Source: Candidatus Omnitrophota bacterium (GTDB taxonomy: Bacteria > Omnitrophota > Gorgyraeia > Gygaellales > Profunditerraquicolaceae). From it: DNA of 57,336 bases. Under the pieces are notes generated by a model, which had not been told where the DNA came from, did no database searches, and was given only the letters and a program-made list of their open reading frames with translations. The DNA is taken from the NCBI GenBank assembly GCA_023819035.1, contig JAMWCL010000002.1, positions 1 to 57,336 of the forward strand, in the 5' to 3' direction. Positions within the stretch are counted from its first letter, which is position 1. Every line of letters begins with the position of its first letter. A program made the translations under genes and the position numbers. Below, piece after piece: positions 1 through 57,336 of the stretch.

Positions 1-1
1 T

Positions 2-3000
2 TATGCTTGGAATATCCCGGTTAATTTCCAGAATATCTCAGAGACCTGTGTAATTAGATTGCGTAGTGGTAGTGTGGGTGGCGAAGGCACCGAGCTAACT
101 GCTTATTCCCCGCAATTTAAGATTCGAACAAAACTACTTCAGGTCACCTCACCGAGCTCAGGTGAGGTCTGGTATGTAGGGGATACTACCAAGAAGATTA
201 GATGGGAGGCAGAAAGTGGTAAGAAGAACGATGGAAGCTGGCCGAAGGTAAAGATAGAATACAATGTCAATGATGGAGCATTTAAACAGCTTATCCCTGG
301 TCAGGATGTAATCGTAGATTGTGTAAATGGATTAAATGAATATATCTGGACTGCCGGGGTAGCGGATGAAAAGAGTGATAAGATAAAGATAAGGATTTCC
401 TTTGTAGATTATTCCGATATAAGCATTACCTCGGATTATTTTACCATTTATCCGGTAATTAATATCCTCTCTCCCAATGCCGATTCTACAATTAAGGTTG
501 GCTCAAGCAATAACCCGGTAAGCTTCACCTATACGGGAAGCAAGATCACCTTGGTTAATGTTAGATACGATACTAATAATGGCTTAGGTGCAGATGGTCA
601 GCCTGCTACAGGAGATGAATTTGCCGGGGTAATCCAGGATAATCTTGCGGTAAGTGGTGGTTCAGCTGAGGTGATGTGGAATAGCATACCTGATGCCATC
701 TATCCTACCGCACAGATTAAGGTTAAGGTTTATGATACCCAGAATCCCAGCATCCAAGCAGAGAGCCAGGCATTTAGGATAGTGGGTAATTTAGTGCTTA
801 CTGCACCTTCTGGTCAGTCTACTAGCTGGACCGCAGGTTCTACTCAGAATATCAGCTGGAACTTCGGCGGAACCATGCGGGTAAATGTCTTTTATAATCT
901 GAATAGTGGAATAGGTAACTGGACACCTATTGCCCCGCTCTCCTACAAGGATGTCTCAGGCGTAAGCGGTTCAGCTACCCTAGCCTGGGATTTACCCTTG
1001 ATTGCTACCAATAAAGCACGTATCAAGTTGGAGGCAGAAGGCGACCCTGGGGTTTATTCCATAAGCCAGGAGGACTTTAAGATCGGTGCTAAGTTTGAGG
1101 TCTTGAATCCTGAGGATGGTGTCGCCCTTTATGTGGGTGATAATTATGAGATTACCTGGAATACCTTTGGTATCTCAGGGGTTAATTATGTAGCCATTGA
1201 ATACACCAATAATGACTCTACAGGTCAGACCTGGAATTCAATTACCACCAGTGCCCCTAACAGTGGAAGTTGGTCATGGATTGTTCCGGGAAGCTTAGCG
1301 GATTTATCTAATGATTGCCGAATCCGCATCTACCAGTATGACCCGGCTAATGAGATTGACAACACCGTAAACCTTGGAAGCGGGCTTGCCTTCCGCATCA
1401 AACCCAAGCTCATCTTTATTAATCCTAGCCCGCCTTTATCCTGGAGCATTGGTGAGCAACATCCGATTAAATTTAAGAAACGCGGTGCCATCCAGAAGGT
1501 AGATCTTTATTACTCCTACGACGGAAATCCGCTTAATTTTACCTATAAGATAAATTCCACTCCCATTGATATCTCAGGTTTAGCGGATGATACAGAATAT
1601 ACCTATGACTGGACGATTGCTGAGGATACACCTTTAACCCCAGGTTATACCGGTAAGATTAAGGTTAAGGTAAATGAGCCTGCCACCCAGACCTCGGTAG
1701 AGGCAGTACAGAGCAATACTATCGAGGTAAAAGGGCTACTTACCTTAAATACCCCCTCTGCTGAAGGGATTTCTATGGTCTATACCGGTCCAAATTATAT
1801 GATTACCTGGACACCTGTAGGTCAGATTCAGGATGTAAAGCTTTATTATTCTACCAACGGCGGTTATCAAGGGGGTGGCTCCTATCCCGAGAGTAACTTT
1901 ATCACCCAGGTGGCTAGCTCCTTAGGTCAATATTCCTGGCCAGTTCCCGATAAGATCGGGGATAACCTGCGGATTAAGGTCTGCGATGCCAATAACTGTG
2001 AAGCGGTCTATGATGAATCGGATTATCCCTTTACGATCAAAGGAAAGCTTACCCTGGATGTTCCGGATACCCAGGGGATTATCTGGGAGGTAAATACCAC
2101 CCAACAGATCAAATGGACCCCCACCGGCACCTGGTCATCCGTAGAGATTCATTATGATACCGATGGGGATTTTTCCGACGGACAGAATACCTTTCCTTTT
2201 AAATCGACCGGTGCACTTACCCCTAATGATGGAATAGAGGACTGGATTGTTCCCGATAAGATTAGCAGTAATGTAAAGATAAGGATAAGGGATCCCGATC
2301 ATCCTGATGTGCAGGCGATCTCAAGCTATCCTTTTAGCATTGTGGGAAAGATTAACTCAGTCACCTCACCGAGCTCAGGTGAGGTCTGGTATGTAGGGGA
2401 TACTACCAAGAAGATTAGATGGGAGGCAGAAAGTGGTAAGAAGAACGATGGAAGCTGGCCGAAGGTAAAGATAGAATACAATGTCAATGATGGAGCATTT
2501 AAACAGCTTATCCCTGGTCAGGATGTAATCGTAGATTGTGTAAATGGATTAAATGAATATATCTGGACTGCCGGGGTAGCGGATGAAAAGAGTGATAAGA
2601 TAAAGATAAGGATTTCCTTTGTAGATTATTCCGATATAAGCATTACCTCGGATTATTTTACCATTTATCCGGTAATTAATATCCTCTCTCCCAATGCCGA
2701 TTCTACAATTAAGGTTGGCTCAAGCAATAACCCGGTAAGCTTCACCTATACGGGAAGCAAGATCACCTTGGTTAATGTTAGATACGATACTAATAATGGC
2801 TTAGGTGCAGATGGTCAGCCTGCTACAGGAGATGAATTTGCCGGGGTAATCCAGGATAATCTTGCGGTAAGTGGTGGTTCAGCTGAGGTGATGTGGAATA
2901 GCATACCTGATGCCATCTATCCTACCGCACAGATTAAGGTTAAGGTTTATGATACCCAGAATCCCAGCATCCAAGCAGAGAGCCAGGCATTTAGGATAGT

Positions 3001-6000
3001 GGGTAATTTAGTGCTTACTGCACCTTCTGGTCAGTCTACTAGCTGGACCGCAGGTTCTACTCAGAATATCAGCTGGAACTTCGGCGGAACCATGCGGGTA
3101 AATGTCTTTTATAATCTGAATAGTGGAATAGGTAACTGGACACCTATTGCCCCGCTCTCCTACAAGGATGTCTCAGGCGTAAGCGGTTCAGCTACCCTAG
3201 CCTGGGATTTACCCTTGATTGCTACCAATAAAGCACGTATCAAGTTGGAGGCAGAAGGCGACCCTGGGGTTTATTCCATAAGCCAGGAGGACTTTAAGAT
3301 CGGTGCTAAGTTTGAGGTCTTGAATCCTGAGGATGGTGTCGCCCTTTATGTGGGTGATAATTATGAGATTACCTGGAATACCTTTGGTATCTCAGGGGTT
3401 AATTATGTAGCCATTGAATACACCAATAATGACTCTACAGGTCAGACCTGGAATTCAATTACCACCAGTGCCCCTAACAGTGGAAGTTGGTCATGGATTG
3501 TTCCGGGAAGCTTAGCGGATTTATCTAATGATTGCCGAATCCGCATCTACCAGTATGACCCGGCTAATGAGATTGACAACACCGTAAACCTTGGAAGCGG
3601 GCTTGCCTTCCGCATCAAACCCAAGCTCATCTTTATTAATCCTAGCCCGCCTTTATCCTGGAGCATTGGTGAGCAACATCCGATTAAATTTAAGAAACGC
3701 GGTGCCATCCAGAAGGTAGATCTTTATTACTCCTACGACGGAAATCCGCTTAATTTTACCTATAAGATAAATTCCACTCCCATTGATATCTCAGGTTTAG
3801 CGGATGATACAGAATATACCTATGACTGGACGATTGCTGAGGATACACCTTTAACCCCAGGTTATACCGGTAAGATTAAGGTTAAGGTAAATGAGCCTGC
3901 CACCCAGACCTCGGTAGAGGCAGTACAGAGCAATACTATCGAGGTAAAAGGGCTACTTACCTTAAATACCCCCTCTGCTGAAGGGATTTCTATGGTCTAT
4001 ACCGGTCCAAATTATATGATTACCTGGACACCTGTAGGTCAGATTCAGGATGTAAAGCTTTATTATTCTACCAACGGCGGTTATCAAGGGGGTGGCTCCT
4101 ATCCCGAGAGTAACTTTATCACCCAGGTGGCTAGCTCCTTAGGTCAATATTCCTGGCCAGTTCCCGATAAGATCGGGGATAACCTGCGGATTAAGGTCTG
4201 CGATGCCAATAACTGTGAAGCGGTCTATGATGAATCGGATTATCCCTTTACGATCAAAGGAAAGCTTACCCTGGATGTTCCGGATACCCAGGGGATTATC
4301 TGGGAGGTAAATACCACCCAACAGATCAAATGGACCCCCACCGGCACCTGGTCATCCGTAGAGATTCATTATGATACCGATGGGGATTTTTCCGACGGAC
4401 AGAATACCTTTCCTTTTAAATCGACCGGTGCACTTACCCCTAATGATGGAATAGAGGACTGGATTGTTCCCGATAAGATTAGCAGTAATGTAAAGATAAG
4501 GATAAGGGATCCCGATCATCCTGATGTGCAGGCGATCTCAAGCTATCCTTTTAGCATTGTGGGAAAGATTAACTCAGTCACCTCACCGAGCTCAGGTGAG
4601 GTCTGGTATGTAGGGGATGAGAATAAGGAGATCCGATGGGATGCTACGGGAACCGTAACCCATGTGGATATTGCCTATAAAACCTCCCTAGGCGGAGCTT
4701 ATAACACTATCGTGGCAGGTGACCCTGGTCACAGCGCAGGTGCTAATTCCTATAGCTGGCCTGTGGTGGGAGATATCAAAAGCGAAACCGTCTACATCCG
4801 TGTCTGTCCCGCAGGCACAGAGGAAAGATGTGCAGAATCTGCTGAATTTAAGATTAGACCCAAGATTACTGTCACTATTAATGACGCAGATGGCCGGCTC
4901 CCAGTTGGCTCTTATATAGATACCCCATTAATTAAATGGACCTGCTCTAGCCAATCCCAAACCCCGAGCGTTAATGTGCTTTATGACCTTTATAATGGAA
5001 ATGGACCCGATGGTCTTCCTAATACAAATGATGAATATCAAGGGGTAATTGCTAACCTGGTACCGGTAGGAGCAGGAAGCACGGGTATTCCTTGGTACAA
5101 CGATGGTCAGGGTGTACCTGATGAAATGACCTCTCAACCGACCTTAAAGATTAAGGTAGTAGATAGCAGTTCACCGAGCGTATTTGGTTTATCTAATGTT
5201 CCTTTAAAGATTGTGGGTGATTTAACCTTACTTAAACCTACCACGGGTGGAGCGGAGAATGGTGAGTATCTTAAGGTAGGTCAAGACTTTCTTATTCAAT
5301 GGGCAAAGAAAGGAACTGCTCTAACCCAGGTGACCTTATGGTATTCGGATGATGGTGGTCAGGATGGATTTGTGCATCCAATTCTTCCTTTAGGAACAGA
5401 ATATATTCCTGCTGGCTCAACCGGTGGGCAATATACCTGGGTGAATATTCCTAATACTACTTCCAATAATGTGATTGTACGCATATCTGATTATAATGAC
5501 CCAGAGACCAAGGCATTCTCACCGGCTATACATATCCAGTCTATTTTAGATATTAGAACCCCGGATGGAGGCGAGACCTGGGCAGCGGGAGATGATCGGG
5601 AGATTATCTGGACAGTCTCAGGTAAGACCCGTTATGTTAAATTACAATATGCAATTAATGGCGGTGGTGCAAATGATACCTGGTACGATATCGCAGAGCA
5701 TGATAACCAGAATACCTGGACAGCACCACCTGATCCACCCGCAGAGTTTAGTTATTTATGGATGAATATCCCTGAACAGGCAGTTTCTAACAATGTAAAG
5801 ATTAGGGTAATAGATAAGGCAGATGAGGAGAACTGGAATGAATCAGCCAGTGTATTCAGGATTAGACCTTCAGTGACGGTAATCTCTCCTAATGGAAACG
5901 AAGAATGGCTGGTGGGTTCAACTCAATATATAAAGTGGTCGCTTAAAGGTACGGTAAATGTGGTTGATGTATTATATTCGGTAGATGGAGGAAATTATAA

Positions 6001-9000
6001 CTATATCTTATACCAAGGTCAGCCTGCAGATAATATCCCTGCCTCTTTAGGAGGCGGAGAGGGGCTTGCCTGGGAGATTCCTAATGAGGTTTCTTCTCAG
6101 GTAAGGATAAAGATAATTGGAGATAATGATGTAACAATAGTAGATACCTCCGATACTAATTTTAAGATTGTTGGTCAAATAAACTTTAGTCCAGCGGTCC
6201 CTGCTCCGGGTGATGAGGTTTGGTATGTGGGCACAAATAAGACAGTAGGTTTTACAAAATTAGGCCAGATTCCTACCCTAAAATTACAATATTGTACCAA
6301 TGATATCTGCACAGGTGAGGGTGATTGGACAACTATTCCGGGAGCAGAAAATATTACCGAACTCAGTCATCAATTTGTTATCCCTGATGCTCTCGGTCAG
6401 GGGGTAAGGATACGCGCAGCAAGTGCGGATCCTAATCGTCCGGCTATTCCCGCGGTCTCCGGGTCGATAGAGATTGCGGATATTATCACGATTATCTCGC
6501 CCAGCGGTGATGAACGCTGGCCAGTAGGCACCACCCAGGCGATTGAATGGAAGACCAATGGAAGCTTAGCCAATGTGAAGATTGAGTATTCTTTAGATGG
6601 GACTACACAGCCCATCGAATGGGTAAGCCCACCGATTACTAACTCTACCCCTTCTAATTCGCAAGGCCAAATCATTACCTTTAACTGGCCTATCTCTGCA
6701 GGTGCTACTACTACCAGTAAAGCAGTAATTAGAATTAGTGATGCTAATCCCAATACTGGAACCCAATCAGCAATCTCTAATCTCTTTAGAATTGTAGGAA
6801 GTTTTATCTTTACCTCACCCACCTCCAGTTCAGTATGGCCGGTGACCCAGGGTTATATCAATAATCCACCCCAGACGATCTCCTGGACAACCAACGGCGT
6901 TATTCCTTTGGTGAATTTATGGTATTATTCTACTTCTGGACCTCAACCGGGAACATTTGTAAAGATTAATGATCAACCTATAAATGTGCAGGGAACAAGT
7001 GGAAGTTATCTCTGGAATGTTCCTGATGCTATTTCTAATGCGGTAAGACTGCGCATTGAAGATGCCACCGATCCTTATATTGATGAGGAACATCCTGGAA
7101 CCTCCCAAGTTTCCTCCACATTTACTATCTGTGGAGCATTACAGTTAATCTCGCCATTGGCAGGAACGGTACTTAAGGTTGCTCCTTCTCCTTTAACCCC
7201 GAATACTATATCTTGGAATTATAATGGTAGTTTAGGAAATCTAAATATCTTTTATTCCTTAGATGGTTGTAATGGTCCCTGGAGTCAGATTAATGCTTCA
7301 CCGGTTCCTTCAGTAGACCGTTCTTATTATTGGCAGACACCAGAAAATATTATGACCCCCAATGCCTGTATCAAGGTAGAAAATACAGAGAGTGGTTCAC
7401 TTTATGTAAAAAGTGATTCGGGAGGTGGCTTTAACATTGTGGCACGCATTGAGATAGATGAGCCTGACGCGGGAGATACTATCTTAGCGGGAGAGGATTA
7501 TGAGATTAGATGGAATAAGTGGGGAAGCGGTTGCCAATATGTAAAGATAGAGCTTTCTACCGACGGAATAAATTATGATAAAATAATTACGGAAAGCACA
7601 GGTGCAGATGTAGGTGCGTTTCTTTGGCTTAAGGATGCCCTGGTAAATGCCTCAGATAATATTACCAAGACCGCGCGCATCCGTATCTCTGATACAAATG
7701 CCGAGCTTCCCTCAAGTGCGGAATCGGGTCTATTTACCATCCAGGCACAATTTAGCTTTAATCCGATAGTTTTACCTTTAGAGGTAGGTAGCCAATATGA
7801 TATCGTCTGGACAAAGAAGGGAAATATCCCTTATGTGCTTTTACAGTACTCTACGGATAATTTTGAGGATGATAAGCGCAATGCGGTCACTAATATTAAT
7901 GGGGATACAACTACCTTAGTTCCTAATGTAGGTGGGCAGAATGATCCACCTTCTCGTGCAAGATATACCTGGACGGTTCCTGATATAATCGATCCTATGG
8001 ATATTAAAGGAATCCATCTCATTGGTGCAGACCAGGTAAAACTGCGTGTCTCCGATCCTAACAATTCCAATGCAGTAGCGGTTTCTAATGAATTTAAGAT
8101 CATTCCTAAGTTTAAGGTTACCTCTCCTGATGGAAATGCTGATCCTAATCTTACTGAGAGATTAAAGGTCGGTCTTCCTTATGAGATCACCTGGACATGT
8201 AGTTCAGACCAAACCAATGTTCCTTATGTAAGGATCCTTTATTCTACCACCGGAGGTCCTCCTTATGATAAGTTAATTACCTCTTCTACTGCAAACGACG
8301 GTTCCTATGCCTGGATTACTGCTAATGGCGGTGTGCCTAATGATATCTCAACCCAGGTCAGGATTCGTATTGAGGATGCTACGGACAGGGCTTATACCGC
8401 CTATGATGAATCCGATAATAACTTTAAGATTATTTCTAACTTTACCTTAAATACACCCAATGGCAATGCGGTCTATGAGGTGGGAAGACCTTGGACTATC
8501 TCTTGGTCGAATAAAGGCACAGTCAATAATGTGGAATTATCCTATTCTATTAACGGAGAAGATTTTAGTGATCCTATAATTATTGCCTCCTCCGTAGCTA
8601 ATAATCCCGATCCCATAAATGGCGGAGGAAGTTATGAGACAGTGGTGCCTAATGGAATAAGTTATAATGTGCGTGTACGGGTACGCAGTCTTACTGACGA
8701 TGGTTATGATATCTCGGATAATAATTTTAGAATCCGCGGTAGGATTGAGGATGTGGTAGTAAATAACAACCAGCCGGTTCCCATCCATCAGGATGTTCCG
8801 ATTACCTGGACTACTTATGGAACCGTTCCTTATGTAGATATTCTTTATGATCTTTATGATGGCAAGGGTTGTGATGGGACTGAAGGAACACAGGATGATT
8901 ACTGGAATCCTGGTCCGGATAAGGTTTGCGGAACCTCAGATGATTATCTAAATGTGATTGCCCTTAATCTACCCAATTGTATACCTCAGGCACCTGCCTT

Positions 9001-12000
9001 AAGCTGTAATGGGTCAGCTACCTGGACCTATGTTCCTGATGAACCCACTCCTTTGGGAAGAATTAAGATTTCTGATTCGCGTACCAATCCTGATAATACT
9101 GATGTAAAAGGGATCTCCCCAAGATTTAATATCATCGGTAATTTCACCATAATTTCACCCAATGGTAACGAAGATTTAAGGGTAGGAACCCAACATAATA
9201 TTACCTGGAGATGGGGTGGAACGATCCCTCAGGTAAGACTATTCTATACTAAAAACCCATCCCCTAATCCAGAAGATGTTCCGGAAAATGATTGGATTGA
9301 GATTGATCCTGAGGTAATTAAAGATTATAGCAATGATGGAAAGGGTGATGGTAGCGGTGACGCAGAACGTAGTTATCTTTGGACCGTACCCGATGATATT
9401 GCCCCTAAGGTAAGGATTAAGATTCAGGATTATAACGATCCGACAGTAAGGGATTACTCTGATAACTTCTTTAAGATTAGAGGTGCATTTACCTTAATTT
9501 CACCTAATGGCCATCCTGAGATTAACTTAGCGGAACGTTGGGTAACCAATGAGAAACACAATATTAGCTGGATAACCTACGGAACCATTCCTTATGTAAG
9601 ATTACAATACTCCAATGATGACTTTATCTCGGATATCCATGAGATAATTCCTGAGCCACCTTATACGGTGGCTAACTGTTTACCGCAAGCACCGGAATTG
9701 ACCTGCACTGGCTCTTATCAATGGACTATCCCCAACGCGGTTTTAAAGGATGATAAAGGTATGTATCTTAATTATAATGCAGTAAAGGTCCGCATTATTG
9801 ATCCTAATGACCCGCCTACCCAGGATGATCCAGGGGTAGCGGATGTCTCAGATAACAATTTTAAGATCGACCATTATAAGATTACCTGGAAGCTCTATGA
9901 TTTAACTACTGGTGAACCATTGACTAATTTATCTTATACTGAAAAGATTACCGGTACAGACATTGTGAATCGTACAGGTGGAGGTCTTACTACCCCGGTG
10001 ATCTTACCCACTACCTATGGAACCTGGACGACTACCTGGATTGCTTCCGGCTATGGTGAAAAGGGTCAGAACTTTGTTGCGGATAGTGACCAGAGCTTTA
10101 CCTTATTCCTGGAGACTACAGTAATTCATATCTGGCGGGCATATTCCGAATTTGCCTATCAACCTCCTGAGACTGAACCACCTACCCCGGATATCTTAAA
10201 TATAAGCTCCTGGTTAGAAAGGGATGGCGCGGTAGTCTCCGGTGCCGTAGTTCCCGATGTTTATCTCTACGATGGGTTAAGCTTAATAAAGAGATTAACC
10301 GCGATAAAGAACGAAGATGACCCTCAGCCCGGTAAGATTACCATCTATTACTGCCAGGATATTCCTTTAGGCGCAGTAGAGATCTGGGTCGGTCAAAGAG
10401 AAGACGGTACTGAGCGCACTGTTCAGGATATTGTTAATGAGGTAGCTCCTTGGATAGTGTCTCAGGAGACAATAAATGAGAGCGCCTTTACTGGATTCTT
10501 TAAACAGACCTGGACAGACACACCTCTAGAATCAGGAAAGGTCTATAATACCATTACTGATATAATGAATAAGAGTGGCGCTCATTTTAGAACCCCAGGT
10601 TCCTTTGAGATAACCGCTGCCAAGAGCCTACAAGAGATGCAGGCAACCGTAAACTCTGTGCTTAATAAACCGATTAGCGAGGTAAGCCAAGAGCTACAAG
10701 AGGCATTAAATACCCAGACCCAGCTAATTAATCAGATGATGACGGAGCAGACCAACATCATTACCCAGAAGACTAATGAAATGCAGGAGACGATAAATAC
10801 AACCATGGAAAGGTTTGAGAATACTACGCGGGAATCCTTGGATCTGTTAGCCTCAGGTGCAAAACAGGCAGTAGAAGCAGGTCAGACCTTGGAATACACC
10901 GCGTTAAAATATTCCTGGAAAGCAACCGTCTCACCCGATCCTGCCTTAGTCAACGATATGATTACCTTACAATGCCAAGGTCAACCCGGAAAGACACCCT
11001 TCTTAACTATTTATAGCTGGGATAACAAATATATTGTGCGCGATGTTCCTTTGAAGGAATCTAGCACCCCTGGTCTTTATATTTATGAGTTTAAAGCAGA
11101 CTCGCGTTTTACCCCTGGTAAAGCCTATACCTACACTATTATTGAGTATGATACCGATGGTTTTGTTACTGGTTCAGGTATGGTAGAAAGTATGTCGATT
11201 ACCACGGTAGCCGGTCTTGCTTCAGCTGCTCCTGAGGCGGAACGCGCAGCTAAAAATGCCTTAGAGGCAATTAAAGCGGTGGAGGCGGTCCTGGCTTCTG
11301 CAGATACAGCAAATGTGGCGTTAACCTTAAGAAATCTTAAAGATTCTATTGAGGCTTTACCAGCAGTTCTTATGCGCGAAGGTCCCACTGCCCGGATTGT
11401 TGAGGCGGTTAATAATATCAGTGAAAGACTAAATGTGATCTTAGGAGAAGAGGGTCTTGATTTAAGTACATTGTTAGAAGAGGCATTAAGCGAATCACCT
11501 ACCCTTAAAGAGATCCGCAAGAAGACCGACACCATAAGTATGATTATTGATTTACTTTTACAGATTGTAGAAGGGAAATTAGGTGGTTTAGATACTCCGG
11601 TGGTTTCTACCTCCCTTATTGCTGGCAGTGTAAGGTTTCGCATTGTGGCGGTTAACCCCTCTACCATTAAAACACATAAGGTTCAGATAAAGAATTATTT
11701 ACCTTTAGAGGTAAAGCCCAAGGATATTTTAGATTTAGGAGGTTTAGAATTAGAATACGATTCCGCAAAAGGAATATATTACTTATATAAACCTGATTTA
11801 GAATTAGCACCTAAAGAGGTGCGTATCTTTGAGGTAGAGGTGGAGGATATCTGGACGATCCCTGAATCTAAGATTAATGAATTAAAGAAGCATACCACGG
11901 ATATCCTTAAGCTTCTGGAGAAAACCAATTATTTTGCGGAAGCAAAGGCTGTCTCCGACAGTATCTATCGCAGTTTAGATGAGATTATAAAATCTCAGAA

Positions 12001-12328
12001 CGATGACTCGGTTAGTCGTGAGCAACATATCGGTATTTATCGTCAGAATATAGAGGTGGTTAAACAGATTGAAGAGGATATAGCCAAATTAGAAAAGATG
12101 CTTAAGCCTCCTTCAGGGGTTGCTACACCTGAGGTTTTAGAAAAGGCAAAATTAAAGATAAATCTTCCCTCAAAGACGACTACCTGGTTAATAATTATAG
12201 CGATCATTATCTTTTTAGGATTGTTAGCGGGGGTATTCTTCTTCATCTGGCAGGCACAGGTGCGTTCAAGTCAAGAGGTTATCAAACAAGCTAAGGAGTC
12301 ATCTTTTCCCGAAAAAGAAAATAAATAG
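2..12328 (+). CDS. Giant cell-surface repeat protein, 5'-truncated by the window edge (>4,100 aa visible). It has tandem ~100-aa Ig-like beta-sandwich modules, a non-repeat C-terminal region with coiled coil, and a single C-terminal TM anchor.
   Basis: Frame 2 has no stop from nt 2 to the TAG at 12326-12328. The track's TTG start at 59 lies inside a module (YAWNIPVNFQNISETCVIRL...FKIRT). Modules share the pattern W..G....I.W...G....V.I.Y...Y.W.(V/I)P......(R/K)I(R/K)(I/V)...F.I. The only hydrophobic helix is WLIIIAIIIFLGLLAGVFFFIW at ~12184-12249. Confidence 0.85.
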   Translation, partial: YAWNIPVNFQNISETCVIRLRSGSVGGEGTELTAYSPQFKIRTKLLQVTSPSSGEVWYVGDTTKKIRWEAESGKKNDGSWPKVKIEYNVNDGAFKQLIPGQDVIVDCVNGLNEYIWTAGVADEKSDKIKIRISFVDYSDISITSDYFTIYPVINILSPNADSTIKVGSSNNPVSFTYTGSKITLVNVRYDTNNGLGADGQPATGDEFAGVIQDNLAVSGGSAEVMWNSIPDAIYPTAQIKVKVYDTQNPSIQAESQAFRIVGNLVLTAPSGQSTSWTAGSTQNISWNFGGTMRVNVFYNLNSGIGNWTPIAPLSYKDVSGVSGSATLAWDLPLIATNKARIKLEAEGDPGVYSISQEDFKIGAKFEVLNPEDGVALYVGDNYEITWNTFGISGVNYVAIEYTNNDSTGQTWNSITTSAPNSGSWSWIVPGSLADLSNDCRIRIYQYDPANEIDNTVNLGSGLAFRIKPKLIFINPSPPLSWSIGEQHPIKFKKRGAIQKVDLYYSYDGNPLNFTYKINSTPIDISGLADDTEYTYDWTIAEDTPLTPGYTGKIKVKVNEPATQTSVEAVQSNTIEVKGLLTLNTPSAEGISMVYTGPNYMITWTPVGQIQDVKLYYSTNGGYQGGGSYPESNFITQVASSLGQYSWPVPDKIGDNLRIKVCDANNCEAVYDESDYPFTIKGKLTLDVPDTQGIIWEVNTTQQIKWTPTGTWSSVEIHYDTDGDFSDGQNTFPFKSTGALTPNDGIEDWIVPDKISSNVKIRIRDPDHPDVQAISSYPFSIVGKINSVTSPSSGEVWYVGDTTKKIRWEAESGKKNDGSWPKVKIEYNVNDGAFKQLIPGQDVIVDCVNGLNEYIWTAGVADEKSDKIKIRISFVDYSDISITSDYFTIYPVINILSPNADSTIKVGSSNNPVSFTYTGSKITLVNVRYDTNNGLGADGQPATGDEFAGVIQDNLAVSGGSAEVMWNSIPDAIYPTAQIKVKVYDTQNPSIQAESQAFRIVGNLVLTAPSGQSTSWTAGSTQNISWNFGGTMRVNVFYNLNSGIGNWTPIAPLSYKDVSGVSGSATLAWDLPLIATNKARIKLEAEGDPGVYSISQEDFKIGAKFEVLNPEDGVALYVGDNYEITWNTFGISGVNYVAIEYTNNDSTGQTWNSITTSAPNSGSWSWIVPGSLADLSNDCRIRIYQYDPANEIDNTVNLGSGLAFRIKPKLIFINPSPPLSWSIGEQHPIKFKKRGAIQKVDLYYSYDGNPLNFTYKINSTPIDISGLADDTEYTYDWTIAEDTPLTPGYTGKIKVKVNEPATQTSVEAVQSNTIEVKGLLTLNTPSAEGISMVYTGPNYMITWTPVGQIQDVKLYYSTNGGYQGGGSYPESNFITQVASSLGQYSWPVPDKIGDNLRIKVCDANNCEAVYDESDYPFTIKGKLTLDVPDTQGIIWEVNTTQQIKWTPTGTWSSVEIHYDTDGDFSDGQNTFPFKSTGALTPNDGIEDWIVPDKISSNVKIRIRDPDHPDVQAISSYPFSIVGKINSVTSPSSGEVWYVGDENKEIRWDATGTVTHVDIAYKTSLGGAYNTIVAGDPGHSAGANSYSWPVVGDIKSETVYIRVCPAGTEERCAESAEFKIRPKITVTINDADGRLPVGSYIDTPLIKWTCSSQSQTPSVNVLYDLYNGNGPDGLPNTNDEYQGVIANLVPVGAGSTGIPWYNDGQGVPDEMTSQPTLKIKVVDSSSPSVFGLSNVPLKIVGDLTLLKPTTGGAENGEYLKVGQDFLIQWAKKGTALTQVTLWYSDDGGQDGFVHPILPLGTEYIPAGSTGGQYTWVNIPNTTSNNVIVRISDYNDPETKAFSPAIHIQSILDIRTPDGGETWAAGDDREIIWTVSGKTRYVKLQYAINGGGANDTWYDIAEHDNQNTWTAPPDPPAEFSYLWMNIPEQAVSNNVKIRVIDKADEENWNESASVFRIRPSVTVISPNGNEEWLVGSTQYIKWSLKGTVNVVDVLYSVDGGNYNYILYQGQPADNIPASLGGGEGLAWEIPNEVSSQVRIKIIGDNDVTIVDTSDTNFKIVGQINFSPAVPAPGDEVWYVGTNKTVGFTKLGQIPTLKLQYCTNDICTGEGDWTTIPGAENITELSHQFVIPDALGQGVRIRAASADPNRPAIPAVSGSIEIADIITIISPSGDERWPVGTTQAIEWKTNGSLANVKIEYSLDGTTQPIEWVSPPITNSTPSNSQGQIITFNWPISAGATTTSKAVIRISDANPNTGTQSAISNLFRIVGSFIFTSPTSSSVWPVTQGYINNPPQTISWTTNGVIPLVNLWYYSTSGPQPGTFVKINDQPINVQGTSGSYLWNVPDAISNAVRLRIEDATDPYIDEEHPGTSQVSSTFTICGALQLISPLAGTVLKVAPSPLTPNTISWNYNGSLGNLNIFYSLDGCNGPWSQINASPVPSVDRSYYWQTPENIMTPNACIKVENTESGSLYVKSDSGGGFNIVARIEIDEPDAGDTILAGEDYEIRWNKWGSGCQYVKIELSTDGINYDKIITESTGADVGAFLWLKDALVNASDNITKTARIRISDTNAELPSSAESGLFTIQAQFSFNPIVLPLEVGSQYDIVWTKKGNIPYVLLQYSTDNFEDDKRNAVTNINGDTTTLVPNVGGQNDPPSRARYTWTVPDIIDPMDIKGIHLIGADQVKLRVSDPNNSNAVAVSNEFKIIPKFKVTSPDGNADPNLTERLKVGLPYEITWTCSSDQTNVPYVRILYSTTGGPPYDKLITSSTANDGSYAWITANGGVPNDISTQVRIRIEDATDRAYTAYDESDNNFKIISNFTLNTPNGNAVYEVGRPWTISWSNKGTVNNVELSYSINGEDFSDPIIIASSVANNPDPINGGGSYETVVPNGISYNVRVRVRSLTDDGYDISDNNFRIRGRIEDVVVNNNQPVPIHQDVPITWTTYGTVPYVDILYDLYDGKGCDGTEGTQDDYWNPGPDKVCGTSDDYLNVIALNLPNCIPQAPALSCNGSATWTYVPDEPTPLGRIKISDSRTNPDNTDVKGISPRFNIIGNFTIISPNGNEDLRVGTQHNITWRWGGTIPQVRLFYTKNPSPNPEDVPENDWIEIDPEVIKDYSNDGKGDGSGDAERSYLWTVPDDIAPKVRIKIQDYNDPTVRDYSDNFFKIRGAFTLISPNGHPEINLAERWVTNEKHNISWITYGTIPYVRLQYSNDDFISDIHEIIPEPPYTVANCLPQAPELTCTGSYQWTIPNAVLKDDKGMYLNYNAVKVRIIDPNDPPTQDDPGVADVSDNNFKIDHYKITWKLYDLTTGEPLTNLSYTEKITGTDIVNRTGGGLTTPVILPTTYGTWTTTWIASGYGEKGQNFVADSDQSFTLFLETTVIHIWRAYSEFAYQPPETEPPTPDILNISSWLERDGAVVSGAVVPDVYLYDGLSLIKRLTAIKNEDDPQPGKITIYYCQDIPLGAVEIWVGQREDGTERTVQDIVNEVAPWIVSQETINESAFTGFFKQTWTDTPLESGKVYNTITDIMNKSGAHFRTPGSFEITAAKSLQEMQATVNSVLNKPISEVSQELQEALNTQTQLINQMMTEQTNIITQKTNEMQETINTTMERFENTTRESLDLLASGAKQAVEAGQTLEYTALKYSWKATVSPDPALVNDMITLQCQGQPGKTPFLTIYSWDNKYIVRDVPLKESSTPGLYIYEFKADSRFTPGKAYTYTIIEYDTDGFVTGSGMVESMSITTVAGLASAAPEAERAAKNALEAIKAVEAVLASADTANVALTLRNLKDSIEALPAVLMREGPTARIVEAVNNISERLNVILGEEGLDLSTLLEEALSESPTLKEIRKKTDTISMIIDLLLQIVEGKLGGLDTPVVSTSLIAGSVRFRIVAVNPSTIKTHKVQIKNYLPLEVKPKDILDLGGLELEYDSAKGIYYLYKPDLELAPKEVRIFEVEVEDIWTIPESKINELKKHTTDILKLLEKTNYFAEAKAVSDSIYRSLDEIIKSQNDDSVSREQHIGIYRQNIEVVKQIEEDIAKLEKMLKPPSGVATPEVLEKAKLKINLPSKTTTWLIIIAIIIFLGLLAGVFFFIWQAQVRSSQEVIKQAKESSFPEKENK
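143..2359 (+). repeat. Copy 1 of a 2,217-bp in-frame tandem duplication inside the giant gene (739 aa, seven Ig-like modules)
   Basis: Identical to 2360-4576 at every DNA stretch I compared, and across the whole 739-aa translation. The antisense shadow ORFs 1922-2104 and 4139-4321 are identical and offset by exactly 2,217 nt. Confidence 0.95.
2360..4576 (+). repeat. Copy 2 of the 2,217-bp tandem duplication. Identity continues 42 nt further (4577-4618 = 2360-2401 = 143-184) into the next, diverged module.
   Basis: Same as copy 1. The first mismatches are at 142 vs 2359 (left edge) and 2402 vs 4619 (right edge). Confidence 0.95.
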
Positions 12329-12353
12329 ATGCCTTTAAGTTAACTTTTTAAAA

Positions 12354-12390
12354 GGCAACCTCTTGTATAAAAAGGGGTTGTCTTTTTTAT
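12354..12390 (+). terminator. Rho-independent terminator downstream of the giant gene
   Basis: GGCAACCTCT (12354-12363) pairs with AGGGGTTGTC (12373-12382). That is a 10-bp stem with two G-U pairs and a 9-nt loop, followed by TTTTTTAT. Confidence 0.6.
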
Positions 12391-12419
12391 TTAGCATTTT
12401 TTAAAAATAGTGATATAAT
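12391..12419 (+). promoter_or_regulatory. Sigma70-like promoter for the ATPase operon
   Basis: TTAGCA (12391-12396), 17-nt spacer, TATAAT (12414-12419) preceded by TG at 12411-12412 (extended -10). The ATG at 12433 is only 13 nt after the -10 and no SD is visible. Confidence 0.5.
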
Positions 12420-12432
12420 ATATAAAAACAAA

Positions 12433-12666
12433 ATGTTAGATGTAATTGTGGTCAGTGTCCAAAAGAGTATCTTTTCTGGTAAAGCAAAGAGTATAATCTT
12501 TCCAGGGGAAAAGGGGGTATTTGAGATCCTTCCCTTCCACAAGCCCATCTTAAGTAGATTAATCCGGGGAAATCTGGTTATCGACGGAAAAACCTTTTCT
12601 ATCCGAAGAGGAATTGTGGGGTTTAATTATAATAAGGCTTATATAGTTATAGAAGAAGATGGATAG
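12433..12666 (+). CDS. atpC: F-type ATPase epsilon subunit, beta-sandwich domain only (77 aa; the C-terminal helical hairpin is absent)
   Basis: The sequence VSVQKSIFSGKAKSIIFPGEKGVFEILPFHKPILSRLIRGNLVI matches the epsilon N-terminal consensus (lpg.eGe.giLp.H.P.l..L..G). The stop overlaps the next ATG (ATGGATAG). Confidence 0.75.
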   Translation: MLDVIVVSVQKSIFSGKAKSIIFPGEKGVFEILPFHKPILSRLIRGNLVIDGKTFSIRRGIVGFNYNKAYIVIEEDG

Positions 12667-12871
12667 AAATTTAGCATTACTTTTAATTTTTTCTGCTTGT
12701 ATCTTTGGGCCGTGTTGGGTCTTTGCAGTGTGCGCCAAGGCAAGTATTAATGCCTTAGGAAGAAATCCTTCCGCTGCTCCGCGCATATTTACTGCCATGA
12801 TTATTGCCTTGGTCTTCGCCCAGGCAGCAGCGATAATTGCCATGTTAGTTGTATTTCAACTGTTTAGTTAG
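12659..12871 (+). CDS. atpE: F-type ATPase c-subunit-like hairpin protein (70 aa) lacking the ion-binding carboxylate
   Basis: Two hydrophobic helices are joined by the loop GRNPSAAP (canonical ARQPE). Helix 2, TAMIIALVFAQAAAIIAMLVVF, aligns to TTMFIGVALVEALPIIGVV of a canonical c subunit with Q in place of E. It lies between epsilon and b. Confidence 0.7.
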   Translation: MDRNLALLLIFSACIFGPCWVFAVCAKASINALGRNPSAAPRIFTAMIIALVFAQAAAIIAMLVVFQLFS

Positions 12872-12880
12872 GAGGATAAT

Positions 12881-13606
12881 ATGCTTATTGTTTCGTTAGT
12901 GGTAATTCAGGTAATTATCTTTGTAGTTTTATTTTTGTTTTTGCGTAGTAGTTTTAATAAAAATGTAATTAGTGCTACCACCCATCTTGAGCAGTTGTCA
13001 CAGGAATATACCAAGAAACAAGAACAGATAAAAAATCTATATGAGGAAGCCAAACGTCAAACTCAGGAGATTATTGAAAGTTCACGCAAGGATGCCGAAA
13101 AGCAAAGAGAGCAGATCCTGAAGGATGCACAATTAGAAAAAGAAAGGATCTTAAATACCGCCCATCAGCAGGCCAATGAGATTGTAGAGCAGGCAGACAA
13201 AGCAAGAAAGACTTTACTTTCGGAGATAGAAAAGAAGATAGAAGAGAGGGCAATCCAGCGCGCAGGAGATTTATTAAATGAGATTCTTCCTTTGGATCTC
13301 CGTCAGCAGATTCATCAGCACTGGATAGAAGATTTACTTTCGGCAGGGTTTCAGCAATTAGAGCGCCTGCATATACCCGAGGGGATCACCGAGGCAGAGC
13401 TTATCACTGCCTTTGCTTTGGAGCCGATAAAGAAAGAGGTTTTAATAAAAAAGATCCAAGAAAGACTGAATCGTCAGCTTAATTTTAAAGAGAAGGTCGA
13501 CGAAGATATAATTGCAGGTTTAATTGTAAATATTGGAAATCTTGTTTTTGATGGAAGTCTTAGATTAAAGCTCCAGGAGTTAATTAATGCTAAACAGTCA
13601 ACTTAA
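12881..13606 (+). CDS. atpF: F-type ATPase b subunit fused to the C-terminal domain of delta (OSCP)
   Basis: There is an N-terminal TM (LIVSLVVIQVIIFVVLFLFL) and a long charged helix. The C terminus, AELITAFALEPIKKEVLIKKIQERLNRQLNFKEKVDEDIIAGLIVNIGNLVFDGSLRLKLQEL, aligns with the delta C-terminal consensus (...vd.sliGG..i..gd.viDgSv...L..L). Confidence 0.75.
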   Translation: MLIVSLVVIQVIIFVVLFLFLRSSFNKNVISATTHLEQLSQEYTKKQEQIKNLYEEAKRQTQEIIESSRKDAEKQREQILKDAQLEKERILNTAHQQANEIVEQADKARKTLLSEIEKKIEERAIQRAGDLLNEILPLDLRQQIHQHWIEDLLSAGFQQLERLHIPEGITEAELITAFALEPIKKEVLIKKIQERLNRQLNFKEKVDEDIIAGLIVNIGNLVFDGSLRLKLQELINAKQST

Positions 13607-15065
13607 CCAAAAGAGTCAGCCAAGCTTTGAGGTAAAAGAAAAAGGAATCATTACCACTGTCCGCGAATGTATTATAAAGGTTAAAGGGCTTCCCTCCTGT
13701 ATTAACGGTCAGTTGATTGAGTTTAAAGGCGGTGGTCAGGGGATGGTCTTGGGGTTTACCGAGGAGGAGGTTCAGGTTTTAGTTTTGAATTCCAAGGTTA
13801 GTCTCTCTACAGGAGATGAGGTTTACAGTAAAGCAGAGTTCCTTCATCTTCCTGTGGGTGAAGGATTCATCGGCCGTATTGTCAATGCCTTATGCGAACC
13901 CTTAGATGATTTAGGTCCTATCCAGCCCCAAGCTTTTTATCCGGTCTTTGCGGAGGTTCCCGGGGTGATGGATCGTATACCGGTAAAAGAAACCCTGGAG
14001 ACAGGAACCTTGGTTATCGATGCGGTTATACCCATCGCTAAAGGTCAAAGACAACTCCTTATTGGTGACCGCTTAACCGGAAAGACAACAGTAGCGATAG
14101 ATACGATATTAAATCAGAAAGGTAAAGAGGTAATCTGTATTTATTGTTGTATTGGTAAACCCCAGAGTAGCTTAGCAAAGGTCTTGGATCTTCTTAAAGA
14201 AAAGGAGGCGATGTCTTATACAATTGTGGTAAATGGTGTTGCCTCCTGCTCGATGGGAGAACAGTACCTTGCCCCTTATACCGCTGCCATGTTAGGTGAA
14301 TATTTTATGCATCAAGGAAAGGATGTCTTTGTGGTTTTTGATGACTTAACTAAGCATGCCTGGGTTTATCGGCAGATCTCGCTTTTATTGGAGCGCGTTC
14401 CGGGGAGAGAGGCTTATCCTGGAGATATATTTTATATTCACTCCCAGCTTATGGAACGTGCAGGTTACTTAAAACCGGAATTGGGTGGTGGCTCAATGAC
14501 CTTCTTTCCGATTGTGGAGATTTTACAGGGAGATGTTACAGGTTATATCTCAAGTAATCTTATCTCTATGACCGATGGGCAGATCTATTTTAATACCGCT
14601 TTATTTAATAAAGGAATTAGGCCGGCGATCGATTTCGGGCTTTCGGTCTCCCGTATCGGAAACAAGGCCCAATGGCCAGCGATGAAGGCTTTAAGCGGTA
14701 AGTTGCGCTTAGAGTATCTCCAATATCAGGAGCTTCTCCAGATGACCCAGTTGCGTACTACTGGTCTTTCTAAAGAAGCAGAGCAACAGATGAAACGCGG
14801 TCAAGCAATTACCCAGATATTTATCCAGGATAAGAACAGGCCCTTATCCATGGAAGAAGAGATAATTATTCTTTTTGCCTTAAGTATCGGGGTATTAGAT
14901 AATCTTTCAAGTTCTGCGATTAAGGAATTTAAGGAAAAGATTATTGAAATTATTAAAAAGGATTATTCAGATTTACTAGTAGAATTAAGAAGTACTCAGG
15001 TTCTAAGTGATGCCAATATAGAAAGGTTATACGAGGCATTGGATAAATATTTTCAGAATATCTAA
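13587..15065 (+). CDS. atpA: F-type ATPase alpha subunit
   Basis: Walker A GDRLTGKTT, then VFDDLTKHA, REAYPGDIFYIHSQLMERA and ISMTDGQIYF; 492 aa. Confidence 0.92.
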   Translation: MLNSQLNQKSQPSFEVKEKGIITTVRECIIKVKGLPSCINGQLIEFKGGGQGMVLGFTEEEVQVLVLNSKVSLSTGDEVYSKAEFLHLPVGEGFIGRIVNALCEPLDDLGPIQPQAFYPVFAEVPGVMDRIPVKETLETGTLVIDAVIPIAKGQRQLLIGDRLTGKTTVAIDTILNQKGKEVICIYCCIGKPQSSLAKVLDLLKEKEAMSYTIVVNGVASCSMGEQYLAPYTAAMLGEYFMHQGKDVFVVFDDLTKHAWVYRQISLLLERVPGREAYPGDIFYIHSQLMERAGYLKPELGGGSMTFFPIVEILQGDVTGYISSNLISMTDGQIYFNTALFNKGIRPAIDFGLSVSRIGNKAQWPAMKALSGKLRLEYLQYQELLQMTQLRTTGLSKEAEQQMKRGQAITQIFIQDKNRPLSMEEEIIILFALSIGVLDNLSSSAIKEFKEKIIEIIKKDYSDLLVELRSTQVLSDANIERLYEALDKYFQNI

Positions 15066-15068
15066 AAG

Positions 15069-15911
15069 ATGAAGTTACTTTCTCAGATTAAAAAGGATTT
15101 AGAATTTAATCAAGCACTTTTTAATTTGATTGAGGTAATAAAGGAGATCTCCCTTTCTCAATATCATGTGTTAGAAAAACAGAAAAGAGAATTTGGAGAT
15201 CTTTTTGATTGTCTTAAGAATATATTTACGATGATTAGTCTAAGTGAGATTAAGCATCCCTTGCTTGATATACAAGGTCAGCAAGCAGGGGTAATTGCGG
15301 TAACTACCGACACCGGTTTAGTAGGTGGGCTTAATCTTTCGGTAATAAATCTGGCTTTAAAGGAGGTAGAAGAGAATAAAGCTAAATTAATTATTATTGG
15401 AGAAAAAGGTAAGTTTTATGCCCAAGATGCGCAAGTTTCCTTTGTCGCATTTGCTGGGATAAAAGACGATGAATGCCTTAAGCAAGCCCTGGAATTAAGG
15501 GATTACATTATAAAGGAGGAGTTAGAATTAAGGTTAGGTCAATTAAAGATTATCTATCCTTATCCTATCTCAATTGTGGCTCAGCGGGTAGAGACATTAC
15601 AGCTTTTGCCCTTTGTTCTAACTGAGTTTAAGACAAAAGAGGCGTTTTCTTATAAGGAATTAATCCTTGAATCCTCTTTAGAAGATGTCTTAGAATATCT
15701 AATCTATCTTTTGTTAGGCAATAAACTTTATGAGATATTTACCTTAAGCCGCTTAGCAGAATTATCCGCGCGTTTTATGCATTTAGAGGAAAGTAAAACC
15801 AAGATTGAACAGCTTAATCGGCAACTAAGATTACAATACCATCGCCAGCGCCACGAGCTTATTGACCGCACGATGCGCGAACTCTTTGGAGCGCGTCTGG
15901 TCTTCGGTTAA
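15069..15911 (+). CDS. atpG: F-type ATPase gamma subunit
   Basis: 280 aa between alpha and beta. TDTGLVGGLN matches the gamma motif (sd+GLcG..N), and the C-terminal helix is QYHRQRHELIDRTMRELFGA. Confidence 0.85.
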   Translation: MKLLSQIKKDLEFNQALFNLIEVIKEISLSQYHVLEKQKREFGDLFDCLKNIFTMISLSEIKHPLLDIQGQQAGVIAVTTDTGLVGGLNLSVINLALKEVEENKAKLIIIGEKGKFYAQDAQVSFVAFAGIKDDECLKQALELRDYIIKEELELRLGQLKIIYPYPISIVAQRVETLQLLPFVLTEFKTKEAFSYKELILESSLEDVLEYLIYLLLGNKLYEIFTLSRLAELSARFMHLEESKTKIEQLNRQLRLQYHRQRHELIDRTMRELFGARLVFG

Positions 15912-15916
15912 GAATT

Positions 15917-17317
15917 ATGAATAAAGATATAAAAGCATCTATTGGTTATGTGGTGGCGGTCCAGGGACCGGTAGTGGATGTAAAATTCCCTGATTCCGAG
16001 GATATGCCGGCGATTTTAGAGAATCTTAACACCCAGACTGTCGATAGGAAAAGGGTAGTCTTAGAGGTTGTCGAACATCTGCCCGGCAATATCGTGCGCT
16101 GTATTGCAATTAACTCCACCTTTAATCTTCAGCGCCATGCGGTGGTTACGCGTACCGGTGAACCCATCCAGATTCCTCCCGGAGATGCTCTTTATGGCCG
16201 GATTGTTAATTGTTGGGGAAGTCACATAGACCAAAAAGAAGAGATTGTCGCTACCGAGAAGATCCCCATTCGCAAGCCTAAGACCTCAAGTCGACTGATT
16301 TACACCCAGCAACGCGCAGGGGATAAATTTGAGATCCTTGAGACAGGGATTAAGATTATTGACCTGCTCTTTCCTTTAGTTAAAGGAAGCAAGAATGGTA
16401 TCTTAGGTGGTGCTGCCTTAGGAAAGAGTATCTTGACCTTAGAAATAATCCATAATATTGTAAGAAAACATCAGGGTGCCTGTGTCTTTACCGGAGCAGG
16501 AGAGCGTATTCGCGAAGGAAATGAGCTTTACTTTGAGCTTTCCCGTCGGGATATTTTATCCAAGACGGTTTTGATCTTCGGTCAGATGAATGAGCCACCC
16601 GGTGCACGTTTTGAGGTAGCAATGAGTGGGGTTACCTTAGCGGAGTCACTTCAGCAAAAAAATCAAGATGTGCTTTTGTTTGTGGATAATATCTTTCGTT
16701 TCTTACAGGCAGGGGCAGAGATTTCCAGTCTCTTAGGAAGGCTTCCTTCGGAAACCGGTTATCAACCCACCTTAATCTCGGAGGCAAGTGAGTTTCATGA
16801 GAGGATACGCTCCTCTAAAGAGACGGGTGGTTCGATTACCTCGATTGAGGCGGTTTATATCCCTGCGGATGACCTTACTGATCCAGCGGTAGTAACTATA
16901 TTTAGTTTTTTGGATTCCATTATGGTGCTTTCTCGACAGAGGGTGCAATTAGGGCTTTATCCGGCAATCGACCCTTTGCTCTCTTCAAGTGCTAATCTTG
17001 ACCCGGATATCGTAGGGGGGCGCCATTTTGAAGTAGCCCAGGAGGTTTTACATACCCTTCAGCGCTATGAAGAATTAAGAAGGATTGTTATGGTAATTGG
17101 TATCGATGAGCTTTCTGCGGGAGACCGTATCCTTTATGAACGTGCACGGAAATTACAGAATTTTTTAACCCAGCCCTTCTTTGTGGCAGAGGCATATACG
17201 GGTAAGATGGGTGAGTATGTAACCTTAGAACAGACCCTTTTGGGATGCGAAAAGATTATGGCAGGCCATCTGGATCGTCGACCCGAGGGCGAACTCTATA
17301 TGATTGGAGCAATATAA
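15917..17317 (+). CDS. atpD: F-type ATPase beta subunit (catalytic motifs intact)
   Basis: P-loop GGAALGKS, catalytic GAGERIREGNELY, GQMNEPPGAR, Walker B LLFVDNIFRFLQAG, YIPADDLTDPA. The DELSEED region is changed to DELSAGD. Confidence 0.92.
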   Translation: MNKDIKASIGYVVAVQGPVVDVKFPDSEDMPAILENLNTQTVDRKRVVLEVVEHLPGNIVRCIAINSTFNLQRHAVVTRTGEPIQIPPGDALYGRIVNCWGSHIDQKEEIVATEKIPIRKPKTSSRLIYTQQRAGDKFEILETGIKIIDLLFPLVKGSKNGILGGAALGKSILTLEIIHNIVRKHQGACVFTGAGERIREGNELYFELSRRDILSKTVLIFGQMNEPPGARFEVAMSGVTLAESLQQKNQDVLLFVDNIFRFLQAGAEISSLLGRLPSETGYQPTLISEASEFHERIRSSKETGGSITSIEAVYIPADDLTDPAVVTIFSFLDSIMVLSRQRVQLGLYPAIDPLLSSSANLDPDIVGGRHFEVAQEVLHTLQRYEELRRIVMVIGIDELSAGDRILYERARKLQNFLTQPFFVAEAYTGKMGEYVTLEQTLLGCEKIMAGHLDRRPEGELYMIGAI

Positions 17318-17328
17318 AGGAGAAAAAG

Positions 17329-17808
17329 ATGAAAGAAATGCCTAAACGTTTAGGTGAGATATTGCTGGAAAAAGGGCTGATTACCGAGGCACAGCTTTAC
17401 GATGCGTTAGCAGAGCAGAGTCTAAGTAATAAATTCTTAGGAACAATCTTAGTTACCAAAGGCTGGATTACCGAGCATCAACTTATGGAGGCACTTGCTG
17501 AACAGTTCAATATGCCTCTTGTAGAATTAAAGAAAGACCAGGTGAACATGGAGTTGTCTAATTTACTTTCCTCATCCCTGATCTTAGACCATAAGTGTTT
17601 CCCTATAGAGCAAACCCCGGATACCTTAACCGTGGCCATCGTTAATCCCCTGGATGCAGTAGCAATTAGTAAAATCGAACAAGAGGCAAAACCGCGCAAG
17701 ATAAAGCTGGTCTTGGTTACTGAGGAGAACCTAAAAGAGATCCTCTTAGATTATCGTCGGTATATCAGTCAGAGTATCCAACGGCTCTTAAGAAGAGATA
17801 AGAAATAA
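17329..17808 (+). CDS. Stand-alone MshEN (c-di-GMP-binding) + T2SSE_N domain protein
   Basis: ATG at 17329 lies 6 nt after AGGAG (17318-17322); the longer ORF from 17245 overlaps atpD. There are two tandem 24-aa MshEN motifs, RLGEILLEKGLITEAQLYDALAEQ and FLGTILVTKGWITEHQLMEALAEQ, followed by a GspE-N1-like domain (TLTVAIVNPLD). Confidence 0.8.
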   Translation: MKEMPKRLGEILLEKGLITEAQLYDALAEQSLSNKFLGTILVTKGWITEHQLMEALAEQFNMPLVELKKDQVNMELSNLLSSSLILDHKCFPIEQTPDTLTVAIVNPLDAVAISKIEQEAKPRKIKLVLVTEENLKEILLDYRRYISQSIQRLLRRDKK

Positions 17809-19925
17809 TGACTAAGTTCGATACCCTTCTTTATGAAACCCTAATTAATCAAGAAAGATTTAAAAAGGATACCTTACAGCCCTATCTTAAAGAAGCAGAA
17901 CAGATGAATCAACCCTTAGCGAGTGTGCTTATCAGACATAATCTTCTTCCTGAGGTAGAGATTCTGCATATTTTTAGTGAACAGCTTAAGATACCCTTTA
18001 TTGATCTTAAGAATATCTCTATAGAGAAATCAGTCATAGATAAGGTTCCGGTTAAGGTTGCTTTTTATTATAAATTTATTCCTTTACAGATTAAAGAACG
18101 CACCTTGATCATTGCTGTTTCTTTACCCTTAGATATTAAGGTTCAGGATGAGATTCGCACTCAATTAGGTTATGATATTGAGCTTGTGCTTGCTTCTTCC
18201 GCAGATATCCGCGATAGTTTAACTAAATACTATGGTCTTGCTCAGGAGACATTGGAAAAGATTATTGAACGGATCCCTTTTGCCGAAACAAGCAACCTCT
18301 CCTTAGAGAAGATTGAAGACATCGAAAGGTTGGCTGAGGATGCCTCGGTAATAAAATTAGTAAATCAAATAATCCTTGAAGCCTACAGAAAACGTGCTAC
18401 CGATATACACATCGAGCCCTATCGCCAAGGGGTGGTCATTCGTTATCGGATAGATGGGGTTCTTTATGATACTAATGTCCCTACAGAAATTAAAAATCTT
18501 CTTGGGGCGATTATCTCGCGCATAAAGATTATGTCTAATCTCAATATTGTAGAGCGCAGGCTCCCCCAAGATGGTCGGGCAGTGGTAAAGGTTCAGGAGC
18601 AGATTCTTGATTTAAGGATCTCAACCTTACCTACCCCTTTTGGAGAAAGTGTAGTAATTAGAATCCTTCCTACTCAGATGCTCTTTAGTTTGGAGAGGTT
18701 AGGTTTATCCAAGCAGGACTTACAGATATTGGAGAATCTGATTAAAAAACCTCATGGGATTATCTTTGTTACCGGGCCTACGGGAAGCGGAAAGACCACT
18801 ACCTTATATGCCTGTTTAGCCAAGATCAATACCAAGGAAAGAAAGATTATTACCATTGAAGACCCTATTGAATATGAGATGCCGGGGATTACCCAGATCC
18901 AGGTTAATCCCGAGATCGGCTTGGATTTTGCGCGTGGCCTGCGCAGTGCCCTACGACATGATCCTGATGTGATGATGGTCGGTGAGGCGCGGGATTTAGA
19001 GACTGCAGAGACCGCCATCCGCGTTGCCTTAACCGGGCATCTTGTATTTTCTACCCTGCATACCAATGATGCTAGCTCCGGGATTACGCGTTTATTAGAT
19101 ATTGGGATTGAACCATATTTGGTGGCTTCCAGTGTAGAGGCGTTTATTGCTCAGCGTTTGATCCGTTTGATTTGCCCAGAATGTAAATATGAAGACAAGG
19201 CAGCACCTCAAGAATTAAAGATAATGATTGCTAAGGACTTAGGGATTAAATCACTGGAAGAGGTAAGGATCTATCGGGGAAGGGGATGTCCAAATTGTAA
19301 CTTTACAGGATTCTTTGGTCGAACCGGGATATATGAGATACTTTTAGTGGATGAGACTATCAAGGATTCAATCTTAAAAAAGACCCCTTCCAACCAAATC
19401 AAAAAGAGCGCTATCTCCGAAGGGATGCATACCTTAAGACAGGATGGTTGGCAGAAGGTGATTGCGGGAATTACCCCTCCTGAAGAGGTAATGAAGGTTA
19501 CCCCCCAGGAGGAAGAGGTAGAAAAAGCCACCTCTGTCTATTATCCTGGAGTTTCTTCTGCAGGAAGGGAATTAGAGAAAAGGATTTATAAACGTCTGGA
19601 TAGCCGTATCCTTATAAGTTACCGTATCTTTAAGGCTCAAGAAGAATTAATTAAGCGGGGGGTCTCGTCTGAGCAGATCAGTATTACCAAGAATATCTCA
19701 GCAGGGGGATTGCTTTTTATCTCTCCCGAGGCATTACCTGTAGGGGAGGTGCTTGAGCTTAAGATAGAGCTTCCTGATGGAGAAAGCCCGGTCGATTGCT
19801 TAGCCAGGGTGGTAAGAACAGAGATGACCAGGGATGACAAATATGAGATCGGGGTCTGTTTCTTAGATATCACGGGCGCACAAAGGTCTAGGTTAGATAG
19901 ATATGTAGAGGCGGAGGTAAGATAA
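17808..19925 (+). CDS. gspE: GspE/PilB-family secretion ATPase with a C-terminal PilZ domain
   Basis: Walker A GPTGSGKTTT, DPDVMMVGEARD, His box TGHLVFSTLHTND, zinc motif CPECK...CPNC. The C-terminal ~116 aa carry PilZ motifs RIYKR (RxxxR) and NISAGG ((D/N)xSxxG). The start overlaps the previous stop by 1 nt. Confidence 0.9.
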   Translation: MTKFDTLLYETLINQERFKKDTLQPYLKEAEQMNQPLASVLIRHNLLPEVEILHIFSEQLKIPFIDLKNISIEKSVIDKVPVKVAFYYKFIPLQIKERTLIIAVSLPLDIKVQDEIRTQLGYDIELVLASSADIRDSLTKYYGLAQETLEKIIERIPFAETSNLSLEKIEDIERLAEDASVIKLVNQIILEAYRKRATDIHIEPYRQGVVIRYRIDGVLYDTNVPTEIKNLLGAIISRIKIMSNLNIVERRLPQDGRAVVKVQEQILDLRISTLPTPFGESVVIRILPTQMLFSLERLGLSKQDLQILENLIKKPHGIIFVTGPTGSGKTTTLYACLAKINTKERKIITIEDPIEYEMPGITQIQVNPEIGLDFARGLRSALRHDPDVMMVGEARDLETAETAIRVALTGHLVFSTLHTNDASSGITRLLDIGIEPYLVASSVEAFIAQRLIRLICPECKYEDKAAPQELKIMIAKDLGIKSLEEVRIYRGRGCPNCNFTGFFGRTGIYEILLVDETIKDSILKKTPSNQIKKSAISEGMHTLRQDGWQKVIAGITPPEEVMKVTPQEEEVEKATSVYYPGVSSAGRELEKRIYKRLDSRILISYRIFKAQEELIKRGVSSEQISITKNISAGGLLFISPEALPVGEVLELKIELPDGESPVDCLARVVRTEMTRDDKYEIGVCFLDITGAQRSRLDRYVEAEVR

Positions 19926-19928
19926 TTT

Positions 19929-21143
19929 ATGCCTATCTATAAGTATCGCGCAAAAAAAGATCCGCAACATACGGTGGAAGGAGAGATAGATGCATTAAAT
20001 GAGAATGAGGCAGTAGAGAAACTCAGTCAGATAGGTTATCTTCCCATAAGCCTTCATTTAGTCAAAGAAGGGCTTACTCCTAAGCCTGCTCCTTTTCGCT
20101 TATTGGGTAAGATAAAGCCCAGACAGATTACTGTTTTTACTCGACAGTTGGCCAGCCTCTTAAAAGCAGGTGTTCCTATCCTTACCAGTATCAATATCCT
20201 AAAGGAACAATCAGAGAGTATCCCTTTAAACAATCTTCTTAAACGGCTCCATGATCGACTTAATGAGGGAGCGACCTTTTCTGCTTCCTTAGAGGAATTC
20301 CCTCAGGTTTTCCCTTCTCTTTATGTGGCTATGATTCGTTCTGGAGAAGATAGCGGTACCCTCACTGAGGTTCTTTTAAAGATTGCTGATTATCGCACAA
20401 AACAAGAGGAGATTCTCCAGCGTTTGCGCACTGCTTTAGTTTATCCTCTCTTGATGGCAGTGGTCGGAATAGCCACCATTATCTTTATGCTTACCTTTGT
20501 GATGCCTCGTTTGATGAGTATATTTGCTAATCTGCAAGAAGAATTACCCTTACCGACTAAGCTCTTACTTTGGGTAAGTAAAACTCTTAAGGATTGGGGT
20601 CTTTGGTTAATCATTATCTTAGGGATGATTATCTTGATGCTTAGGCGTCAGGCGATGACTGAATCAGGTAGATTATCCTTAGCGCGCTGGCAATTAAGAA
20701 TTCCTATATTAGGAGGATTTATCCTGAAAAATGAGCTTGCCCGTTTTAGCCGAACATTGGAGCTTTTACTTAAAAATGGCCTGTCCATATTAAAGGCAAT
20801 TGAGGTAGCTATACCGGTTTTAAGGAATGCCCTGCTTAAGCAGGAGCTTCTAAAAAGCTCTAAGGATTTACAACAAGGTGGCTCCTTTGGCAGGAGCCTT
20901 AAGAATTCAGCTTTATTTCCTTCTTTTATGAGTAATCTTGTACTTGTGGGAGAGGAGTCAGGAGCACTGGCTGATTCCTTAGCTGAGGTTGCTCAGGCCT
21001 ATGAGGGCGACACCGAGGAGACAATAAGGATTTTTTTATCTTTACTTGAACCGTTGCTAATCCTGGGTATGGGTTTAATAGTGGGGTTTATTGTGATTGC
21101 CATGCTTTTGCCTATCTTTCAGATCAATGTGATGGCGCGGTAA
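19929..21143 (+). CDS. gspF: GspF/PilC-family inner-membrane platform protein
   Basis: 404 aa with two T2SSF-like repeats (FTRQLASLLKAGVPIL; FSRTLELLLKNGLSILKA) and three TM segments. It lies directly after gspE. Confidence 0.9.
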   Translation: MPIYKYRAKKDPQHTVEGEIDALNENEAVEKLSQIGYLPISLHLVKEGLTPKPAPFRLLGKIKPRQITVFTRQLASLLKAGVPILTSINILKEQSESIPLNNLLKRLHDRLNEGATFSASLEEFPQVFPSLYVAMIRSGEDSGTLTEVLLKIADYRTKQEEILQRLRTALVYPLLMAVVGIATIIFMLTFVMPRLMSIFANLQEELPLPTKLLLWVSKTLKDWGLWLIIILGMIILMLRRQAMTESGRLSLARWQLRIPILGGFILKNELARFSRTLELLLKNGLSILKAIEVAIPVLRNALLKQELLKSSKDLQQGGSFGRSLKNSALFPSFMSNLVLVGEESGALADSLAEVAQAYEGDTEETIRIFLSLLEPLLILGMGLIVGFIVIAMLLPIFQINVMAR

Positions 21144-21192
21144 AAATTATATAAAAAGGCTAAGTTTTTTCTTTATAAGACGCTTTATAGTT

Positions 21193-21582
21193 ATGTCCGA
21201 AAAAAAGAAAATCTTTATTGCTGATGATGATGAAACAGTCTTAACCAGTTTGAAAAGATTATTGGTTCTTGCTGGTTTTGAGGTGGAGACCGCGCAAAGA
21301 GCCAAGGAGGTAACCTCAAGAATTAAGGGCTTTAAACCCGACTTGATCATTCTGGATCTGTTGATGCCGAATTTAGGTGGACTGGAGATATGCGAGATGT
21401 TAAACCAGGATAAAGAGACTCAAAATATCCCGATTATTGTGGTCTCTGGATTAGCGGGTATCGAGGATATAAAAAAAGCTTATAGATTAGGTGTAATTAA
21501 TTACTTTACAAAACCTTACGATTTTGATAAGCTATTAAAAGAGATTAACAAAGCCATTATCTATAAAGAAAAAAAGATATAA
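21193..21582 (+). CDS. Single-domain response regulator (REC only)
   Basis: IFIADDDE, LIILDLLMPNLGG, VVSG, TKPYD. Confidence 0.88.
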   Translation: MSEKKKIFIADDDETVLTSLKRLLVLAGFEVETAQRAKEVTSRIKGFKPDLIILDLLMPNLGGLEICEMLNQDKETQNIPIIVVSGLAGIEDIKKAYRLGVINYFTKPYDFDKLLKEINKAIIYKEKKI

Positions 21583-21607
21583 CCTTAAACTAATATAAAT
21601 TAAATTT

Positions 21608-23521
21608 ATGATTTTTAAAAGTATAAAAGAGAGGATATTTTTCTTAAATTTTATCTTACTGATTGGGGTTATTTTATTCTTAGGGGTTAGCTCTTATTGG
21701 CTATTGAGAGAGTATCTTTTCCGGACAGAAAAGGACAGATTGCATCATATTAGTGATATTATAAATGAGAGTATTCAATATTATCTTTTAGAAAGGGCAA
21801 AGGCAATGGGTCTAATTATAAATAATATAGCTATAGATGAATATTTCCTGATGAGAAATAAGGATATCCTTTATGATTATTTTAACAGATTAAAACATGG
21901 TTTTCCCGTAATCGGGATTTTTAATATGAGGGGAAAGCAAGAGGTAAAATTAATAGAGGGTAGGTTATCGGAGGAAGAGGAGGATCTCTCTAATAACCCT
22001 TATTTTAAGCAGGCCTTAGAAAAGGTTAATCAGATAGTCATCGCTCCTCAGGTAGAACTTTCTTTAAGCTTAAAAGGAATCCCAACTATTAAATTGATGA
22101 TAACAAGAACCTCTTATTTTAGGGATAACCCTCTGGTGGTACTGGTAGCCGAGGTTTTACTTTCTGATATACATCAGCTTATTTATGAGCATATAAAGGA
22201 TAAGTCTTACTTTATAATTATAATTGATAAGGAAGGAAACCTTCTTGCCTGTCCTGAAAAGGATAGACTTTTAATTAAGCTTAACGGTGAAGGGAAGAAT
22301 TTTGAGGAATTATTATTTAATGCTACTAGTTTAAAGAGCGGTTTTACCAGGGCTTCTATTATGGGTATTGATGCACTGGTCAGTTATGTTCCGCTGAAAA
22401 ACCTGTCCTGGTCTGTTCTAGCTGGTTTATCTTATGCTGATTTTATGAAGGCTCCGAATACGCTTAAAAAAATAGTAGGAATAATCTTTCTCTGCGTATT
22501 TATTATCGCTGCCTTTGTCTTGACTAAATTAGCAGAATATATCTCCTTTCCATTAAAAAGAATTACCGCTTTAACTAGTGAAATCGCCAAGGGAGATTTT
22601 TCAAAACAGATAGATTTTAAATCGCAAGATGAGATAGGTAGACTAAGCGATTCTTTTAATTTAATGATTCAAAATTTACAAAAAACCTTGGTCTCGCGGG
22701 ATGAATTAAGCAAAGAGATAGAGGAACGCAAGGCAATTGAAGAAGAGCTGTTAAACTCCTTAGAACAACTCCAACAGACCCAGGAAGAACTCATCCAGAC
22801 CGCCAAGATGGCTTCTTTAGGCCAGCTTGCTGCTGGCCTTGCCCATGAGATAAACAATCCCTTAACCGGTGTCTTAAACAATGTGCAGTTATTGAAGATG
22901 GAGATGGAGGCAAAACCTGAAGGCATATCTTCTAGCGAACTTAAAGAGATCCTGGATATAATAGAAGAAGCAGCCATGCGCTGTAAGAAGATAACCCAGT
23001 CATTATTAGATTTTTCCCGTGCCTCCCGCCAGGATCAACAGCGGGTCTCAATGAATGAGGTGGTAGAACGGGTAGTTGACTTGGTCAGCCATGAGTTAAG
23101 ACTGCAGAATATCCTTATCCAGACCAACTTAGACCCACAACTTCCCCTACTCCAAGGCAACCCTCAGCTCCTTCAGCAGGTAGTGATGAATATTATCACT
23201 AATGCCCAGTGGGCAATCAAGAAGAAATCCGGTCCGCAAGGCGGAACCATCTCTATAAGAACAGAGCAGGACCTAAAAAACCAAAGAGTAAATGTTTTTA
23301 TCTCTGACACCGGTATTGGTATCTCAGATGAGACTAGACAGAGGATCTTTGAACCGTTCTTTACCACTAAGGAGGTAGGGGAGGGAACCGGTTTGGGTCT
23401 GGCGGTGGTCTACCGGATTATCCAGGATCACAAAGGCAGTATTGAGGTAGAAAGCAAATTAGGCGAAGGCACGACCTTTAAGCTCTCCCTGCCTATCTTT
23501 GAAGAAAAGAAAGAGATATGA
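21608..23521 (+). CDS. Membrane sensor histidine kinase (periplasmic Cache-like region, HAMP, HisKA, HATPase_c)
   Basis: Two TM segments flank a ~260-aa extracytoplasmic region. HAMP is [25 protein letters not shown], the H-box is LAHEINNPL, and the G boxes are DTGIGI and GTGLGL. Confidence 0.88.
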
Positions 23522-24261
23522 GTGATAAAAGAACCTTAAAGGTCTTGGTAGTAGATGATGAGAAGGTGGTCAGGGATTTTTTAGCTCGGCTCTTGAGGTT
23601 AGAAGGCATAGAGGTAAAGACTGCTAATGATGGGTTGGAAGCAATTGAGGCAGTGAAAGAAGAAAAGTTTGATTTGGTTTTTCTGGATATTCGCATGCCT
23701 AAGATGAACGGTCTGGAGGTTTTTACTGAACTTAAGAAGATTGATCTGGATTTAAGATGTATCTTTATGACCGGTTATGCCTTAGAGACATATCTATTTG
23801 ATAAATGTAAGTCACCCGGAATATTTTGTTTAAGAAAGCCCTTTGAGGATATCAATCAGATAAAGTCAGCAATTAATAAGGTCTTGCAGGAGAGTAAGGC
23901 GTCTGTTCTGACAAAGGAAGGCTTACCAGAAAGAAGAGTCTACCAGCGCTTAGAGGTGGCGCTGGAGGTGGATTATAGATTAAAAGAGAAAGAAGCACCC
24001 TTTATCCACTCTTTAAGTAAGGATATCTCCCCGGATGGAATAAGGATTATTACCCAGGGAGAACTTCCTCCTGGTTGTTTATTAGAACTTCTGATTAGGG
24101 TTCCTGGTTATAATGAGGCCTTTAAGGCAACCGGTAAGGTAATCTGGAATAAGGTTCTACAAGACAGACCCGGCTATTATTACGCAGGAATAGAATTTAC
24201 CGAGATAAACCTGGCTGAATTTACCGATTTTCTTTTGCGCTCAGGCAGGATTTCTGTTTAA
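23518..24261 (+). CDS. Response regulator with a C-terminal PilZ domain (REC-PilZ)
   Basis: REC motifs: VLVVDDE, LVFLDIRMPKMNG, RKPF. PilZ motifs: RVYQR (RxxxR) and DISPDG (DxSxxG). There is a 4-nt overlap with the upstream kinase. Confidence 0.82.
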   Translation: MSDKRTLKVLVVDDEKVVRDFLARLLRLEGIEVKTANDGLEAIEAVKEEKFDLVFLDIRMPKMNGLEVFTELKKIDLDLRCIFMTGYALETYLFDKCKSPGIFCLRKPFEDINQIKSAINKVLQESKASVLTKEGLPERRVYQRLEVALEVDYRLKEKEAPFIHSLSKDISPDGIRIITQGELPPGCLLELLIRVPGYNEAFKATGKVIWNKVLQDRPGYYYAGIEFTEINLAEFTDFLLRSGRISV

Positions 24262-24329
24262 TAGAATTGGTCACCGAATAACTACCTATAGATTTTTAAT
24301 CCACAAGAAGACGAAGCAGATCATAAATA

Positions 24330-25871
24330 ATGACTAATATAGATACATTAGTTGAAGAGAATAAACGACTAGCGCAAGAATTAAAGCAACGGCTTTTTGA
24401 ATTATCTATACTTTACGATATAACCAACAGCATCAGTTATACCTTAAACTACGATGATTTCTTAAGAATTATAATGAATTCTTTAAACAAGTTTCTTGAT
24501 TATGATATCTGTACCTCTTTGATTATCCTTGAGGAAGAGAAAAAAGCAAAGATGTGCATCCATATCGCCCATTCCCTGCCGATAAGGATTGTGGAAGAGA
24601 TAAAACGCAAGGTGATAAATACATTGAGAAGCTTAAGGGCAAAGCCAATTACTGAAGATCAGATTACACTTGATTTAAAAGGTGATATATTAAATGATGA
24701 AGGTTCATACCAGAATATAAAATCTTCCTTTGATGTACCTTTGTTTGCGGGAGATAAGGTGGTAGGGCTTTTAAATGTGGCAAGCACAAAGGATATCGCT
24801 TATTCCGATAATGAGATAAAACTCTTTTATACCTTAGCCACCCAGGCCTCTTTTTCCATTGAGAAACTACAGGCGGTGTTAGCTGGAGAGAAAAGTAAGA
24901 TGAAGGTAATGGTGGAGGGTATGTCTGAAGGTGTGGTGATGTTCGATGAGCAGGATAAGCTGGTTATCTTCAATGCTGCAGCCAGAGAGATGATAGGCGA
25001 AAATCTGGATTTATTAGGTTCGCTGGAGGAGATAAGGAAAGTGCAAAAAAAATCTTTTGATATACATTTAGATAAGCCCTATCCGCGCATCATTAATAGT
25101 CAGGCGATGTGCATTAAGGATGATGAAGGTAAATCATTAGGGATAGTTATCCTTTTAAAGGATGTTACCCGGGAGCGAGAGATTGACCAGATGAAGTCGG
25201 ATTTTATCTCAGTAGTCTCCCACGAATTGCGTACGCCCTTAACCGCCTTAAAAGGAGCAATAGACAATCTTTTAGACGGGATTGCCGGTGAATTAAATCA
25301 GATACAAAAGGAATGTCTTCTAGTTAGCAAGCGCAATATCGACCGTTTAAACCGGATGATCTCTGAGCTTTTAGATATCTCACGCATTGAGGCAGGGAAG
25401 ATTCAGATAAACAAACAACCCACCGATATAACAGGTTTAATAAATGAGGTTCTACGCCTCTTCCAGGATATGGCGGAGGCAAGTGGAATCATCCTAGGCG
25501 CAGAGATTGCCTCTGATTTGCCTAAGATTAATCTTGATCCGGATAAGATTACTCAGGTGCTTACCAATTTAGTAGGTAATGCTGTAAAGTTTACTCCTGC
25601 TGGCGGTCGGATTACGGTTAGGGCAGGGGTATTAAAAGATTTTATTCAGGTGGATGTAATTGATACAGGCCTGGGCATTCCCCATCAGGATTTAGAAAAG
25701 ATATTTGACAAGTTTTATCAGGTATCCCGTCTTGGCGGTTCAAGGACTCCTAAGGGCACAGGATTGGGGCTTCCCATATGCAAGGGTATTGTAGAAAGAC
25801 ACGGTGGAAGGATTTGGGTTGAAAGCGAATTAGGCAAAGGAAGCAAATTCAGTTTTACCTTACCTATATAA
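24330..25871 (+). CDS. Cytoplasmic sensor histidine kinase (GAF-like + PAS-like + HisKA + HATPase_c)
   Basis: No TM segment. H-box [14 protein letters not shown]-box [23 protein letters not shown]. Confidence 0.88.
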
Positions 25872-26246
25872 ATGCCAAAGAAGATACTGATTATTGATGA
25901 CGAGGAGGATGTGGCAGCGATGGCGAAACTGCGTCTTCAGGCAAGCGGTTTTTCCTGCTTTGAGGCATATACTGCTCAAGAAGGATTAAAAATGGCAGAG
26001 GAAGAAGCCCCTGACCTTATCCTTTTGGATATTCTATTACCTGATAGCCATGGCGTTGAGGTCTGTAGAAGATTAAAATCTAATCCCAAAACGCGGGAGA
26101 TTGCTATTATTATTTTTAGTGCCTCTAATTTGAAGGAAATGGTAGAAAAGGCTATTGAGGCAGGAGCGGTAGATTATATTATCAAGCCTTTTGAACCCAG
26201 CGAGTTGCTTGAGAAGATAGATAAGGCACTGGATTTAACAAAATAA
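25872..26246 (+). CDS. Single-domain response regulator (REC only)
   Basis: ILIIDDEED, LILLDILLPDSHG, IKPFE. It starts immediately after the kinase stop. Confidence 0.88.
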   Translation: MPKKILIIDDEEDVAAMAKLRLQASGFSCFEAYTAQEGLKMAEEEAPDLILLDILLPDSHGVEVCRRLKSNPKTREIAIIIFSASNLKEMVEKAIEAGAVDYIIKPFEPSELLEKIDKALDLTK

Positions 26247-26255
26247 GAGTCGCTT

Positions 26256-26642
26256 ATGAATGAAATTAAGAAAAAGATTTTGGTTGTTGATGATGAGCCG
26301 GATATCTTAAATATGATTAGACTGCGTCTGGAAGCCAATGGGTATGAGGTTATCACTGCCTCTGATGGAAACACCGCCTATCAAAGAGCAAGATCAGATT
26401 CTCCGGACTTGATTATCCTGGATTTGATGCTTCCGGGTATGGATGGTTATCAGGTTTGTCGGCTCTTAAAATTTGATGAGCGGTATCGTTCTATACCGGT
26501 AATTATACTTACCGCCCTAAGTCAGAAGGAGGATAAGGAGTGGGCAGAGAAGGTAGGTGCGGATTGTTATCTGACCAAGCCCTTTGAGTCAGACGAACTC
26601 TTAAATAAGATTAAAGAATTTTTCAGGAGGCAAGATGTCTAA
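26256..26642 (+). CDS. Single-domain response regulator (REC only)
   Basis: ILVVDDEPD, LIILDLMLPGMDG, ILTA, TKPFE. Confidence 0.88.
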   Translation: MNEIKKKILVVDDEPDILNMIRLRLEANGYEVITASDGNTAYQRARSDSPDLIILDLMLPGMDGYQVCRLLKFDERYRSIPVIILTALSQKEDKEWAEKVGADCYLTKPFESDELLNKIKEFFRRQDV

Positions 26643-28152
26643 CTTAAGCAGCAATATCCCTATGATTGACCTGAGTAATTATATTATCGATCCGGAGGCA
26701 TTAAAATCTATTCCCGAAGAATTAGCTAGAGAGTACAAGGTAATTCCCCTTTTTAGGGTAAGGGATACTTTAACTGTGGCGATAGCCGACCCTTCGGATG
26801 TGATTGCCATAGACAAAGTAAGGGCTGTTACCGGATGTGATATCCAGACATTAATGGCCAGCGAAGATGAGATTAAGATGGCTATCGACCATAATTATAA
26901 TGTCGGGGCTTCTTTAGAGCAGATAATTAAAAATTTAAAAGGCATGGATTTTAATATTGAAAAGATATCTGATGCTAATCGCGTTCAGAAAATTGTGGAA
27001 GAGCCACCCATAATAAAGTTGGTAAATCTGATTATCTATCAGGCCCTAAAAGATAGGGCCAGCGATATCCACATTGAACCCACTCAGAAAAAAGTGAATG
27101 TGCGTTTAAGGATTGACGGAGTTCTGCACGATGTATTTTCCTTACCTTTAGAAATACATATGCCGATGGTCTGTCGTATCAAGGTTATCTCAAGGTTAGA
27201 CATTGTGGAGTCACGTCGACCACAAGATGGACATTTCTATATGCGCGTGGGACAGCGAGATGTAGATTTTCGGGTCTCCACCTTACCGCTTGCCTTTGGC
27301 GAGAAGGTGGTGATCCGCATACTTGACCGTTCCACGGCATTTTTAACATTAGATAAATTAGGTTTCTCAGAAGAGGCTCTTAAGAAATTTGAGTCTATGA
27401 TTAAGAAACCATACGGCATAATCCTGGTTACCGGACCGACGGGAAGTGGCAAGACTTCAACCTTGTATGCCGCATTGAGTAGATTAAATTCGCGGGATAA
27501 AAATATTGTTACATTAGAAGACCCGCGGGAGTATATTTTGGAGGGGATAAACCAGGCAGAGATAAATACTGCGATAGATTTTACCTTTGCCAATGGTTTG
27601 CGTTCTATCTTAAGACAGGACCCTGACATTATTATGATCGGTGAGATAAGGGATACAGAAACCGCCCAGATTGCTATCCGCTCAGCACTGACAGGACATC
27701 TGGTTTTGTCAAGTTTACACACTAATGATGCTGCTGGGGCGATTACTCGCTTGATTGACATGGGGGTTGAACCATTTCTTATCGCCTCCAGTCTTATTGG
27801 TGTCTTAGCCCAGAGATTGGTAAGGGTTATCTGTTCTAATTGTAAACAACAGTATCAACCTGAGGAAGAGGTATATAATAAATTAAGTTTAGACAAAGAT
27901 AATAGGATTTCCCTTTATCGTGGCAAAGGTTGTATTCAGTGCCGGCATACTGGCTACAAAGGTAGGGTCGGTATCTTTGAAGTCTTGGTAATGAATGAGC
28001 ATTTAAGAGAACTCACCACAAAAAACCGTCCTACTATTGAGATTCAACAGGCAGCTGAGCAAGCTGGTATGATAACCCTTAAGCAGGATGGCTATGATAA
28101 GGTAATGAAGGGTATTACTACCTTAGAGGAGGTTTTAAGGGTAGTTTCTTAA
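26635..28152 (+). CDS. gspE: GspE/PilB-family secretion ATPase (505 aa)
   Basis: T2SSE_N-like N terminus (TLTVAIADPSD), Walker A GPTGSGKTST, DPDIIMIGEIRD, TGHLVLSSLHTND, CSNCK...CIQC. There is an 8-nt overlap with the upstream REC gene. Confidence 0.9.
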   Translation: MSNLSSNIPMIDLSNYIIDPEALKSIPEELAREYKVIPLFRVRDTLTVAIADPSDVIAIDKVRAVTGCDIQTLMASEDEIKMAIDHNYNVGASLEQIIKNLKGMDFNIEKISDANRVQKIVEEPPIIKLVNLIIYQALKDRASDIHIEPTQKKVNVRLRIDGVLHDVFSLPLEIHMPMVCRIKVISRLDIVESRRPQDGHFYMRVGQRDVDFRVSTLPLAFGEKVVIRILDRSTAFLTLDKLGFSEEALKKFESMIKKPYGIILVTGPTGSGKTSTLYAALSRLNSRDKNIVTLEDPREYILEGINQAEINTAIDFTFANGLRSILRQDPDIIMIGEIRDTETAQIAIRSALTGHLVLSSLHTNDAAGAITRLIDMGVEPFLIASSLIGVLAQRLVRVICSNCKQQYQPEEEVYNKLSLDKDNRISLYRGKGCIQCRHTGYKGRVGIFEVLVMNEHLRELTTKNRPTIEIQQAAEQAGMITLKQDGYDKVMKGITTLEEVLRVVS

Positions 28153-28166
28153 GAAGTAAGGCAAAA

Positions 28167-28910
28167 ATGGCTGATAAAAAGAGCATCAAGGTCTTGGTAG
28201 TAGATGATGAGAAGGTGGTCAGGGATTTTTTAATTCGACTGTTAAGTTTGGAAAATTTAGAGGTAAAAACCGCGGAGGACGGGTTTTCTGCGCTTGAGCA
28301 AGCCAAAAAAGAAAGTTTTGATTTGGTTTTTTTGGATGTGCGGATGCCCAAGATGGATGGTGTACAGACGCTTATAGAACTGAGGAAGATAAATCCCCAG
28401 GCAAGATATGTGATGATGACCGGTTATGCGGTGGATGATTTATTAGAGAAAGCAATGAAAGAAGGTGCATTTGCCTCCTTAAAAAAACCCTTTGATATTA
28501 ACCAGATGCTTTCTATTCTTAAGTCTGCGCAGGAGAAATATCCAACCAGAAGACTTAAGATTTTGATTGTTGATGATGATAAAGAGATCTTGGATTTTTT
28601 TAAAAATTTGCTAAAAGATAAACCATACGATATTACTATGGTAAACACAGGAAAAGATGCCCTAAGGAAGATAGAGGAGGATGGATTTGATTTGGTTTTT
28701 CTGGATATTATTTTAAAAGATACCACGGGAATTGAACTCTGTTCAAAGATGCGCCAGATAAGAAAAGATCTGGACATCGTATTGATTACCGGGCATCCAG
28801 AGAAGGCAGAGCAGATTCAGGATAGGGTAAGTGGTTGCCTCTATAAGCCCTTTGAGATACAAAAGATATTTCAGGAGATAGAAAGGGTAAGGAAGGAAAA
28901 GGGTTTGTGA
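28167..28910 (+). CDS. Tandem-receiver response regulator (REC-REC)
   Basis: REC1: VLVVDDE, LVFLDVRMPKMDG, KKPF. REC2: ILIVDDD, LVFLDIILKDTTG, YKPFE. Confidence 0.85.
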   Translation: MADKKSIKVLVVDDEKVVRDFLIRLLSLENLEVKTAEDGFSALEQAKKESFDLVFLDVRMPKMDGVQTLIELRKINPQARYVMMTGYAVDDLLEKAMKEGAFASLKKPFDINQMLSILKSAQEKYPTRRLKILIVDDDKEILDFFKNLLKDKPYDITMVNTGKDALRKIEEDGFDLVFLDIILKDTTGIELCSKMRQIRKDLDIVLITGHPEKAEQIQDRVSGCLYKPFEIQKIFQEIERVRKEKGL

Positions 28911-28931
28911 AGATGAAAAAAGGAGAAGGGA

Positions 28932-29351
28932 ATGCAGAAGCAAGATAAAATAAAAAAGACCAAGATCTTGGTTGTGGATGATGAAAAGAGCATAAGGGAT
29001 TTCTTAAGATTGTTTCTGAAAAAAAAGGGCTATACAAATGTCCGGACAGTAGAAAATGGACAGGAGGCACTTAAGGCAATACAAAAGGAAGAATTTAACT
29101 TGGTCCTTCTGGATGTAAAACTGCCTGGAATGGATGGGATAGAGCTCTTGCGTCAGATTAAAAAGATAAATAAGGATACCGCGGTAATTATGATTACCGG
29201 TTATCCTGATGAGAAAAAGGTTAAAGAGGCAATGCAGGAAGGCGCCTACGATTACATTATTAAACCCTTTGATCTATTCTACCTTGAGTTAGTACTACTT
29301 ACCAAGATTATTCAACTGGAAGCACTGCGAAGGTCAAAAAAATGTCTCTGA
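28932..29351 (+). CDS. Single-domain response regulator (REC plus a short C-terminal helix)
   Basis: ILVVDDEKS, LVLLDVKLPGMDG, MITG, IKPFDLFYLELVLLTKI. Confidence 0.88.
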   Translation: MQKQDKIKKTKILVVDDEKSIRDFLRLFLKKKGYTNVRTVENGQEALKAIQKEEFNLVLLDVKLPGMDGIELLRQIKKINKDTAVIMITGYPDEKKVKEAMQEGAYDYIIKPFDLFYLELVLLTKIIQLEALRRSKKCL

Positions 29352-29383
29352 CCAATTTGATAGCTGTATAAAGGAGGGAACTA

Positions 29384-29773
29384 ATGGAGAAGAATAAAGA
29401 AAGCAAGATACTTATTGTCGATGACGATAATATTGTCAGGGATTTTCTAAGAAAGTTCTTAAGTAGCAAAGGCTTTACCCAACTAGAATCAGCCAGTACA
29501 GGCCAGGAAGCGCTTAAAATTATTGAGGAGAAAAAACAGAATATAAAATTGGTTCTTCTGGATATTCGTCTGCCTGATATAAATGGGGTGGATCTGTTGC
29601 GCAGGATTAAAGAAATAAATAAGGATATCGGTGTGATTATGATTACTGCTTTTGCTGATGAGGAAAAGGCAAAAGAGGCAATGCGTTTAGGTGCCTTTGA
29701 TTATATTATGAAACCTTTTGATCTAGCTTATCTTCAATTAAGCGTTCTGACCAAGATTGCCACAGCTATCTAA
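29384..29773 (+). CDS. Single-domain response regulator, tandem paralog of 28932-29351
   Basis: ILIVDDDN, LVLLDIRLPDINGVDLL, MITA, MKPFDLAYLQLSVLTKI. Confidence 0.88.
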   Translation: MEKNKESKILIVDDDNIVRDFLRKFLSSKGFTQLESASTGQEALKIIEEKKQNIKLVLLDIRLPDINGVDLLRRIKEINKDIGVIMITAFADEEKAKEAMRLGAFDYIMKPFDLAYLQLSVLTKIATAI

Positions 29774-29791
29774 GACCAACCTTTTTATAGA

Positions 29792-30655
29792 ATGTTTAAA
29801 AGACTGATTGGTATTTTGACTTTTTGTTGTAGTGTTCTGTTTTTATCTTCTGGTTTTTGCCAGGAATGGCAGGAATTAAATAGCCAGCACTTTCGTGTCT
29901 TTTTTTCGAAGGATAAGGATTTCTTGAAATTTGCAAAGGAGGTATTAGATAAAGCGGAGAAATACTATTCCCAGATTGCCCAGGACTTAGGTTATCCCAG
30001 ATATTCCGAATTCTGGACTTGGGAGAAAAGGGTTAAGATTTATCTTTATTCGGATCATAACTCTTACCTTAAAGCGACCGGCCAACCTGAATGGACGAAA
30101 GGGGTAGCTGACTATAAGAATAAACAGATTATAAGTTATGTCTGGAATGAAGGTTTTTTAGATTCGCTTTTACCCCATGAGATGGCACATCTTATCTTCC
30201 GCGATTTTGTGGGTTTTAAAGGCGAGATACCTTTATGGTTAGATGAGGGCGTTGCTCAATGGTCAGAGTCAGAAAAAAGAAAGGAATACAAAAGAATAAT
30301 TAAACGCCTTTTTGAGCAGGATCTTTTAATCTCCTTAGAGGATATGATGAAGTTAGATATCCGTACGGTTAAGACCACCGACCGCATCTATATCCGTTCT
30401 ATTCGGATGCGTGATGGTAAACAGGGAACCTTATTGGTAAGTGGAAATGTTCTGGTGGATACCTATTACCTTCAGTCAGTCTCGTTAGTAGGTTTCTTAA
30501 TTGAAAGATTTGGTTCAGATAATTTTGCCCATTTCTGCAGGCAATTGCGTGATGGAAAAGGTTTGGAGGAGGCATTAAAATCTGTTTATCCTACATATCT
30601 GCGCAGTATCCAGGAGTTAGAAGATAGATGGCGAGATTATTTAGAAAAATTATAA
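29792..30655 (+). CDS. Secreted zinc metallopeptidase, MA-clan-like (HExxH)
   Basis: Signal peptide MFKRLIGILTFCCSVLFLSSGFCQ. HEMAH lies in LLPHEMAHLIF, with a downstream WLDEGVAQW. Confidence 0.6.
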   Translation: MFKRLIGILTFCCSVLFLSSGFCQEWQELNSQHFRVFFSKDKDFLKFAKEVLDKAEKYYSQIAQDLGYPRYSEFWTWEKRVKIYLYSDHNSYLKATGQPEWTKGVADYKNKQIISYVWNEGFLDSLLPHEMAHLIFRDFVGFKGEIPLWLDEGVAQWSESEKRKEYKRIIKRLFEQDLLISLEDMMKLDIRTVKTTDRIYIRSIRMRDGKQGTLLVSGNVLVDTYYLQSVSLVGFLIERFGSDNFAHFCRQLRDGKGLEEALKSVYPTYLRSIQELEDRWRDYLEKL

Positions 30656-30719
30656 CCGGGTTATATCACCTGCCAAATCAGGCTCTATTTGAAATAGAAG
30701 ATGATAAGGAGGTAAAAAG

Positions 30720-31115
30720 ATGAAGAGGTCCTTTACCTTAATTGAATTAATGTTGGTGGTAATAATTATTGGTGCTTTGGTAGCTATGGTTATGCCCCGC
30801 CTTACGGGAAGGGGAGAGCAGGCACGGGTTACTGCTGCCAAGGCAGATATAGAGTCAAATATCGCTACTGCCTTAAAGATGTATGAGCTGGATAATGGCA
30901 CCTTTCCCACTACTGAGGAGGGACTGGATGCTTTACTTACCAAACCCTCCTCCGCGAAAAACTGGCAAGGTCCCTATTTAGAGAAAAAACCCATCGATCC
31001 CTGGGGAAGGCCATATCAATATAAATGCCCCGGCCAGTATCGGGCAGATTATGATCTGTATTCTTTAGGAAGGGACGGTATAGTAAGCGCAGATGATGTT
31101 AAGAATTGGGATTAA
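30720..31115 (+). CDS. gspG: Type II secretion major pseudopilin GspG
   Basis: MKRSFTLIELMLVVIIIGAL, AKADIESNIATALKMYELDNGTFPTTEEGLDAL, DPWGRPYQYKCPG, YSLGRDG. A strong SD (AAGGAGG) precedes the ATG. Confidence 0.9.
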   Translation: MKRSFTLIELMLVVIIIGALVAMVMPRLTGRGEQARVTAAKADIESNIATALKMYELDNGTFPTTEEGLDALLTKPSSAKNWQGPYLEKKPIDPWGRPYQYKCPGQYRADYDLYSLGRDGIVSADDVKNWD

Positions 31116-31485
31116 AGGCTTTAGTCTCCTTGAGGTTATGGTAGCTACCTGTATCTTAGCTTTGGGGCTTATCTTAATCTACGAATCATTTTTTACCCTT
31201 TTAGATAGCTACAGTTACTACACCAATTATCTTAGGGTAGTTAATTGGTTAGAAGAAAAATTCTGGGAGGTTCAAGATGGCCTGATGCGTTTAGGCGATT
31301 CTTTTTCAGTTCAGCCTCAAGGAACCCATCATTTTTATAAAAATTTTAATTGGGATTTATCTTATAATTTAATGGATACATTGACAAACTTATATCAGAT
31401 AAATTTAACCCTTTTCTGGAAGGAAGGAAAAAGACAGATAGAGCTTTTAAGAGATACCTATGTGTTTTATAAAAAAGAAGAATAA
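31093..31485 (+). CDS. Minor pseudopilin (GspH/GspI-like)
   Basis: Prepilin N terminus IKGFSLLEVMVATCILALGL; 130 aa; directly after gspG. Confidence 0.7.
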   Translation: MMLRIGIKGFSLLEVMVATCILALGLILIYESFFTLLDSYSYYTNYLRVVNWLEEKFWEVQDGLMRLGDSFSVQPQGTHHFYKNFNWDLSYNLMDTLTNLYQINLTLFWKEGKRQIELLRDTYVFYKKEE

Positions 31486-32047
31486 AAAAGGATTTACCCT
31501 GATTGAGATACTCATTGTCTCAGGGTTAGTAGTAGTAATTTCTTTAGCGATCTACGCTACCTTAAGTAATGGCTTAAGACTCTGGCAAAGACTAAACCAG
31601 GCAAAGGAGGAAGAAGAGGTGTTAATCTTTTTTGAAAAGTTCCTTCTTGATTTAAGAAATGCCTTTAAGTTTAAAGGGATTGATTTTGTGGGTAAAAATG
31701 ATCTTCTTGAATTCGCCACCTTAGTAAAAAGTCCAAGCCTGAAAAAAACTACTGTAGGCAAGGTGATTTATTATTATGATAAAGATGAAGAACGCCTGGT
31801 AAGAAAAAGGCTTAACTTCAGCCAACTTTATTATGAAGAGGACCTTTGGCAGGAGAGCCTAAACTATGTAAAAAAATTTAAACTCCAATATTATTTTTAT
31901 GATAAAGACAAAAAAGAATATTTTTGGCTTGAGGATTGGCCAATAAAGGAGAATCTGCCTCTGGCAATAAGGATAGCATTTGATTTTGATAATGGAAAGC
32001 AAATCTTACGCTTTATACGCACAGTTAATGTACCGGTTTCAGGTTAG
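31460..32047 (+). CDS. Minor pseudopilin (GspJ-like)
   Basis: Prepilin N terminus KKGFTLIEILIVSGLVVV; 195 aa. Confidence 0.7.
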   Translation: MCFIKKKNKKGFTLIEILIVSGLVVVISLAIYATLSNGLRLWQRLNQAKEEEEVLIFFEKFLLDLRNAFKFKGIDFVGKNDLLEFATLVKSPSLKKTTVGKVIYYYDKDEERLVRKRLNFSQLYYEEDLWQESLNYVKKFKLQYYFYDKDKKEYFWLEDWPIKENLPLAIRIAFDFDNGKQILRFIRTVNVPVSG

Positions 32048-33062
32048 TTTTTTTAAGAAAAAGACTGCCAGCATCCTTATCTTAAGCTTGTGGACTTTAT
32101 GTCTTTTAAGTACCTTCAGTGTATATCTAGGTTATAATATAAGACAGAAGCTGACCTTAATCAAAAGGATAGAACAGAAACAGCAATTAAGATTTCTTTC
32201 TGAGGCAGGGATAAAATACGCCCTTGCTCAGATTAAAAAATATCCCTTTAAATCATACTATTGCTTAAATGATACCTTGAATAATAACCCTTCTTTATTT
32301 AAGGAGATAAGCTTAAAAACAGGGGTTTTTAGTGTAAGTTATCAATATGAAAGTGGTACTGAAGGTCTCTTAAGAACATACTGGGGCTTGGTTGATGAAG
32401 AAAGGAAGATAAATATAAATAAGGCAGATTTTTCGGTGATGAAGCGCTTTTTTAGGATAATAGCAGGTTTAAGTGAAAGCGAGGCAGAGGAATTAAGCGC
32501 CTCAATTATTGACTGGCGCGACCCCGATAAAGAATTAACCTTACCCTTAAATGATGCGGAAGACCCTTATTATCTGAGTTTAAAGTATCCTTATGAAGCA
32601 AAAGATGCAGAGTTTGAGGTTTTACCCGAGCTTCTTTTAGTTAAAGGTTTTACCGAAGAACTCCTGGAAAAAATAAAGCCCTATATAACTATTTATGGTA
32701 ATGGTAGAATAAATATTAATACCGCTTCTAAAGCGGTGCTTCTGGCTTTAGGTTTATCGGCAGATTTAGTAGAAAGGATCATTTATTTTCGCGCCGGCAA
32801 AGATAACCTTGAAGGCACAGAGGATGATAATGTCTTTGAATCCGAAGCAGAGATTTTATCTATTTTAAGTCAAATTTATAACCTAAGCAGTGGTGAGCTC
32901 AGAGAAGTTAATCAGATTGTCCAAAGATATCTTACTACTAAATCAAATACCTTTCTGATTAAAAGTAGCTCGCATTTAATTAATAAGAAAAATGTCACTG
33001 AAGAGATAGAGGTGGTAGTGGAGGCTAATAGTGGTAGGATTCTTTTTTGGCAGGAGTTTTGA
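31980..33062 (+). CDS. gspK: GspK-like minor pseudopilin (the true start is probably internal, e.g. the ATG at 32028)
   Basis: N-terminal hydrophobic segment ASILILSLWTLCLLS. GLVDEERKININKAD and GRININTASKAVLLALGL (helix-hairpin-helix-like) are typical of GspK. Confidence 0.75.
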   Translation: MILIMESKSYALYAQLMYRFQVSFFKKKTASILILSLWTLCLLSTFSVYLGYNIRQKLTLIKRIEQKQQLRFLSEAGIKYALAQIKKYPFKSYYCLNDTLNNNPSLFKEISLKTGVFSVSYQYESGTEGLLRTYWGLVDEERKININKADFSVMKRFFRIIAGLSESEAEELSASIIDWRDPDKELTLPLNDAEDPYYLSLKYPYEAKDAEFEVLPELLLVKGFTEELLEKIKPYITIYGNGRININTASKAVLLALGLSADLVERIIYFRAGKDNLEGTEDDNVFESEAEILSILSQIYNLSSGELREVNQIVQRYLTTKSNTFLIKSSSHLINKKNVTEEIEVVVEANSGRILFWQEF

Positions 33063-34540
33063 TGTTTAGATTAGACTTTAAAATGATAAATCCTTTTTCT
33101 CAGATAAGCAGGGATTTAGTCGGGATAGACCTTAGCACCCATACCTTAAAGATGTCTCATTTAAGGGTTTATCCTAATCGAAAAGAACTGCTTAATTTGA
33201 CTTATCGTAATATCAGTGGTCTATCCGATATAGAGATTGCCAGGTTAATCTCAGATTGTCTTTTAGAATTTAAAGCAAACAAACCTTATATCGCCAACAT
33301 TATATCTTCTAATCTAGTAATCACTAAAAATATTGAGATTCCTTCTACCAATCCCTATGAGATCCATCAGATTATAAATCTTCAAGCAGGTAGGCACACC
33401 CCTTATTCAAAGGAGGAGATTATCGTAGATTATATTGATATCGGCATATTTAAACAAAGCTATACCAAGGTACTTTTGGTCATCCTTGTCCGCAGTAATT
33501 TAAAAAGGCAGTATTATTTATTGGAAAAAGCAGGGCTTAATGTAGAGAAAACCTTTTTTGCTGCCGAGGCTTTTAGTGGACTTTTATTTAAACCTTTTCA
33601 ACAAGAAGCTCAAGATGCCCCCATTAACCTTATTCACATTGATGAGATTTTTACTGATTTTGTCATAGTTCTTAAAGACAGACCCATCTTTATTCGAAAT
33701 ATACCGATTGGGGCTCAGCATATTAGTCAGGAAGGTCAGAGATATTTTAGCCGGTTTATAGAAGAAGCAAAAAGATCCCTTGAATCTTATCAGAGCGAAG
33801 ATATTGAAAGAATACCTAAGCTGGCTATCCTTTATGGCGCTATCCAAGATATTGCCCAGTTAAGCTCCCTTCTATCGGAAGGCTTAAACCTTCCTGTGCG
33901 GATAGCATCTTATTATCAAAATTTAATACTTTCCGAACGCGCACGCAAGGTTCTTCTTGAGACAAAGCATCTTTCCTTTCTTCCTGTGATCGCTCCTCTT
34001 TTAGATTGGCAAACATTGAAGGTAGATTTTATCCCTGAAGAGATAAGATTAAAGAAGGAGATTAAGGAAAGAGCCAAAGACTTAGTTAAGACAGGTATTT
34101 TAAGTTTAGCGGTATTTGTATTAATATTTTTTATTTTAATTACCAAGATTTATTTTAAGGGCGCTTATCTAAGTAAATTAAATTTAAGATACCAACAGTT
34201 AGAAGATGAGGCAAAAAAGCTACAGGGTGATTTTGCCAAGATCAGCCTAATAAGAAATTATTTAGCAAATCGGGGTTATTCTTTGGAGGTATTGATGGAG
34301 ATATATAATCTGTTGCCTTTGGAATTACAACTCGATGATCTCCGTTTCGATCTGCAGGGAAGGTTTAATCTTAAGGGAACCTCGGAAAAAATGTCTTCAG
34401 TTTATTCCTTTGTTGACGCGATGGAAAAATCAAGATACTTTAAGGCAGTTAAACTAAAATATACCACTAAAAGAAAAGAGGGCTCTAAAGACTTAACTGA
34501 TTTTGAGATTAGTTGTCTTTTAGAAAAGGGGTCAGATTAA
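33062..34540 (+). CDS. PilM-like actin-fold ATPase domain fused to a TM segment and a PilN-like domain (GspL analogue)
   Basis: GIDLSTHTLKM is a PilM-like N terminus. There is an internal TM (ILSLAVFVLIFFILITKIYF) followed by coiled coil. The ATG at 33062 overlaps the gspK stop (TGATG); the track ORF starts at 33047. Confidence 0.7.
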   Translation: MFRLDFKMINPFSQISRDLVGIDLSTHTLKMSHLRVYPNRKELLNLTYRNISGLSDIEIARLISDCLLEFKANKPYIANIISSNLVITKNIEIPSTNPYEIHQIINLQAGRHTPYSKEEIIVDYIDIGIFKQSYTKVLLVILVRSNLKRQYYLLEKAGLNVEKTFFAAEAFSGLLFKPFQQEAQDAPINLIHIDEIFTDFVIVLKDRPIFIRNIPIGAQHISQEGQRYFSRFIEEAKRSLESYQSEDIERIPKLAILYGAIQDIAQLSSLLSEGLNLPVRIASYYQNLILSERARKVLLETKHLSFLPVIAPLLDWQTLKVDFIPEEIRLKKEIKERAKDLVKTGILSLAVFVLIFFILITKIYFKGAYLSKLNLRYQQLEDEAKKLQGDFAKISLIRNYLANRGYSLEVLMEIYNLLPLELQLDDLRFDLQGRFNLKGTSEKMSSVYSFVDAMEKSRYFKAVKLKYTTKRKEGSKDLTDFEISCLLEKGSD

Positions 34541-35097
34541 TGCACCTTTTTAACCTTAGAGATTTTCTTAATCGTTTATCTAAAAGGGAAAAGATGATCT
34601 TTTATACCGCAGTTTTTTTTGTTGCGCTTACCTTACTGGATCGCTTGGTTATCTTTCCTATTTTTTCAAGGCTAAATGCCTTGGATAAGGAGATTCAGGA
34701 GAAAGAGGCAATAATTAAAAAGAACCTGCGCCTTTTAGCTCAGAAGGAAAGGATAATCGCTGAAAGTAACAAGTATTCTGGTTTTTTAGGTCCACTAAGA
34801 TCTGAGGAAGAGGAGATAACCTCGCTGCTTAAAGAGGTGGAGACCTTAGCTAACAAAAGTGGGATTTATATCTCCGAGATGAGACCCGCAGGAATAAAGG
34901 AATCTGACACCACCAAAAGATACCAGTTAAACTTAAGTTGCGAAGGTTCTATGGAACAGATCGCGGAATTTATGTATAATATAGAAGGTTCATATAAGCT
35001 GTTGGTTATTGAAAGATATCAGATAAATCCTAAGGCCAAGGAATCCATTATTACGCGCTGTAATATTACCATCTCTAAGATTATTTTACCTAAATAA
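34540..35097 (+). CDS. PilO/GspM-like bitopic assembly protein
   Basis: One TM (IFYTAVFFVALTLLD), a coiled coil, then a C-terminal alpha/beta domain. The ATG at 34540 overlaps the previous stop (TAATG); the track ORF uses a TTG at 34513. Confidence 0.6.
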   Translation: MHLFNLRDFLNRLSKREKMIFYTAVFFVALTLLDRLVIFPIFSRLNALDKEIQEKEAIIKKNLRLLAQKERIIAESNKYSGFLGPLRSEEEEITSLLKEVETLANKSGIYISEMRPAGIKESDTTKRYQLNLSCEGSMEQIAEFMYNIEGSYKLLVIERYQINPKAKESIITRCNITISKIILPK

Positions 35098-35111
35098 TAA
35101 GGAGGTAAGCG

Positions 35112-35588
35112 ATGTTAAGATTTATAGGTTTAGTTTTATGCTTGATTTTTGTATTAAATCTAAATATTTATGCTTTAGAAAATCCTTTAGTTAATATACG
35201 TCAGAAGCTCTTTGAGGAATCACAACTGATAAAACCGCTCTTAAGTAGCTCAAAGGATGTAGTCTTACTTAATTCTTTTTGGGATGCCTTAATTATGACT
35301 GTTTCACAGTTAGATGCTTATTTTTCTATGCTGAGGATTTTTAACACCATTAAAAAAGAGGCGCTTACGGAAGAGGCGGTTAAGGTCTTAATCGATTGGC
35401 TAAGTATGATTAAAAAGACCAATGAATTAAATCTCGCCAGTTTACATTCCTTGACCATTAATGTAGAAGAAGATACCAAGTTACATCTTGATAACTTAAG
35501 GCAATATTATACCGAACTAAATACCTTAATAGATATAGAATTAAATAAACATACCATTATTATTACTTCCTTGAAGACAAAAAGATGA
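35112..35588 (+). CDS. Hypothetical exported helical protein
   Basis: Signal-like N terminus MLRFIGLVLCLIFVLNLNIYA. I recognise no motif. SD GGAGG precedes the ATG, and the gene sits inside the pilus assembly operon. Confidence 0.55.
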   Translation: MLRFIGLVLCLIFVLNLNIYALENPLVNIRQKLFEESQLIKPLLSSSKDVVLLNSFWDALIMTVSQLDAYFSMLRIFNTIKKEALTEEAVKVLIDWLSMIKKTNELNLASLHSLTINVEEDTKLHLDNLRQYYTELNTLIDIELNKHTIIITSLKTKR

Positions 35589-35992
35589 GAGCACATTTTT
35601 TAAAGATTATAATCTTTGGTTTTGTTTTATTTTTGATTTTTCTTTCTTTGACCTTTGCCCAAGAAAAGAATAATCAGGAAGAAGATCCTTTTTTATGGGA
35701 CTTTGGTAAGATAAAAGAAGGTGAGATTGTAAAACATACCTTTATATTAAATAATGACTCAGATAAAATTTTAACAATTAGTGAGGTTAATACCTCTTGT
35801 GGTTGTACTGTTTCGCAATTAGAGAAAAAGGTCATTAATCCGGGCGAGAGCATAAATTTAGAGGTGAGTTTTAATTCAAGGGGATATTCAGGGATAGTAA
35901 GACAGTTTATCTATGTTCATACCGATAGTCTTGACAATCCGATTATAAAATATACAATAATTGCTGAGGTAATAAGAGGAGGTGGTTCTTAA
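35585..35992 (+). CDS. DUF1573-like exported Ig-fold protein
   Basis: Signal peptide, then WDFGKIKEGEIVKHTFILNNDSDKILTISEVNTSCGCT...PGESINLEVSFNS, which resembles the DUF1573 signature. ATGA overlap with the upstream ORF. Confidence 0.6.
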   Translation: MRAHFLKIIIFGFVLFLIFLSLTFAQEKNNQEEDPFLWDFGKIKEGEIVKHTFILNNDSDKILTISEVNTSCGCTVSQLEKKVINPGESINLEVSFNSRGYSGIVRQFIYVHTDSLDNPIIKYTIIAEVIRGGGS

Positions 35993-35993
35993 G

Positions 35994-36959
35994 ATGTTTA
36001 CTCTAAAATTAAGGATGTATCTTCTGGTAACAGTTCTTTTCGGGATAATCTATGCAGTAATAGTAATGATTGGCTTAAGTTTAGGCATCATTAATTTTTA
36101 TTTTTACCTTTTTTTATCTTTGCTAATGATGTTTATCCAATATATGATTGGTCCGTATTTAGTAGAATGGATGATGCATGTTCGCTATATTAAAAGAGAG
36201 GATAATCCTCAGCTTTATCAGATAGTAGAAGATTTGGCTAATTCTGCAGGGATTCCCATGCCTAAGGTGGGTATTGCTTATATATCTTTACCGAACGCCT
36301 TTGCCTTTGGTCGGTCTTTAAGGGATGGTAGGGTCTGTGTTACAGAAGGAATCCTAAGATTATTGAATAAAGAGGAGTTAAAGGCGGTTTTAGGACACGA
36401 AATAAGCCATCTAAAGAATCGCGATGTTTTAGTCATCACCTTACTTTCTGTAATTCCCATGGTTATGTATCGGATTGCCTGGCAATTTTTATTTTATAGG
36501 CCTCGGCAAAATGAAAGACAAACTGGTTATACTGCCTTTGCCTTAGGCATGGTAGCTTTTCTGTTTTATTTCATCACCAATCTTTTAGTTCTTTATGCCT
36601 CGCGGATCCGCGAGTATTTTGCGGATAGAGGTTCGGTTCTTTTAGGAAACCCTCCTTCCCAACTTGCCTCAAGCCTTTATAAACTTGTATATGGTTCTTC
36701 TCGGATTAACCCTGATGCCCTAAAACAGGTTGAGGGACTAAAGGCCTTCTTTGTGAATGACCCTTCTTGCGCACTAAAAGAAGTTAGGGAATTAAAAGAT
36801 TTAGATCTGGATAGAAGTGGCACAATCGAACCTTTAGAATTAGAGGCCTTAAGTTCCAGACCTATAAGATTAAGCTTTGTTGATAAACTCTTTGAACTTT
36901 TAAGCACCCACCCTAATATGCTTAAACGTATAAAACGCCTCTGTGAATATAAGGTTTAA
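35994..36959 (+). CDS. htpX: HtpX-family M48 zinc metalloprotease
   Basis: NAFAFGR, HEISH in VLGHEISHLKNRD, four TM segments, REYFADRGS, C-terminal STHPNMLKRI. The ATG at 35994 follows GGAGG; the track ORF starts at a GTG at 35982. Confidence 0.85.
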   Translation: MFTLKLRMYLLVTVLFGIIYAVIVMIGLSLGIINFYFYLFLSLLMMFIQYMIGPYLVEWMMHVRYIKREDNPQLYQIVEDLANSAGIPMPKVGIAYISLPNAFAFGRSLRDGRVCVTEGILRLLNKEELKAVLGHEISHLKNRDVLVITLLSVIPMVMYRIAWQFLFYRPRQNERQTGYTAFALGMVAFLFYFITNLLVLYASRIREYFADRGSVLLGNPPSQLASSLYKLVYGSSRINPDALKQVEGLKAFFVNDPSCALKEVRELKDLDLDRSGTIEPLELEALSSRPIRLSFVDKLFELLSTHPNMLKRIKRLCEYKV

Positions 36960-36972
36960 GACGCTTTTTATC

Positions 36973-37001
36973 TTGACCAAACTTATTTAATCATGTATAA
37001 T
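36973..37001 (+). promoter_or_regulatory. Sigma70-like promoter upstream of rplU
   Basis: TTGACC (36973-36978), 17-nt spacer, TATAAT (36996-37001). Confidence 0.5.
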
Positions 37002-37062
37002 ATAAATTCCTGTTTTTAGAATAGGTTATTTTATTTATTCTTTTAGGAGGGAAAGAATAAAA

Positions 37063-37380
37063 ATGTATGCAATAATTGAAGTTGGAGCAAAACAATATCC
37101 GGTAGCGCCTGGCGATACCATCGAGGTAGAAAAACAATCTGCTAAAGAAGCAGAAGAGATAATTCTGGATAAGGTGCTTTTAGTTTCCGCAGATGAACAG
37201 ATTTTAATCGGACAGCCCTATGTTAAAGATGTAAAAGTAAAGGCAGAGGTTTTAAAGCATTTTAAAGCAAGGAAGGTTATCTCTTACAAGTATCGCCGAC
37301 GTAAATCCTCACACTGGAAAAAGGGTCACCGTCAATCTCTGACCCGCCTTAAGATTAAAGAGATTCTTATTAAAAAATGA
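37063..37380 (+). CDS. rplU: 50S ribosomal protein L21
   Basis: MYAIIEVGAKQYPVAPGDTIEVEK...KVISYKYRRRKSSHWKKGHRQ. Confidence 0.95.
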   Translation: MYAIIEVGAKQYPVAPGDTIEVEKQSAKEAEEIILDKVLLVSADEQILIGQPYVKDVKVKAEVLKHFKARKVISYKYRRRKSSHWKKGHRQSLTRLKIKEILIKK

Positions 37381-37381
37381 G

Positions 37382-38335
37382 ATGTTCATTGATAATGTCA
37401 AGATATATGTAAAGGCCGGTGACGGAGGTAAGGGGTGCCGCAGTTTCTATCGCGATAAATACCGACGTAAAGGTATTCCTGATGGTGGAGATGGAGGAAA
37501 AGGAGCAGATATTATCATTAAAGCAGATAGGAATCTGCATACCCTTTTAGATTTTAAATACCAGCACCACTTCATTGGTAAGGATGGAGCTGACGGCGCA
37601 GGCAAAAATAAAAAAGGCAAAGACGCAGAACCGGTTATAATCCGTGTTCCCGTGGGAACGATGGTAAAGGATACTTATACAAATTGTATTTTAGCAGATT
37701 TAGATAAGGATGGGCAAGCGGTAATTGTTGCCTATGGTGGTAAGGGTGGCAAAGGTAACCAGCATCGGATTGAACCAACCTGTGGTCAAAAAGGAGAAGA
37801 AAGGCAATTAATCTTAGATTTAAAACTTATCGCAGATATTGGTTTGATAGGTTTTCCCAATGTAGGAAAATCTACCTTAATCTCCGCAATCTCGAATGCA
37901 CACCCTTTAATTGCTAATTATCCCTTTACCACTAAATCTCCGGTCTTAGCAGTGGTAGAAGAGGATGAGCGAAGCTTTGTGATCGCTGATATACCTGGAC
38001 TTATTGAGGGTTCCTGGCAGGGTAAGGGTTTGGGGGATAGATTCTTAAGGCATATTGAGCGCACAAAGCTCTTAGTGCATATGATTGATATCTCAGGTAG
38101 CCAGGGTCGCAACCCCATCCAAGACTATAAGATTATTAATAAAGAGTTAAGCAATTACAGCAAAGAAGTAGCAAGAAAGCCCCAGATTATTGTGGCCAAT
38201 AAGATGGATTTAGAGGGAGCAGAGAAGAATTTGGAGGAATTTAAAAAGGTAATTAAAAAGAAGGTCTATCCTATCTCAGCCTTAAAAAGAGAAGGGCTTA
38301 AGGAGTTATTGGATGCGTTTAAAAAAAGATTATAA
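37382..38335 (+). CDS. obg: GTPase Obg/CgtA (317 aa, no C-terminal extension domain)
   Basis: MFIDNVKIYVKAGDGGKGCRSFYR, GGDGGKGADIII, G1 GFPNVGKST, G3 DIPGLIEG, G4 NKMD. Confidence 0.95.
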   Translation: MFIDNVKIYVKAGDGGKGCRSFYRDKYRRKGIPDGGDGGKGADIIIKADRNLHTLLDFKYQHHFIGKDGADGAGKNKKGKDAEPVIIRVPVGTMVKDTYTNCILADLDKDGQAVIVAYGGKGGKGNQHRIEPTCGQKGEERQLILDLKLIADIGLIGFPNVGKSTLISAISNAHPLIANYPFTTKSPVLAVVEEDERSFVIADIPGLIEGSWQGKGLGDRFLRHIERTKLLVHMIDISGSQGRNPIQDYKIINKELSNYSKEVARKPQIIVANKMDLEGAEKNLEEFKKVIKKKVYPISALKREGLKELLDAFKKRL

Positions 38336-39389
38336 ACGCATCGTAATAAAAATAGGAGCAAGTCTTTTTTATCCGGAAAAGAGTAAATTCGATCTTAAAC
38401 TAATCTATCAGCTTGCCGGAGAGATAGCCACTTTAGTTAAAGAAAAGAAACAGACCATCTTAGTTTCTTCGGGTGCGATTGCCTTAGGGATGACGGTATT
38501 AGGTTTAAAAGAAAGGCCTAAACAATTAGCTTATCTTCAGGCAAGCGCTGCTTTGGGGCAGAATGAACTAATGAATGTTTATCGTCAGGTTTTTAAAGAT
38601 AAAGGCATAAACTGCGCCCAGGTTCTTTTAACCTGGGATGATTTTAGTGATCGCCGACGTTATCTCAATGCCAAGAATACCTTGGAGACCCTCTTAAGGA
38701 TGAATATCATCCCTATAATTAACGAAAATGATACGGTCTCAACCGATGAGATTAAATTTGGGGATAACGACCGACTCTCTGCCTTGGTTTCCAGTCTTAT
38801 CTTAGCTGACCTTTTGATCATCCTTTCCGATGTGGAAGGGCTTTTAGATAAGAATAAGCAGGTAATTCAGATAGTAGATGAAATTACCCCTCAGATAAAG
38901 GCTTTAGCCTGTCCCACGGATAAGAAGGTCTGTGTTGGTGGGATGGTGACTAAATTAGAGGCAGCGCGCATTGCGGTAGATTCGGGTATCCCCTGTTTGA
39001 TTGCTAACGGAAGAAGTAAAGGTATAATCCTTTCTGCGGTGCGCAATCCTGCAGAGGCAGGAACGCTATTTATTCCTAAGCAGGGTTTTTTAGATGCGAA
39101 ACAATCTTGGCTTGCTTTCAGCGCTAAACCCAAAGGAAGGATCTTTGTTGATGAGGGAGCAAAGAAGGCTCTGTTAGAGAAAAAGAGCTTGCTTTCGGTG
39201 GGGATAACCGGCATTGAGGGTGGATTTGAGGCAGGTGAGGTAGTCAGTGTGGCGGATAAGAAAAACAAGGAATTTGCCCGGGGTAAGGTAGGAGTCTCCA
39301 GTAAGCAATTAGAGAAGGTTAAAGGCACTTACTACCCAAAGGAGGTGATCCACCGCGACAACCTGGTTATCCTTAGGGACGTTCTTTAA
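38313..39389 (+). CDS. proB: Glutamate 5-kinase with a PUA domain
   Basis: RIVIKIGASL, VSSGAIALG, INENDTVSTDEIKFGDNDRLSA, and a C-terminal PUA-like domain (GRIFVDEGA...GKV). Confidence 0.92.
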   Translation: MRLKKDYKRIVIKIGASLFYPEKSKFDLKLIYQLAGEIATLVKEKKQTILVSSGAIALGMTVLGLKERPKQLAYLQASAALGQNELMNVYRQVFKDKGINCAQVLLTWDDFSDRRRYLNAKNTLETLLRMNIIPIINENDTVSTDEIKFGDNDRLSALVSSLILADLLIILSDVEGLLDKNKQVIQIVDEITPQIKALACPTDKKVCVGGMVTKLEAARIAVDSGIPCLIANGRSKGIILSAVRNPAEAGTLFIPKQGFLDAKQSWLAFSAKPKGRIFVDEGAKKALLEKKSLLSVGITGIEGGFEAGEVVSVADKKNKEFARGKVGVSSKQLEKVKGTYYPKEVIHRDNLVILRDVL

Positions 39390-39426
39390 TTTGTTCGTAA
39401 GACTGTCCCTTTTAGGAGGTTAAAAG

Positions 39427-40689
39427 ATGCAGTTAAAACAGGAAATTATTAAGATAGCTAAAAAAGCTAAAGAGGCTTCAAAAAATACTATCTTTATCTC
39501 CACCACAGTCAAAGATAACGCTCTTAAATCAATGGCTAAGGCGCTACTGGATAAGACAAAGGATATCCTTAAGGCAAACCAGAAGGATATTATTTCTGCT
39601 AAGCAAGCCAGATTATCCCCTGCCTTTATTGACCGACTTATTTTGGATGAAAAAAGGATAACTCAAATGGCAGAATCTTTAGAGGAGATTGCAAGATCGG
39701 AAGATCCCGTGGGTAAGCTGATAAAATCCTGGACGCGACCAAATGGGTTGCGGATAGATAAGGTGCGGGTTCCCATTGGGGTAGTGGCGATTATCTATGA
39801 ATCACGTCCTAATGTTACCTCTGACTGTATTGGCCTTTGTCTTAAATCGGGAAACTCGGTGATCTTAAGGGGAGGAAGCCAGGCCCTTAATTCTAATCTA
39901 ACTATATTTAAGATTCTTAATGATGAGGCAAAAAAAGCAGGGCTTCCTGAAGGATTAATCAATCTCATTACTATCCCTGAGCGGCGCGCAATAGATATCC
40001 TGTTAAGTTTAACGGATTATATTGACTTAGTGATCCCGCGCGGGGGAGAGGATTTGATTAAGAGGGTAACTAAGCTTTCTCGCATCCCTGTGATAAAACA
40101 TTATAAAGGTATCTGCCATGTCTATGTAGATGAATGGGCGGATTTAAATATGGCAGAAAATATATGTTTTAATGCTAAAGTTCAGAGGCCAGGGGTATGC
40201 AATGCCATGGAGTCGATGTTAGTGCATAAGGATGTTGCGGTGAGGTTTTTACCTGGAATGCTTAAGAAATTCATGGAGGCAAATGTGGAGATTCGAGGAT
40301 GTGCCCTTACACGGAAGATTGTCAAGAACAAAGCCATAAAGAAAGCCACCGAAAAGGATTATCGTACGGAGTATTTAGATTTAATTCTTTCGGTAAAGGT
40401 GGTGGATAGTTTAAAAGCGGCGATTGAACACATCAATAATTACGGTTCACATCATTCTGATGCCATTGTTACTGATAATTACCAGAATGCCTTAGAATTT
40501 ATGCGGGCGGTAGATTCTGCTTGTGTATATGTAAATGCCTCTACCCGTTTTACTGACGGATATCAATTTGGCTTGGGTGCAGAGATCGGGATTTCTACTG
40601 ATAAATTACACTGTCGGGGACCGATGGCCCTTGAGGAGCTAACCACATATAAATATATGGTCTTTGGAAACGGACAGATAAGGATATAA
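39427..40689 (+). CDS. proA: Gamma-glutamyl phosphate reductase
   Basis: VPIGVVAIIYESRPNVT, LRGGS, CNAMESMLVH, GSHHSDAIVT, NASTRFTDG. Confidence 0.93.
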   Translation: MQLKQEIIKIAKKAKEASKNTIFISTTVKDNALKSMAKALLDKTKDILKANQKDIISAKQARLSPAFIDRLILDEKRITQMAESLEEIARSEDPVGKLIKSWTRPNGLRIDKVRVPIGVVAIIYESRPNVTSDCIGLCLKSGNSVILRGGSQALNSNLTIFKILNDEAKKAGLPEGLINLITIPERRAIDILLSLTDYIDLVIPRGGEDLIKRVTKLSRIPVIKHYKGICHVYVDEWADLNMAENICFNAKVQRPGVCNAMESMLVHKDVAVRFLPGMLKKFMEANVEIRGCALTRKIVKNKAIKKATEKDYRTEYLDLILSVKVVDSLKAAIEHINNYGSHHSDAIVTDNYQNALEFMRAVDSACVYVNASTRFTDGYQFGLGAEIGISTDKLHCRGPMALEELTTYKYMVFGNGQIRI

Positions 40690-40720
40690 ATCAAGGCAAT
40701 AGTCCCTTTATAAGATAAGG

Positions 40721-41287
40721 ATGAGGATTGGGATATTAGGTGGCACATTTAATCCTATTCATTTAGGGCATTTAATTCTGGCGGAGGAAGCAAGGCAGAA
40801 GCTTAAATTAGATAAGGTTATCTTTGTGCCGACTTATCTACCTCCGCATAAGGATAATAAAGAGATCGCCCCTGCACAGGATAGACTAAAGATGGTAAAG
40901 CTTGCCATCAAAAATAATCCTTATTTTTCTGTCTCTGATATTGAGATAAGAAGGAAGGGACGCTCTTACACCATTGATACACTTAGAGAATTTAAAAGAA
41001 TTATGCCTTCAGATGAGCTTTACTTTATTATTGGTTCAGACCTTTTAAATTATTTAAATGAATGGAAGGACTTAGATGAGATTCTTAAGATGGTAAATTT
41101 CATTGTTGCTACGCGTCCAGATTATCCCTTAGATAAGCTTCCTCCGCATATCACCACTTTACCTATTCGAGCAGTAGATATCTCAGGATATCAGATTCGC
41201 CAGGCAATTAAACAAAAACATTCCTTTCGTTATTTAGTACCTGAAAAAGTATTTAAATATATTACAAAAAGGGGGCTTTATCGATAA
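40721..41287 (+). CDS. nadD: Nicotinate-nucleotide adenylyltransferase
   Basis: IGILGGTFNPIHLGHL, PPHK, ISGYQIR. Confidence 0.9.
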   Translation: MRIGILGGTFNPIHLGHLILAEEARQKLKLDKVIFVPTYLPPHKDNKEIAPAQDRLKMVKLAIKNNPYFSVSDIEIRRKGRSYTIDTLREFKRIMPSDELYFIIGSDLLNYLNEWKDLDEILKMVNFIVATRPDYPLDKLPPHITTLPIRAVDISGYQIRQAIKQKHSFRYLVPEKVFKYITKRGLYR

Positions 41288-41290
41288 AAG

Positions 41291-41935
41291 ATGAAGATCA
41301 AGGTCTCTGCTTCTATCTTATCTGCGGATTTCAGTTGTTTGAAGGAAGAGATAAAGAAGGTAGAGTCTGCAGGGGTAGATATGCTCCATATCGATGTAAT
41401 GGACGGGCATTTTGTTCCTAATATTACTATTGGACCAGTGGTAATTAAGGATATCCGTAAGATTACCAGGCTTCCTCTGGATGTGCATTTAATGATTAAG
41501 AATCCTTGGTATTTTGTTGATGACTTTATTAAGGCAGGCAGTGATATGATTACAGTGCATATTGAGACTGTTTCAAAATCCAGTTTAAGAGCAATAGGTA
41601 AGAAATTAAAATCAAAAGGTATAAAGATGGGGATTGCTTTAAATCCCTCGACAAGTCTTGATAAGATTAAAGATGTGCTTAATCTGGTTGATCTTGTTTT
41701 GGTAATGTCGGTTAATCCAGGTTTTAGTGGTCAGAGTTTTATTTCGTCGGTGATCCCGAAGATTAAAAGATTACGCTGTATCTTTAAAGGAGATATTGCA
41801 GTAGATGGGGGTATAAATGATAAGGTTGCCCCTTTTCTTATCCGTGCTGGTGCTAATATCTTGGCTTCCGCTTCTTATCTGTTTGGGGCAAAGGATAAAA
41901 AATTAGCTATTAAGAGGTTAAAAGATGCAGAATAA
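41291..41935 (+). CDS. rpe: Ribulose-phosphate 3-epimerase
   Basis: SILSADF, HIDVMDGHFVPNITIGP, DVHLMI, MSVNPGFSGQSF, VDGGI. Confidence 0.93.
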   Translation: MKIKVSASILSADFSCLKEEIKKVESAGVDMLHIDVMDGHFVPNITIGPVVIKDIRKITRLPLDVHLMIKNPWYFVDDFIKAGSDMITVHIETVSKSSLRAIGKKLKSKGIKMGIALNPSTSLDKIKDVLNLVDLVLVMSVNPGFSGQSFISSVIPKIKRLRCIFKGDIAVDGGINDKVAPFLIRAGANILASASYLFGAKDKKLAIKRLKDAE

Positions 41936-43310
41936 ACAAATCAGGTTTGGTACCGATGGCTTTCGCGGGATTATCGCAGATAACTACACCTTTGATAATC
42001 TGAGAATCCTTACCCAAGCCACTGCAGATTATTTAGGCGAAGCAAAAACCGTTGCCTTAGGCTATGATACCCGTTTTATGTCTAAAGAGTTTGCGGAATT
42101 GGTTGCGGAGATATTAGCAAGCAATCGGATTACGGTATTGCTTTCTGATAGGATTATCCCTACCCCTTGTTTAAGCTTCACGGTAAAGCAAAAGAGATTA
42201 GATTTAGGGATTATGATTACCGCCTCCCACAATCCTTATCAATATAATGGTTTTAAGATAAAACTATCTACAGGTGGAGCTGCGCCTGCAGAGGTAACTG
42301 AGAGGATTGAGGCCTTATTAGGTAAACATCCCATAAAGCAAGACCCTCAGGAGGCAGGAAAAAGGATAATCAGAAAGGATTTTCTTTCTGATTACATAAG
42401 ATTTATCCGTGATTATATTGATTTAAAAAGAATAAGAAATAAAAGATTCAGGGTTTTAGTAGATGTAATGTATGGTGCAGGCGATGGTATTATTGCCCAG
42501 ATACTTAAAGGAACCGTGATAAAATTAGAATTTATCCATAACCAGATTAATCCTGCTTTTGGGGAGATTAGACCCGAACCCATCGAGGAGAATCTAAAAG
42601 AATTAAAAACAAAGCTTAAAAAAGAAAGGTTCGATATCGGGATCGCCTTAGATGGAGATGGTGATAGAATTGCGGCGGTAGCTCCGGGCGGTATATTTAT
42701 TCATCCGCAAAAGATCTTAGGATTGCTTGCCTTACACCTAGCTGAGGATAAAGGTTTCTCTGGTGGGATCGTTAAGACCATCTGTGGCAGTACCCTTATC
42801 GACCATATCGCCCAGGCTTTAAATGTAAAACTCTATGAGACACCCGTAGGTTTTAAATACATCTCTAATCTTATGCAGAGCCAAGATATATTAGTAGGTG
42901 GAGAAGAGGCAGGTGGAATGGGGGTAAAAGGTTATATCCCGGAACGCGACGGAATCATGGCAGGACTTTTGCTTATTGAAATGATGGTTTATCGCAATAA
43001 AGATATTTTAAAGATCGTAAATGAGATGGAAAAAAGGTTTGGCAGGTATTATTATCTGCGTCAGGATTTAAGTTTAGACAGGCCAATAGAGTTAAAAAAA
43101 GATAATCTCCCTCAGGAATTATTAGGTAAAAAGGTTATCCAGGTAAAAGATTACGATGGACTAAAGCTTATCTGCGAGGATGAAAGCTGGTTAATGTTCC
43201 GCGTCTCGGGTACTGAGCCAATGGTCCGGCTTTATTCTGAGGCAAAGAGTATAAAAAAAGCAAGGCAATTGCTTTCTTTGGGTAAAATGATTCTCGATTC
43301 CTGGTTATAA
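41925..43310 (+). CDS. Alpha-D-phosphohexomutase (phosphoglucomutase/phosphomannomutase family)
   Basis: FGTDGFRG, active-site TASHNPYQYNGFK, metal loop DGDGDR, GEEAGG. Confidence 0.85.
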   Translation: MQNKQIRFGTDGFRGIIADNYTFDNLRILTQATADYLGEAKTVALGYDTRFMSKEFAELVAEILASNRITVLLSDRIIPTPCLSFTVKQKRLDLGIMITASHNPYQYNGFKIKLSTGGAAPAEVTERIEALLGKHPIKQDPQEAGKRIIRKDFLSDYIRFIRDYIDLKRIRNKRFRVLVDVMYGAGDGIIAQILKGTVIKLEFIHNQINPAFGEIRPEPIEENLKELKTKLKKERFDIGIALDGDGDRIAAVAPGGIFIHPQKILGLLALHLAEDKGFSGGIVKTICGSTLIDHIAQALNVKLYETPVGFKYISNLMQSQDILVGGEEAGGMGVKGYIPERDGIMAGLLLIEMMVYRNKDILKIVNEMEKRFGRYYYLRQDLSLDRPIELKKDNLPQELLGKKVIQVKDYDGLKLICEDESWLMFRVSGTEPMVRLYSEAKSIKKARQLLSLGKMILDSWL

Positions 43311-43895
43311 ATGCTTTACTCTTTTCTAAAGCCAATCGCAGTATTTTTATTTAAGCTTCTTTTTCGCCTGGAGATATACGGCAAGGATTATATTCCTAAG
43401 GAGGGAGGGTTCATTCTGGCCAGTAATCATGTCAGTTATTTAGACCCAATCGTCTTAGGGGTGGCCTGTTCAAGGAGATTAAATTTTATGGCGAAGGAGG
43501 AATTATTTGAGAATCCTGTCTTTTCCCGGTTTATCTCTTTATTAGGTGCTTTTCCCGTGAAAAGAGACTCTGCGGATTTATCGGCAATAAAAGAGGCAAT
43601 GCGACGCCTAAAGAAAGGTATGGTTTTAGTTTTATTTCCCGAAGGAAGTCGTCGCTTTGATGGGTATAAGCTTAAGCCTTATTCCGGAATTGGATTTTTA
43701 AGCGCAAAACTAAATGTGCCGGTGGTTCCGGTTTTTATTCATGGCACAGATAGAGCACTGCCTAAGAACGCCAAATTTATCCGTTTAACTAAGATCTCCT
43801 TACACTTTGGTAAGAAGATTTCTTTTGGTAAAGATATGCCTTATCCAGAGATTGCCCGCATAGTGATGGAAAGAATTAATCAATTAGCTTATTAA
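43311..43895 (+). CDS. plsC: 1-acyl-sn-glycerol-3-phosphate acyltransferase
   Basis: NHVSYLDP (HX4D) and FPEGSR motifs. Confidence 0.88.
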   Translation: MLYSFLKPIAVFLFKLLFRLEIYGKDYIPKEGGFILASNHVSYLDPIVLGVACSRRLNFMAKEELFENPVFSRFISLLGAFPVKRDSADLSAIKEAMRRLKKGMVLVLFPEGSRRFDGYKLKPYSGIGFLSAKLNVPVVPVFIHGTDRALPKNAKFIRLTKISLHFGKKISFGKDMPYPEIARIVMERINQLAY

Positions 43896-43924
43896 AAATT
43901 CTTGATTGAAGGAGGAAAATAAAG

Positions 43925-45469
43925 ATGAATAATGAAGAAAAGATTAATCTGCAACAGCTTTATAATCAAACGGTTAAAACTATTCATGAGGATGAGATGA
44001 TTAAAGGTAAGATCGTCTCTATAAGACCTAAGGAGGTGCTGGTGGATGTAGGGTTTAAATCCGAAGGAATTATCCCTATAAATGAGTTTCTTCCTGAAGA
44101 GCTTCAGATAGGTAAGGAGCTTGATTTTTTTGTAGAATCGATAGAAAACGAGGTGGGTGCTATTGTCCTTTCTCGCGAGAAAGCAAGGCATATTCAGGGA
44201 TGGAGTAAGATTGTTAAGCAATATGAAGAGGGTAGTCTTGTGGATGGCATACCATATAAGAAGGTAAAGGGTGGCTTTATGGTTAGTGTCTCAGGGATAG
44301 ATGGATTCCTGCCGGCCTCTTTATCTGCTTTTAAGGGCATTCCCGAAAAAGAGATTCTTAACCGGATATTTAAGTTTAAGATTATTAAGACTAATAACCT
44401 GCGCCGAACCCTTATTCTTTCCCGTAAAGAAGCAGTACAGAAGGAAAAACAAGAAGCCAAGGAAAAAATCTGGCAAGGATTAAAGATAGGGCAAACGGTT
44501 ACCGGAACCGTTAAAGCGATAACTGATTTTGGTGCCTTTATTGATTTGGGAGGAGTGGATGGTTTATTACATATTGCGGATATGTCCTGGTCAAAGATAA
44601 GCCATCCTTCGGAGATTGTAGCTTTGGGCGATAAGATTGAGGTGATGATTTTAAGTATAGATAGACAGCAAGAAAAGATCTCCTTAGGTCTTAAACAGAA
44701 GTTACCCGATCCCTGGCAGGATGTTGAGAAAAAATATGCGGTTGGCTCAAAGGCGAAGGCAAAGGTAGTAAATATAACCAATTATGGTATATTTGTAGAG
44801 TTAGAAAAGGGCGTGGAAGGTTTAATTCATACCTCTGAGATTTCCTGGACAAAGAGAAATATTAAACCCTCTGAGATGTTTGCCATCGGGGATATTTTGG
44901 AAGTCCAGGTTTTAAGCATTGATAAAGAAAATCGACGCATCTCCCTAAGTCTTAAGCAACTTGAACCAGACCCCTGGCAGGATGTGGAACAGAGATTTCA
45001 AGTAGGAACAAAGGTTAGTGGTAAGGTACGCGGCTTTACCGATTACGGTGCATTCGTAGAATTAGATAATAACCTAGAAGGCCTGATTCATGTCTCGGAT
45101 ATGTCTTGGACAAGGAAGGTTTCTCATCCTCAAGAGGTATTAAAGAAGGGACAGAAGGTAGAGGTAATTGTACTTTCGGTAGATCCTCAAAATCGACGTA
45201 TTGGCTTAGGGCTTAAGCAACTTCAGCCCAATCCCTGGCCAGAGATCGCTCAGCGTTATCCTTTAAATACTGTCCTTGAGGCAGAGGTGGTAAGTATCAC
45301 TGAATTTGGGGTATTTGTAAAATTAGAGCCGGATTTAGAAGGTTTGGTTTATGCCAGTGAGATTGATAAAGAGCTGGTTGCCAGATTAAAACCCAAAGAC
45401 AAACTAAAGGTTAAGGTTATCAGGGTAGATATACAGCAAGGAAAGATTGGTTTAAGCGCAAAGGTATAA
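43925..45469 (+). CDS. rpsA: 30S ribosomal protein S1
   Basis: Repeated S1 domains (G.V..I..fGaFv.l..g..GL.H.S). Confidence 0.93.
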   Translation: MNNEEKINLQQLYNQTVKTIHEDEMIKGKIVSIRPKEVLVDVGFKSEGIIPINEFLPEELQIGKELDFFVESIENEVGAIVLSREKARHIQGWSKIVKQYEEGSLVDGIPYKKVKGGFMVSVSGIDGFLPASLSAFKGIPEKEILNRIFKFKIIKTNNLRRTLILSRKEAVQKEKQEAKEKIWQGLKIGQTVTGTVKAITDFGAFIDLGGVDGLLHIADMSWSKISHPSEIVALGDKIEVMILSIDRQQEKISLGLKQKLPDPWQDVEKKYAVGSKAKAKVVNITNYGIFVELEKGVEGLIHTSEISWTKRNIKPSEMFAIGDILEVQVLSIDKENRRISLSLKQLEPDPWQDVEQRFQVGTKVSGKVRGFTDYGAFVELDNNLEGLIHVSDMSWTRKVSHPQEVLKKGQKVEVIVLSVDPQNRRIGLGLKQLQPNPWPEIAQRYPLNTVLEAEVVSITEFGVFVKLEPDLEGLVYASEIDKELVARLKPKDKLKVKVIRVDIQQGKIGLSAKV

Positions 45470-46644
45470 TGATTACCCAAGAGATTGAAAGACAACTTGC
45501 GATAATTAAACGTGGGATAGAAGAGATAGTCTCAGAAGAAGAATTAAGACAGAAGCTAAAAGAAAGTTTAAAGAGCAAAAGGCCATTAATAATAAAAGCA
45601 GGTTTTGACCCCACTGCTCCAGATATCCATCTGGGCCATACCGTACTTTTAAGAAAGATGCGTCAATTCCAGGAGTTAGGCCACAGGGTTATATTTTTAA
45701 TCGGTGATTTTACCGGTCAGATTGGTGACCCTACTGGTCAAGATAAGACCCGTAAACGCCTAAGCGAAGAAGAGGTAAAAAGGAATGCCTTAACCTACAA
45801 GAAACAGGTATTTAAGATCTTAGATGAAAAAAAGACCGAGGTGGTCTTTAACAGTAGTTGGTTTAAAAGGATGAGCTCAACTCAAATCCTGGAATTATCC
45901 GCACATACTACCTTAGCCCAGCTTTTAGCCCGCCACGATTTTAACCAGCGTTACAATCAAGGAAAGGATATCTCCCTTTTGGAGTTCTTTTACCCTTTAC
46001 TTCAAGCTTATGACTCCGTTTATTTAAAGGCAGATGTAGAGATTGGCGGGATCGATCAGAAGTTTAATCTCTTATTAGGCAGAGAACTACAAAAAGATTT
46101 TGGCCAGAACCCTCAGGTTATCATTATGCTTCCTCTTTTAGAGGGAACCGATGGTCTGCATAAGATGAGTAAATCCTTTGGTAATTATATTGGTATTGAT
46201 GAACCGGCTAATGAGATGTTTGGAAAGATTATGTCTATCTCAGATGAACTGATGCTTAGATATTATACCCTTTTAACCGATGAAGACTTAAATTTAATTA
46301 AAAATATGCATCCTAAGGAAGCAAAATTAAGATTAGCTGAGCTTATGGTTAGCCAATACCATTCCCAAGAGAAAGCCCATAAAGCGCGTTTAGAATTTGA
46401 GCGGGTCTTCAGTCAAAAAGAGGTACCTCAGGACATCCCGCTTTATAAACTCTCTTTAAATGAGACCATCTTAGATATCCTTACTAAAGCTGGCCTGGTT
46501 CAGACTAAAAATGAGGCCAGACGTCTAATTAAACAAAAGGCAGTTACCCTTAATGAAAAAATAATTGATAATGAGAAGGCAGTGATTGTAACCTGTGGCA
46601 TTTTAAAGGTAGGCAAAAGACGCTTTTTAAAATTAGAAAGATGA
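45469..46644 (+). CDS. tyrS: Tyrosine--tRNA ligase
   Basis: HLGH, GGIDQKFN, KMSKS, and a C-terminal S4-like domain (EARRLIKQKAVTLN). Confidence 0.9.
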   Translation: MITQEIERQLAIIKRGIEEIVSEEELRQKLKESLKSKRPLIIKAGFDPTAPDIHLGHTVLLRKMRQFQELGHRVIFLIGDFTGQIGDPTGQDKTRKRLSEEEVKRNALTYKKQVFKILDEKKTEVVFNSSWFKRMSSTQILELSAHTTLAQLLARHDFNQRYNQGKDISLLEFFYPLLQAYDSVYLKADVEIGGIDQKFNLLLGRELQKDFGQNPQVIIMLPLLEGTDGLHKMSKSFGNYIGIDEPANEMFGKIMSISDELMLRYYTLLTDEDLNLIKNMHPKEAKLRLAELMVSQYHSQEKAHKARLEFERVFSQKEVPQDIPLYKLSLNETILDILTKAGLVQTKNEARRLIKQKAVTLNEKIIDNEKAVIVTCGILKVGKRRFLKLER

Positions 46645-47642
46645 GTTCGAAGCGTCACTACCTTATCGATAATCAAAACCGTCTTATCGTAAAGCAAAAA
46701 GATAAAAGATTACTACCCCAAGGAAATTTTTCTGTAGATAAACATAACCACCTTATCTATCATCTCAATGAGCCTTTTAGCTGGCGTAGGCAATATGGTT
46801 CTGGCAAAAAAATCTGTTTCTTAGGTAACTGGAGGCTTAATCCTAATTATGACTTAGAGATGATTTTAAATAAGACCAACACTCAGTTTGCTCAAGATCG
46901 GCTTACCCTTAAAGGTGAGATTATCTCCGTAGAGAAAGATAGTTTAATCTTTGAAACCCACAGTATTGATAAATATGGGCAAAGCCATATCCAGCTGATT
47001 AAGCTAACCGGCTTCTGGAAGGCAGACCAATATAATCGGCTCTGCTTTGTAGTAAAAAAAGAAACCCAACCCGATATCCTTGTCTTTAAGGGCACCTGGC
47101 AGATAAACCAGAATCAAAAGATTACTTATACCTATGAAAAAACGGATTTAAAGACCCAAACCAAGCATTTACATACCCTGGTCTTTGAAGGGTTCTGGGA
47201 GATTAATGAAAGGAATAGGCTTACCTATATCTTATCTAAAGGCATAGATTCTCGCTTTGATTTTCGTGTGCAGATGGAGAGCCCAAACCTTTATCCGCAG
47301 GATAAGGCTATAAGATATCGGATTGGTATAGGCCTAAGAAAACAAAGGTATAAAATTATTTGTTTATACGGGACCTGGAAATTTAGTAAAATATCCAGCC
47401 TTTTATTTTTAATAGATTATGGAAGAAATCAGCTCCAAGCCATCGAATTCGGTTTAGTCTATAACCTTACCCGGAAAGAACAAATAGAATTTTTATTAAC
47501 TAACAAACAGAAACAGCCCTTAGGTTTATCGATTACCTTTAGTCGCAAGTTATTAAGGGATTCTGAAGCCAAGGGATTTTTAAGGCTTAAGGACATAGAG
47601 AAAGATAAATCTATTGAGGCGGGATTGCGCATTCCCTTTTAA
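46641..47642 (+). CDS. Hypothetical protein with about seven ~45-aa beta-strand repeats
   Basis: Recurring motif: GNWRLNPNYDLEMIL, GFWKADQYNRLCFVV, GTWQINQNQKITYTY, GFWEINERNRLTYIL, GTWKFSKISSLLFLI. ATGA overlap with the tyrS stop. No signal peptide or TM. Confidence 0.6.
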   Translation: MSSKRHYLIDNQNRLIVKQKDKRLLPQGNFSVDKHNHLIYHLNEPFSWRRQYGSGKKICFLGNWRLNPNYDLEMILNKTNTQFAQDRLTLKGEIISVEKDSLIFETHSIDKYGQSHIQLIKLTGFWKADQYNRLCFVVKKETQPDILVFKGTWQINQNQKITYTYEKTDLKTQTKHLHTLVFEGFWEINERNRLTYILSKGIDSRFDFRVQMESPNLYPQDKAIRYRIGIGLRKQRYKIICLYGTWKFSKISSLLFLIDYGRNQLQAIEFGLVYNLTRKEQIEFLLTNKQKQPLGLSITFSRKLLRDSEAKGFLRLKDIEKDKSIEAGLRIPF

Positions 47643-47724
47643 TTAAGGATAAAGTTTATTAGGTTATTTAACCTATATTGGGATTTTTGAGACCGTAAGA
47701 ACCCTAATAAGCTAAGGAGGCGAT

Positions 47725-48720
47725 ATGGCTAAAAAGGCATTAATTACCGGGATTACTGGTCAGGATGGTTCATATTTAGCGGAGCTACTTTTAGAAAAGG
47801 GTTATAAGGTCTACGGGATAGTAAGAAGGGTTGCCTTTGAAGACTCCGAGCATAGACTTTGGCGGATAAGACATATCATAGATAAGCTCACCTTAGAGTC
47901 AGGCTCTTTAGAAAGCTATGCCAGTATTTTTAAGGTGATAGAGAAGGTAAGGCCTGACGAATGCTATCACTTAGCTGCCCAGAGCTTTGTGAGCTATTCC
48001 TTTGAGGATGAATTCTCCACTTTAAATATAAACATAAATGGAACCCTTTATATGCTGGCAGCCATTAGAGAAAAGGCGCCTAAATGTAGGTTTTATTTTG
48101 CGGGAAGCAGTGAGATGTTTGGATTAGCAAAAGAAAGCCCTCAGAATGAAGATACACCTTTTCATCCCCGTTCACCTTACGGAATCTCAAAGGTAGCGGG
48201 ATTTGATTTAACCCGAAACTATCGGGAATCCTATGGTCTTTTTGCTGTCTCAGGGATTTGCTTTAATCACGAATCCCCCCGCAGGGGCTTTGAGTTTGTC
48301 ACGCGTAAGATCTCTTATACTGTGGCTCAGATTAAATTAGGCCTTGCTAAGGAACTGCGTATCGGAAACATAGAAGCAAAGAGAGACTGGGGTTTTGCTG
48401 GGGATTATGTTAAGGCAATGTGGCTTATGCTTCAGCAGGATAAACCTGAGGATTATGTGATTGCCACAGGCGAAGGTCATTCGGTAAAGGAATTTCTGGA
48501 ATTAGCCTTTAGTCATGTAGGGCTTAACTGGAAGAAATATGTGGTGGTAGATAAACGGTTTTACCGACCTGCGGAGGTCTATAACCTGGTAGGAGATTAC
48601 AGTAAAGCCAGAAAAAGGTTGGGCTGGAAGCCAACGGTAAGATTTGTCGATCTGGTAAAGATGATGGTGGAGACAGACTTAGAGCGTTTAAAGAAAAGAC
48701 CGATGGATAAGCATGCTTAG
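47725..48720 (+). CDS. gmd: GDP-mannose 4,6-dehydratase
   Basis: ALITGITGQDGSYLAELLLEKGY, YGISK, FNHESPRRG; SD AAGGAGG. Confidence 0.93.
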   Translation: MAKKALITGITGQDGSYLAELLLEKGYKVYGIVRRVAFEDSEHRLWRIRHIIDKLTLESGSLESYASIFKVIEKVRPDECYHLAAQSFVSYSFEDEFSTLNININGTLYMLAAIREKAPKCRFYFAGSSEMFGLAKESPQNEDTPFHPRSPYGISKVAGFDLTRNYRESYGLFAVSGICFNHESPRRGFEFVTRKISYTVAQIKLGLAKELRIGNIEAKRDWGFAGDYVKAMWLMLQQDKPEDYVIATGEGHSVKEFLELAFSHVGLNWKKYVVVDKRFYRPAEVYNLVGDYSKARKRLGWKPTVRFVDLVKMMVETDLERLKKRPMDKHA

Positions 48721-48755
48721 TTTCCTCTTTAAAAGTATTTATTTAAGAGAATAGC

Positions 48756-48783
48756 TTGAAAAATAATCAGATAAATATATAAT
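48756..48783 (+). promoter_or_regulatory. Sigma70-like promoter upstream of the second MshEN/GspE module
   Basis: TTGAAA (48756-48761), 16-nt spacer, TATAAT (48778-48783). The ATG at 48794 is only 10 nt downstream. Confidence 0.45.
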
Positions 48784-48793
48784 ATCTCTTAGA

Positions 48794-49243
48794 ATGTCTC
48801 CTTTAAGAAGAAAAGAAAGAATGGGAGAACTTTTATTAAGATTGGGTCTGATTACCGCTAAACAACTCCAGGAAGCCCTTTCTCATCAGATGGATCAAGA
48901 CAAAGGTAAGACTGTAGGTCAGATCCTTTTAGAGTTAGGTTATATTACCCCGGAGAATCTCTGTTTTGTTTTAGGCATTCAAGCTGGTTATCCCTATATT
49001 CAGATTAAGAATTATAAGATCTCACGCGAGGTTCTTTCTTTAGTGCCTGAGGAGATGGTAAGAAAATATCAGGTTTTTCCTTTAGATAAATTCATGGATT
49101 TTTTTATAGTCGCAATGGTTGACCCTCTGGATAAGACCGCGGTGGAGGCATTAAAAGATTTAACCAAAGCTAACCTGATGATTTTTCTTACTACCCCCAA
49201 TGAATTAGAAGAGATGTATTATAAATACTATGCAAAAAGATAA
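48794..49243 (+). CDS. Stand-alone MshEN (c-di-GMP-binding) + T2SSE_N domain protein, second copy
   Basis: Tandem 24-aa motifs RMGELLLRLGLITAKQLQEALSHQ and TVGQILLELGYITPENLCFVLGIQ, then a GspE-N1-like domain (FFIVAMVDPLD). An alternative start at Met10 (48821) is possible. Confidence 0.78.
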   Translation: MSPLRRKERMGELLLRLGLITAKQLQEALSHQMDQDKGKTVGQILLELGYITPENLCFVLGIQAGYPYIQIKNYKISREVLSLVPEEMVRKYQVFPLDKFMDFFIVAMVDPLDKTAVEALKDLTKANLMIFLTTPNELEEMYYKYYAKR

Positions 49244-49254
49244 TCTAAAAGAAT

Positions 49255-50493
49255 ATGGAAGAAACACCCGCTGAATTTGAAAAAAGTCAAGAGAGTATCA
49301 CCCAGAAGTTCTCACCAGAAGCAATTGTGGATGATTCATTGATAAAGATGGTCGATAAGATCATCTTTGATGGTATAGAACAAAGGGCAAGCGATATCTT
49401 GCTTGAGCCACAAGAGAATGAACTACGGGTGAGATTTAGAATTGATGGGCTACTTTATAAACATACCGATATTCCTAAGATAATTCAAGAAAATGTAATC
49501 ACGCGCCTAAAGATAATCTCGGGTTTAGATATCAGTGAACACCGCCTACCTCAAGATGGAAGGTTTAAATTAAAGATTAGAAATGCTGAGGTAGATTTTC
49601 GGGTATCAGTTATCCCTTCTACTTTTGGAGAGAAGGTTGCCCTCAGGGTCTTAGATAGCTCAAGGGTTATCCTTGATATAGATGGTTTGGGATTTGATAA
49701 ACGCACGGTTGAACTCTTAAAAAGAAACCTGGTTAAACCATTTGGTATGATCCTTGTCTGTGGGCCAACAGGTTCGGGAAAGACTACCACCTTATATTCA
49801 GCCTTGAAATATATTGATTCTATAGAGAAAAATATTATTACTGTAGAGGATCCTGTGGAATACCAGTTGTTTGGTATAAATCAAGTGGCGGTGTGTGAAG
49901 ATATTGGGCTTACCTTTGCCTCTGCCTTAAGGTCAATATTAAGACAAGATCCAGATATTATCTTGGTAGGTGAGATAAGGGATTTTGAGACGGGGGATAT
50001 AGCAGTAAAGGCAGCCCTTACCGGACATCTTCTTTTAAGCACCCTTCATACCACCTCTGCTCCTGCTTCTTTGGTAAGGTTGGCAAATATGGGGGTTGAA
50101 CCCTTCCTGATTGCTTCTTCTTGTCTTTTGATCGTTTCCCAGGTCCTTGCGCGTAAGCTATGCGTGGAATGTAAGGAAAAATATCATTTAGATAAATCAA
50201 GCTTAGAGAAGCTTAAACATCTAAATTTACCCATAGAAGAAGGTATGGTTTTTTATCGTAAGAAAGGATGTGATTTCTGTAACAATATTGGATACAGAGG
50301 AAGGATTGCTATCGGTGAGAGTATGGAGATAACCCCGGCAATTAGGGATTTAATTATTGCCTCTGCCTCGGAAAAGGAGATTCGTGATGCAGCAATTAAA
50401 GAAGGGATGAAGACCTTAAGAGAGAATGCCTTTAATCTTCTTAAAGAAGGAATAACCGATTTAGATGAGGTCTTAAGGGTAACTGTGATATAA
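49255..50493 (+). CDS. gspE: GspE/PilB-family ATPase lacking the N-terminal N1/MshEN region (412 aa)
   Basis: It begins directly at the N2 domain (IKMVDKIIFDGIEQRASDILLEP). Walker A GPTGSGKTTT, DPDIILVGEIRD, TGHLLLSTLHT, CVECK...CDFC. Confidence 0.88.
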   Translation: MEETPAEFEKSQESITQKFSPEAIVDDSLIKMVDKIIFDGIEQRASDILLEPQENELRVRFRIDGLLYKHTDIPKIIQENVITRLKIISGLDISEHRLPQDGRFKLKIRNAEVDFRVSVIPSTFGEKVALRVLDSSRVILDIDGLGFDKRTVELLKRNLVKPFGMILVCGPTGSGKTTTLYSALKYIDSIEKNIITVEDPVEYQLFGINQVAVCEDIGLTFASALRSILRQDPDIILVGEIRDFETGDIAVKAALTGHLLLSTLHTTSAPASLVRLANMGVEPFLIASSCLLIVSQVLARKLCVECKEKYHLDKSSLEKLKHLNLPIEEGMVFYRKKGCDFCNNIGYRGRIAIGESMEITPAIRDLIIASASEKEIRDAAIKEGMKTLRENAFNLLKEGITDLDEVLRVTVI

Positions 50494-50495
50494 TT

Positions 50496-52124
50496 ATGGA
50501 TGAGAAAAATGATTATACATTAAAAAGTCAGAGCGAGGTTAATCCAGAATTAGATTTTGCCCTTTCTTTATGCCGGGATCTGGATTTACCCTTCTTTAAT
50601 CTATCCCACTACAGGATCCCCCCGGAGGTCTTATGGTTTATCCCGGAGGATATTGCTCGACATTTTAATATTATACCCCTGGCTAGGTTCGGTCTTGTAT
50701 TTACCATTGCGGTAAGCAATCCTTATGATATAGTTGCTTTTGATACCCTTCGCAATATCGCCAGTTTAATTCTTCAAATAGTAATAAGCACCCCTTCTCA
50801 GATTAAAAGGGCAATCGAAGAAAATTATACTGCCTTTAAAACTGAGGAGGCGGTTGTTGAGCAGGCAGATATAATTGAGGCAGCCGCAACCGAAACAGGG
50901 AAAGAAACTAAACCCGCAGGTGAGGTTTTTGAGATAGAAGACGCGGTGGAGCTAAGTCATAAGACCCAGATAGTGGAGATGGTAAATAATATTCTTATCG
51001 AAGCCCTAAAGCAACGTGCCTCGGATATACATATTGAGCCGTATCCAGATATATTAAGGATAAGATACCGTATTGATGGCGTTCTTCAAGAAAGGCAACC
51101 CCAGATAGAGAAAAAATATGAACGCGCCCTTATTGCCCGTCTTAAGATTATGTCAAAATTGGATATTACCCAAAAAAGGCTTCCTCAGGATGGAAGGATT
51201 TCCATAAGATTAGGTGCTAAAGATATAGACCTGCGTGTTTCGGTATTGCCTTTATCTACAGGTGAGAAGGTAGTCTTACGTATCCTTGAAAAAGGAAGCC
51301 TTCAGCTTGACCTGGAAAAATTGGGTTTTTCAGAATACTCCCTAAATGCCTTTAAAGAAGCAAGTGCACGGCCACATGGGATGATTATCATTACCGGTCC
51401 AACAGGAAGCGGAAAGTCAACTACCCTCTATGCTATCTTAAACCGCCTAAACAATATGGAAAAGAATATTATTACTATAGAAGATCCTGTAGAATATCAA
51501 ATGAAAGGGATTACTCAGATACAGGTTAAGACCGAGATAGGTCTTACCTTTGCCAATGTATTAAGGGCGGTCTTAAGACAGAATCCCGATATAGTAATGG
51601 TAGGAGAGATGCGCGATTTTGAGACCGCAGATATCGCCATAAAGGCAGCTTTAACCGGACACCTTATCTTAAGTACCTTACATACTAACGATGCTCCCAC
51701 TGCGATTGTGCGTTTAATGAATATGGGGATTGAGCCTTTTCTGATCGCCTCCACACTTAGCTTGGTAGCAGCCCAACGGCTCTGTAGAAAGATCTGCCCT
51801 GAATGTAAACAGCCTTACGAGATTCCCGTGGCTAATCTTTCGGGTTTACCTAAGGGTTTTAAGGAGCCAAAGGCAAGGTTCTGGCGAGGCAAGGGTTGTA
51901 AAAATTGTAATAATACCGGTTACTTTGGAAGGGTAGCGGTGGTAGAGGCATTGATGCTTGATGATACAATCCGCAAGATGGTCTTAGAAAAGGTCTCTAT
52001 AAGTAAGATCCGGGAATATGCCAGTCAAAAAGGGATGAAGTCTTTAAGGGAAGATGCCATGCATAAGGCGCTTTCGGGTGAGATTTCTCTAGAAGAGGTT
52101 CTCAGGGTAACCCCTGAGGAATAA
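50496..52124 (+). CDS. gspE: GspE/PilB-family ATPase (542 aa, with a T2SSE_N domain)
   Basis: VFTIAVSNPYD (N1), Walker A GPTGSGKSTT, NPDIVMVGEMRD, TGHLILSTLHTND, CPECK...CKNC. Confidence 0.9.
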   Translation: MDEKNDYTLKSQSEVNPELDFALSLCRDLDLPFFNLSHYRIPPEVLWFIPEDIARHFNIIPLARFGLVFTIAVSNPYDIVAFDTLRNIASLILQIVISTPSQIKRAIEENYTAFKTEEAVVEQADIIEAAATETGKETKPAGEVFEIEDAVELSHKTQIVEMVNNILIEALKQRASDIHIEPYPDILRIRYRIDGVLQERQPQIEKKYERALIARLKIMSKLDITQKRLPQDGRISIRLGAKDIDLRVSVLPLSTGEKVVLRILEKGSLQLDLEKLGFSEYSLNAFKEASARPHGMIIITGPTGSGKSTTLYAILNRLNNMEKNIITIEDPVEYQMKGITQIQVKTEIGLTFANVLRAVLRQNPDIVMVGEMRDFETADIAIKAALTGHLILSTLHTNDAPTAIVRLMNMGIEPFLIASTLSLVAAQRLCRKICPECKQPYEIPVANLSGLPKGFKEPKARFWRGKGCKNCNNTGYFGRVAVVEALMLDDTIRKMVLEKVSISKIREYASQKGMKSLREDAMHKALSGEISLEEVLRVTPEE

Positions 52125-52140
52125 AAAAGGAGTATAGATT

Positions 52141-53340
52141 ATGGCCTATTTCCGATATGAGATTGTTGATCACACAGGAAAAAAGATGAAGGGTATAATG
52201 GAAGCAAGGGACCGTGCCTCTTTAATTAATAGTTTTAAGAAAAGCCAATATGTGATTATAAGTTTAACCGAGATAAAGGAACTCTATACAAGAAAAAGGG
52301 CGAAGATAAAATTAGCAGATTTGGTTCTTTTTACTCGACAGTTAGCAGCTTTGATTAAAGCAGGGGTATCCCTCGTAAAGAGCTTAGATATACTTTTTGC
52401 TCAGGTAGAGAACCGCTATTTAAAGGAGGTTATCTCTTCGATGACTGCCCGCATTCAGGCAGGAGCAAGCCTTTCCGGAGCAATGGCGACTTATCCCGAG
52501 ATATTCTCCTCCTTATATCTAAATATGATTAAGGCAGGTGAATTTAGTGGTTCTTTAGATGTAGTTTTAGAGAGATTGGCAAGTTATCTAGAAGGAATGA
52601 TTAAACTTGCTCGTAAGGTAAAATCAGCAATGATCTATCCTGCGGTGGTTATCACGGTAGCGATGCTTATTACCGCGGTAATCTTTTTAAAAGTAATCCC
52701 GGGCTTTGAAGAGATATTCTCTTCTTTACAAGCCCGCCTTCCTATTCCTACCCGTATCGCCCTTAGGATTAGTCGATTCTTCCGGGAAAATCTTCTCTAT
52801 ATTTTAGGAGGTCTTATTATTCTTATTGGAGCCTTAAGGGGTATAATCCACCTACCCAAGATACGCCTGTTTCTAGATAGATCTGCACTTAAAGCTCCGG
52901 TAGTAGGAAGGATTATTCGTAAGGTAGTAATTGCCAGGTTTACCCGCACATTGTCCACCTTGGTAAAGAGTGGTATCTCCATCATCCCTGCGATAGAGAC
53001 CTCGGCTAAGACCTCAGGAAATATAGTGGTAGAGCAGGCGCTAAACAAGATAGCTAATAAGGTAAGTAAGGGTGAGAAGATCGCGGATTCCATGGCAGAG
53101 TATGAGATCTTTTCTCCCATGGTAATTAATCTCATTGGCGTAGGTGAGGAGACGGGTGATATCTCTACGATGTTAGATAAGGTTGCCTCTTTCTATGAGG
53201 AGGAGGTAGATGTGGCGGTTTCCAATCTAACCTCTTTGATTGAACCCTTTATCATTGTCTTTTTAGGGGTTATCATCGGTGGAATCGTCTTAGCAATGTT
53301 CTTACCCATCTTACAGATCACCCAAATCATTGGAAGGTAA
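52141..53340 (+). CDS. gspF: GspF/PilC-family platform protein
   Basis: 399 aa with two T2SSF repeats (FTRQLAALIKAGVSLVKSL; FTRTLSTLVKSGISIIPA) and three TM segments. Confidence 0.9.
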   Translation: MAYFRYEIVDHTGKKMKGIMEARDRASLINSFKKSQYVIISLTEIKELYTRKRAKIKLADLVLFTRQLAALIKAGVSLVKSLDILFAQVENRYLKEVISSMTARIQAGASLSGAMATYPEIFSSLYLNMIKAGEFSGSLDVVLERLASYLEGMIKLARKVKSAMIYPAVVITVAMLITAVIFLKVIPGFEEIFSSLQARLPIPTRIALRISRFFRENLLYILGGLIILIGALRGIIHLPKIRLFLDRSALKAPVVGRIIRKVVIARFTRTLSTLVKSGISIIPAIETSAKTSGNIVVEQALNKIANKVSKGEKIADSMAEYEIFSPMVINLIGVGEETGDISTMLDKVASFYEEEVDVAVSNLTSLIEPFIIVFLGVIIGGIVLAMFLPILQITQIIGR

Positions 53341-53994
53341 AGGTTCGAAGCGATAACCTAATCCATGGATGGTAAAGATATAGTTCTTTCCCAGTTTCTT
53401 ACGTAAGGATAAGATATGTGTATCCACTGTTCTGGTAGAAGGAAGGGTATGGTAGCCCCAAACCTGTTCTAAAAGTTCTTTGCGCGAGACCACCTTACCT
53501 TTATGGGAGACAAGGAAACGCAGTAACTTGAACTCTAAGAGCGATAACTTAATAGGTTTATTTTTCTTAAAGGCTTTATATCTTTTAAAATCTATCTCTA
53601 ACAATTTATCCTTGTAGCTTTCTACCCAAGAAGCCTCCTTTCTTCTCAGCACCGCCTTGATCCTTGCTTTAAGCTCCTCCAGGCTAAAAGGCTTGGTTAT
53701 ATAGTCATCCGCGCCCAATTCTAATCCCTTGACCTTATCTACTATCTGATTACGCGCGGTAAGTATAATGATAGAAGAGTCTACACCCTTTTCTTTTATC
53801 TGTTGACAGATTTTAAATCCATCTATATCAGGCAGGATAATGTCTAAAAGGATCAGATGTGGCTCTTGCCTTAAGGCAAGTTCAAGCCCGGTTTTTCCGT
53901 TAGTCGCCTCAAAGACTATAAAGTCCTTAGAAAGCTCGTCCTTAAGACCTAATAGTATCGCTGGTTCATCCTCGATTATTAAGAGTTTATACAT
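53311..53994 (-). CDS. OmpR/PhoB-family DNA-binding response regulator
   Basis: MYKLLIIEDEP, LILLDIILPDIDG, ITKPF, and a winged-helix C terminus (TRTVDTHILSLRKKL...GLGYRF). The Met at 53994 overlaps the kinase stop by 8 nt; the track ORF extends to 54060. Confidence 0.88.
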   Translation of the reverse strand: MYKLLIIEDEPAILLGLKDELSKDFIVFEATNGKTGLELALRQEPHLILLDIILPDIDGFKICQQIKEKGVDSSIIILTARNQIVDKVKGLELGADDYITKPFSLEELKARIKAVLRRKEASWVESYKDKLLEIDFKRYKAFKKNKPIKLSLLEFKLLRFLVSHKGKVVSRKELLEQVWGYHTLPSTRTVDTHILSLRKKLGKNYIFTIHGLGYRFEPLPSNDLGDL

Positions 53995-54955
53995 CGATAA
54001 TCTTGTGTTGAATGGGTAAGATAATCTTAAAAATAGTTCCTTTATCCTTCTGGCTTTCAAACTCTATTCTTCCATTATGCGCCCGTACGATCTGCTGGCT
54101 TAAAGCCAGACCCAGTCCTGTACCCTTTCCTTTATGATAAAATGGCTCAAAGATCCTTTTCTTTTCCTCTTCCTTTATGCCCGGCCCCTCATCCCTTACC
54201 TCAATAAATACCTCTTTCTCGTCTCCATAGAGGTTTATGGTTACCCTTCCTTCCTTGGGAGAAAACTTTAATGCATTATCTAAAAGGTTAAGGAATGCAC
54301 GACAGATTGCTTCCTTATCTAAATAGAGTTTAAGCGCTACCGCTAAAGATATGTTTATCTCTAATACACAGTCTGGCCTTAAGACCTTTATTGGATAGTT
54401 ATCAATCGCCTCTTTAATTACTGAGATTAAATCCACTTTTTCAAAATTATATTTTTCCTTTCCTTCCTGCAAACGAGAGAAATCCAGAATATTTTCAATA
54501 AGATGGCTGAGTCGGTAACTCTGGGTAAGAATAATATTAAGATATTCCTTCTGTTTATCTAATTCCTCAGGGCTAAGCCTGGTTAATCTTTCTGCAAGCA
54601 GGCGGATAGAGGTAAGGGGGGTCTTTAATTCATGCGAGACAACTGAAACAAATTCATTTTTTAGTTTAGTCAGTTCTAATTCCCTTTGGATATTCTTACT
54701 ACTTAATAGGCTGGCAATGATTAAGATTAAGATTAAAGAAAATACAATCATACTGAAGGAAAATATGCCTATTTTACTTAAGAAACTAAGCCAACCTGCT
54801 TCAGGTAAAGATCCCGCAGGGATATTTTTTAATAAATAATTAATAAGGTTATATTGTCTATGCAATGCCCAGATCGCCAGGATACTTAAGATGATACTGG
54901 GAATAATTACTGCGGACAGATATATATCGATTTTTTTTTCTCTCCAGGATTTCAT
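53987..54955 (-). CDS. Membrane sensor histidine kinase (2 TM, short loop, HisKA + HATPase_c)
   Basis: H-box FVSVVSHELKTPL, N-box LLDNALKFS, DEGPGI, GTGLGLAL. Confidence 0.88.
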   Translation of the reverse strand: MKSWREKKIDIYLSAVIIPSIILSILAIWALHRQYNLINYLLKNIPAGSLPEAGWLSFLSKIGIFSFSMIVFSLILILIIASLLSSKNIQRELELTKLKNEFVSVVSHELKTPLTSIRLLAERLTRLSPEELDKQKEYLNIILTQSYRLSHLIENILDFSRLQEGKEKYNFEKVDLISVIKEAIDNYPIKVLRPDCVLEINISLAVALKLYLDKEAICRAFLNLLDNALKFSPKEGRVTINLYGDEKEVFIEVRDEGPGIKEEEKKRIFEPFYHKGKGTGLGLALSQQIVRAHNGRIEFESQKDKGTIFKIILPIQHKIIDV

Positions 54956-54990
54956 ATCTTTACTTTATAATTTATCATATTAAAATTTTG

Positions 54991-55029
54991 TTGTAAAGGA
55001 AATATTAAGATTGTAAAAAGATTGTAAAA
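54991..55029. promoter_or_regulatory. Direct-repeat candidate operator in the divergent kinase/pseudopilin intergenic region
   Basis: AGATTGTAAAA occurs at 55008-55018 and again at 55019-55029 (11-bp period), with a third TTGTAAA at 54991-54997. Confidence 0.35.
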
Positions 55030-55102
55030 CCTCTTTTATCGATATTGTTTTTATAAGGATAATAAGATATACTTATTTTGGAACTCATCGGAAGGAGAGG
55101 TT

Positions 55103-55603
55103 ATGAAAAAGAACGCAGGTTTTACCTTAGTAGAGGTATTAGTTGCGGGAAGCCTCCTGGCGGTTGCTACCCTTGGCGCATTGAGTCTGTTTGGTTATTT
55201 TTTATCTTCTTCCGAATTCTCAAACAATCTAACTTGCGCTTTATATGAGGCACATCAACAAATGGAGAATTTATCTCGCTTTGCTTATACAGTGATAAGG
55301 GATGGAGGTACAGAAGGAGGGGTTAGTTTACCTGCTTACACCAATAACGGCCAAAAAAGAGAAACCCCTTTTATATTGACCAATCTTAATGGAAGTGGCA
55401 CCGTTTATGCTGAGGAGTTACCTCCTACACCGAGAACATTAATGCGGATAAAGTTAGTGGTTTGTTTTCGTCAGGGTCAAAGGGTGATTGGTGAGGATTC
55501 AAATTTAAATGGCCGTTTAGACGCTGGAGAGGATGTTAATGGTAATGGTGAGTTGGATTCACCTATAAGTATTGAAAAGGTAATAGTAAATAGGTTGATC
55601 TAA
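55103..55603 (+). CDS. Type IV pilin-like / pseudopilin protein with an Asp/Asn/Gly-rich C-terminal tail
   Basis: Prepilin N terminus KKNAGFTLVEVLVAGSLLAV. Tail: DSNLNGRLDAGEDVNGNGELD. SD GGAAGGAGAGG. Confidence 0.75.
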   Translation: MKKNAGFTLVEVLVAGSLLAVATLGALSLFGYFLSSSEFSNNLTCALYEAHQQMENLSRFAYTVIRDGGTEGGVSLPAYTNNGQKRETPFILTNLNGSGTVYAEELPPTPRTLMRIKLVVCFRQGQRVIGEDSNLNGRLDAGEDVNGNGELDSPISIEKVIVNRLI

Positions 55604-55604
55604 A

Positions 55605-56273
55605 ATGCGAAAAAGAGGTTTTACCTTAATTGAAACATTGGTGACGGTAGGGATTATGACCATAATTATAGGAACATTCTTTGAGACGGTTACCCTTGCA
55701 CAAAGATCCTGGATATTTGGCCAAGCAAGGTTATTAACCCAAGAGACAGCTCGCTTAGCTATGGATGCGATGGTAAAGGAGTTAAGACTGGCTAACTTCG
55801 TAAACATAGCCGATAATCACACAGTAAGATTTAGGGTGCCCGTAGATACCGATGGAGACAATTTTCTTGATGTGGATAATGTGGGAAGGCTCATCTACGG
55901 TGCAGATGGAACCGCCAATTATCAGATCCAGTATCTTATTGATTGTCAGAGTGGCCGACTTTTACGTCGGGTATTGGATGCAGGCGGAAATCTTATAAGA
56001 GAAAGGGTCTTGGCAAATAATGTTAACCCTAACCAAAGCTCTTTTACTACCGAGACCGCAGGTATAGGTATAACCAATGTAGGGATAAATATAATTATAA
56101 CTACCGAGATAAATAACCCTGGTTTTGCGAATATAAATTTCACTAACCCTGTCTGTCCGCTCTGCAAAGGAGCGCTGAATGAGCAGGGTGGTAGATATGT
56201 TTGTGTTAAATGTGGAAGGACTTATCCCATAATTCGCACCAACTTAAGTACCTTTGTTTTATTTAGAAATTAA
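55605..56273 (+). CDS. Type IV pilin-like / pseudopilin protein with a C-terminal CxxC-x12-CxxC zinc-ribbon-like tail
   Basis: Prepilin N terminus RKRGFTLIETLVTVGIMTII. C terminus: CPLCKGALNEQGGRYVCVKCGRTYPI. Confidence 0.75.
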   Translation: MRKRGFTLIETLVTVGIMTIIIGTFFETVTLAQRSWIFGQARLLTQETARLAMDAMVKELRLANFVNIADNHTVRFRVPVDTDGDNFLDVDNVGRLIYGADGTANYQIQYLIDCQSGRLLRRVLDAGGNLIRERVLANNVNPNQSSFTTETAGIGITNVGINIIITTEINNPGFANINFTNPVCPLCKGALNEQGGRYVCVKCGRTYPIIRTNLSTFVLFRN

Positions 56274-56286
56274 AAAGGAGGTTAAG

Positions 56287-57336
56287 ATGATTCCGCTTAA
56301 TAAATCTAATAAAGAAAAAGGCATGGTTTTAATCCTTACCTTCCTGGTAGCAAGTATTCTTTTAATTTTCACCGCTGGTTTTTTCTTACGGGCATTGAAT
56401 GAGCGCAGGTTAATTAATCTGCGCATGGAGACGGAAAGGGCGCTTCAGAATGCGGAAAAAGGAATAGCTTATGCCTACTTTGAATCTGCCCAAGAAGGAT
56501 GGACCTGGTTTACCCATCAATGGAATAATGGATTAGGAAGGCCCCAACCTTTGGCTTCTCCTCCTTCAGCTAACCGTAGCGATGTTCATTTTGTTTCAGT
56601 CAGTGATGATCCCTGCGGATTTCTTAAGGATGGAGAGTCCGGATCCAATCCTACCGCTGACCCTGATTATGGTTGTTATGCTGCTAATGATTGCACATTT
56701 GTTTTAAAGACATTCTCTGATCCTTTAGTAAAGAATATGACGGTAGTGCGGGTAAAAGGAATAAGCGGAAATGTGGTACGCACATTAGAATATCGGATAA
56801 GTAGATCAGCGATTTATGATTATGCCTGGTGGACAAATTATGACTTAAGGCTCAACAGTATAGGAGGCTATGTTAACGGTGGACGCATTCATGCCAATGG
56901 CAATATCTTTATGGAGAGCTGGATACGTCTACTTGGTGTAGATACAATCAGCACAGGCAAGGATAAAGGTATATACTATGCATGGAGTAATTATTATGCT
57001 CCCGGTTATTACGACTGGTATATAGATGGCAGTAGTAATATCAATGGTAGAATCCCCCTGCCTTCTTTAGAAAAAGCGAATGTTTTTTTAGGAGGATCTG
57101 CATATGTAAAAAGTTGGGCAGGTACAACCGCGGATTTACCAATTACTACGCAGGCTCCTTGGGTATATTTGGATAATAATATATATAAATACCGTGGATT
57201 TGCCTGGGAGTATGGTGTCTCTAGTGAGTCAGCGTGGCCACCGGGATGGATTTTAGATGAGGAGTTTCGTTTTTACGGAGATAGCGATCCAATTAATAAT
57301 ACAAAAGCTAACCGATACTCTTGGGTGAGCGGGACG
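56287..57336 (+). CDS. PilX-N-like large pilus-associated protein, 3'-truncated by the window edge (not in the ORF track)
   Basis: My own translation from the ATG at 56287 (SD AAGGAGG at ~56275) has no stop through 57336 (350 codons): MIPLNKSNKEKGMVLILTFLVASILLIFTAGFFLRALNERRL... It has a PilX-type N-terminal hydrophobic segment without the G/F cleavage motif. Confidence 0.65.
   Translation, partial: MIPLNKSNKEKGMVLILTFLVASILLIFTAGFFLRALNERRLINLRMETERALQNAEKGIAYAYFESAQEGWTWFTHQWNNGLGRPQPLASPPSANRSDVHFVSVSDDPCGFLKDGESGSNPTADPDYGCYAANDCTFVLKTFSDPLVKNMTVVRVKGISGNVVRTLEYRISRSAIYDYAWWTNYDLRLNSIGGYVNGGRIHANGNIFMESWIRLLGVDTISTGKDKGIYYAWSNYYAPGYYDWYIDGSSNINGRIPLPSLEKANVFLGGSAYVKSWAGTTADLPITTQAPWVYLDNNIYKYRGFAWEYGVSSESAWPPGWILDEEFRFYGDSDPINNTKANRYSWVSGT

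Follow-up and report, generated by a model that had tools for sequence, protein, structure and literature searches.

The window analysed here, a 57,336-nt stretch of Omnitrophota DNA, holds 46 consecutive coding sequences on the + strand when epsilon and c are counted in, exactly the number of leading + strand genes given by the original prediction, and every component listed there was recovered at its position in the list of open reading frames and by Pfam. Two pilus-like modules, A and B, flank a housekeeping block, as had been proposed. Small corrections are that module A opens with an ATPase operon rather than with MshEN, and that two ATPase genes separate MshEN and GspF in module B. The 5' part of the window contains a giant gene and the ATPase operon:

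2-12328, + strand: giant tail-anchored surface protein (>4,109 aa), frame open at the 5' window edge
12350-12386, + strand: terminator-like hairpin, 15 pairs and a T-run (consensus match only)
12391-12419, + strand: promoter-like site with extended -10, between the giant gene and epsilon (consensus match only)
12433-12666, + strand: ATPase epsilon, 77 aa (Pfam ATP-synt_DE_N, E 2e-10)
12659-12871, + strand: ATPase c subunit, 70 aa (Pfam ATP-synt_C)
12881-13606, + strand: b-delta fusion, 241 aa (Pfam OSCP at residues 164-234)
13587-15065, + strand: ATPase alpha (Pfam)
15069-15911, + strand: ATPase gamma (Pfam)
15917-17317, + strand: ATPase beta (Pfam)

The visible 4,109 residues of the giant protein end in one C-terminal transmembrane helix and a short basic tail. 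Thirty tandem beta-sandwich units of ~95 aa occupy residues 52-3289, and some 820 aa free of repeats lie beyond them; beta-sandwich domains and long helices make up the final ~900 aa. These C-terminal 900 aa and the transmembrane helix are conserved in 35 species, with the anchor helix near-invariant, and the Foldseek matches of an AF2 model are adhesin and Ig/MG-domain arrays. The gene also holds an exact 2,217-bp tandem duplication. The hairpin and promoter-like site that follow it (12350-12419) suggest that the giant gene is transcribed separately from the ATPase/pilus genes; the terminator-like hairpin would count against assuming that the giant gene and the ATPase operon are co-regulated.

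Within the ATPase operon, epsilon consists of its beta-sandwich domain only, the C-terminal helical (regulatory) domain being missing, and 77 aa is also the family-wide median length. In the b-delta fusion (family median 242 aa) a transmembrane helix at residues 1-19 is followed by a helical stalk of charged character, and OSCP/delta is represented by its C-terminal part. Against canonical F1 structures, alpha and beta reach 450-490 bits, and they carry intact catalytic motifs (beta GGAALGKS and GERIREG, alpha SVSRIG), which are retained family-wide (beta Walker A 69/71, GER(I/M)REG 71/71, alpha Arg finger 62/62). The window's c subunit has Gln in the ion-binding carboxylate position. When c subunits of 56 species were aligned to reference sequences (E. 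coli, D61; I. tartaricus, E65), this column held E in 26, Q in 26, L in 2, A in 1 and F in 1, and the GRNPS loop was conserved. No window ORF, minus strand included, gave an ATP-synt_A Pfam match for subunit a, no tblastn match or signature motif was found in the window and 2.15 Mb of related loci, and none of ~160 loci yielded the subunit. Neighbouring genes of the operon are separated by median gaps of 7-90 bp, and the rare bigger gaps are filled by unrelated insertions. We infer that the operon encodes a complete F-type rotor and stator minus the ion channel, with a dispensable c-ring carboxylate.

The rest of module A, and the housekeeping block beyond it, read as follows:

17329-17808, + strand: stand-alone MshEN (Pfam MshEN; mechanical ORF from 17245)
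17808-19925, + strand: GspE/PilB-type hexameric ATPase with C-terminal PilZ (Pfam T2SSE, MshEN, PilZ; NCBIfam GspE/PilB)
19929-21143, + strand: GspF/PilC platform protein (Pfam, NCBIfam)
21193-29773, + strand: lineage-variable signalling cassette, between GspF and metalloprotease (Pfam)
29792-30655, + strand: secreted zinc metalloprotease (Peptidase_MA_2, signal peptide, HEMAH motif)
30720-31115, + strand: GspG (Pfam; NCBIfam 144.5 against a cut-off of 88.85)
31093-31485, + strand: minor pseudopilin of the module A set
31460-32047, + strand: GspJ (Pfam)
31980-33062, + strand: GspK (Pfam)
33047-34540, + strand: PilM-PilN fusion, GspL-like (Pfam)
34513-35097, + strand: PilO/GspM (Pfam)
35112-35588, + strand: signal-anchored 158-aa protein, conserved, marking the end of the block
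35585-36959, + strand: DUF1573 Ig-like protein and M48 membrane protease (Pfam)
37063-48720, + strand: housekeeping block with rplU, obg, proB, proA, nadD, rpe, a phosphoglucomutase/phosphomannomutase-family gene, a plsC-like gene, rpsA, tyrS, an unknown gene and GDP-mannose dehydratase

The module A MshEN likely starts at the internal ATG at 17329, just past the beta stop, and contains two 24-residue motifs in tandem, RLGEILLEKGLITEAQLYDALAEQ and FLGTILVTKGWITEHQLMEALAEQ, set 5 residues apart; its best PDB relatives are PilF (6f8l) and MshE (5htl). The GspE-PilZ protein has an N-domain without the motif and PilZ motifs RIYKR and NISAGG. The cassette encodes a REC protein, a dCache-HAMP kinase, REC-PilZ (23518-24261), a GAF-PAS kinase, two REC proteins, an extra GspE (26635-28152), REC-REC and two further REC proteins; at its insertion point relatives have no genes, or other sets of REC, kinase and REC-PilZ. 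The position of the metalloprotease between GspF and GspG is conserved, and the pseudopilins have prepilin-type N-termini. Neither a secretin nor a prepilin peptidase was found in the conserved block in GTDB loci and metagenome contigs. The DUF1573/M48 pair is loosely associated, recurring in two relatives after unrelated inserted genes, and the housekeeping block is outside the system. Module B completes the window:

48794-49243, + strand: stand-alone MshEN (Pfam; MshEN motifs)
49255-50493, + strand: PilB-type ATPase core, no N-domain (Pfam, NCBIfam)
50496-52124, + strand: second GspE/PilB (Pfam, NCBIfam)
52141-53340, + strand: PilC, GspF/PilC-type (Pfam, NCBIfam)
53311-54955, - strand: OmpR-type response regulator and histidine kinase (Pfam)
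55103-55603, + strand: pilin-like gene, G|FTL(V/I)E prepilin motif
55605-56273, + strand: pilin-like gene, G|FTL(V/I)E prepilin motif
56287-57336 (window end), + strand: 3'-truncated ORF with an N-terminal hydrophobic segment

The module B MshEN aligns with the N-terminus of unsplit 576-aa homologues, and together with the PilB-type core it appears to be a split MshE-like ATPase. The four-gene order is kept in four relatives (L084-L087), where a GGDEF-AAA_16-HEAT protein of 1,360 aa, with an AGDEF variant and the I-site present, always stands immediately upstream of MshEN (4/4). Weak orthologues of the pilin-like genes follow PilC in one of these (L085), and adjacency of the OmpR-type regulator/kinase pair to module B is not kept. 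Module B is probably a second, independently conserved T4aP-like motor set of split MshE-like PilB, second ATPase, PilC and pilins.

Motifs for c-di-GMP binding are confined to the two stand-alone MshEN proteins, both with tandem MshEN motifs, and the two PilZ domains, both with RxxxR and D/NxSxxG (RxxxR family-wide 59/61); at motif level this supports the four receptors that had been predicted, namely the two MshEN proteins, GspE-PilZ and REC-PilZ. Three Pfam 'MshEN' matches within GspE proteins were rejected as sensors because the motif is absent from them. The further claim that no GGDEF, EAL or HD-GYP gene is nearby holds for all window ORFs, minus strand included, and no Rfam family, the c-di-GMP riboswitch among them, was found in the window. 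This apparent puzzle is explained because the GGDEF gene usual at module B is missing at that position here; the cyclase gene was presumably lost or moved from the front of module B in this genome, and its absence is a local peculiarity.

Synteny was examined in 80 species-level genomes (GTDB loci), nearly all Omnitrophota MAGs or SAGs, and in 80 metagenome contigs; gamma homologues with 54-68% identity carry Omnitrophota names. The conserved order is giant protein, epsilon, c, b-delta, alpha, gamma, beta, MshEN, GspE-PilZ, GspF and metalloprotease, then the pseudopilins GspG/minor/J/K, PilM-N (GspL-like), PilO and the 158-aa protein. Around 100 independent genomes and contigs, from many studies, show this order. 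Among judgeable GTDB loci the ATPase side is present for epsilon in 51/52, c in 55/56 and b-delta in 57/57, the pilus side for GspE-PilZ in 58/58, GspF in 53/54 and the metalloprotease in 36/43, and the giant C-module lies upstream of epsilon in 47/48. In the independent metagenome set, restricted to the 27 contigs with a full 10-kb upstream flank, ATPase genes are upstream of the pilus block in 19; six were not judgeable (signalling inserts) and two have no ATPase genes. The check for recurrent co-localisation to which the original prediction had tied its proposal thus finds one syntenic unit, in which the giant gene is joined by the ATPase operon without subunit a and by the MshEN-GspE-GspF pseudopilus module.

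The claim that this is not a described system did not survive, as Omnitrophota F-type ATPase/T4aP loci had already been described (Seymour et al., 2023; Nat Microbiol, PMC10066038). In that study, made in the same phylum and with the same core observation, a non-respiratory F-type ATPase set lies <=10 kb from type-IV-pilus-like genes in 57/66 contigs, with the non-respiratory alpha clade co-located with T4aP genes, the association is reported in every class, and attachment or motility on host cells is the proposed role. Its main text treats giant ORFs as a separate trait and is silent on the absence of subunit a, the variation at the c-ring carboxylate, the truncation of epsilon, the b-delta fusion, the split MshEN sensor and the PilZ fusion, as well as on the constant position of the giant gene, with its conserved anchor module, upstream.

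The window is part of an Omnitrophota chromosome with the phylum's conserved F-type ATPase/type-IV-pilus-like surface-organelle locus. The best explanation as a whole, to which we give a probability of roughly 0.6, is that in this conserved locus the ATPase would be an ATP-hydrolysing motor and the pseudopilus would be gated by c-di-GMP, with module B separate. The ATPase would generate torque or force in the membrane and neither make ATP nor pump ions, a proposal made because subunit a is missing from the block and the c-ring carboxylate seems dispensable while the other F-type rotor and stator parts are kept, namely the catalytic alpha3beta3 residues, gamma, a short epsilon, the gamma/epsilon-docking c-loop and a membrane-anchored b-delta stalk. 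Its mechanical partners would be the T2SS-like pseudopilus machine and the adhesin-like giant fibre, in which the conservation of the 900-aa C-terminal module and the anchor helix appears to be that of an interaction surface; such contacts are deduced purely from synteny. Pseudopilus assembly would be gated through the split-off MshEN sensor and the PilZ fused to GspE, and the lineage-variable two-component cassette would supply environmental inputs.

It is unlikely that the operon encodes an ordinary chemiosmotic F1Fo ATP synthase with its subunit-a gene elsewhere, adjoining pilus and giant genes by gene order without functional link. Alpha and beta are indeed near-canonical and catalytically intact, split atp operons exist in other bacteria, and glutamate is kept in half of the c subunits, so that ion coupling may persist in some lineages; a 2026 preprint, according to which 125/176 complete Omnitrophota genomes have alpha and beta but the complex is incomplete, also counts for such a synthase. 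However, an ATP-burning mechanical motor is preferred because the block has no subunit-a gene (absent from all ~160 loci), epsilon is truncated family-wide and the c residue flips between E and Q, 30/56 c subunits carrying Q, L, A or F in place of the essential carboxylate while the rest of the protein is constrained. The fused b and delta are short (242 aa), synteny with the giant gene and GspE stays tight over 40-68% gamma divergence, and 'respiratory' and 'symbiotic' alpha clades are distinguished within the phylum (Seymour et al., 2023).

An export energiser like FliI-FliH-FliJ, using ATP to unfold the giant protein (or pseudopilins) or to pass it into a translocon, is a quite unlikely alternative. 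In type III secretion FliH is similar to a fused b-delta and FliJ to gamma, matching the b-delta stalk and gamma-like central stalk here, and the ATPase directly adjoins a secretion-type machine and a substrate-like protein of >4,100 aa. Yet hetero-hexameric alpha/beta, epsilon and a c-ring with docking loop amount to a full rotor, needless for an unfoldase, and the block has no translocon-gate homologues.

The version in the original prediction, in which a single integrated c-di-GMP-controlled system takes in both modules as well as the giant fibre and the ATPase and mysteriously lacks its cyclase, is very unlikely. The modules share a 57-kb stretch and one strand, the pilus part of each opens with a motif-bearing MshEN, and some relatives carry extra T2SS/T4P-like modules straight after block A. 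These paralogous modules are not module-B orthologues, however; the true orthologues occupy four differing, unrelated neighbourhoods, never <=10 kb from the ATPase, and have the cyclase beside them in 4/4 relatives. Chance juxtaposition, or an assembly chimera joining unrelated genes, at which the exact tandem duplication in the giant gene could hint, is refuted to the point of being negligible because the identical order recurs across Omnitrophota genomes and metagenome contigs, in about 100 independent assemblies.

Seen as a motor, the ATPase invites comparison with the type 2/3 F1-like ATPases of Mycoplasma, among them the G1-ATPase that serves M. mobile as gliding motor (PDB 9io5); these too are F1-derived and put to non-synthesis use. 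The M. mobile motor works with very large surface 'leg' proteins, to which the Omnitrophota giant surface protein offers a striking analogy. The window beta nevertheless scores 333 bits against the G1-ATPase beta and 450-470 bits against canonical F1 betas, and whereas the Mycoplasma clusters are not known to contain Fo or stalk genes, c, b-delta and epsilon are retained in the Omnitrophota operon, which is partnered by a T2SS-like pseudopilus machine. With canonical F1Fo synthase it shares alpha, beta, gamma, epsilon, c, b and delta homologues, intact catalytic motifs and the c-loop; it differs in having no subunit a in the operon, a variable c carboxylate (Gln here), an epsilon of only 77 aa, a single short b-delta fusion and the gene order epsilon-c-(b-delta)-alpha-gamma-beta.

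Module A resembles T2SS and type IVa pili in GspE, GspF, GspG, GspJ, GspK, GspL-like PilM-N, GspM/PilO and prepilin-type signals, but the conserved block lacks a secretin, prepilin peptidase, GspC and a PilT-type retraction ATPase, embeds a conserved secreted metalloprotease and has a GspE bearing PilZ. The tandem 24-residue motif is that of MshE (V. cholerae) and PilF (T. thermophilus), matching 5htl and 6f8l, whereas here the sensor has a gene of its own directly before that of the ATPase. In module B this is a clean split of a PilB-like protein; in module A the sensor is an extra beside a GspE with only a degenerate N-domain. Giant Omnitrophota genes near T2SS/T4P-like and pilZ genes, with prey adhesion as the proposed role, have been reported (West-Roberts et al., 2023; bioRxiv 10.1101/2023.11.21.568195); there a secretion locus with gspD and rcpC precedes the giants, which are reported to have multiple transmembrane regions and SecA-DEAD domains, and ATP synthase goes unmentioned. 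The window's giant differs from those described there in its single-pass tail anchor, Ig-like repeats and downstream ATPase.

The link between motor and pilus was thus already known, having been published in 2023, and several anatomical details of the block are new relative to the portions of the literature searched. Such an organelle would likely serve to attach to other cells, to move on them or to prey on them.

An ORF listing combined with Pfam and NCBIfam scans gives the following map of the window, in which module A is the T2SS-like set 3' of the ATPase operon and module B is a second motor set.

2-12328, + strand: giant ORF, open at the 5' window edge
12433-12666, + strand: epsilon (ORF and Pfam/NCBIfam, as for the next three lines)
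12659-12871, + strand: c
12881-13606, + strand: b-delta fusion
13587-17317, + strand: alpha, gamma, beta
17329-17808 (likely start 17329), + strand: stand-alone MshEN protein of module A (MshEN_A), from MshEN motifs
from 17808, + strand: GspE with C-terminal PilZ domain (GspE-PilZ)
3' of GspE-PilZ, + strand: GspF
after GspF, + strand: 8.6-kb cassette with receiver domains, two histidine kinases, REC-PilZ and an extra GspE
after the cassette, + strand, in this order: secreted Peptidase_MA_2 metalloprotease, GspG, minor pseudopilin, GspJ, GspK
then, + strand: PilM-PilN fusion, PilO/GspM, 158-aa unknown protein, DUF1573 protein, M48 protease
37063-48720, + strand: housekeeping genes
module B, + strand: MshEN-only protein (MshEN_B), PilB-type ATPase core without N-domain, second GspE/PilB, PilC
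module B, next, minus strand: OmpR-type regulator and kinase
module B, last, reaching the window end: pilin-like genes

All the components named in the original prediction are found by these scans, and its 46 consecutive + strand CDS are counted in the ORF listing once epsilon and c are included. The two-module layout that it drew is correct in gene content, but module A does not start with MshEN, since it opens with the ATPase operon, and in module B two ATPases, rather than one, separate MshEN from PilC. Neither a tRNA nor any Rfam family, the c-di-GMP riboswitch included, was found in the window. Every 2-kb bin (1-57336) has positive GC skew, which, like the 46 co-oriented genes, fits a position of the entire window on a leading strand. 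Among the housekeeping genes, rplU (L21) stands directly before obg (37063-38335) with no rpmA (L27) between them, where rpmA is usually located, and a 333-aa ORF with no Pfam match lies between tyrS and a GDP-mannose dehydratase gene (46641-47642).

We read the window, with a probability of about 0.6, as a further case of the Omnitrophota ATPase/pilus locus known from the literature, in which the F-type complex would be a mechanical motor powered by ATP, without ion coupling, and its partners would be a giant adhesin-like fibre and a pseudopilus machine gated by c-di-GMP. The core of this finding is already described: in Omnitrophota of every class a non-respiratory F-type ATPase adjoins T4aP clusters, with co-location within 10 kb in 57/66 contigs, and its 'symbiotic' alpha clade is distinguished from a respiratory one (Seymour et al., 2023; PMC10066038). 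The same authors likened the enzyme to Mycoplasma type 2/3 ATPases, proposed a role in attachment or motility on hosts, and treated giant ORFs apart from the ATPase and T4aP. The window likewise comes from an Omnitrophota genome and its ATPase genes lie well under 10 kb from T4P-like genes (the beta gene stops at 17317, GspE begins at 17808), an adjacency that is kept in relatives. A different class of giant genes, with a gspD/rcpC-type locus in front, has been described by authors whose abstract reports transmembrane regions and SecA-DEAD domains and who leave ATP synthase unmentioned (West-Roberts et al., 2023; bioRxiv 10.1101/2023.11.21.568195), and a 2026 preprint finds F1Fo sets to be incomplete in complete Omnitrophota genomes (bioRxiv 10.64898/2026.06.07.730766). 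A search for literature on a-less F-type ATPases linked to pili returned nothing relevant beyond these three papers, whose searchable text holds no report of an absent subunit a, a variable c carboxylate, a fixed giant-gene neighbour with a conserved anchor, a split MshEN or a GGDEF gene heading module B.

The catalytic part of the ATPase is conventional. Alpha and beta are near canonical F1 (450-490 bits to Bacillus-type and other structures), and, like canonical F1Fo ATP synthase, the locus encodes gamma together with an alpha3beta3 that has its P-loops, catalytic Glu and Arg finger. The window motifs are intact (GGAALGKS and GERIREG in beta, SVSRIG in alpha), and across the family Walker A is kept in 69/71 sequences, the catalytic Glu motif in 71/71 and the Arg finger in 62/62. 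The remainder departs from the canonical synthase, as the locus has no subunit a, no conserved Asp/Glu in c helix 2, no two-domain epsilon and no separate b and delta. Pfam, gap, tblastn-type and signature searches found no subunit a in the window or in ~160 related loci; an E. coli subunit-a query and the subunit-a Arg signature had no match in the window or in 2.15 Mb of sequence from related loci, and ATP-synt_A matched no window ORF, larger minus-strand ORFs included. Gaps inside the operon have medians of 7-90 bp among related loci, and where relatives have large ones these hold nucleotidyltransferase-type or REP/IS200-like insertions and not a hidden subunit a. The a-less architecture is common to all 80 closest gamma loci. 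The ion-binding position of c is Gln in the window, when set against two reference c-subunit sequences that we take to be correct (E. coli, D61; I. tartaricus, E65), and over 56 species this column holds E in 26, Q in 26, L in 2, A in 1 and F in 1, whereas the gamma/epsilon-docking GRNPS loop hardly varies. Throughout the family, epsilon is a 77-aa beta-sandwich without regulatory helices, and the stalk is a single b-delta fusion (241 aa in the window, ~242 aa in the family) with one TM helix. Foreign genes are seen inside the otherwise undisturbed operon of two relatives (a nucleotidyltransferase-type pair at L008 1351-3111 and a REP/IS200-like ORF at L009 6791-7413), and a third carries two tandem c-subunit genes (L079 988-1500).

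Taken together, the missing subunit a, variable c carboxylate, short epsilon and b-delta fusion speak against ion translocation as the conserved function of this complex, which would instead hydrolyse ATP. The near-canonical F1 would also suit an ordinary synthase with its atpB elsewhere in the genome; given the shared departures from the canonical enzyme we consider this unlikely. Known divergent F-type enzymes differ in other ways. The window beta scores 333 bits against the Mycoplasma mobile G1-ATPase beta (9io5) compared with 450-470 bits against canonical betas, and the best 60 alpha matches include no G1 chain. Mycoplasma type 2/3 clusters, which we take to lack c, b and delta genes, differ from the window operon with its c and b-delta, and the AtpQ/AtpR, subunit a and Na+-type c of the N-ATPase (atpDCQRBEFAG) are missing here, where the gene order is also different.

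Module A supplies a T2SS-like inner-membrane set. GspE, GspF, the major pseudopilin GspG (above its curated NCBIfam cut-off), minor pseudopilins GspJ/K and the L/M-type platform proteins of a T2SS, here a GspL-like PilM-N fusion and GspM/PilO, are all present, and the pseudopilins have prepilin-type N-termini. Secretin GspD, GspC and the prepilin peptidase GspO were found neither in the window nor in the conserved block of relatives and may be encoded elsewhere; a secretin does occur near module B in one relative (L085) and near an ATPase-less copy of the module in another (L156). A type IVa pilus has in addition a PilT/PilU retraction ATPase and a PilQ secretin, neither of which was found here: all four ATPases class as GspE/PilB, with PilT-family scores of 170-197 bits, far under the 319 cut-off, and the conserved block holds no PilT. 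The interval from GspF to the metalloprotease is a recurrent insertion point, where the REC/kinase cassette ranges from absent to large among relatives. The full-length extra GspE in the window cassette (26635-28152) scores 629.9 against an NCBIfam cut-off of 630.25 and occurs at this position in no relative. By analogy with FliI/FliH/FliJ the F-type complex could be imagined as an energiser of export; the T2SS-like platform beside it would fit, the retention of a c-ring much less obviously, and this is a rather improbable role.

Control by c-di-GMP is suggested by motifs in four proteins. The tandem 24-residue MshEN motif, RLGxx(L/V/I)(L/V/I)xxG(L/V/I)(L/V/I)xxxxLxxxLxxQ, occurs only in the stand-alone MshEN_A (17329-17808) and MshEN_B (48794-49243), the former having as nearest solved relatives the reference c-di-GMP receptors PilF (6f8l) and MshE (5htl). 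In the three GspE N-domains the motif is absent or degenerate and the Pfam 'MshEN' match covers the alpha/beta subdomain only, so that these matches were rejected as sensors. The PilZ motifs RxxxR and (D/N)xSxxG are represented by RIYKR and NISAGG in GspE-PilZ and by RVYQR and DISPDG in REC-PilZ, and are kept family-wide in 59/61 and 53/61 sequences, respectively. The four receptor domains originally proposed, two stand-alone MshEN and two PilZ, are therefore credible predictions, each with its motifs in place.

The original prediction also noted that no cyclase is nearby, and indeed no window ORF, larger minus-strand ORFs included, matches GGDEF, EAL or HD-GYP. In four of four relatives that keep the module B order MshEN, PilB-core, GspE, PilC, an orthologous ~1,360-aa GGDEF-AAA_16-HEAT protein, its active site reading AGDEF and its I-site RxxD, is encoded directly 5' of MshEN (L084 193-4281; L085 5405-9484; L086 5435-9517; L087 5420-9517). 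The window has no trace of this gene and a GDP-mannose dehydratase in its place; the puzzle of the missing cyclase would be one of local loss or relocation. For the PilB core without N-domain there are many Omnitrophota orthologues of ~412 aa and also unsplit relatives of ~575 aa; one of the latter has an N-terminus to which MshEN_B aligns, so that MshEN_B and the core together make up a split MshE-like ATPase. A pilin-like protein of module B (55605-56273) is an odd mix for a pilin, combining a prepilin N-terminus with a C-terminal Trm112p-like zinc-ribbon match (E 3.7e-5) and a weak match to the Verrucomicrobia 'Verru_Chthon cassette protein C'. Because the neighbourhoods of module B vary among relatives and exclude the ATPase block, module B is a separate unit, and its inclusion in the conserved block was rejected on gene context. 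A single integrated system of modules A and B with the giant fibre and the a-less ATPase, as first proposed, is accordingly very unlikely.

The giant protein shows 30 tandem ~95-aa beta-sandwich repeats in its visible 4,109 aa, followed by a non-repeat C-terminal region. Its last ~900 aa form a conserved module, kept whole in 35 species together with an anchor helix of consensus IIFLGLLAGV. An AlphaFold model of the module, of modest confidence (AF2 pLDDT 65, pTM 0.29), alternates beta-sandwich domains with long helices and ends in a TM helix; Foldseek matched this model only to adhesin, generic Ig, FnIII and macroglobulin-domain arrays at very low TM-scores, which point to no particular function, and a PDB sequence search with the module gave only noise. 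A plain anchor is seldom preserved to this extent, which suggests that the module has a specific partner in the membrane. The size of family members spans about 1.6 to over 7 kaa in a profile search of 1.84 billion representatives; its count of 3,369 matches at E<=1e-30 is swollen by the repeats, and the search was used for this size range only. The N-termini of 22 inspected representatives all look truncated, and the window cuts that of its own giant protein. Between the giant gene and epsilon are a terminator-like hairpin and a promoter-like site, so that the two genes are probably separate transcription units. The giant gene contains an exact tandem duplication of 2,217 bp (143-2359 = 2360-4576, 100% identical), equal to 7 of the 30 repeats, which is either very recent or an assembly artefact.

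The association of these components extends across the phylum. The gamma, PilB-core and giant-module homologues carry Omnitrophota/Omnitrophica names, as do all named members among ~240 gamma relatives at E<=1e-5; the window gamma itself is not on record in an exact-sequence look-up. A GTDB scan with one genome per species yielded 80 loci, nearly all from Omnitrophota MAGs or SAGs, which were viewed with 10-kb flanks and onto which the window proteins were mapped. Counted over loci long enough to judge, the giant C-terminal module is directly upstream in 47/48, and epsilon (51/52), c (55/56), b-delta (57/57), GspE-PilZ (58/58), GspF (53/54) and the metalloprotease (36/43) are similarly kept; the ORF upstream of the ATPase genes fills all available sequence 5' of its own stop codon in 44/51 loci. 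Two Pfam-annotated relatives, one on a 1.62-Mb contig, keep the same succession, which begins with a 7,609-aa gene upstream of the ATPase and runs as far as PilM-N. An independent scan with a PilM-N profile, this time over JGI metagenome contigs, gave the same gene order, with the ATPase upstream in 19/27 full-flank contigs (6 not judgeable, 2 without), and located the end of the block after the 158-aa protein, beyond which lie unrelated CbiMNQO, H+-pyrophosphatase or formyltransferase genes. Few of the multi-gene blocks around these genes are as well conserved as this locus. Chance juxtaposition, which the original prediction would have accepted had the components not recurred together in related genomes, can be dismissed on this recurrence, and the locus is a conserved super-cluster.

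Beyond the block, the DUF1573 and M48 protease pair of the window (35585-36959) recurs in two relatives (L088 16560-17252; L112 18481-19974), where an unannotated ~400-aa ORF, missing from the window, precedes it. Some relatives have a second, ATPase-less paralogous T2SS-like module directly 3' of the block (L126 4055-11765; L133 13203-20970), and in L156 (1962-11939) an ATPase-less copy has a secretin in front.

The published co-location thereby becomes a parts list, comprising a channel-less rotor and stator, a giant fibre whose membrane module is conserved, a platform for a pseudopilus and sensors of c-di-GMP. Further additions are the case against ion coupling, the conservation of the giant-protein anchor, a corrected sensor count and the lost or relocated cyclase. 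The E/Q polymorphism of the c subunit is a natural experiment on the role of a c-ring once ions are no longer carried. Should the ATPase generate force, Mycoplasma gliding would be the sole earlier case of an F1-type enzyme turned into a mechanical motor, and the Omnitrophota complex the first such motor to retain its c-ring. Omnitrophota are ubiquitous uncultured nanobacteria and suspected predators or parasites of other microbes. We tentatively suggest, as a possibility short of an even chance, that the a-less complex is an ion-independent, ATP-driven rotary motor whose inert c-ring (or b-delta stator) is coupled through the C-terminal module and anchor helix to the giant fibre and pseudopilus. 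If so, it would represent an uncharacterised class of bacterial surface organelle, used for attachment, gliding or predation and switched on by c-di-GMP.

Follow-up and report, generated by a model that had tools for sequence, protein, structure and literature searches.

An F-type ATPase gene cluster without an a subunit beside pilus/secretion genes in Omnitrophota

In Nat Microbiol in 2023, Seymour et al. [quoted passage not shown] For genome 221, the KO table of that paper has K02111 and K02112 present, K02108-K02110 absent and V-type subunits present. A 2026 preprint on 176 complete Omnitrophota genomes reports that most are without a complete F1Fo and that V/A-type subunits are common. F1-derived ATPases apparently devoted to non-chemiosmotic work are also known from mycoplasmas, as the type 2/3 F1-like X0 systems that include the M. 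mobile gliding motor (PMC3369863; PDB 9io5). The mycoplasma clusters contain α-, β-, γ- and ε-like genes plus three unrelated proteins, and no c, b or δ (Beven et al., 2012; PMC3369863). In the N-ATPases, the operon order is atpDCQRBEFAG (Dibrova et al., 2010; PMC2881411).

We analyzed one stretch of 57,336 nucleotides from a Candidatus Omnitrophota bacterium (contig JAMWCL010000002.1, positions 1-57,336), called the window here, which carries a genuine F-type ATPase cluster of six genes (Table 1). This cluster is an ortholog of the loci of Seymour et al. and shows no essential difference from them. The phylum is the same, as the best β matches are named Candidatus Omnitrophota; the F-type genes are immediate neighbours of PilB, PilC and pilin genes, with giant ORFs in the same genomes; and the V. 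archaeovorus LiM locus named by those authors is one of our related loci (L053). The kind of cluster is therefore already known, because it was described in 2023 (PMC10066038). The missing a subunit and the c subunit have no occurrence in the main text of that paper, and the b/δ fusion, the truncated ε and the anchor module are not described in its available text. Orthologs of β are 72-83% identical across many Omnitrophota MAGs, which indicates strong selection on these genes. They form a distinct clade, monophyletic in 99 of 100 bootstraps for β and 78 of 100 for α, and a gap of ~200 bits separates the clade from the next 50%-identity cluster.

Table 1. Features at and around the ATPase cluster, in window coordinates.
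Feature	Coordinates	Strand	Evidence or description
Giant surface-protein ORF, >4089 aa, off window start	59-12328	+	Ig-like repeats, C-terminal anchor module
Anchor module, C-terminal part of giant ORF	11618-12328	+	β-sandwich, three long helices, TM helix, conserved cytoplasmic tail
Terminator-like hairpin after giant ORF	12350-12386	+	15-bp stem, then T-run
Promoter-like site	12391-12419	+	TTAGCA-17 nt-TATAAT, upstream TG (TG-n-TATAAT)
Six-gene ATPase cluster	12433-17317	+	
ε-like subunit, 77 aa	12433-12666	+	PF02823, E=2e-10; N-terminal β-sandwich only
c-like proteolipid hairpin, 70 aa	12659-12871	+	PF00137, E=6e-8
b/δ fusion, 241 aa	12881-13606	+	PF00213, E=2e-15, C-terminal part of profile only
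α, 492 aa	13587-15065	+	PF00006, E=3e-70
γ, 280 aa, divergent	15069-15911	+	PF00231, E=4e-34
β, 466 aa	15917-17317	+	PF00006, E=2e-65
Standalone MshEN-domain protein	17329-17808	+	PF05157, E=6e-14
PilB/GspE-type assembly ATPase, N-terminal MshEN and C-terminal PilZ	17808-19925	+	PF00437, E=6e-130; PF05157; PF07238
PilC/GspF platform protein	19929-21143	+	PF00482, E=2.5e-59
Remaining T2SS/T4P-like apparatus	29792-35097	+	Peptidase_MA-like; GspG-like, N_methyl, GspJ-like and GspK-like pseudopilins; PilM-PilN fusion; PilO/GspM

A preliminary description of this DNA listed ε, c, b/δ, α, γ and β, and all six were recovered at its coordinates, tightly packed on one strand. It put every overlap or gap at 10 nt or less, which holds for most junctions (an 8-nt overlap of ε and c, and gaps of 9 nt between c and b/δ, 3 nt between α and γ and 5 nt between γ and β) but is slightly exceeded by the 20-nt overlap of b/δ and α under a first-ATG call. 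The gap between β and the MshEN gene is ~11 nt if the ATG at 17329 is taken as the start. Both boundaries that it claimed, terminator/promoter-like elements on the left and an MshEN gene on the right, are seen, and no terminator-like element lies between the ATPase cluster and the downstream MshEN, PilB-PilZ and PilC genes. Comparable terminator-like hairpins are found in related loci L004-L007, and the extended -10 motif TGnTATAAT recurs upstream of ε in L004-L007, L019 and L026. Dozens of species carry all six genes with uninterrupted reading frames. Conservation of the gene order, which had been proposed as a check, is borne out across related Omnitrophota loci, where both the order and the PilB/PilC neighbourhood are fixed.

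That this order matches neither the canonical nor the N-ATPase operon, as first suggested, overstates the difference. The order is less exotic because c, b, δ, α, γ and β are colinear with the canonical operon (atpIBEFHAGDC); only ε has been relocated, to the 5' end and the usual site of a, which is missing. The b/δ fusion and the early position of ε also follow the layout of the N-ATPases (PMC2881411), in which there is no separate δ gene, a long b bears the δ C-terminal region, ε precedes the genes for the membrane sector, and c-(bδ)-α-γ are consecutive. However, the N-ATPase has a, AtpQ, AtpR and a c with a full Na+ site, all of which the Omnitrophota cluster lacks, and its β gene comes first in the operon rather than after γ. 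Membership in the N-ATPase family was rejected, as four N-type models score under their cut-offs (523.6 vs 750.5, 497.8 vs 752, 33.5 vs 282 and 41.8 vs 224.7), the last value, in bits, being a weak full-length alignment of b/δ to the N-ATPase b model TIGR03321.

The catalytic motifs of α and β are intact, in line with the preliminary description. The α subunit has the P-loop GDRLTGKT and the arginine finger in SVSRIG, and β has the P-loop GGAALGKS, the catalytic glutamate in GERIRE and the Walker B motif in LLFVDNIFRF, with DELSAGD replacing DELSEED. These catalytic residues are conserved and invariant in the clade, and α3β3 is catalytically intact. Both subunits pass the canonical equivalog cut-offs (α, 548.7 bits against TIGR00962 for atpA, cut-off 484; β, 556.7 bits against TIGR01039 for atpD, cut-off 463), so that scores do not tell the F1 part from that of a housekeeping enzyme, and in the PDB both match canonical bacterial F1 subunits best, at 450-490 bits.

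The other subunits are all far under canonical cut-offs: γ reaches 86 bits against TIGR01146 (cut-off 194), c reaches 17.5 bits against TIGR01260 (cut-off 44), and ε has 38 bits where the NCBIfam cut-off is 67. The parts of a rotor are present, namely γ, the ε N-domain and the c hairpin, as is a peripheral stalk of b fused to the δ C-terminal domain with one TM helix. In b/δ, this hydrophobic TM helix is N-terminal, the b-like helix is full-length (aa 5-151) and the δ C-terminal domain covers aa 167-236. Compared to canonical F1Fo, b/δ has lost the δ N-terminal domain, in 52 of 52 loci, and ε has lost its C-terminal helical hairpin; clade ε subunits have 74-106 aa (median 80), whereas canonical controls have 132-139 aa.

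The a subunit, already reported as missing from the cluster, is found neither elsewhere in the window nor in 60 orthologous loci. There is no PF00119 match in any window ORF of at least 90 aa (57 kb) or in the Pfam-annotated neighbour loci L001, L002 and L084, and a custom a-subunit HMM has no match when run on every window ORF of 45 aa or more and on the 60 related Omnitrophota-type loci (0/60; ~20 kb per relative). As a positive control, the same HMM matches all 22 canonical atp loci at E<=1e-42, with a adjacent in each.

The c subunit also differs from canonical enzymes: in the alignment, Gln55 (codon 12821-12823) takes the place of the essential carboxylate. The subunit keeps a conserved RNP loop but has no GxGxGxG motif in helix 1. 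Of the species representatives, 42 have E at the carboxylate position, 8 have Q, and one each has F, S and M, compared to E in 22 of 22 canonical operons; in the 120 closest clusters the counts are 77 for E, 41 for Q and 2 for M. On the tree of 48 related species, the ancestral residue is E and at least 8 independent changes have occurred, a pattern by which the position appears to be evolutionarily unconstrained in the clade. Since about two thirds to four fifths of the c sequences in the clade still have glutamate there, the position may be important in most lineages. By established F-type biochemistry, loss of the carboxylate to Gln, Phe, Ser or Met would abolish coupling. The c polypeptide has no extra domain for transmitting work, a counterpoint to a motor role.

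The parallel with the mycoplasma F1-like X0 clusters, also drawn in the preliminary description, does not extend to common membership: c and b/δ are kept here, the cluster fails the MMOB1660/1670 and MSC_0618/0619 models (NCBIfam scores against cut-offs of 401 vs 600, 409 vs 850, 309 vs 520 and 387 vs 570), and β groups with MMOB1670 in 0 of 100 bootstraps. Identity of β is 40% to MMOB1670 and 48-51% to ordinary F1 β. Seymour et al. place α with Mycoplasma type 2/3 (PMC10066038), which is not mirrored by our α profile scores or β tree. Both systems have giant surface proteins, a host-attached lifestyle and no a subunit. We infer that they share a principle but have independent origins, the Omnitrophota one from an F-type enzyme.

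The giant ORF upstream has an ortholog in L001 with a 7609-aa product, and a giant ORF (at least 700 aa, within 6 kb upstream of ε) is found in 25 of 33 informative related loci; it is missing upstream in the other 8, including V. archaeovorus LiM. In 43 loci an HMM places the anchor module upstream of the ATPase genes, in some as part of the giant ORF and in others as a separate protein of 270-300 aa. Its AF2 model has a pLDDT of 83, and it has no match in Pfam, PDB sequences or Foldseek. The TM helix spans W209-W230 of a 255-aa segment (nt ~12185-12250), and conservation is at least 90% at the TM/juxtamembrane residues W209, F218, G220, L222, F227, W230 and Q233. The terminator-like hairpin separates the giant gene from the cluster, a counterpoint to a link between them.

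Downstream, unlike in canonical F1Fo loci, the cluster continues into pilus/secretion genes. An MshEN gene, whose domain belongs to a family that binds c-di-GMP, also directly follows β in L001, L084 and most loci. All 33 informative loci have a PilB homolog no more than 6 kb downstream of β, and 32 of the 33 have PilC. The T2SS/T4P-like genes directly follow PilC in L001 and L084, and in the window a signalling block (21193-29773) intervenes. REC-GGDEF genes are found near the cluster in relatives.

Taken together, the absence of an a subunit and of an ion-binding residue in c point to what is probably an ATP-burning motor for the neighbouring pilus/secretion machine. The Omnitrophota 'symbiotic F-type ATPase' would then be a membrane-anchored, ATP-hydrolysing rotary motor that moves no ions, a reading that we favor with some reserve. 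The non-bioenergetic role proposed earlier, from the lack of a and the intact catalytic motifs, thus remains the best reading, and it is strengthened because c has Gln at an apparently unconstrained carboxylate position, which had been overlooked. The complex would be uncoupled from any proton or sodium gradient and act as an ATP hydrolase only, with γ/ε/c turned or strained against the stator held by b/δ. Its mechanical output may be passed to the T2SS/T4P-like pilus machine encoded alongside and, in the majority of species, also to the giant membrane-anchored surface protein; cells could use it to attach, to move on surfaces or to prey on host cells.

The FliH-FliI-FliJ complex of flagellar/type III export, likewise an F1-related ATPase on a secretion machine, provides another potential explanation. 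An F1-like head on a FliH-like b/δ stalk would dock on a membrane ring without continuous rotary torque, and supply the energy to export, unfold or load its substrates, which would be pilins or the giant protein. The location of the cluster, with the gene for a giant exported protein on one side and a secretion/pilus machine on the other, fits this, as does the conserved cytoplasmic tail of the anchor, a candidate docking site. The FliH stalk combines b-like and δ-like parts, as the fusion does here. However, FliI/SctN models match α and β only as distant homologs (166-179 bits, cut-offs ~600), compared to 549-557 bits for atpA/atpD, so these are true F1 types. The export ATPase is a homohexamer without a c ring, which the Omnitrophota cluster keeps, and γ would fill the centre of the heterohexamer and leave no translocation pore. 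No T3SS gate homolog was found among the window ORFs, and we regard this explanation as unlikely.

An enzyme that still translocates ions, with a supplied from elsewhere in the genome or with the ion path formed by an unrecognised membrane protein that the locus encodes, such as PilC or the single-pass anchor module, seems to us unlikely. The passing scores of α and β, the conserved c RNP loop, γ and b, which amount to a complete rotor and stalk, and the Glu kept in most clade c sequences would suit such an enzyme, and a caveat is that the a-subunit searches covered part of each genome, the 57-kb window and ~20 kb per relative. Against it, a is missing beside the cluster in 60 of 60 loci but adjacent in 22 of 22 controls, helix 1 of c has lost its glycine motif, and the carboxylate site, Gln in the window, has repeatedly changed, even to Phe, Ser and Met. 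Two half-channels cannot be formed from a single TM helix. The KO profile of genome 221, in the table of Seymour et al., also has α and β without the a, b and c KOs (PMC10066038).

A functionless, decaying remnant of a housekeeping atp operon, redundant beside a V/A-type ATPase of the kind common in Omnitrophota (2026 preprint), would account for the lost a, truncated ε and δ and drifting c carboxylate, but is highly improbable given the intact frames, the identity of β with its invariant catalytic residues, the fixed gene order and PilB/PilC neighbourhood, and the conserved promoter motif.

For the ATP-hydrolysing motor that we favor, the MshEN and PilZ domains, together with the REC-GGDEF genes of relatives, suggest that the system is controlled by c-di-GMP.

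The preliminary description of an F-type ATPase operon without an a subunit, recruited for non-bioenergetic work, is correct in its observation and in its essential reading, and the kind of cluster it describes is already known (Seymour 2023; PMC10066038). Its six ATPase genes are all found in place, unambiguously by Pfam (see table), and they are tightly packed, with overlaps of 8 and 20 nt and gaps of 3-11 nt. Their order had been placed outside known operons. This is rejected, since c, b, delta, alpha, gamma and beta follow one another canonically and only epsilon is relocated, to the 5' end of the cluster, the canonical place of a. The proposed boundaries, a terminator and promoter on the left and an MshEN gene on the right, agree with the hairpin, the promoter-like site and the MshEN gene that we find there. 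Related loci have the same hairpin-then-TGnTATAAT layout upstream of epsilon, and the ATPase cluster therefore probably has a promoter of its own. No terminator-like element was seen between the ATPase genes and the downstream MshEN, PilB/GspE-PilZ and PilC/GspF genes.

Features of the ATPase cluster and its flanks in the window
Feature	Position	Strand	Evidence or location
Hairpin, 15 bp, then T-run	12350-12386		left of epsilon
Promoter-like TTAGCA-17-TG-n-TATAAT	12391-12419		right after the hairpin, left of epsilon
epsilon	12433-12666	+	PF02823, E=2e-10
c	12659-12871	+	PF00137, E=6e-8
b/delta fusion	12881-13606	+	PF00213, E=2e-15 over the C-terminal third; hydrophobic helix at the N-terminus
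alpha	13587-15065	+	PF00006, E=3e-70
gamma	15069-15911	+	PF00231, E=4e-34
beta	15917-17317	+	PF00006, E=2e-65
MshEN, then PilB/GspE-PilZ, then PilC/GspF			directly 3' of beta; MshEN starts 11 nt past beta

The order epsilon-c-b/delta-alpha-gamma-beta is kept among relatives, in 27 complete loci, and about ten loci have another layout, alpha'-alpha-epsilon-c-b/delta-gamma-beta. Tandem alpha paralogs before epsilon occur in the related loci L035, L043-L045, L050-L052, L056 and L060 (for example L043 9950-12911), where a protein carrying the anchor module twice in tandem precedes the alpha pair; in the window, this module is the C-terminal part of the giant surface-protein ORF (59-12328) upstream of epsilon. 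The second alpha copy of L043 has no Arg finger (SLSIVG, not SVSRIG). In L041 ('Candidatus Aceula lacicola'), two different tandem c-like genes lie at 5571-6040, both with Glu at the carboxylate column.

The cluster shares with canonical F1Fo enzymes the alpha and beta motifs and scores beyond the atpA and atpD cut-offs, but a, the helix-2 Glu/Asp of c, full-length delta and full-length epsilon are all missing from it. Alpha exceeds the cut-offs of TIGR00962 (548.7 bits versus 484.45) and NF009884 (569.3 versus 554), beta exceeds that of TIGR01039 (556.7 bits versus 462.85), and the best solved-structure relatives of both are bacterial F1 enzymes, at 450-490 bits. The catalytic motifs reported earlier are intact and at least 95% conserved in the clade, namely the Walker A P-loops GDRLTGKT (alpha) and GGAALGKS (beta), the catalytic Glu in GERIRE, Walker B, and the alpha Arg finger SVSRIG. 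These motifs show an alpha3beta3 that is predicted to be catalytically competent.

The other subunits (epsilon, c, b/delta and gamma) are divergent, with every score far under the equivalog cut-off. Epsilon is the beta-sandwich alone, 77 aa in the window and 80 aa at the clade median, versus 132-139 aa in the canonical controls. The b/delta fusion joins a full b (aa 5-151) to the delta C-terminal domain (aa 167-236, equivalent to delta positions 103-172 of 179). In full-length delta it is the N-terminal domain that binds alpha, and this domain is absent from b/delta in 52/52 loci. In c, alignment finds no helix-1 GxGxGxG motif, and the cytoplasmic RNP loop, which touches gamma and epsilon in canonical enzymes, is kept. 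As judged from sequence, the rotor thus looks intact, with gamma, the epsilon N-domain and c with its RNP loop, and the stalk appears to be membrane-anchored. The complex might instead be a docking or export ATPase of the T3SS-like kind, which we consider unlikely.

The a subunit (PF00119) forms the ion half-channels of F-type enzymes. It had been described as missing, and this is true of the cluster, of the 57-kb window and of 60 orthologous loci. Pfam found no ATP-synt_A match in any ORF of at least 90 aa over the whole 57 kb. With alpha as the query, we collected 80 loci from species-representative genomes, 57 of them Omnitrophota-type and 23 canonical (Patescibacteria and Clostridia), and we built an HMM on 18 canonical a subunits. 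This HMM matches all 22 canonical loci with enough upstream sequence (22/22, E<=1e-42) and 0/60 Omnitrophota-type loci, with nothing in the window and a best E above 1. Precomputed Pfam annotation of three further contigs is likewise without a. That atpB may be missing genome-wide, and that a separate V/A- or F-type enzyme may exist in the same organism, is hinted at in the literature: genome 221 in the KO table of PMC10066038 has K02111 and K02112 without K02108-K02110 and carries V-type subunits, and among 176 complete Omnitrophota genomes of a 2026 preprint a complete F1Fo is mostly lacking and V/A-type subunits are common.

The c subunit of the window has Gln55 (codon 12821-12823) in the column that is Glu in 22/22 canonical controls. 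Across the species set, this column holds E in 42 sequences, Q in 8, and F, S and M in one each; in the 120 closest 90%-identity clusters it holds E in 77, Q in 41 and M in 2. Parsimony over the alpha tree gives at least 8 changes with Glu as the ancestral state, and the loss in the window is a separate event, because its nearest relatives (L004-L007) keep Glu. This distribution shows a c site that appears to be released from selection. The reading of the c alignment rests on the 22 canonical c sequences and not on its E. coli and I. tartaricus landmarks. From established F-type biochemistry, a ring built solely of Gln subunits carries neither H+ nor Na+, and therefore the enzyme of the window cannot be chemiosmotic, even with a supplied in trans. 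An ion-coupled enzyme that receives a in trans or works with some other stator is quite unlikely. A pseudogene or relic without function is highly improbable and is rejected on account of the strong conservation.

In 33/33 informative loci, a PilB-type ATPase is encoded no more than 6 kb downstream of beta, as is PilC in 32/33; these positions show a linkage between the cluster and a PilB/PilC machine that appears to be obligate. Upstream, a giant ORF (at least 700 aa) is found within 6 kb in 25 of the 33 informative loci, with 7609 aa in L001. The linkage to a giant surface protein thus looks frequent in these loci, and includes an apparent gene fusion of the anchor. GspG-, GspJ- and GspK-like pseudopilins, a PilM-PilN fusion and PilO/GspM lie further downstream; no secretin was seen in the window.

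The anchor module comprises the last ~235 residues of the giant ORF and is composed of a beta-sandwich, three long helices, a TM helix and a cytoplasmic tail (AF2 model, pLDDT 83). In 43 loci, an HMM from seven clean seeds detects it ahead of the ATPase genes. It is there a part of the giant protein, as in the window, or a separate 270-300-aa signal-peptide protein between the giant gene and epsilon. Some of its most conserved residues lie in and beside the TM helix. No relatives were detected in Pfam or among PDB sequences, and Foldseek against the PDB gave nothing below E=0.037. The module is rejected as a substitute for a, having only a single TM helix and lacking an intramembrane Arg.

Pfam and alignment show the anchor modules, REC-GGDEF regulators and Peptidase_MA-like proteins to be three unrelated families. 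The gene at window 29792-30655 is not taken as a paralog of the module, nor the module as present in all loci. That gene encodes a Peptidase_MA_2-like protein of ~290 aa, kept between PilC and the major pseudopilin gene in L001 (15378-16241) and L084 (15522-16412) as well. Within the giant ORF, at 143-4618, a 2,259-nt stretch is repeated at 100% identity with an offset of 2,217 nt (143-2401 and 2360-4618), giving two perfect tandem copies of a ~739-aa unit; these stem from a very recent duplication or else from an error of assembly.

Parts of c-di-GMP type near the cluster include a standalone MshEN protein, MshEN plus PilZ on PilB, and a REC-PilZ protein, and in V. archaeovorus-type loci a REC-GGDEF gene stands directly upstream of epsilon. 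Its position would suit regulation by c-di-GMP of the neighbours with MshEN and PilZ domains, and c-di-GMP signalling is what these parts together suggest. In the V. archaeovorus LiM locus (L053), it is this REC-GGDEF diguanylate cyclase (7509-8387), not the anchor module, that precedes epsilon, as also in L033, L042, L047-L049, L054 and L057. Between PilC and the pseudopilin genes, the window has a signalling block (21193-29773) with seven receiver-domain proteins (one REC-PilZ), a Cache-HAMP histidine kinase, a GAF histidine kinase and one more PilB-type ATPase (26635-28152). No such block is present in L001 and L084, where PilC is followed straight away by the pseudopilin genes. A second pilus-type set at 48794-56273 consists of a standalone MshEN, T2SSE ATPases of 412 and 542 aa, of which only the longer bears an MshEN domain, PilC and a pair of N-methyl pilin-like genes, with a divergently oriented two-component pair in between.

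We favor, with moderate confidence, a non-chemiosmotic accessory motor. The complex would hydrolyze ATP to rotate or strain gamma/epsilon/c against b/delta without moving ions, and its output would go to the pilus/secretion apparatus or to the giant protein, probably under the control of c-di-GMP. More tentatively, it is possible that a rotary ATPase is here used in a third way, in which the c ring and peripheral stalk are kept, ion translocation is shed, and the motor is coupled by intramembrane contacts to a pilus/secretion machine, so that rotation driven by ATP does mechanical work at the cell surface. Such contacts might be made by the PilC/PilMNO platform or by the anchor module that is fused to the giant adhesin, through its strongly conserved TM helix and tail. 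A 'protein-handling rotary ATPase' stage has been postulated as a step in the origin of F/V-ATPases, and if this third use is true, the cluster would be a living analogue of that stage by reversal.

Comparison with known systems places the cluster more closely. The N-ATPase operon, atpDCQRBEFAG, encodes the membrane proteins AtpQ and AtpR as well as a, and it has no delta gene, its long b carrying the delta C-terminal region (PMC2881411). The cluster has in common with it the fusion of b to the delta C-terminal region, the lack of a delta gene and the position of epsilon ahead of the membrane genes, but it is without AtpQ, AtpR and a, and its c ion site is different. No ORF lies between epsilon and c, and the two genes overlap by 8 nt. 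The N-type models all score under their cut-offs (TIGR03324, 523.6 versus 750.5; TIGR03305, 497.8 versus 752; TIGR03323, 33.5 versus 282.35; TIGR03321, 41.8 versus 224.7).

The analogy drawn earlier to Mycoplasma F1-like enzymes holds for function and fails for family. The type 2/3 F1-like X0 clusters have seven genes, encoding alpha-, beta-, gamma- and epsilon-like subunits and three unrelated proteins, two of which have 3 and 12 TM helices, with no c, b or delta (PMC3369863), whereas the window cluster has c and b/delta and no 12-TM protein. Alpha and beta fall under the cut-offs of all four MMOB1660/1670 and MSC_0619/0618 models. Beta is 40% identical to MMOB1670 versus 48-51% to ordinary, even mitochondrial, beta, and groups with MMOB1670 in 0/100 bootstraps of neighbour-joining trees with a limited outgroup sample; alpha was judged against Mycoplasma and N-type enzymes by profile scores, not by a tree. 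The likeness is functional, not familial. Seymour 2023 (PMC10066038) states in a passage on alpha that it clusters with the Mycoplasma type 2/3 enzymes, a grouping that finds no echo here in the alpha profile scores or the beta tree.

The locus of that paper is defined by an Omnitrophota host and F-type genes less than 10 kb from a type-IV-pilus-like cluster, both of which apply to the window. Its V. archaeovorus LiM locus is L053, homologous to the window, which is therefore an ortholog of the published kind. The published kind is also marked by an alpha clade apart from the F-type alpha of 'respiratory' Omnitrophota; here the clade is monophyletic in 78/100 (alpha) and 99/100 (beta) neighbour-joining bootstraps against Patescibacteria and Clostridia controls, in a sample without 'respiratory' Omnitrophota. 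A non-respiratory role in attachment or motility is a hypothesis in the relevant passages of PMC10066038 too, and its main text does not mention the a and c subunits. West-Roberts 2023 noted T2SS-like genes near giant genes without mentioning the ATPase, and a literature search for a-less F-type ATPases adjoining pili gave nothing relevant beyond Seymour 2023. The ProAD census flagged 20 F/N-ATPases with a c lacking the carboxylate; it requires a to call a complex, so Omnitrophota-type loci would count there as incomplete.

The details found here are the lack of a in 60 loci, the unconstrained c carboxylate, the joining of b to the delta C-domain, the truncated epsilon and the conserved anchor module, and this anatomy gives the hypothesis a sharper, testable form. 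Omnitrophota are abundant, ultra-small and probably predatory or parasitic. If the accessory-motor reading is true, they would have an F-type rotary motor that runs off the ion gradient's grip with its c ring retained, and the torque generator of ATP synthase would be split from chemiosmosis in a natural, widely conserved complex, which would add a second and independent example to that of the Mycoplasma gliding motor. Genome-based metabolic reconstructions would then put the chemiosmotic capacity of Omnitrophota too high wherever they enter these alpha and beta subunits as 'ATP synthase', as automated annotation does. The natural c variants with Glu, Gln, Phe, Ser and Met are a ready experiment on the purpose of the carboxylate where there is no a subunit.

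The nearest beta sequences share 72-83% identity with that of the window and, where the source is named, come from Candidatus Omnitrophota MAGs; they are auto-annotated as 'F0F1 ATP synthase subunit beta'. Many records with an Omnitrophota-type cluster bear the names of other groups, such as Planctomycetia, Lentisphaerae, Nitrospirota and Deltaproteobacteria; the title of a Patescibacteria-like canonical operon is Methanosarcinales, and that of an anchor-module homolog is Methanoperedens (L006, L011, L018, L024, L030-L036, L043-L045, L050 and L065; protein P0137). These titles are probably due to mis-binning or loose submitter taxonomy, and they could reflect a physical association of epibionts with hosts. 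Elsewhere the window looks like any stretch of chromosome and carries L21, Obg, proB/proA, rpe, S1 and TyrRS. GC skew is positive in each 2-kb bin of 1-57336 and nearly all genes are on the forward strand, consistent with the leading strand of one replichore.

Follow-up and report, generated by a model that had tools for sequence, protein, structure and literature searches.

A predicted F-type c-subunit without its ion-carrying carboxylate in an ATPase gene cluster of Omnitrophota that lacks the a-subunit

The ion-binding carboxylate of the c-ring and the a-subunit are the two most constant features of the membrane motors of rotary ATPases. In the 57,336-nucleotide stretch of Candidatus Omnitrophota DNA analysed here (the window), the initial annotation had pointed to a small c-subunit homologue with glutamine at the site of this carboxylate, in a cluster where the a-subunit seemed to be missing, and had suggested that a ring of such subunits could carry neither H+ nor Na+. 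The locus thereby raises the question of what purpose a c-ring serves when it carries no ions, for which it provides a natural experiment: a conserved system, represented in 304 species-level genomes, keeps c and both stalks yet drops a and lets the glutamate drift. The features of the window are listed in Table 1.

Table 1. Positions of the ATPase genes, selected c-subunit segments and flanking features in the window.
Feature	Position	Strand	Evidence or remark
Giant surface-protein ORF, at least 4108 aa	2..12328	+	Open from the contig start; ends in the conserved module
Conserved C-terminal module of the giant ORF	11531..12328	+	146 homologues, AF2
Terminator-like hairpin	12350..12386	+	Consensus match only
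Promoter-like site TTAGCA-17-TATAAT with TG, ahead of epsilon	12391..12419	+	Consensus match only
Epsilon, 77 aa, N-terminal beta-sandwich only	12433..12666	+	PF02823, 40.8 bits; no C-terminal domain
c-subunit homologue, 70 aa, MDRNLALLLIFSACIFGPCWVFAVCAKASINALGRNPSAAPRIFTAMIIALVFAQAAAIIAMLVVFQLFS	12659..12871	+	PF00137 profile, PDB alignment, AF2, Foldseek
Helix-1 segment G17-P-C-W-V-F-A23, in place of GxGxGxG	12707..12727	+	Alignment, family conservation
Polar-loop codons R35-N36-P37	12761..12769	+	Aligned with GRNP/SRNP of solved c-subunits
Codon 55, CAG (Gln), site of the essential ion-binding Glu/Asp	12821..12823	+	Alignment register
b-delta fusion	12881..13606	+	N-terminal TM helix, b-like helix, delta C-terminal domain only
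Alpha subunit	13587..15065	+	PF00006 and PF00306
Gamma subunit	15069..15911	+	PF00231, 119 bits
Beta subunit (catalytic)	15917..17317	+	PF00006
MshEN-domain protein, PilB-type ATPase (MshEN and PilZ domains), PilC platform protein	17332..21143	+	Pfam

The product of the small gene matched the PF00137 (ATP-synt_C) profile with 33.2 bits (E = 6.4e-8), above the gathering cut-off of 24 bits, with residues 9-66 falling on positions 5-58 of the 60 profile positions. Phmmer comparisons to the c-subunits in the PDB gave alignments free of gaps. In the alignment to the c-subunit of Chloroflexus aurantiacus (9itj_H, E = 1.3e-5), residues 11-67 were placed on residues 13-69 of the chain, with G-R35-N36-P37 on GRNP and Q55 on the Glu of FTEALAI, and the Glu of LSEATGL in the c-subunits of yeast and Yarrowia was likewise aligned with Q55. 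The fold predicted by AlphaFold2 is a helical hairpin (residues 3-35 and 37-69, pLDDT 92), to which the top matches in Foldseek were all F-type c-subunits, with TM-scores of 0.7-0.8. The c-ring of Acetobacterium woodii (4bem) was a weak match only, in phmmer as well as in Foldseek.

A misaligned register was ruled out, since several ungapped PDB alignments give the register that is also obtained with Pfam and with the family HMM; all of them place Q55, and no carboxylate, at the binding position, as had been proposed. A chance ORF or a pseudogene was also ruled out, by 217 homologues and a pN far below pS. The start of the gene overlaps the stop codon of epsilon (ATGGATAG), and annotation pipelines name its homologues “F0F1 ATP synthase subunit C”. 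D2, ahead of helix 1, is the sole acidic residue of the whole chain, and the helices thus contain no Asp or Glu, in agreement with the initial annotation. Judged by alignment and predicted fold, the gene product is a true F-type c-subunit without its ion-carrying acidic residue.

The polar loop of c is the contact to gamma and epsilon in F-ATPases, and its R, N and P were each invariant in 120 of 120 homologues; the identification of GRNP as this loop is borne out by its position on the GRNP or SRNP of solved c-subunits. The GxGxGxG motif is indeed absent from helix 1, where G17-P-C19-W-V21-F-A23 takes the place of G-P-G-V-G-I-G in 9itj and the glycine zipper has given way to the bulky residues V21 and F22. 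This replacement is conserved family-wide in the form G-P-C-[W/A]-V-F-A, with G17 present in 95, P18 in 120, C19 in 105, V21 in 118, F22 in 120 and A23 in 102 of the 120 homologues. The three cysteines that had been noted in helix 1 are residues 14, 19 and 25.

The residue at position 55 was surveyed in 188 distinct orthologues, of which 102 have Glu, 80 Gln, two Met, two Val, one Gly and one Leu. The suspected E-to-Q substitution is thus common among the homologues, but it is no family trait because about 54% of the orthologues retain Glu, while non-carboxylate alleles make up 46% of the distinct sequences. The codons observed at this site were CAG (32), GAA (20), GAG (18), CAA (10) and GGG, GTG, GTA and CTG (one each). 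Close representatives of 50%-identity clusters (E < 1e-7) also contained Ser, Ala or Phe at this position, and Asn in one truncated match. Among 60 inspected sequences, all single-hairpin c-subunits with GxGxG in helix 1 kept Glu. The helices of 85 of the 86 non-carboxylate sequences contain no Asp or Glu elsewhere, the exception being an end-truncated ORF, and this rules out a relocation of the carboxylate within the helices in the style of E. coli A24D/D61G. A neighbour-joining tree of alpha and beta from 64 loci indicated at least 10 independent switches between carboxylate and non-carboxylate residues, and in locus L070, where the c gene is present as a tandem pair, both copies encode Gln. 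The near-exclusive alternation of Glu and Gln in the 188 orthologues, with no Lys or Asp and few hydrophobic residues, shows that some constraint is left on position 55.

For the c gene as a whole, the mean pN was 0.21 as compared to a pS of 0.82 (saturated) in 3486 gene pairs, and by this measure the rest of c is under strong purifying selection. A variable position 55, together with purifying selection on the remainder of c and invariant residues in F1 (see below), argues that the carboxylate is dispensable in evolution, rather than absent from the family, and hence that the ring would be no ion turbine. The suggestion that it could not carry H+ or Na+ thus fits the toggling of position 55 by at least 10 switches within a conserved c-subunit and F1.

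No match to PF00119 (subunit a) was obtained among the about 50 genes of the window, and no AtpB-like ORF was identified in related loci. Across 84 loci, unassigned ORFs with at least four TM helices were likewise absent from the cluster and from the positions next to it, which is consistent with the missing a-subunit noted at the outset. An a-subunit hidden inside the cluster is ruled out by the abutting or overlapping genes and by the lack of a TM-rich unassigned ORF. The 1.7-kb insertion that separates c from b-delta in locus L007 offers no candidate either: its two ORFs (149 and 281 aa) are soluble, with no TM-rich stretch. Absence of the a-subunit from the cluster implies that it encodes no half-channels and no stator arginine. 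The KO data of the bioRxiv 2026 paper give no count of the a-subunit, as atpB is not among the genes listed there. In the supplementary entries of PMC10066038 for a few genomes, which are anecdotal, genome 221 is listed with K02111 and K02112 (alpha and beta) and V-type subunits, without K02108 (a), K02109 (b) and K02110 (c) in those entries, and genome 58 is listed with a complete canonical F-type operon, which is thus carried by some Omnitrophota too.

The operon begins with epsilon and c, continues with the b-delta fusion and ends with alpha, gamma and beta; MshEN, PilB-PilZ and PilC come next, in this order. This nine-gene order was invariant in 80 related loci, taken from 304 matching species genomes that are nearly all labelled Omnitrophota; homologues bearing an organism name were labelled Omnitrophota. 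The six ATPase genes of the window are free of frameshifts and are separated by gaps of -8, 9, -20, 3 and 5 nt. The best PDB matches to alpha are canonical bacterial F1 alpha subunits (up to 490 bits), and beta scored 407-468 bits to canonical F1 betas as compared to 333 bits to the G1 beta of M. mobile. The Arg-finger motif GLSVSRIG of alpha and the Walker A GK, the GER.RE motif and the Walker B Asp of beta were each present in 64 of 64 loci, and the F1 head is, to judge from these motifs, catalytically intact.

The C-terminal helical domain of epsilon is the inhibitory domain in canonical F1, and the median length of epsilon in the family here is 77 aa, as in the window. In the b-delta fusion protein, residues 24-127 match subunit b in the PDB and residues 158-239 match residues 95-176 of E. 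coli delta, with residues 164-234 falling on positions 97-168 of the PF00213 profile. The N-terminal domain of delta is thus missing, and alpha begins about 10-17 residues short of the alphas in the PDB, which together point to an altered stator attachment.

The MshEN, PilB and PilC genes are co-oriented with the ATPase genes and located directly 3' of beta, with PilB and PilC beginning 0.5 kb past beta. On the other side of the operon, a conserved module is encoded directly upstream of epsilon in 71 of 72 loci, either as a free-standing protein or as the C-terminus of a giant surface protein; the layout of the window recurs in locus L001, where the module ends a 7609-aa ORF. It is predicted to consist of a beta-sandwich, three helices, a single TM helix and a short cytoplasmic tail (AF2 pLDDT 85). 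No Pfam domain scored above threshold in its 146 homologues, and no convincing PDB fold was obtained (best Foldseek E 0.03, TM-score about 0.2). The terminator-like and promoter-like sites between the giant ORF and the ATPase operon suggest that the two need not be co-transcribed.

We compared these features to those of known systems. A non-respiratory or “symbiotic” F-type ATPase beside T4aP genes has been described in Omnitrophota (Seymour et al., 2023, Nat Microbiol; PMC10066038). Its cluster was defined by the phylogeny of alpha and beta and by co-location, the alpha subunit was reported to cluster with Mycoplasma F1-like subunits, the genomes often carry giant ORFs too, and the ATPase was proposed to help in attaching to host cells or moving on them. 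The locus in the window corresponds to this cluster, in that the genome is from Omnitrophota and its type IV pilus genes lie no more than 10 kb from alpha and beta. The terms c-subunit, c-ring and a-subunit do not occur in the main text of PMC10066038, and the c-subunit, the absence of a, the gene order, the b-delta(C) fusion and the upstream module are new here relative to that text. We found no earlier description in the literature of a c-subunit without the carboxylate in an F-type cluster without a. In MAGs of Omnitrophota from Ace Lake, a V-type enzyme has been assigned as the bioenergetic ATP synthase (PMC8542988).

The cluster shares alpha, beta, gamma, the N-terminal domain of epsilon, c, b, the C-terminal domain of delta and the catalytic residues with canonical bacterial F1Fo, but it has no a, no conserved c carboxylate, a replaced glycine motif in helix 1, no C-terminal domain in epsilon, and a delta that has lost the N-terminal domain and forms one protein with b. 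Its genes also follow another order (epsilon-c-b/delta-alpha-gamma-beta). The N-ATPases (atpDCQRBEFAG) are not matched either, as there are no extra small membrane genes (AtpQ/AtpR) and no a, and the order differs. Loss of the carboxylate in a c-type hairpin, by Glu-to-Gln exchange or otherwise, presumably has a precedent in c1 of the F/V-hybrid c-ring of Acetobacterium woodii (4bem), and some hairpins in the multi-hairpin proteolipids of archaeal and V-type enzymes have also lost it. Hybrid and multi-hairpin rings still translocate ions, since the carboxylate is retained in their remaining hairpins and they are paired with an a or I subunit. Unlike in such rings, every copy in an Omnitrophota Gln ring would be free of the carboxylate, and no a-subunit is encoded in the cluster. 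Neutralization of the carboxylate site, as in E. coli cD61N/G or DCCD-modified c, abolishes proton translocation; both are loss-of-function states made in the laboratory, whereas the neutral residue in Omnitrophota is a natural, fixed and recurrent allele.

Other likenesses are to the Mycoplasma type 2 (G1-ATPase, gliding motor) and type 3 (F1-like X0, MIB-MIP) ATPases (PMC3369863, PMC11864180, PMC12994834). Shared with these are an F1 derivative (alpha, beta, gamma, epsilon), the lack of a, and a large signal-peptide protein with a C-terminal TM segment encoded in the cluster (one helix in Omnitrophota), as well as ATP hydrolysis for a non-bioenergetic surface function, which is probable for Omnitrophota. 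The ATPase of M. mobile, like that of Omnitrophota, is associated with giant surface proteins. Of the seven genes in the Mycoplasma cluster, one encodes a protein with 12 TM helices, one a small protein of the cytoplasm, and one a signal-peptide protein whose C-terminal part holds two TM helices (PMC12994834). However, the Mycoplasma clusters have no homologue of c, b or delta, whereas the Omnitrophota cluster has retained c and b-delta and contains no gene for a 12-TM protein. In addition, all canonical F1 betas in the PDB scored higher against beta of the window (at least 407 bits) than did the G1 beta of M. mobile (333 bits). Membership in types 2 or 3 is thus unsupported by gene content or by the bit scores of beta.

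We consider it likely that the cluster encodes a specialised F-type ATPase of Omnitrophota that has no a-subunit and whose true c-subunit has lost its role as ion carrier. The features of the genes indicate that this ATPase probably spends ATP on mechanical work instead of making ATP. The complex would work only as an ATP hydrolase, and the predicted c-ring would be the membrane-embedded base of the gamma-epsilon rotor, moving neither H+ nor Na+. At position 55, Glu (protonated in lipid) and Gln may stand in for each other as neutral polar residues that serve a structural purpose. Since the peripheral stalk has been retained and has a TM helix of its own, torque would have to act between two parts in the membrane. 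More speculatively, torque or a conformational cycle could be handed to a membrane partner. On the analogy of the F1-like motors in Mycoplasma, the best candidate for this partner is the single-pass upstream module, often an anchor of giant adhesins, which might cooperate with the type IV pilus machinery encoded next to the ATPase.

The initial annotation had suggested either an uncoupled rotor or a structural anchor; both fit the comparative data, and the sequence does not separate the two. As a static anchor, the c oligomer would merely tether F1, without useful rotation, and F1 would act on a cytoplasmic partner, for example to regulate or assist the MshEN/PilB pilus ATPase or in the export of giant proteins, like FliH/FliI/FliJ at the type III gate. 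We regard this as unlikely. The absent a-subunit and the dispensable carboxylate are consistent with a tether, as are the altered stator attachment (no N-terminal domain in delta, start of alpha shortened by about 10-17 residues) and the tight linkage of MshEN, PilB and PilC with the ATPase in one co-oriented gene string. However, gamma, epsilon, the invariant RNP loop and the membrane-anchored stalk, which constitute an apparatus to resist rotor torque, have been kept, and a simple tether would not require such strong purifying selection on a conserved protein of about 70 residues.

It is very improbable that the complex is still chemiosmotic, with an a-subunit encoded elsewhere in the genome and Gln55 of the window as a drifting, non-functional variant, even though Glu is retained in 102 of the 188 orthologues, alpha and beta closely resemble their canonical F1 counterparts (450-490 bits), and the available supplementary entries of PMC10066038 include Omnitrophota with a complete canonical F-type operon, such as genome 58. 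The a gene was found in none of the 84 clusters, and alleles without the carboxylate account for 46% of the sequences and have at least 10 origins, in operons under purifying selection with intact F1 motifs. Also arguing against ion coupling are Gln in both tandem c genes of L070, an epsilon without its regulatory domain, and the listing of alpha, beta and V-type subunits, but not a, b or c, for genome 221 in those same entries. A degenerating ATP synthase operon that has lost atpB, with a c gene on its way to becoming a pseudogene, could account for the loss of a, of the N-terminal domain of delta and of the C-terminal domain of epsilon, and for the variable carboxylate. It is hardly credible given an intact nine-gene order in 80 loci, a pN of 0.21 far below a pS of 0.82 in 3486 pairs of c genes, catalytic motifs in 64 of 64 loci and six genes without frameshifts in the window; as far as conservation data can tell, this decay is effectively refuted.

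For a specialised ATPase without a and with a c-subunit relieved of ion transport, a third kind of rotary-ATPase output can be imagined, although we think it doubtful. An ion-blind c-ring would turn against b-delta and drive the upstream module, which would replace a, and since the module is the membrane anchor of giant adhesins, the motor would actuate surface proteins or pili in the attachment to prey; such a complex would be an intermediate between F1Fo and the Mycoplasma motors. The cluster suggests a step-wise path from F1Fo to the Mycoplasma F1-like motors, and its link to giant adhesins and type IV pili bears on host attachment by ultra-small predatory or parasitic bacteria. With the c genes named as F0F1 ATP synthase genes by annotation pipelines, chemiosmotic ATP synthesis of the F-type may be wrongly attributed to Omnitrophota when their metabolism is reconstructed. 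As a minor observation, the two ORFs in the insertion of locus L007 look nucleotidyltransferase-like when judged by eye.

The c ORF scored 33.2 bits against the Pfam family PF00137 (gathering score 24), and the matches of a phmmer search of all PDB chains were almost exclusively F- and V-type c-subunits. AlphaFold2, run on the monomer with a 36-sequence alignment, predicted a helical hairpin (H3-35 and H37-69) with a pLDDT of 92, and the best Foldseek matches were the F-type c-subunits of Chloroflexus, Bacillus pseudofirmus and Bacillus PS3, with TM-scores of 0.7-0.8. These results show that the ORF is a real c-subunit homologue, as proposed in the initial annotation. Its G-R35-N36-P37 segment aligns without gaps to the GRNP/SRNP loop of PDB c-subunits, and Q55 (CAG, 12821-12823) falls, likewise ungapped, on the essential Glu (FTEALAI in Chloroflexus, LSEATGL in yeast and Yarrowia), which bears out the register assumed there. 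The sole acidic residue, D2, is located ahead of helix 1, leaving no Asp or Glu in either helix, and helix 1 contains G17-P-C-W-V-F-A23 in place of the G-P-G-V-G-I-G of the closest solved c-subunit, along with three cysteines (C14, C19, C25). The earlier observation of a Gln at the carboxylate site, a lost GxGxGxG motif and three Cys was thereby confirmed in every detail. The three cysteines span window positions 12701-12733, and two of them, in helix 1, are highly conserved among the best 120 homologues (Cys14 in 113, Cys19 in 105), which is unusual for a c-subunit. The ATG of the c ORF overlaps the stop codon of the epsilon gene (ATGGATAG), which suggests translational coupling.

Coordinates of the ATPase genes and the upstream giant ORF in the window
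Feature	Position	Strand	Description
Giant ORF	2-12328	+	at least 4108 aa; open from the contig start, so the protein exceeds 4108 aa
epsilon	12433-12666	+	77 aa; N-terminal beta-sandwich only
c-subunit homologue	12659-12871	+	70-codon ORF; second gene of the ATPase string
b-delta fusion	12881-13606	+	residues 24-127 b-like; residues 158-239 like the delta C-terminal domain
alpha	13587-15065	+	
gamma	15069-15911	+	
beta	15917-17317	+	

A search of 5.8 billion proteins identified 217 homologues of c, with lengths of 66-80 aa; the organism-named entries among the best 120 were labelled Omnitrophota. At position 55, these 120 sequences have E (77), Q (41) or M (2). The suspected E-to-Q substitution was recurrent in a set of 188 distinct sequences from protein matches and genome loci, where Q was found in 80, although Glu is still kept in 102; the remainder have M (2), V (2), G (1) or L (1). 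Close relatives (E < 1e-7; 50%-identity cluster representatives) also have S, A or F at this site, and one truncated match has N; neither Lys nor Asp was seen in the homologues surveyed. The codon changes are mostly single-step (GAA/GAG, CAA/CAG, with GGG, GTG, GTA and CTG once each), and parsimony requires the carboxylate to have been gained or lost at least 10 times on a neighbour-joining distance tree of concatenated alpha and beta from 64 loci. No other D or E was present in either helix of 85 of the 86 non-carboxylate sequences, so the carboxylate has not been relocated. One related locus, L070, has two tandem c genes (988-1498), both with Gln at the site, of which the second (LTVVQIIAMA) has diverged far more. 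Single-hairpin c-subunits with a GxGxG helix 1 all have Glu among the 60 matches inspected. The c1 subunit of Acetobacterium woodii is reportedly a single-hairpin precedent for the Glu-to-Gln change, in a ring that still translocates ions.

Judging from these alignments, the c carboxylate is dispensable. The changes are almost confined to Glu and Gln, with hydrophobic residues being rare, from which we infer a preference at the site for an uncharged polar side chain about as large as Glu. When exposed to lipid, a Glu would carry its proton and thus be equivalent to Gln, which points to a structural rather than a transport role for position 55. The profile search also recovered proteins with many fused c-type hairpins, P0243 (968 aa), P0252 (447 aa) and P0273 (1139 aa), in which HMMER matched 10 (8 on re-alignment), 6 and 15 stretches, respectively. 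All aligned hairpins of these proteins keep Glu, and they may represent single-polypeptide rotor rings. Two-hairpin versions of about 140 aa (P0245, P0249), close in sequence to the c family of the window, were also recovered.

The residues of c that do not vary in the family are M1, N4, F11, P18, F22, L33, R35, N36 and P37, and Q67 comes close to this. The c genes have a mean pairwise pN of 0.21 and a pS of 0.82, which is saturated. In each of 64 loci, beta retains an intact Walker A GK, catalytic GER.RE and Walker B Asp, and alpha its arginine finger. This conservation of c and of the F1 motifs argues that the system is functional and under selection, yet, on the sequences surveyed, indifferent to the residue needed by every ion-coupled c-ring.

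We searched for subunit a in the window and in related loci, for which a single genome of each GTDB species was scanned; this yielded 304 matching stretches, of which 80 loci were taken with 10-kb flanks. No match to subunit a (PF00119) was found among the genes of the 57-kb window, and the gaps between the six ATPase genes (-8, 9, -20, 3 and 5 nt) leave no room for it. Where the contig is long enough, the gene order is constant: epsilon, c, b-delta, alpha, gamma, beta, (MshEN), PilB, PilC. No related locus contained an ORF similar to E. coli AtpB, and no unassigned ORF with at least four predicted TM helices was located in or beside the cluster in 84 loci. The only large intra-operon gap, in locus L007, holds two soluble ORFs and no TM-rich stretch. 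This 1.7-kb insertion (1355-3030) is located between c and b-delta, and its ORFs (149 and 281 aa) resemble, by eye, nucleotidyltransferase or HEPN-type toxin-antitoxin genes. The b-delta fusion lacks the N-terminal, alpha-binding domain of delta, and the alpha N-terminus, to which this domain normally binds, is about 10-17 residues shorter than in PDB alphas; the attachment of the stator to F1 may therefore differ from the usual one. Contigs of six loci with the Omnitrophota-type cluster (L019, L022, L029, L030, L035, L036) are labelled Planctomycetia/Planctomycetales, Deltaproteobacteria or Margulisiibacteriota, and P0143, a homologue of the module described below, bears the label Candidatus Methanoperedens; errors in binning or labelling are the probable cause.

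The window is an entire contig of 57,336 bp, at the edge of which the giant ORF is cut off; the Pfam matches of this ORF were weak and Ig-like only (Kre9_KNH, Psg1). It contains a perfect tandem repeat (143-4618): the 2259 bases of 143-2401 recur with 100% identity at 2360-4618, an offset of 2217 nt, which repeats about 739 aa exactly. The duplication is either very recent or an artefact of assembly. Its last ~240 residues form a module that precedes epsilon in 71 of the 72 loci with enough flank, either as the C-terminal end of an ORF exceeding 600 aa and mostly 3000 aa (49 loci), or in a shorter ORF (22 loci). The module-bearing ORF in a 1.62-Mb contig (L001) is 7609 aa long. AlphaFold2 (pLDDT 85) predicted a beta-sandwich, a three-helix segment, a linker, one long TM helix and a short cytoplasmic tail; no Pfam family was matched and Foldseek gave no convincing PDB fold match. 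The invariant features include NPS, LPxE, DxW, IxxYR and, in the TM helix, a TW...FF signature, but no arginine within the membrane. A terminator-like hairpin and a promoter-like site separate the giant ORF from epsilon in the window, so that the linkage to the ATPase is positional and not necessarily transcriptional. A more distant 228-aa module paralogue precedes another a-less cluster, L084 (JAQURC010000001.1), which has a more divergent c with Glu kept and in which genes for a Peptidase_MA_2 protein and a REC-GGDEF protein are inserted ahead of epsilon. L084, L039 and L041 are three a-less clusters from the same MAG, showing that one genome can hold several copies.

Ion translocation requires the c carboxylate together with the a-subunit arginine and half-channels. 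The gene content shows an intact F1 head, gamma with a short epsilon and a membrane-anchored b-delta stalk, with no a-subunit, while c, as aligned, keeps the invariant loop that contacts gamma and epsilon. Epsilon is uniformly ~77 aa across loci; in F-ATPases, its C-terminal domain inhibits hydrolysis. The complex would thus be an ATP hydrolase with a c-ring that carries no ions and serves as the membrane base of the rotor. The initial annotation had suggested an uncoupled rotor or a structural anchor, an interpretation that is supported and sharpened by the absence of subunit a from the clusters and the dispensable carboxylate. The role of c may be purely anchoring, but a full rotor and a distinct membrane-anchored stator are retained, which argues that torque is still generated between two membrane elements. 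For such a torque-generating hydrolase, we speculate that the mechanical output could be received by the upstream single-pass module and, through it, reach a giant adhesin and/or the adjacent pilus machinery.

The broad outline of the system has been published before. An F-type ATPase beside type-4a pilus clusters, termed "non-respiratory" or "symbiotic", was described in all Omnitrophota classes (Seymour et al., 2023; PMC10066038), in a main text from which the terms c-subunit, c-ring and a-subunit are absent. Among a few genomes of its supplement, the entry for one lists V-type subunits along with alpha and beta and omits a, b and c, and a second genome carries the complete canonical set; genome-level evidence on a trans-encoded a-subunit is thus anecdotal. 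Other work on Omnitrophota assigned chemiosmotic ATP synthesis to a V-type enzyme (PMC8542988). The new findings of this study are that the c-subunit is ion-blind, that subunit a is systematically absent and that a conserved module is encoded upstream.

We also compared the cluster to its functional analogues, the Mycoplasma type 2/3 F1-like ATPases. Besides a 12-TM protein and a small cytoplasmic one, those clusters encode a large protein that has a signal peptide and C-terminal TM helices (PMC12994834), and they lack c, b and delta, whereas the Omnitrophota cluster keeps a genuine c and b-delta; gene content therefore does not support membership in that family. Both alpha and beta closely resemble canonical bacterial F1 (450-490 bits), and the similarity is far greater than to the Mycoplasma mobile G1-ATPase beta (333 bits). 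On gene content, the Omnitrophota system looks like an intermediate between the Mycoplasma F1-like family and F1Fo.

Directly 3' of the ATPase genes in the window are genes for an MshEN-domain protein, a PilB-type ATPase with MshEN and PilZ domains, and PilC, followed farther downstream by many response regulators, pseudopilins, PilM/N/O and a second PilB/PilC set. The run after PilC (21193-29773) is unusually dense in signalling genes, with seven receiver-domain proteins (one with PilZ, one double REC), two histidine kinases and a second PilB-type ATPase. Together with the MshEN/PilZ domains on PilB, it suggests control of the pilus by c-di-GMP and a phosphorelay. A second set of pilus genes (48794-53340 and 55103-56273), which comprises an MshEN protein, two T2SSE ATPases, PilC and two N-methyl pilin-like proteins, is located ~30 kb downstream, past a block of housekeeping genes.

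Follow-up and report, generated by a model that had tools for sequence, protein, structure and literature searches.

Results

Gene content of the locus

The window (the whole stretch of 57,336 nucleotides analysed, from a Candidatus Omnitrophota bacterium) carries a compact set of F-type ATPase genes, which is preceded by the gene of a giant tail-anchored protein and followed by genes of a secretion- or pilus-like apparatus (Table 1).

Table 1. Features of the window and their positions
Feature	Position	Strand	Description
Giant-protein anchor module (C-terminal ~710 aa)	10196..12328	+	part of 4089-aa protein, ORF 59-12328
Intrinsic-terminator-like hairpin 3' of giant gene	12350..12386	+	15 bp plus U-run/U-tract
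Promoter-like site TTAGCA-17-TGnTATAAT	12391..12419	+	best match of the region, 10/12 positions, extended -10; consensus match only
Epsilon subunit	12433..12666	+	77 aa; Pfam ATP-synt_DE_N 2.2e-10
c subunit, divergent	12659..12871	+	70 aa; Pfam ATP-synt_C 6.4e-08
b/delta fusion	12881..13606	+	241 aa; N-terminal TM helix, b-like helix, delta/OSCP C-terminal domain only
Alpha subunit	13587..15065	+	492 aa; Walker A GDRLTGKT intact
Gamma subunit, divergent	15069..15911	+	280 aa; Pfam ATP-synt 3.8e-34
Beta subunit	15917..17317	+	466 aa; Walker A GGAALGKS, catalytic Glu of GERIREG and Walker B LLFVDNIFRF all present
Beta/MshEN junction	17315..17331	+	beta stop TAA 17315-17317, AGGAG 17318-17322, 6 nt, ATG 17329; gap 11 nt
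MshEN-only protein	17329..17808	+	159 aa; 53-residue c-di-GMP-binding module aa 7-59, then GSPII/T2SSE_N-type domain
GspE-type assembly ATPase	17808..19925	+	705 aa; Pfam T2SSE 6e-130, MshEN, PilZ
GspF-type inner-membrane platform protein	19929..21143	+	404 aa; Pfam T2SSF x2
Signalling-gene insertion, lineage-specific	21193..29773	+	response regulators, dCache-HAMP histidine kinase, REC-PilZ protein, GAF histidine kinase, second PilB/GspE-type ATPase
Second PilB/GspE-type ATPase	26635-28152	+	inside the signalling insertion
Peptidase_MA_2 zinc protease	29792..30655	+	signal peptide, HEMAH; in every relative conserved at the site between GspF and GspG
Pseudopilin/assembly gene block	30720..35097	+	same order in relatives
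GspG	30720-31115	+	NCBIfam 144.5, above cut-off of 88.85
Minor pseudopilin	31093-31485	+	
GspJ-like	31460-32047	+	T2SSJ Pfam match
GspK-like	31980-33062	+	T2SSK Pfam match
PilM-PilN fusion, GspL-like	33047-34540	+	
PilO/GspM-like	34513-35097	+	

Subunits of the ATPase

The alpha subunit scores above the NCBIfam atpA cut-offs (569 versus 554 and 549 versus 484) and reaches 380–490 bits with the alpha chains of solved F1 structures. The beta subunit exceeds the atpD cut-off (557 versus 463), its catalytic residues are invariant among 17 homologues, and it scores 407–468 bits with canonical F1 chains as opposed to 333 bits with the beta chain of the solved G1-ATPase. Having passed the canonical cut-offs with their catalytic residues invariant, the two subunits are predicted to form a still working F1. 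Beta shares 71–83% identity with Omnitrophota homologues and about 50% with canonical atpD; identity to the window alpha is 56–74% within the family and at most 47% for the next-best metagenome alphas. Both subunits are ordinary enough for NCBI models to name them ATP synthase subunits, an observation that speaks against the motor reading discussed below.

The remaining subunits are reduced or divergent. Epsilon consists of the β-sandwich N-terminal domain only and lacks the C-terminal inhibitory helices; its NCBIfam match covers positions 1–67 of a 130-position profile (38 versus a cut-off of 67), and the epsilon subunits of relatives are 75–92 residues long. Gamma reaches 86 bits (cut-off 194). 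The Pfam OSCP match of the b/delta fusion lies at profile positions 97–168 of 172, the N-terminal domain of delta being absent. All NCBIfam matches of this protein to b and delta fall below cut-off (46 versus 57.5 for delta), and it aligns full-length but weakly with TIGR03321, the b model of the N-ATPase.

In the c subunit, the GRNP loop that contacts gamma and epsilon is retained, as in 118 of 120 family representatives, and helix 1 lacks the GxGxGxG motif, which was found in none of the 120 family members. The ion-binding Glu/Asp site is occupied by glutamine (FAQAAA), which lies opposite the glutamate of solved c subunits in the PDB alignments. Among the family representatives, this position is Glu in 77, Gln in 41, and Met in 2, so that the carboxylate is missing in 43 of 120, and it underwent at least 21 state changes on a tree. 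About two thirds of the family keep the glutamate, so that many lineages may still bind ions, which counts against the motor reading.

None of the ORFs in the window matched ATP-synt_A (a subunit). A custom a-subunit HMM, which in a control matched at 52 of 79 canonical atpD loci, gave 0 matches at E ≤ 10 in 284 kb (the window and 14 related loci), and the ∼6–10 kb around any of these 14 loci contain no a subunit. [quoted passage not shown] The search covered the window and the related loci; the a subunit may lie elsewhere in the genome, which would count against a motor.

Secretion- and pilus-like genes

The partner genes are best named GspE, GspF, and GspG in NCBIfam, with GspE (590 bits, cut-off 630) and GspF (362 bits, cut-off 424) just below their cut-offs. 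GspE, GspF, GspG, and GspJ/K of the type II secretion (Gsp) system are thus represented; the secretin GspD, GspC, and the prepilin peptidase GspO were found neither in the cluster and the 57-kb window nor in the clusters of relatives. With no secretin or prepilin peptidase in the cluster or window, a secretion output is only putative, a point that weighs against the main reading below.

The MshEN-only protein scores 77 bits with NCBIfam NF053729 “c-di-GMP_motif” (cut-off 38). Its 53-residue tandem motif is shared with the MshE-type c-di-GMP-gated ATPases (Wang et al. 2016, PMC5013675, from which the motif definition was taken). The first half is a strict match, RLGEILLEKGLITEAQLYDALAEQ; a spacer of 5 residues leads to the second half, which fits except that, in contrast to MshE, it opens with phenylalanine instead of arginine. 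This phenylalanine is conserved in most orthologues checked. Also unlike MshE, the motif resides on a separate protein and not on the ATPase. In the window GspE, the N-terminal MshEN-fold domain no longer carries the motif, and the protein has instead acquired a PilZ domain at its C-terminus (Pfam 4.5e-16, aa 622–701). This domain features both the RxxxR and the (D/N)xSxxG motif (RIYKR ... NISAGG), which are also found in three of the four orthologues checked. The signalling genes downstream of GspF are missing from most relatives, in which the peptidase directly follows GspF, and a smaller version is found in one related locus (L083).

Gene junctions and predicted transcription unit

From epsilon (12433) through GspF (21143), all junctions range from a 20-nt overlap to an 11-nt gap. 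The widest of them separates beta and MshEN (17305–17335, ...GCAATA TAA AGGAG AAAAAG ATG...). A longer mechanical ORF of the MshEN-only protein opens at an upstream ATG (17245); we placed the start at 17329 because a Shine–Dalgarno sequence precedes this ATG and homologues start at the equivalent methionine (MEKSxKRIGEIL...). The last A of the MshEN stop codon (TAA, 17806–17808) is the first base of the GspE ATG, giving a 1-nt overlap, and the GspE stop (19923–19925) is separated from the GspF ATG by TTT.

RNA folding of 17260–17380 gave a stability no better than that of shuffled sequences (z = −0.07) and left the Shine–Dalgarno sequence and AUG of the MshEN gene unpaired. Promoter-like matches over 12000–24500 were as frequent as expected from shuffling (31 versus 30.8), with none at the beta/MshEN junction, and no convincing plus-strand terminator was found between 12386 and 21143. 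The genes from epsilon to GspF are thus packed into a single unit with translational coupling, which a terminator and a promoter-like site precede, and we infer that they share one transcript. All genes between 59 and 53340 lie on the plus strand with short gaps, and tight spacing by itself is therefore weak operon evidence here.

The preliminary description of this DNA had proposed an ATPase–MshEN–GspE–GspF operon, and this proposal is supported by the tight junctions, the lack of a terminator signal, and the gene order kept in relatives. The AGGAG, the ATG at 17329, the 1-nt overlap, and the 3-nt gap were all re-read in the sequence as it had given them, and the 11-nt gap is indeed free of a hairpin or promoter, as judged from the fold and the promoter search. 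The domain identities it had assigned to the ATPase subunits, MshEN, GspE-PilZ, and GspF all stand on profile matches. Its label of a c-di-GMP sensor remains a prediction that agrees with the above-cut-off NF053729 match and the strict first motif.

Upstream boundary and the giant tail-anchored protein

Ig-like sandwiches and helical bundles make up the C-terminal part of the giant protein, together with a single TM helix (aa 4043–4064, nt 12185–12250) that is followed by a cytoplasmic tail of 25 residues. A Pfam search of this anchor module gave no match. Its AF2 model (pLDDT 73) returned Ig-like matches only in Foldseek. In BLASTP, the upstream ORFs of relatives align to aa 3382–4088 of the giant protein with 35–56% identity, and the alignment holds even for upstream proteins that are only 267–840 residues long.

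The intergenic region between the giant gene and epsilon folds with z = −2.33, and the promoter-like site within it ends 14 nt before the epsilon ATG. Equivalent strong hairpins lie upstream of epsilon in three related loci (L084, L166, and L167) and are absent in seven other relatives. Each of the 11 relatives covering the region carries an anchor-module gene directly 5' of epsilon, and in 5 of them it lies within ≤32 nt, too close for a terminator to fit in. No giant-related ORF was found upstream of b/delta in L001. A terminator-like hairpin and a promoter-like site parting the giant gene from the ATPase genes, as first described, are both present in the window; the accompanying claim that nothing but adjacency links the giant gene is not supported, given the recurrence of the anchor module next to epsilon.

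Conservation in Omnitrophota relatives

Synteny was compared in the loci L001, L081/82, L083, L084, L087, L089, and L166–L169 and in the fragments L085, L088, L090, and L091, across which beta identity is 68–79%. Every Omnitrophota relative compared conserves the order giant/tail-anchored protein, epsilon, c, b/delta, alpha, gamma, beta, MshEN, GspE-PilZ, GspF, peptidase, and pseudopilins. The preliminary description had looked to synteny in related genomes for its operon, and beta, (MshEN), GspE-PilZ, and GspF do occur in this order in 9 of 9 independent loci long enough to cover them. Outside the conserved block, the flanks vary from locus to locus (S15/PNPase, ResB, histidine kinase, or DUF1573/M48/L21).

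The tight beta/MshEN junction is kept as well: among the seven relatives that retain the MshEN gene, five show a gap between −4 and 14 nt (L166, 14; L167, 12; L169, 10; L083, 2; L168, −4). Because the same junction recurs in relatives, it is more than a product of chance. Other loci are arranged more loosely. The beta-to-GspE gap is 403 nt in L089, with a strong promoter-like motif, and 102 nt in L084, so that an internal promoter would fit into either gap and matching motifs are present, and L087 carries a TPR gene in place of MshEN. These long gaps and the TPR replacement are observations against the main reading.

Discussion

Relation to known ATPases

[quoted passage not shown] The surface MIB-MIP system depends on the Type 3 enzyme (F1-like X0), which sets a precedent for the motor proposed below. 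Like the window, the Type 2 (gliding, G1-ATPase) and Type 3 systems combine an extra F1-derived ATPase with a host-dependent bacterium and an operon beside surface-machine genes, and they are not used for ATP synthesis. However, the window retains c and b/delta and lacks the three extra proteins, and it therefore departs from the seven-gene layout. Scores with the corresponding models are also well below the cut-offs (glide_MMOB1660, 401 versus 600; MMOB1670, 409 versus 850; MSC_0619, 309 versus 520; MSC_0618, 387 versus 570).

The N-ATPase is an alternate F1Fo enzyme encoded by a second, laterally mobile F-type operon with the gene order atpDCQRBEFAG, including AtpQ, AtpR, and an a subunit (Dibrova et al. 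2010, PMC2881411). Its long b model spans nearly the entire b/delta fusion of the window (positions 8–228 of 246). The window differs in its gene order (epsilon, c, b/delta, alpha, gamma, beta), lacks AtpQ, AtpR, and a, and stays below the alt_F1F0 cut-offs (alpha, 524 versus 750; beta, 498 versus 752; gamma, 33 versus 282; b, 42 versus 225).

Membership in the type III export ATPases was likewise rejected, with alpha and beta scoring 164–179 bits against FliI/SctN cut-offs of about 600. FliH is reportedly homologous to b plus delta, a relation attributed to Pallen et al. in 2006. FliH-FliI-FliJ (SctL-SctN-SctO), in which an F1-related ATPase, a b/delta-like stalk, and a gamma-like shaft act on a secretion apparatus, can serve as a working analogy. 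In contrast to FliI/SctN, the window ATPase is of the alpha-plus-beta hetero-hexamer type with a c subunit, and its partner is of the type II/type-4-filament and not of the type III kind.

The pairing of ATPase and pilus genes and the idea of a non-respiratory role were already published in 2023 (PMC10066038). In that study, Seymour et al. (2023, Nat Microbiol) found F-type ATPase clusters ≤10 kb from type-4 pilus clusters on 57 of 66 contigs and in every class of Omnitrophota, often near a giant ORF; the co-located loci were termed “symbiotic”, and a non-respiratory role was proposed for them. The preliminary description had speculated that the F1-like complex acts as an accessory energiser or assembly factor of the secretion/pilus apparatus or of the giant fibre, a reasonable hypothesis for which the 2023 proposal has priority. 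In the window and all relatives, no more than 10 kb separate the F-type alpha/beta genes from genes of the type-4 pilus/T2SS kind, homologues of the window beta are named Candidatus Omnitrophota, and the loci are the same thing as the cluster described here. With the identities given above, the window alpha is a candidate member of the Omnitrophota-specific alpha clade that is distinct from respiratory alpha. Whereas the partner was called a type-4a pilus and alpha was grouped with Mycoplasma type 2/3 (PMC10066038), the window partner genes match best as GspE/GspF/GspG, and its alpha and beta pass the canonical models and fail those of Mycoplasma. The searchable text and supplements of PMC10066038 contain no mention of the a or c subunit, of the epsilon/delta truncation, or of operon junctions. 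In the literature searched, we found no report of the missing a subunit in or near the clusters, the Gln/Met replacement in c, the loss of the epsilon C-terminal and delta N-terminal domains, the canonical (not Mycoplasma- or N-ATPase-like) nature of alpha and beta, the GspE/F/G-like nature of the pilus genes, or the giant protein's C-terminal anchor directly upstream.

Proposed role of the ATPase

We propose that the window holds one copy of an Omnitrophota-conserved cluster whose reduced F-type ATPase would be a non-chemiosmotic, ATP-hydrolysing rotary motor serving an envelope machine, a reading to which we assign a probability of roughly 0.6 on the basis of sequence. We read the enzyme as non-chemiosmotic because the a-subunit HMM found no match, the ion site of c holds glutamine, and the C-terminal domain of epsilon and the N-terminal domain of delta are missing; together with the other details, these losses argue that a motor was repurposed here and speak against an ATP synthase. 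Hydrolysis of ATP by alpha3beta3 would drive the rotation of gamma, epsilon, and a c-ring freed from the need to carry ions, and the single-TM b/delta stalk would hold the motor in place. Work or assembly energy may be delivered to the pseudopilus apparatus, to the giant anchored protein, or to both, and c-di-GMP (via MshEN and PilZ), together with the inserted two-component genes, might set the timing of the machine.

Split atp operons occur in other bacteria, and the operon could encode an ordinary F1Fo ATP synthase whose a subunit is encoded elsewhere, with the adjacency to secretion genes being an inherited order without functional meaning. The equivalog-level NCBIfam matches of alpha and beta, their 430–490 bits to the best solved F1 structures, the still recognisable c, b, and delta parts, and the glutamate retained in 77 of 120 c subunits would all be compatible with a synthase. 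However, we consider it improbable, since the operon's single c gene codes for Gln at the ion site, the a subunit is missing from the ∼6–10 kb around the 14 related loci, epsilon and delta lack the domains that serve regulation and attachment of the stalk, and the block is kept whole between changing flanks. In addition, a 2026 preprint covering 176 complete genomes reports alpha and beta in 125 and gamma in only 30 at strict thresholds, as well as V/A-type ATPase subunits in 70–99% of Gorgyraeia outside Pluralincolimonadales; a V/A-type ATPase is thus common in the phylum.

A motor might also serve the giant tail-anchored protein (e.g. its insertion, tensioning, or movement) and not GspE/GspF, which would make the secretion genes a third, separate partner. 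The invariable position of the anchor module next to epsilon, its retention in even the shortest upstream proteins, and the pairing of the Mycoplasma Type 3 ATPase with surface proteins point in this direction. Nevertheless, such an exclusive role is unlikely, because a strong terminator lies between the giant gene and the ATPase in the window and three relatives and never within beta–GspF, the cytoplasmic tail of the anchor is short, its model with Ig-like and helical modules hints at no ATPase-binding fold, and L001 lacks a giant-related ORF upstream of b/delta.

Finally, a shared promoter could serve co-regulation only (e.g. in host-cell attachment) of complexes between which there is neither contact nor energy transfer. 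The many c-di-GMP and two-component inputs of the operon would fit this reading, and no sequence feature demonstrates contact, but we regard it as very unlikely, as co-regulation does not require an immediate adjacency that is kept across classes of the phylum and leaves unexplained why exactly those parts that couple F1 to ion flow have degenerated.

Subunit composition of the ATPase cluster

Genes were identified by profile matches to Pfam and NCBIfam, judged against the NCBIfam cut-offs. The cluster encodes epsilon, c, a b/delta fusion, alpha, gamma, and beta (see table), and an a subunit was not found in the window. According to both Pfam and NCBIfam, epsilon is devoid of the C-terminal helices and delta of the N-terminal domain. 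The alignment of alpha to the canonical model begins at alpha residue 8 (profile position 19), which may hint that the delta-binding N terminus of alpha is shortened as well. The divergent gamma matches a 2026 preprint on 176 complete genomes (bioRxiv 10.64898/2026.06.07.730766), in which alpha and beta were detected in 125 but gamma in just 30 at strict thresholds.

Features of the ATPase locus and its surroundings in the window
Feature	Position	Strand	Length	Remarks
Hairpin and U-run 3′ of the giant gene	12350-12386	+	15 bp	Fold z = −2.33
Promoter-like site, extended −10	12391-12419	+		Best match of the region; 14 nt 5′ of epsilon ATG
epsilon			77 aa	β-Sandwich domain only
c	12659-12871		70 aa	Very divergent
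b/delta fusion			241 aa	One TM helix, b-like helix, delta C-terminal domain only
alpha			492 aa	Above NCBI canonical cut-off (569 vs 554)
gamma			280 aa	86 bits vs cut-off 194
beta	15917-17317	+	466 aa	Above NCBI canonical cut-off (557 vs 463); catalytic motifs intact; stop TAA 17315-17317
Regulator block	21193-29773	+	8.6 kb	Between GspF and the peptidase
Peptidase_MA_2	29792-30655	+		Signal peptide, HEMAH motif; between GspF and GspG in every relative
Second type-4-filament cluster	48794-56273			PilT/PilB/PilC and own MshEN-only protein

Homologues of beta number in the hundreds, with 71–83% identity, and the named ones belong almost exclusively to Candidatus Omnitrophota. Canonical atpD from other phyla is ∼50% identical to the beta of the window, and canonical atpA is at most 47% identical to its alpha.

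Degeneration of the ion-coupling parts

Six-frame translations were searched with an HMM trained on ten a subunits that had been verified by Pfam. It gave no match (E ≤ 10) in the 284 kb of the window and 14 related loci; as a control, the same HMM recognized the a subunit at 52 of 79 canonical atpD-centered loci.

In the c subunit of the window, a glutamine aligns with the ion-binding glutamate of solved c subunits. In this c family, sampled by 120 cluster representatives, the position is occupied by Glu (77), Gln (41), or Met (2). The assumption that every c subunit of the family is without the carboxylate was consequently rejected, because the carboxylate is missing in about a third. At least 21 state changes at the site are counted on a neighbor-joining tree, and 23 nearest-neighbor pairs differ. 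The site flips repeatedly between Glu, Gln, and Met in close relatives. The GRNP loop, which makes contact with gamma and epsilon, is nearly invariant (118 of 120 representatives); the GxGxGxG packing motif is found in none of the 120. As judged from these sequences, ion binding by the c subunit is under relaxed selection, and the rotor contacts are still selected.

Several independent features argue that the ATPase of the cluster is probably not an ATP synthase, whereas the glutamate retained by two thirds of the c subunits is a point against this reading. Subunits of V/A-type ATPases have been reported for 70–99% of the Gorgyraeia outside Pluralincolimonadales (bioRxiv 10.64898/2026.06.07.730766). 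In metabolic reconstructions of Omnitrophota, an F-type ATP synthase that is called present from alpha and beta alone is likely to be a wrong call for this cluster.

Conserved gene order and junctions

Related loci were collected from genome and metagenome scans with beta/alpha alignments (L001 and L086–L091) and by exact-protein look-ups. The scans were otherwise dominated by ordinary atpD/atpA because of generic conserved peptide patterns. We compared L081/82, L083, L084, L166–L169, L087, L089, and L001, together with the fragments L085, L088, L090, and L091.

The synteny of ATPase-like, MshEN, GspE, and GspF genes, whose conservation the preliminary description had put forward as a check, is found in all fetched loci as one single order. 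The giant protein or its C-terminal module is followed by epsilon, c, b/delta, alpha, gamma, and beta, then by zero to two MshEN-only genes, GspE-PilZ, GspF, and (in some loci) regulators, and finally by Peptidase_MA, GspG to GspK, PilMN, and PilO. The genes flanking this block vary by locus (S15/PNPase, ResB, or a histidine kinase; DUF1573/M48/L21 in the window), and the block is therefore a unit and not mere regional synteny.

Two relatives show peculiarities within the ATPase genes. L090 carries two tandem alpha paralogues (2643-5595; 56 and 53% identity to the alpha of the window) between b/delta and gamma. In L001 (1-1454), the most divergent relative (69% identity in beta), b/delta adjoins an unrelated 224-aa ORF and is not preceded by epsilon or c, and beta is followed by two MshEN-only genes; because the contig stops 731 nt upstream, the absence of epsilon and c is only a putative loss.

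In the window, the beta stop codon is followed immediately by AGGAG and, six bases later, by the ATG of MshEN at 17329, as had been described. The longest mechanically derived MshEN ORF starts earlier, at ATG 17245 within beta, but we assign the start to position 17329 because it is the sole candidate with a ribosome-binding site and the equivalent methionine opens the orthologues. MshEN and GspE overlap by 1 nt (TAATG, 17808), and GspE and GspF are 3 nt apart (TAA-TTT-ATG, 19925 to 19929), again in agreement with the earlier reading. The junctions from epsilon to beta are similarly tight (8-nt overlap, 9-nt gap, 20-nt overlap, 3-nt gap, and 5-nt gap).

The proposed lack of a hairpin or promoter at the beta/MshEN junction was likewise confirmed. 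RNA folding is at the level of shuffled sequences (z = −0.07) with the Shine–Dalgarno sequence and AUG unpaired, and the promoter scan returned 31 sites versus 30.8 in shuffles, none of them at this junction. A promoter or terminator elsewhere within the operon was rejected, as promoter-like matches stay at shuffle level and the short intragenic hairpins are unconvincing. An Rfam scan of the whole window gave no match; therefore, no c-di-GMP riboswitch precedes the operon.

The gap between beta and MshEN measures 11 nt in the window and 14, 12, 10, and 2 nt in L166, L167, L169, and L083, respectively, and the two genes overlap in L168 (−4 nt). The junction of beta with MshEN or GspE spans 56 nt in L081 and 102 nt in L084. 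L087 features a TPR lipoprotein gene (13868-14500) in the place of MshEN, with a 27-nt gap and no terminator. L089 has no MshEN gene at this position but a 403-nt gap with a strong promoter-like motif, and two standalone PilZ-like ORFs lie 3′ of its GspE (16423-17481). As L087 and L089 illustrate, the small gene that separates beta from GspE is interchangeable. Judging from these junction lengths, co-transcription would be the rule, and probably not a universal one among the relatives.

Secretion-like genes and c-di-GMP modules

The locus encodes two predicted c-di-GMP-binding modules. The MshEN-only protein (159 aa) passes the NCBIfam c-di-GMP-motif model (77 bits vs 38). Its first motif is a strict match to the 24-residue consensus published by Wang et al. 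2016 (PMC5013675), and in the second motif, which follows after a 5-residue spacer, phenylalanine replaces the initial arginine. The GspE-type ATPase (705 aa) possesses an N-domain without c-di-GMP motif and a C-terminal PilZ domain with RxxxR and NxSxxG.

GspF lies directly 3′ of GspE and is followed in the window by the regulator block, which comprises an additional PilB-type ATPase, two histidine kinases, and seven genes of the response-regulator type, among them a REC-PilZ gene and one that encodes two receiver domains. The block is missing from most relatives, and L083 carries a shorter version. Peptidase_MA_2 may serve the machine as a processing enzyme or be one of its cargoes. Downstream of it are GspG (above cut-off), a minor pseudopilin, GspJ-like and GspK-like proteins, and then a PilM-PilN fusion and a PilO/GspM-like protein. 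Neither a secretin nor a prepilin peptidase was found in the window.

The second filament cluster comprises an MshEN-only protein of 149 aa, in which the c-di-GMP motif is relaxed, as well as a PilT-like ATPase (412 aa), PilB (542 aa), PilC (399 aa), two pilin genes, and a two-component pair of the OmpR type in the opposite orientation. This separate PilT/PilB/PilC cluster has no F-type ATPase attached, and the ATPase link is therefore specific to the GspE-PilZ paralogue.

The anchor module upstream of epsilon

The giant gene (ORF 59-12328, 4089 aa) is separated from epsilon by a hairpin and a promoter-like site, both of which the preliminary description had recognized; strong terminator hairpins 5′ of epsilon also occur in three relatives. 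Whereas the operon and synteny readings of that description stand, its view that the giant gene is merely adjacent does not, as the same C-terminal module is located directly upstream of epsilon in all 11 relatives that cover the region. This module corresponds to residues 3382-4088 of the giant protein (strictest part, 3855-4088) and is retained even in upstream proteins of just 267–840 aa. In five relatives, the giant-related gene ends at most 32 nt from epsilon.

An AF2 model of the C-terminal 710 aa (40 sequences, pLDDT 73) contains Ig-like sandwiches and helical bundles and ends in a TM helix. Searched with Foldseek against the PDB, this part gave generic Ig-like matches only, with no lead to a function and no resemblance to an a subunit or stator. 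The modeled module has the look of a stalk with an anchor and provides no hint of a catalytic role.

The upstream protein of L090 (475 aa) contains the module twice. That of L084 (3468-5990, 840 aa) bears a precomputed Radical_SAM Pfam label, and 713 of its residues align with the giant C-terminal module at 52% identity; the label probably concerns only a short N-terminal part or is spurious.

Relation to known systems

Seymour et al. 2023 described ATPase and pilus genes within 10 kb of each other on 57 of the 66 contigs having both, with such loci in every class and reported cases including 56 of 111 Velamenicoccia species, and suggested host-cell attachment and motility as a possible role (PMC10066038). 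Type II/IV secretion genes near giant genes were reported by West-Roberts et al. and in the 2026 preprint. The association itself is therefore already published, and the locus is a further instance of the kind described in 2023, of limited novelty as a finding. In the text and supplements searched, no mention was found of the absence of an a subunit, of the ion site in c, of truncations in epsilon or delta, of the operon junctions, or of the conserved anchor module, and our literature search of open-access papers returned no prior a-less F-type ATPase or c-ring changes in Omnitrophota.

Seymour et al. 2023 found that alpha clusters with Mycoplasma type 2/3 ATPases (PMC10066038). In contrast, alpha and beta of the window fit the canonical models and not the Mycoplasma-specific ones, and the partner genes are nearest to GspE/GspF/GspG instead of PilB/PilC/PilA. 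Membership in Mycoplasma types 2/3 (PMC3369863, PMC11864180, PMC12994834) was rejected on NCBIfam cut-offs, PDB scores, and gene content, as these types possess neither c nor b/delta, whereas the cluster has both. Membership in the N-ATPases was dismissed because alpha and beta fail the N-ATPase models. The Mycoplasma Type 3 ATPase is needed for the surface MIB-MIP system. This ATPase and FliH-FliI-FliJ of type III export are the nearest working precedents.

A putative rotor without ion translocation

Omnitrophota are abundant but uncultured bacteria of ultra-small size that probably live as predators or parasites. Rotary ATPases count among the molecular machines that are understood best; to our knowledge, their re-use for a non-bioenergetic job is rare, with Mycoplasma gliding, MIB-MIP, and FliI as the known cases.

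At the sequence level, the locus is a compact, conserved gene block with an intact catalytic core and degenerate ion-coupling parts. We tentatively propose, with a probability of roughly 0.3, that an F-type rotary ATPase with c-ring and stalks has abandoned ion translocation and is an ATP-driven inner-membrane rotor that serves the T2SS-like pseudopilus and/or the giant-fiber anchor. The a subunit would have been lost and the c-ring carboxylate would be dispensable, and torque or conformational work would be passed to the pseudopilus machine and/or the membrane anchor of the giant surface fiber.

As the most likely mode of action, we infer that the genes from epsilon to GspF form a single transcript from the promoter at ∼12391-12419 and that the complex hydrolyzes ATP, whereby gamma, epsilon, and the c-ring turn against the single-TM b/delta stalk. 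Lacking an a subunit as counterpart, stalk and ring would have to engage other membrane proteins. Among the co-encoded proteins, the candidates for this contact are GspF, PilMN/PilO, the pseudopilins, and the giant protein with its TM anchor. Together with the local two-component genes, c-di-GMP may time both the GspE-driven pseudopilus and the motor via the MshEN protein and PilZ.

If the proposal of a rotor that has given up ion translocation is true, this would be, after FliHIJ of type III systems, the second independent case in which a secretion or filament apparatus has recruited an F/V-type ATPase, and the first with a c-ring. The parts that the locus offers for such re-use are concrete and conserved: the alpha3beta3 core is intact, the coupling parts are degenerate (no a subunit, and a c-ring in which Gln or Met is tolerated at the ion site), two c-di-GMP inputs are encoded, and the set of neighbors is fixed. 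The published co-location is thereby turned into testable predictions, namely that the complex hydrolyzes ATP without ion movement, is located at the base of the pseudopilus or giant protein, and is required for the working of the machine. If confirmed, this sharpened hypothesis would be of real interest in research on rotary ATPases and on secretion.

Additional features of the window

The giant gene contains a perfect tandem duplication (143-4618, 2217-nt period), with 100% identity between the copies 143-2401 and 2360-4618 across 2259 nt. Either ∼739 aa of Ig-like repeats were duplicated very recently, or the repeat is an assembly artefact. Housekeeping genes (L21, Obg, proB/proA-like, S1, and TyrRS) are interspersed between the two pilus clusters. 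All genes called from 59 to 53340 (53 kb) lie on the + strand, and the GC skew is positive throughout.
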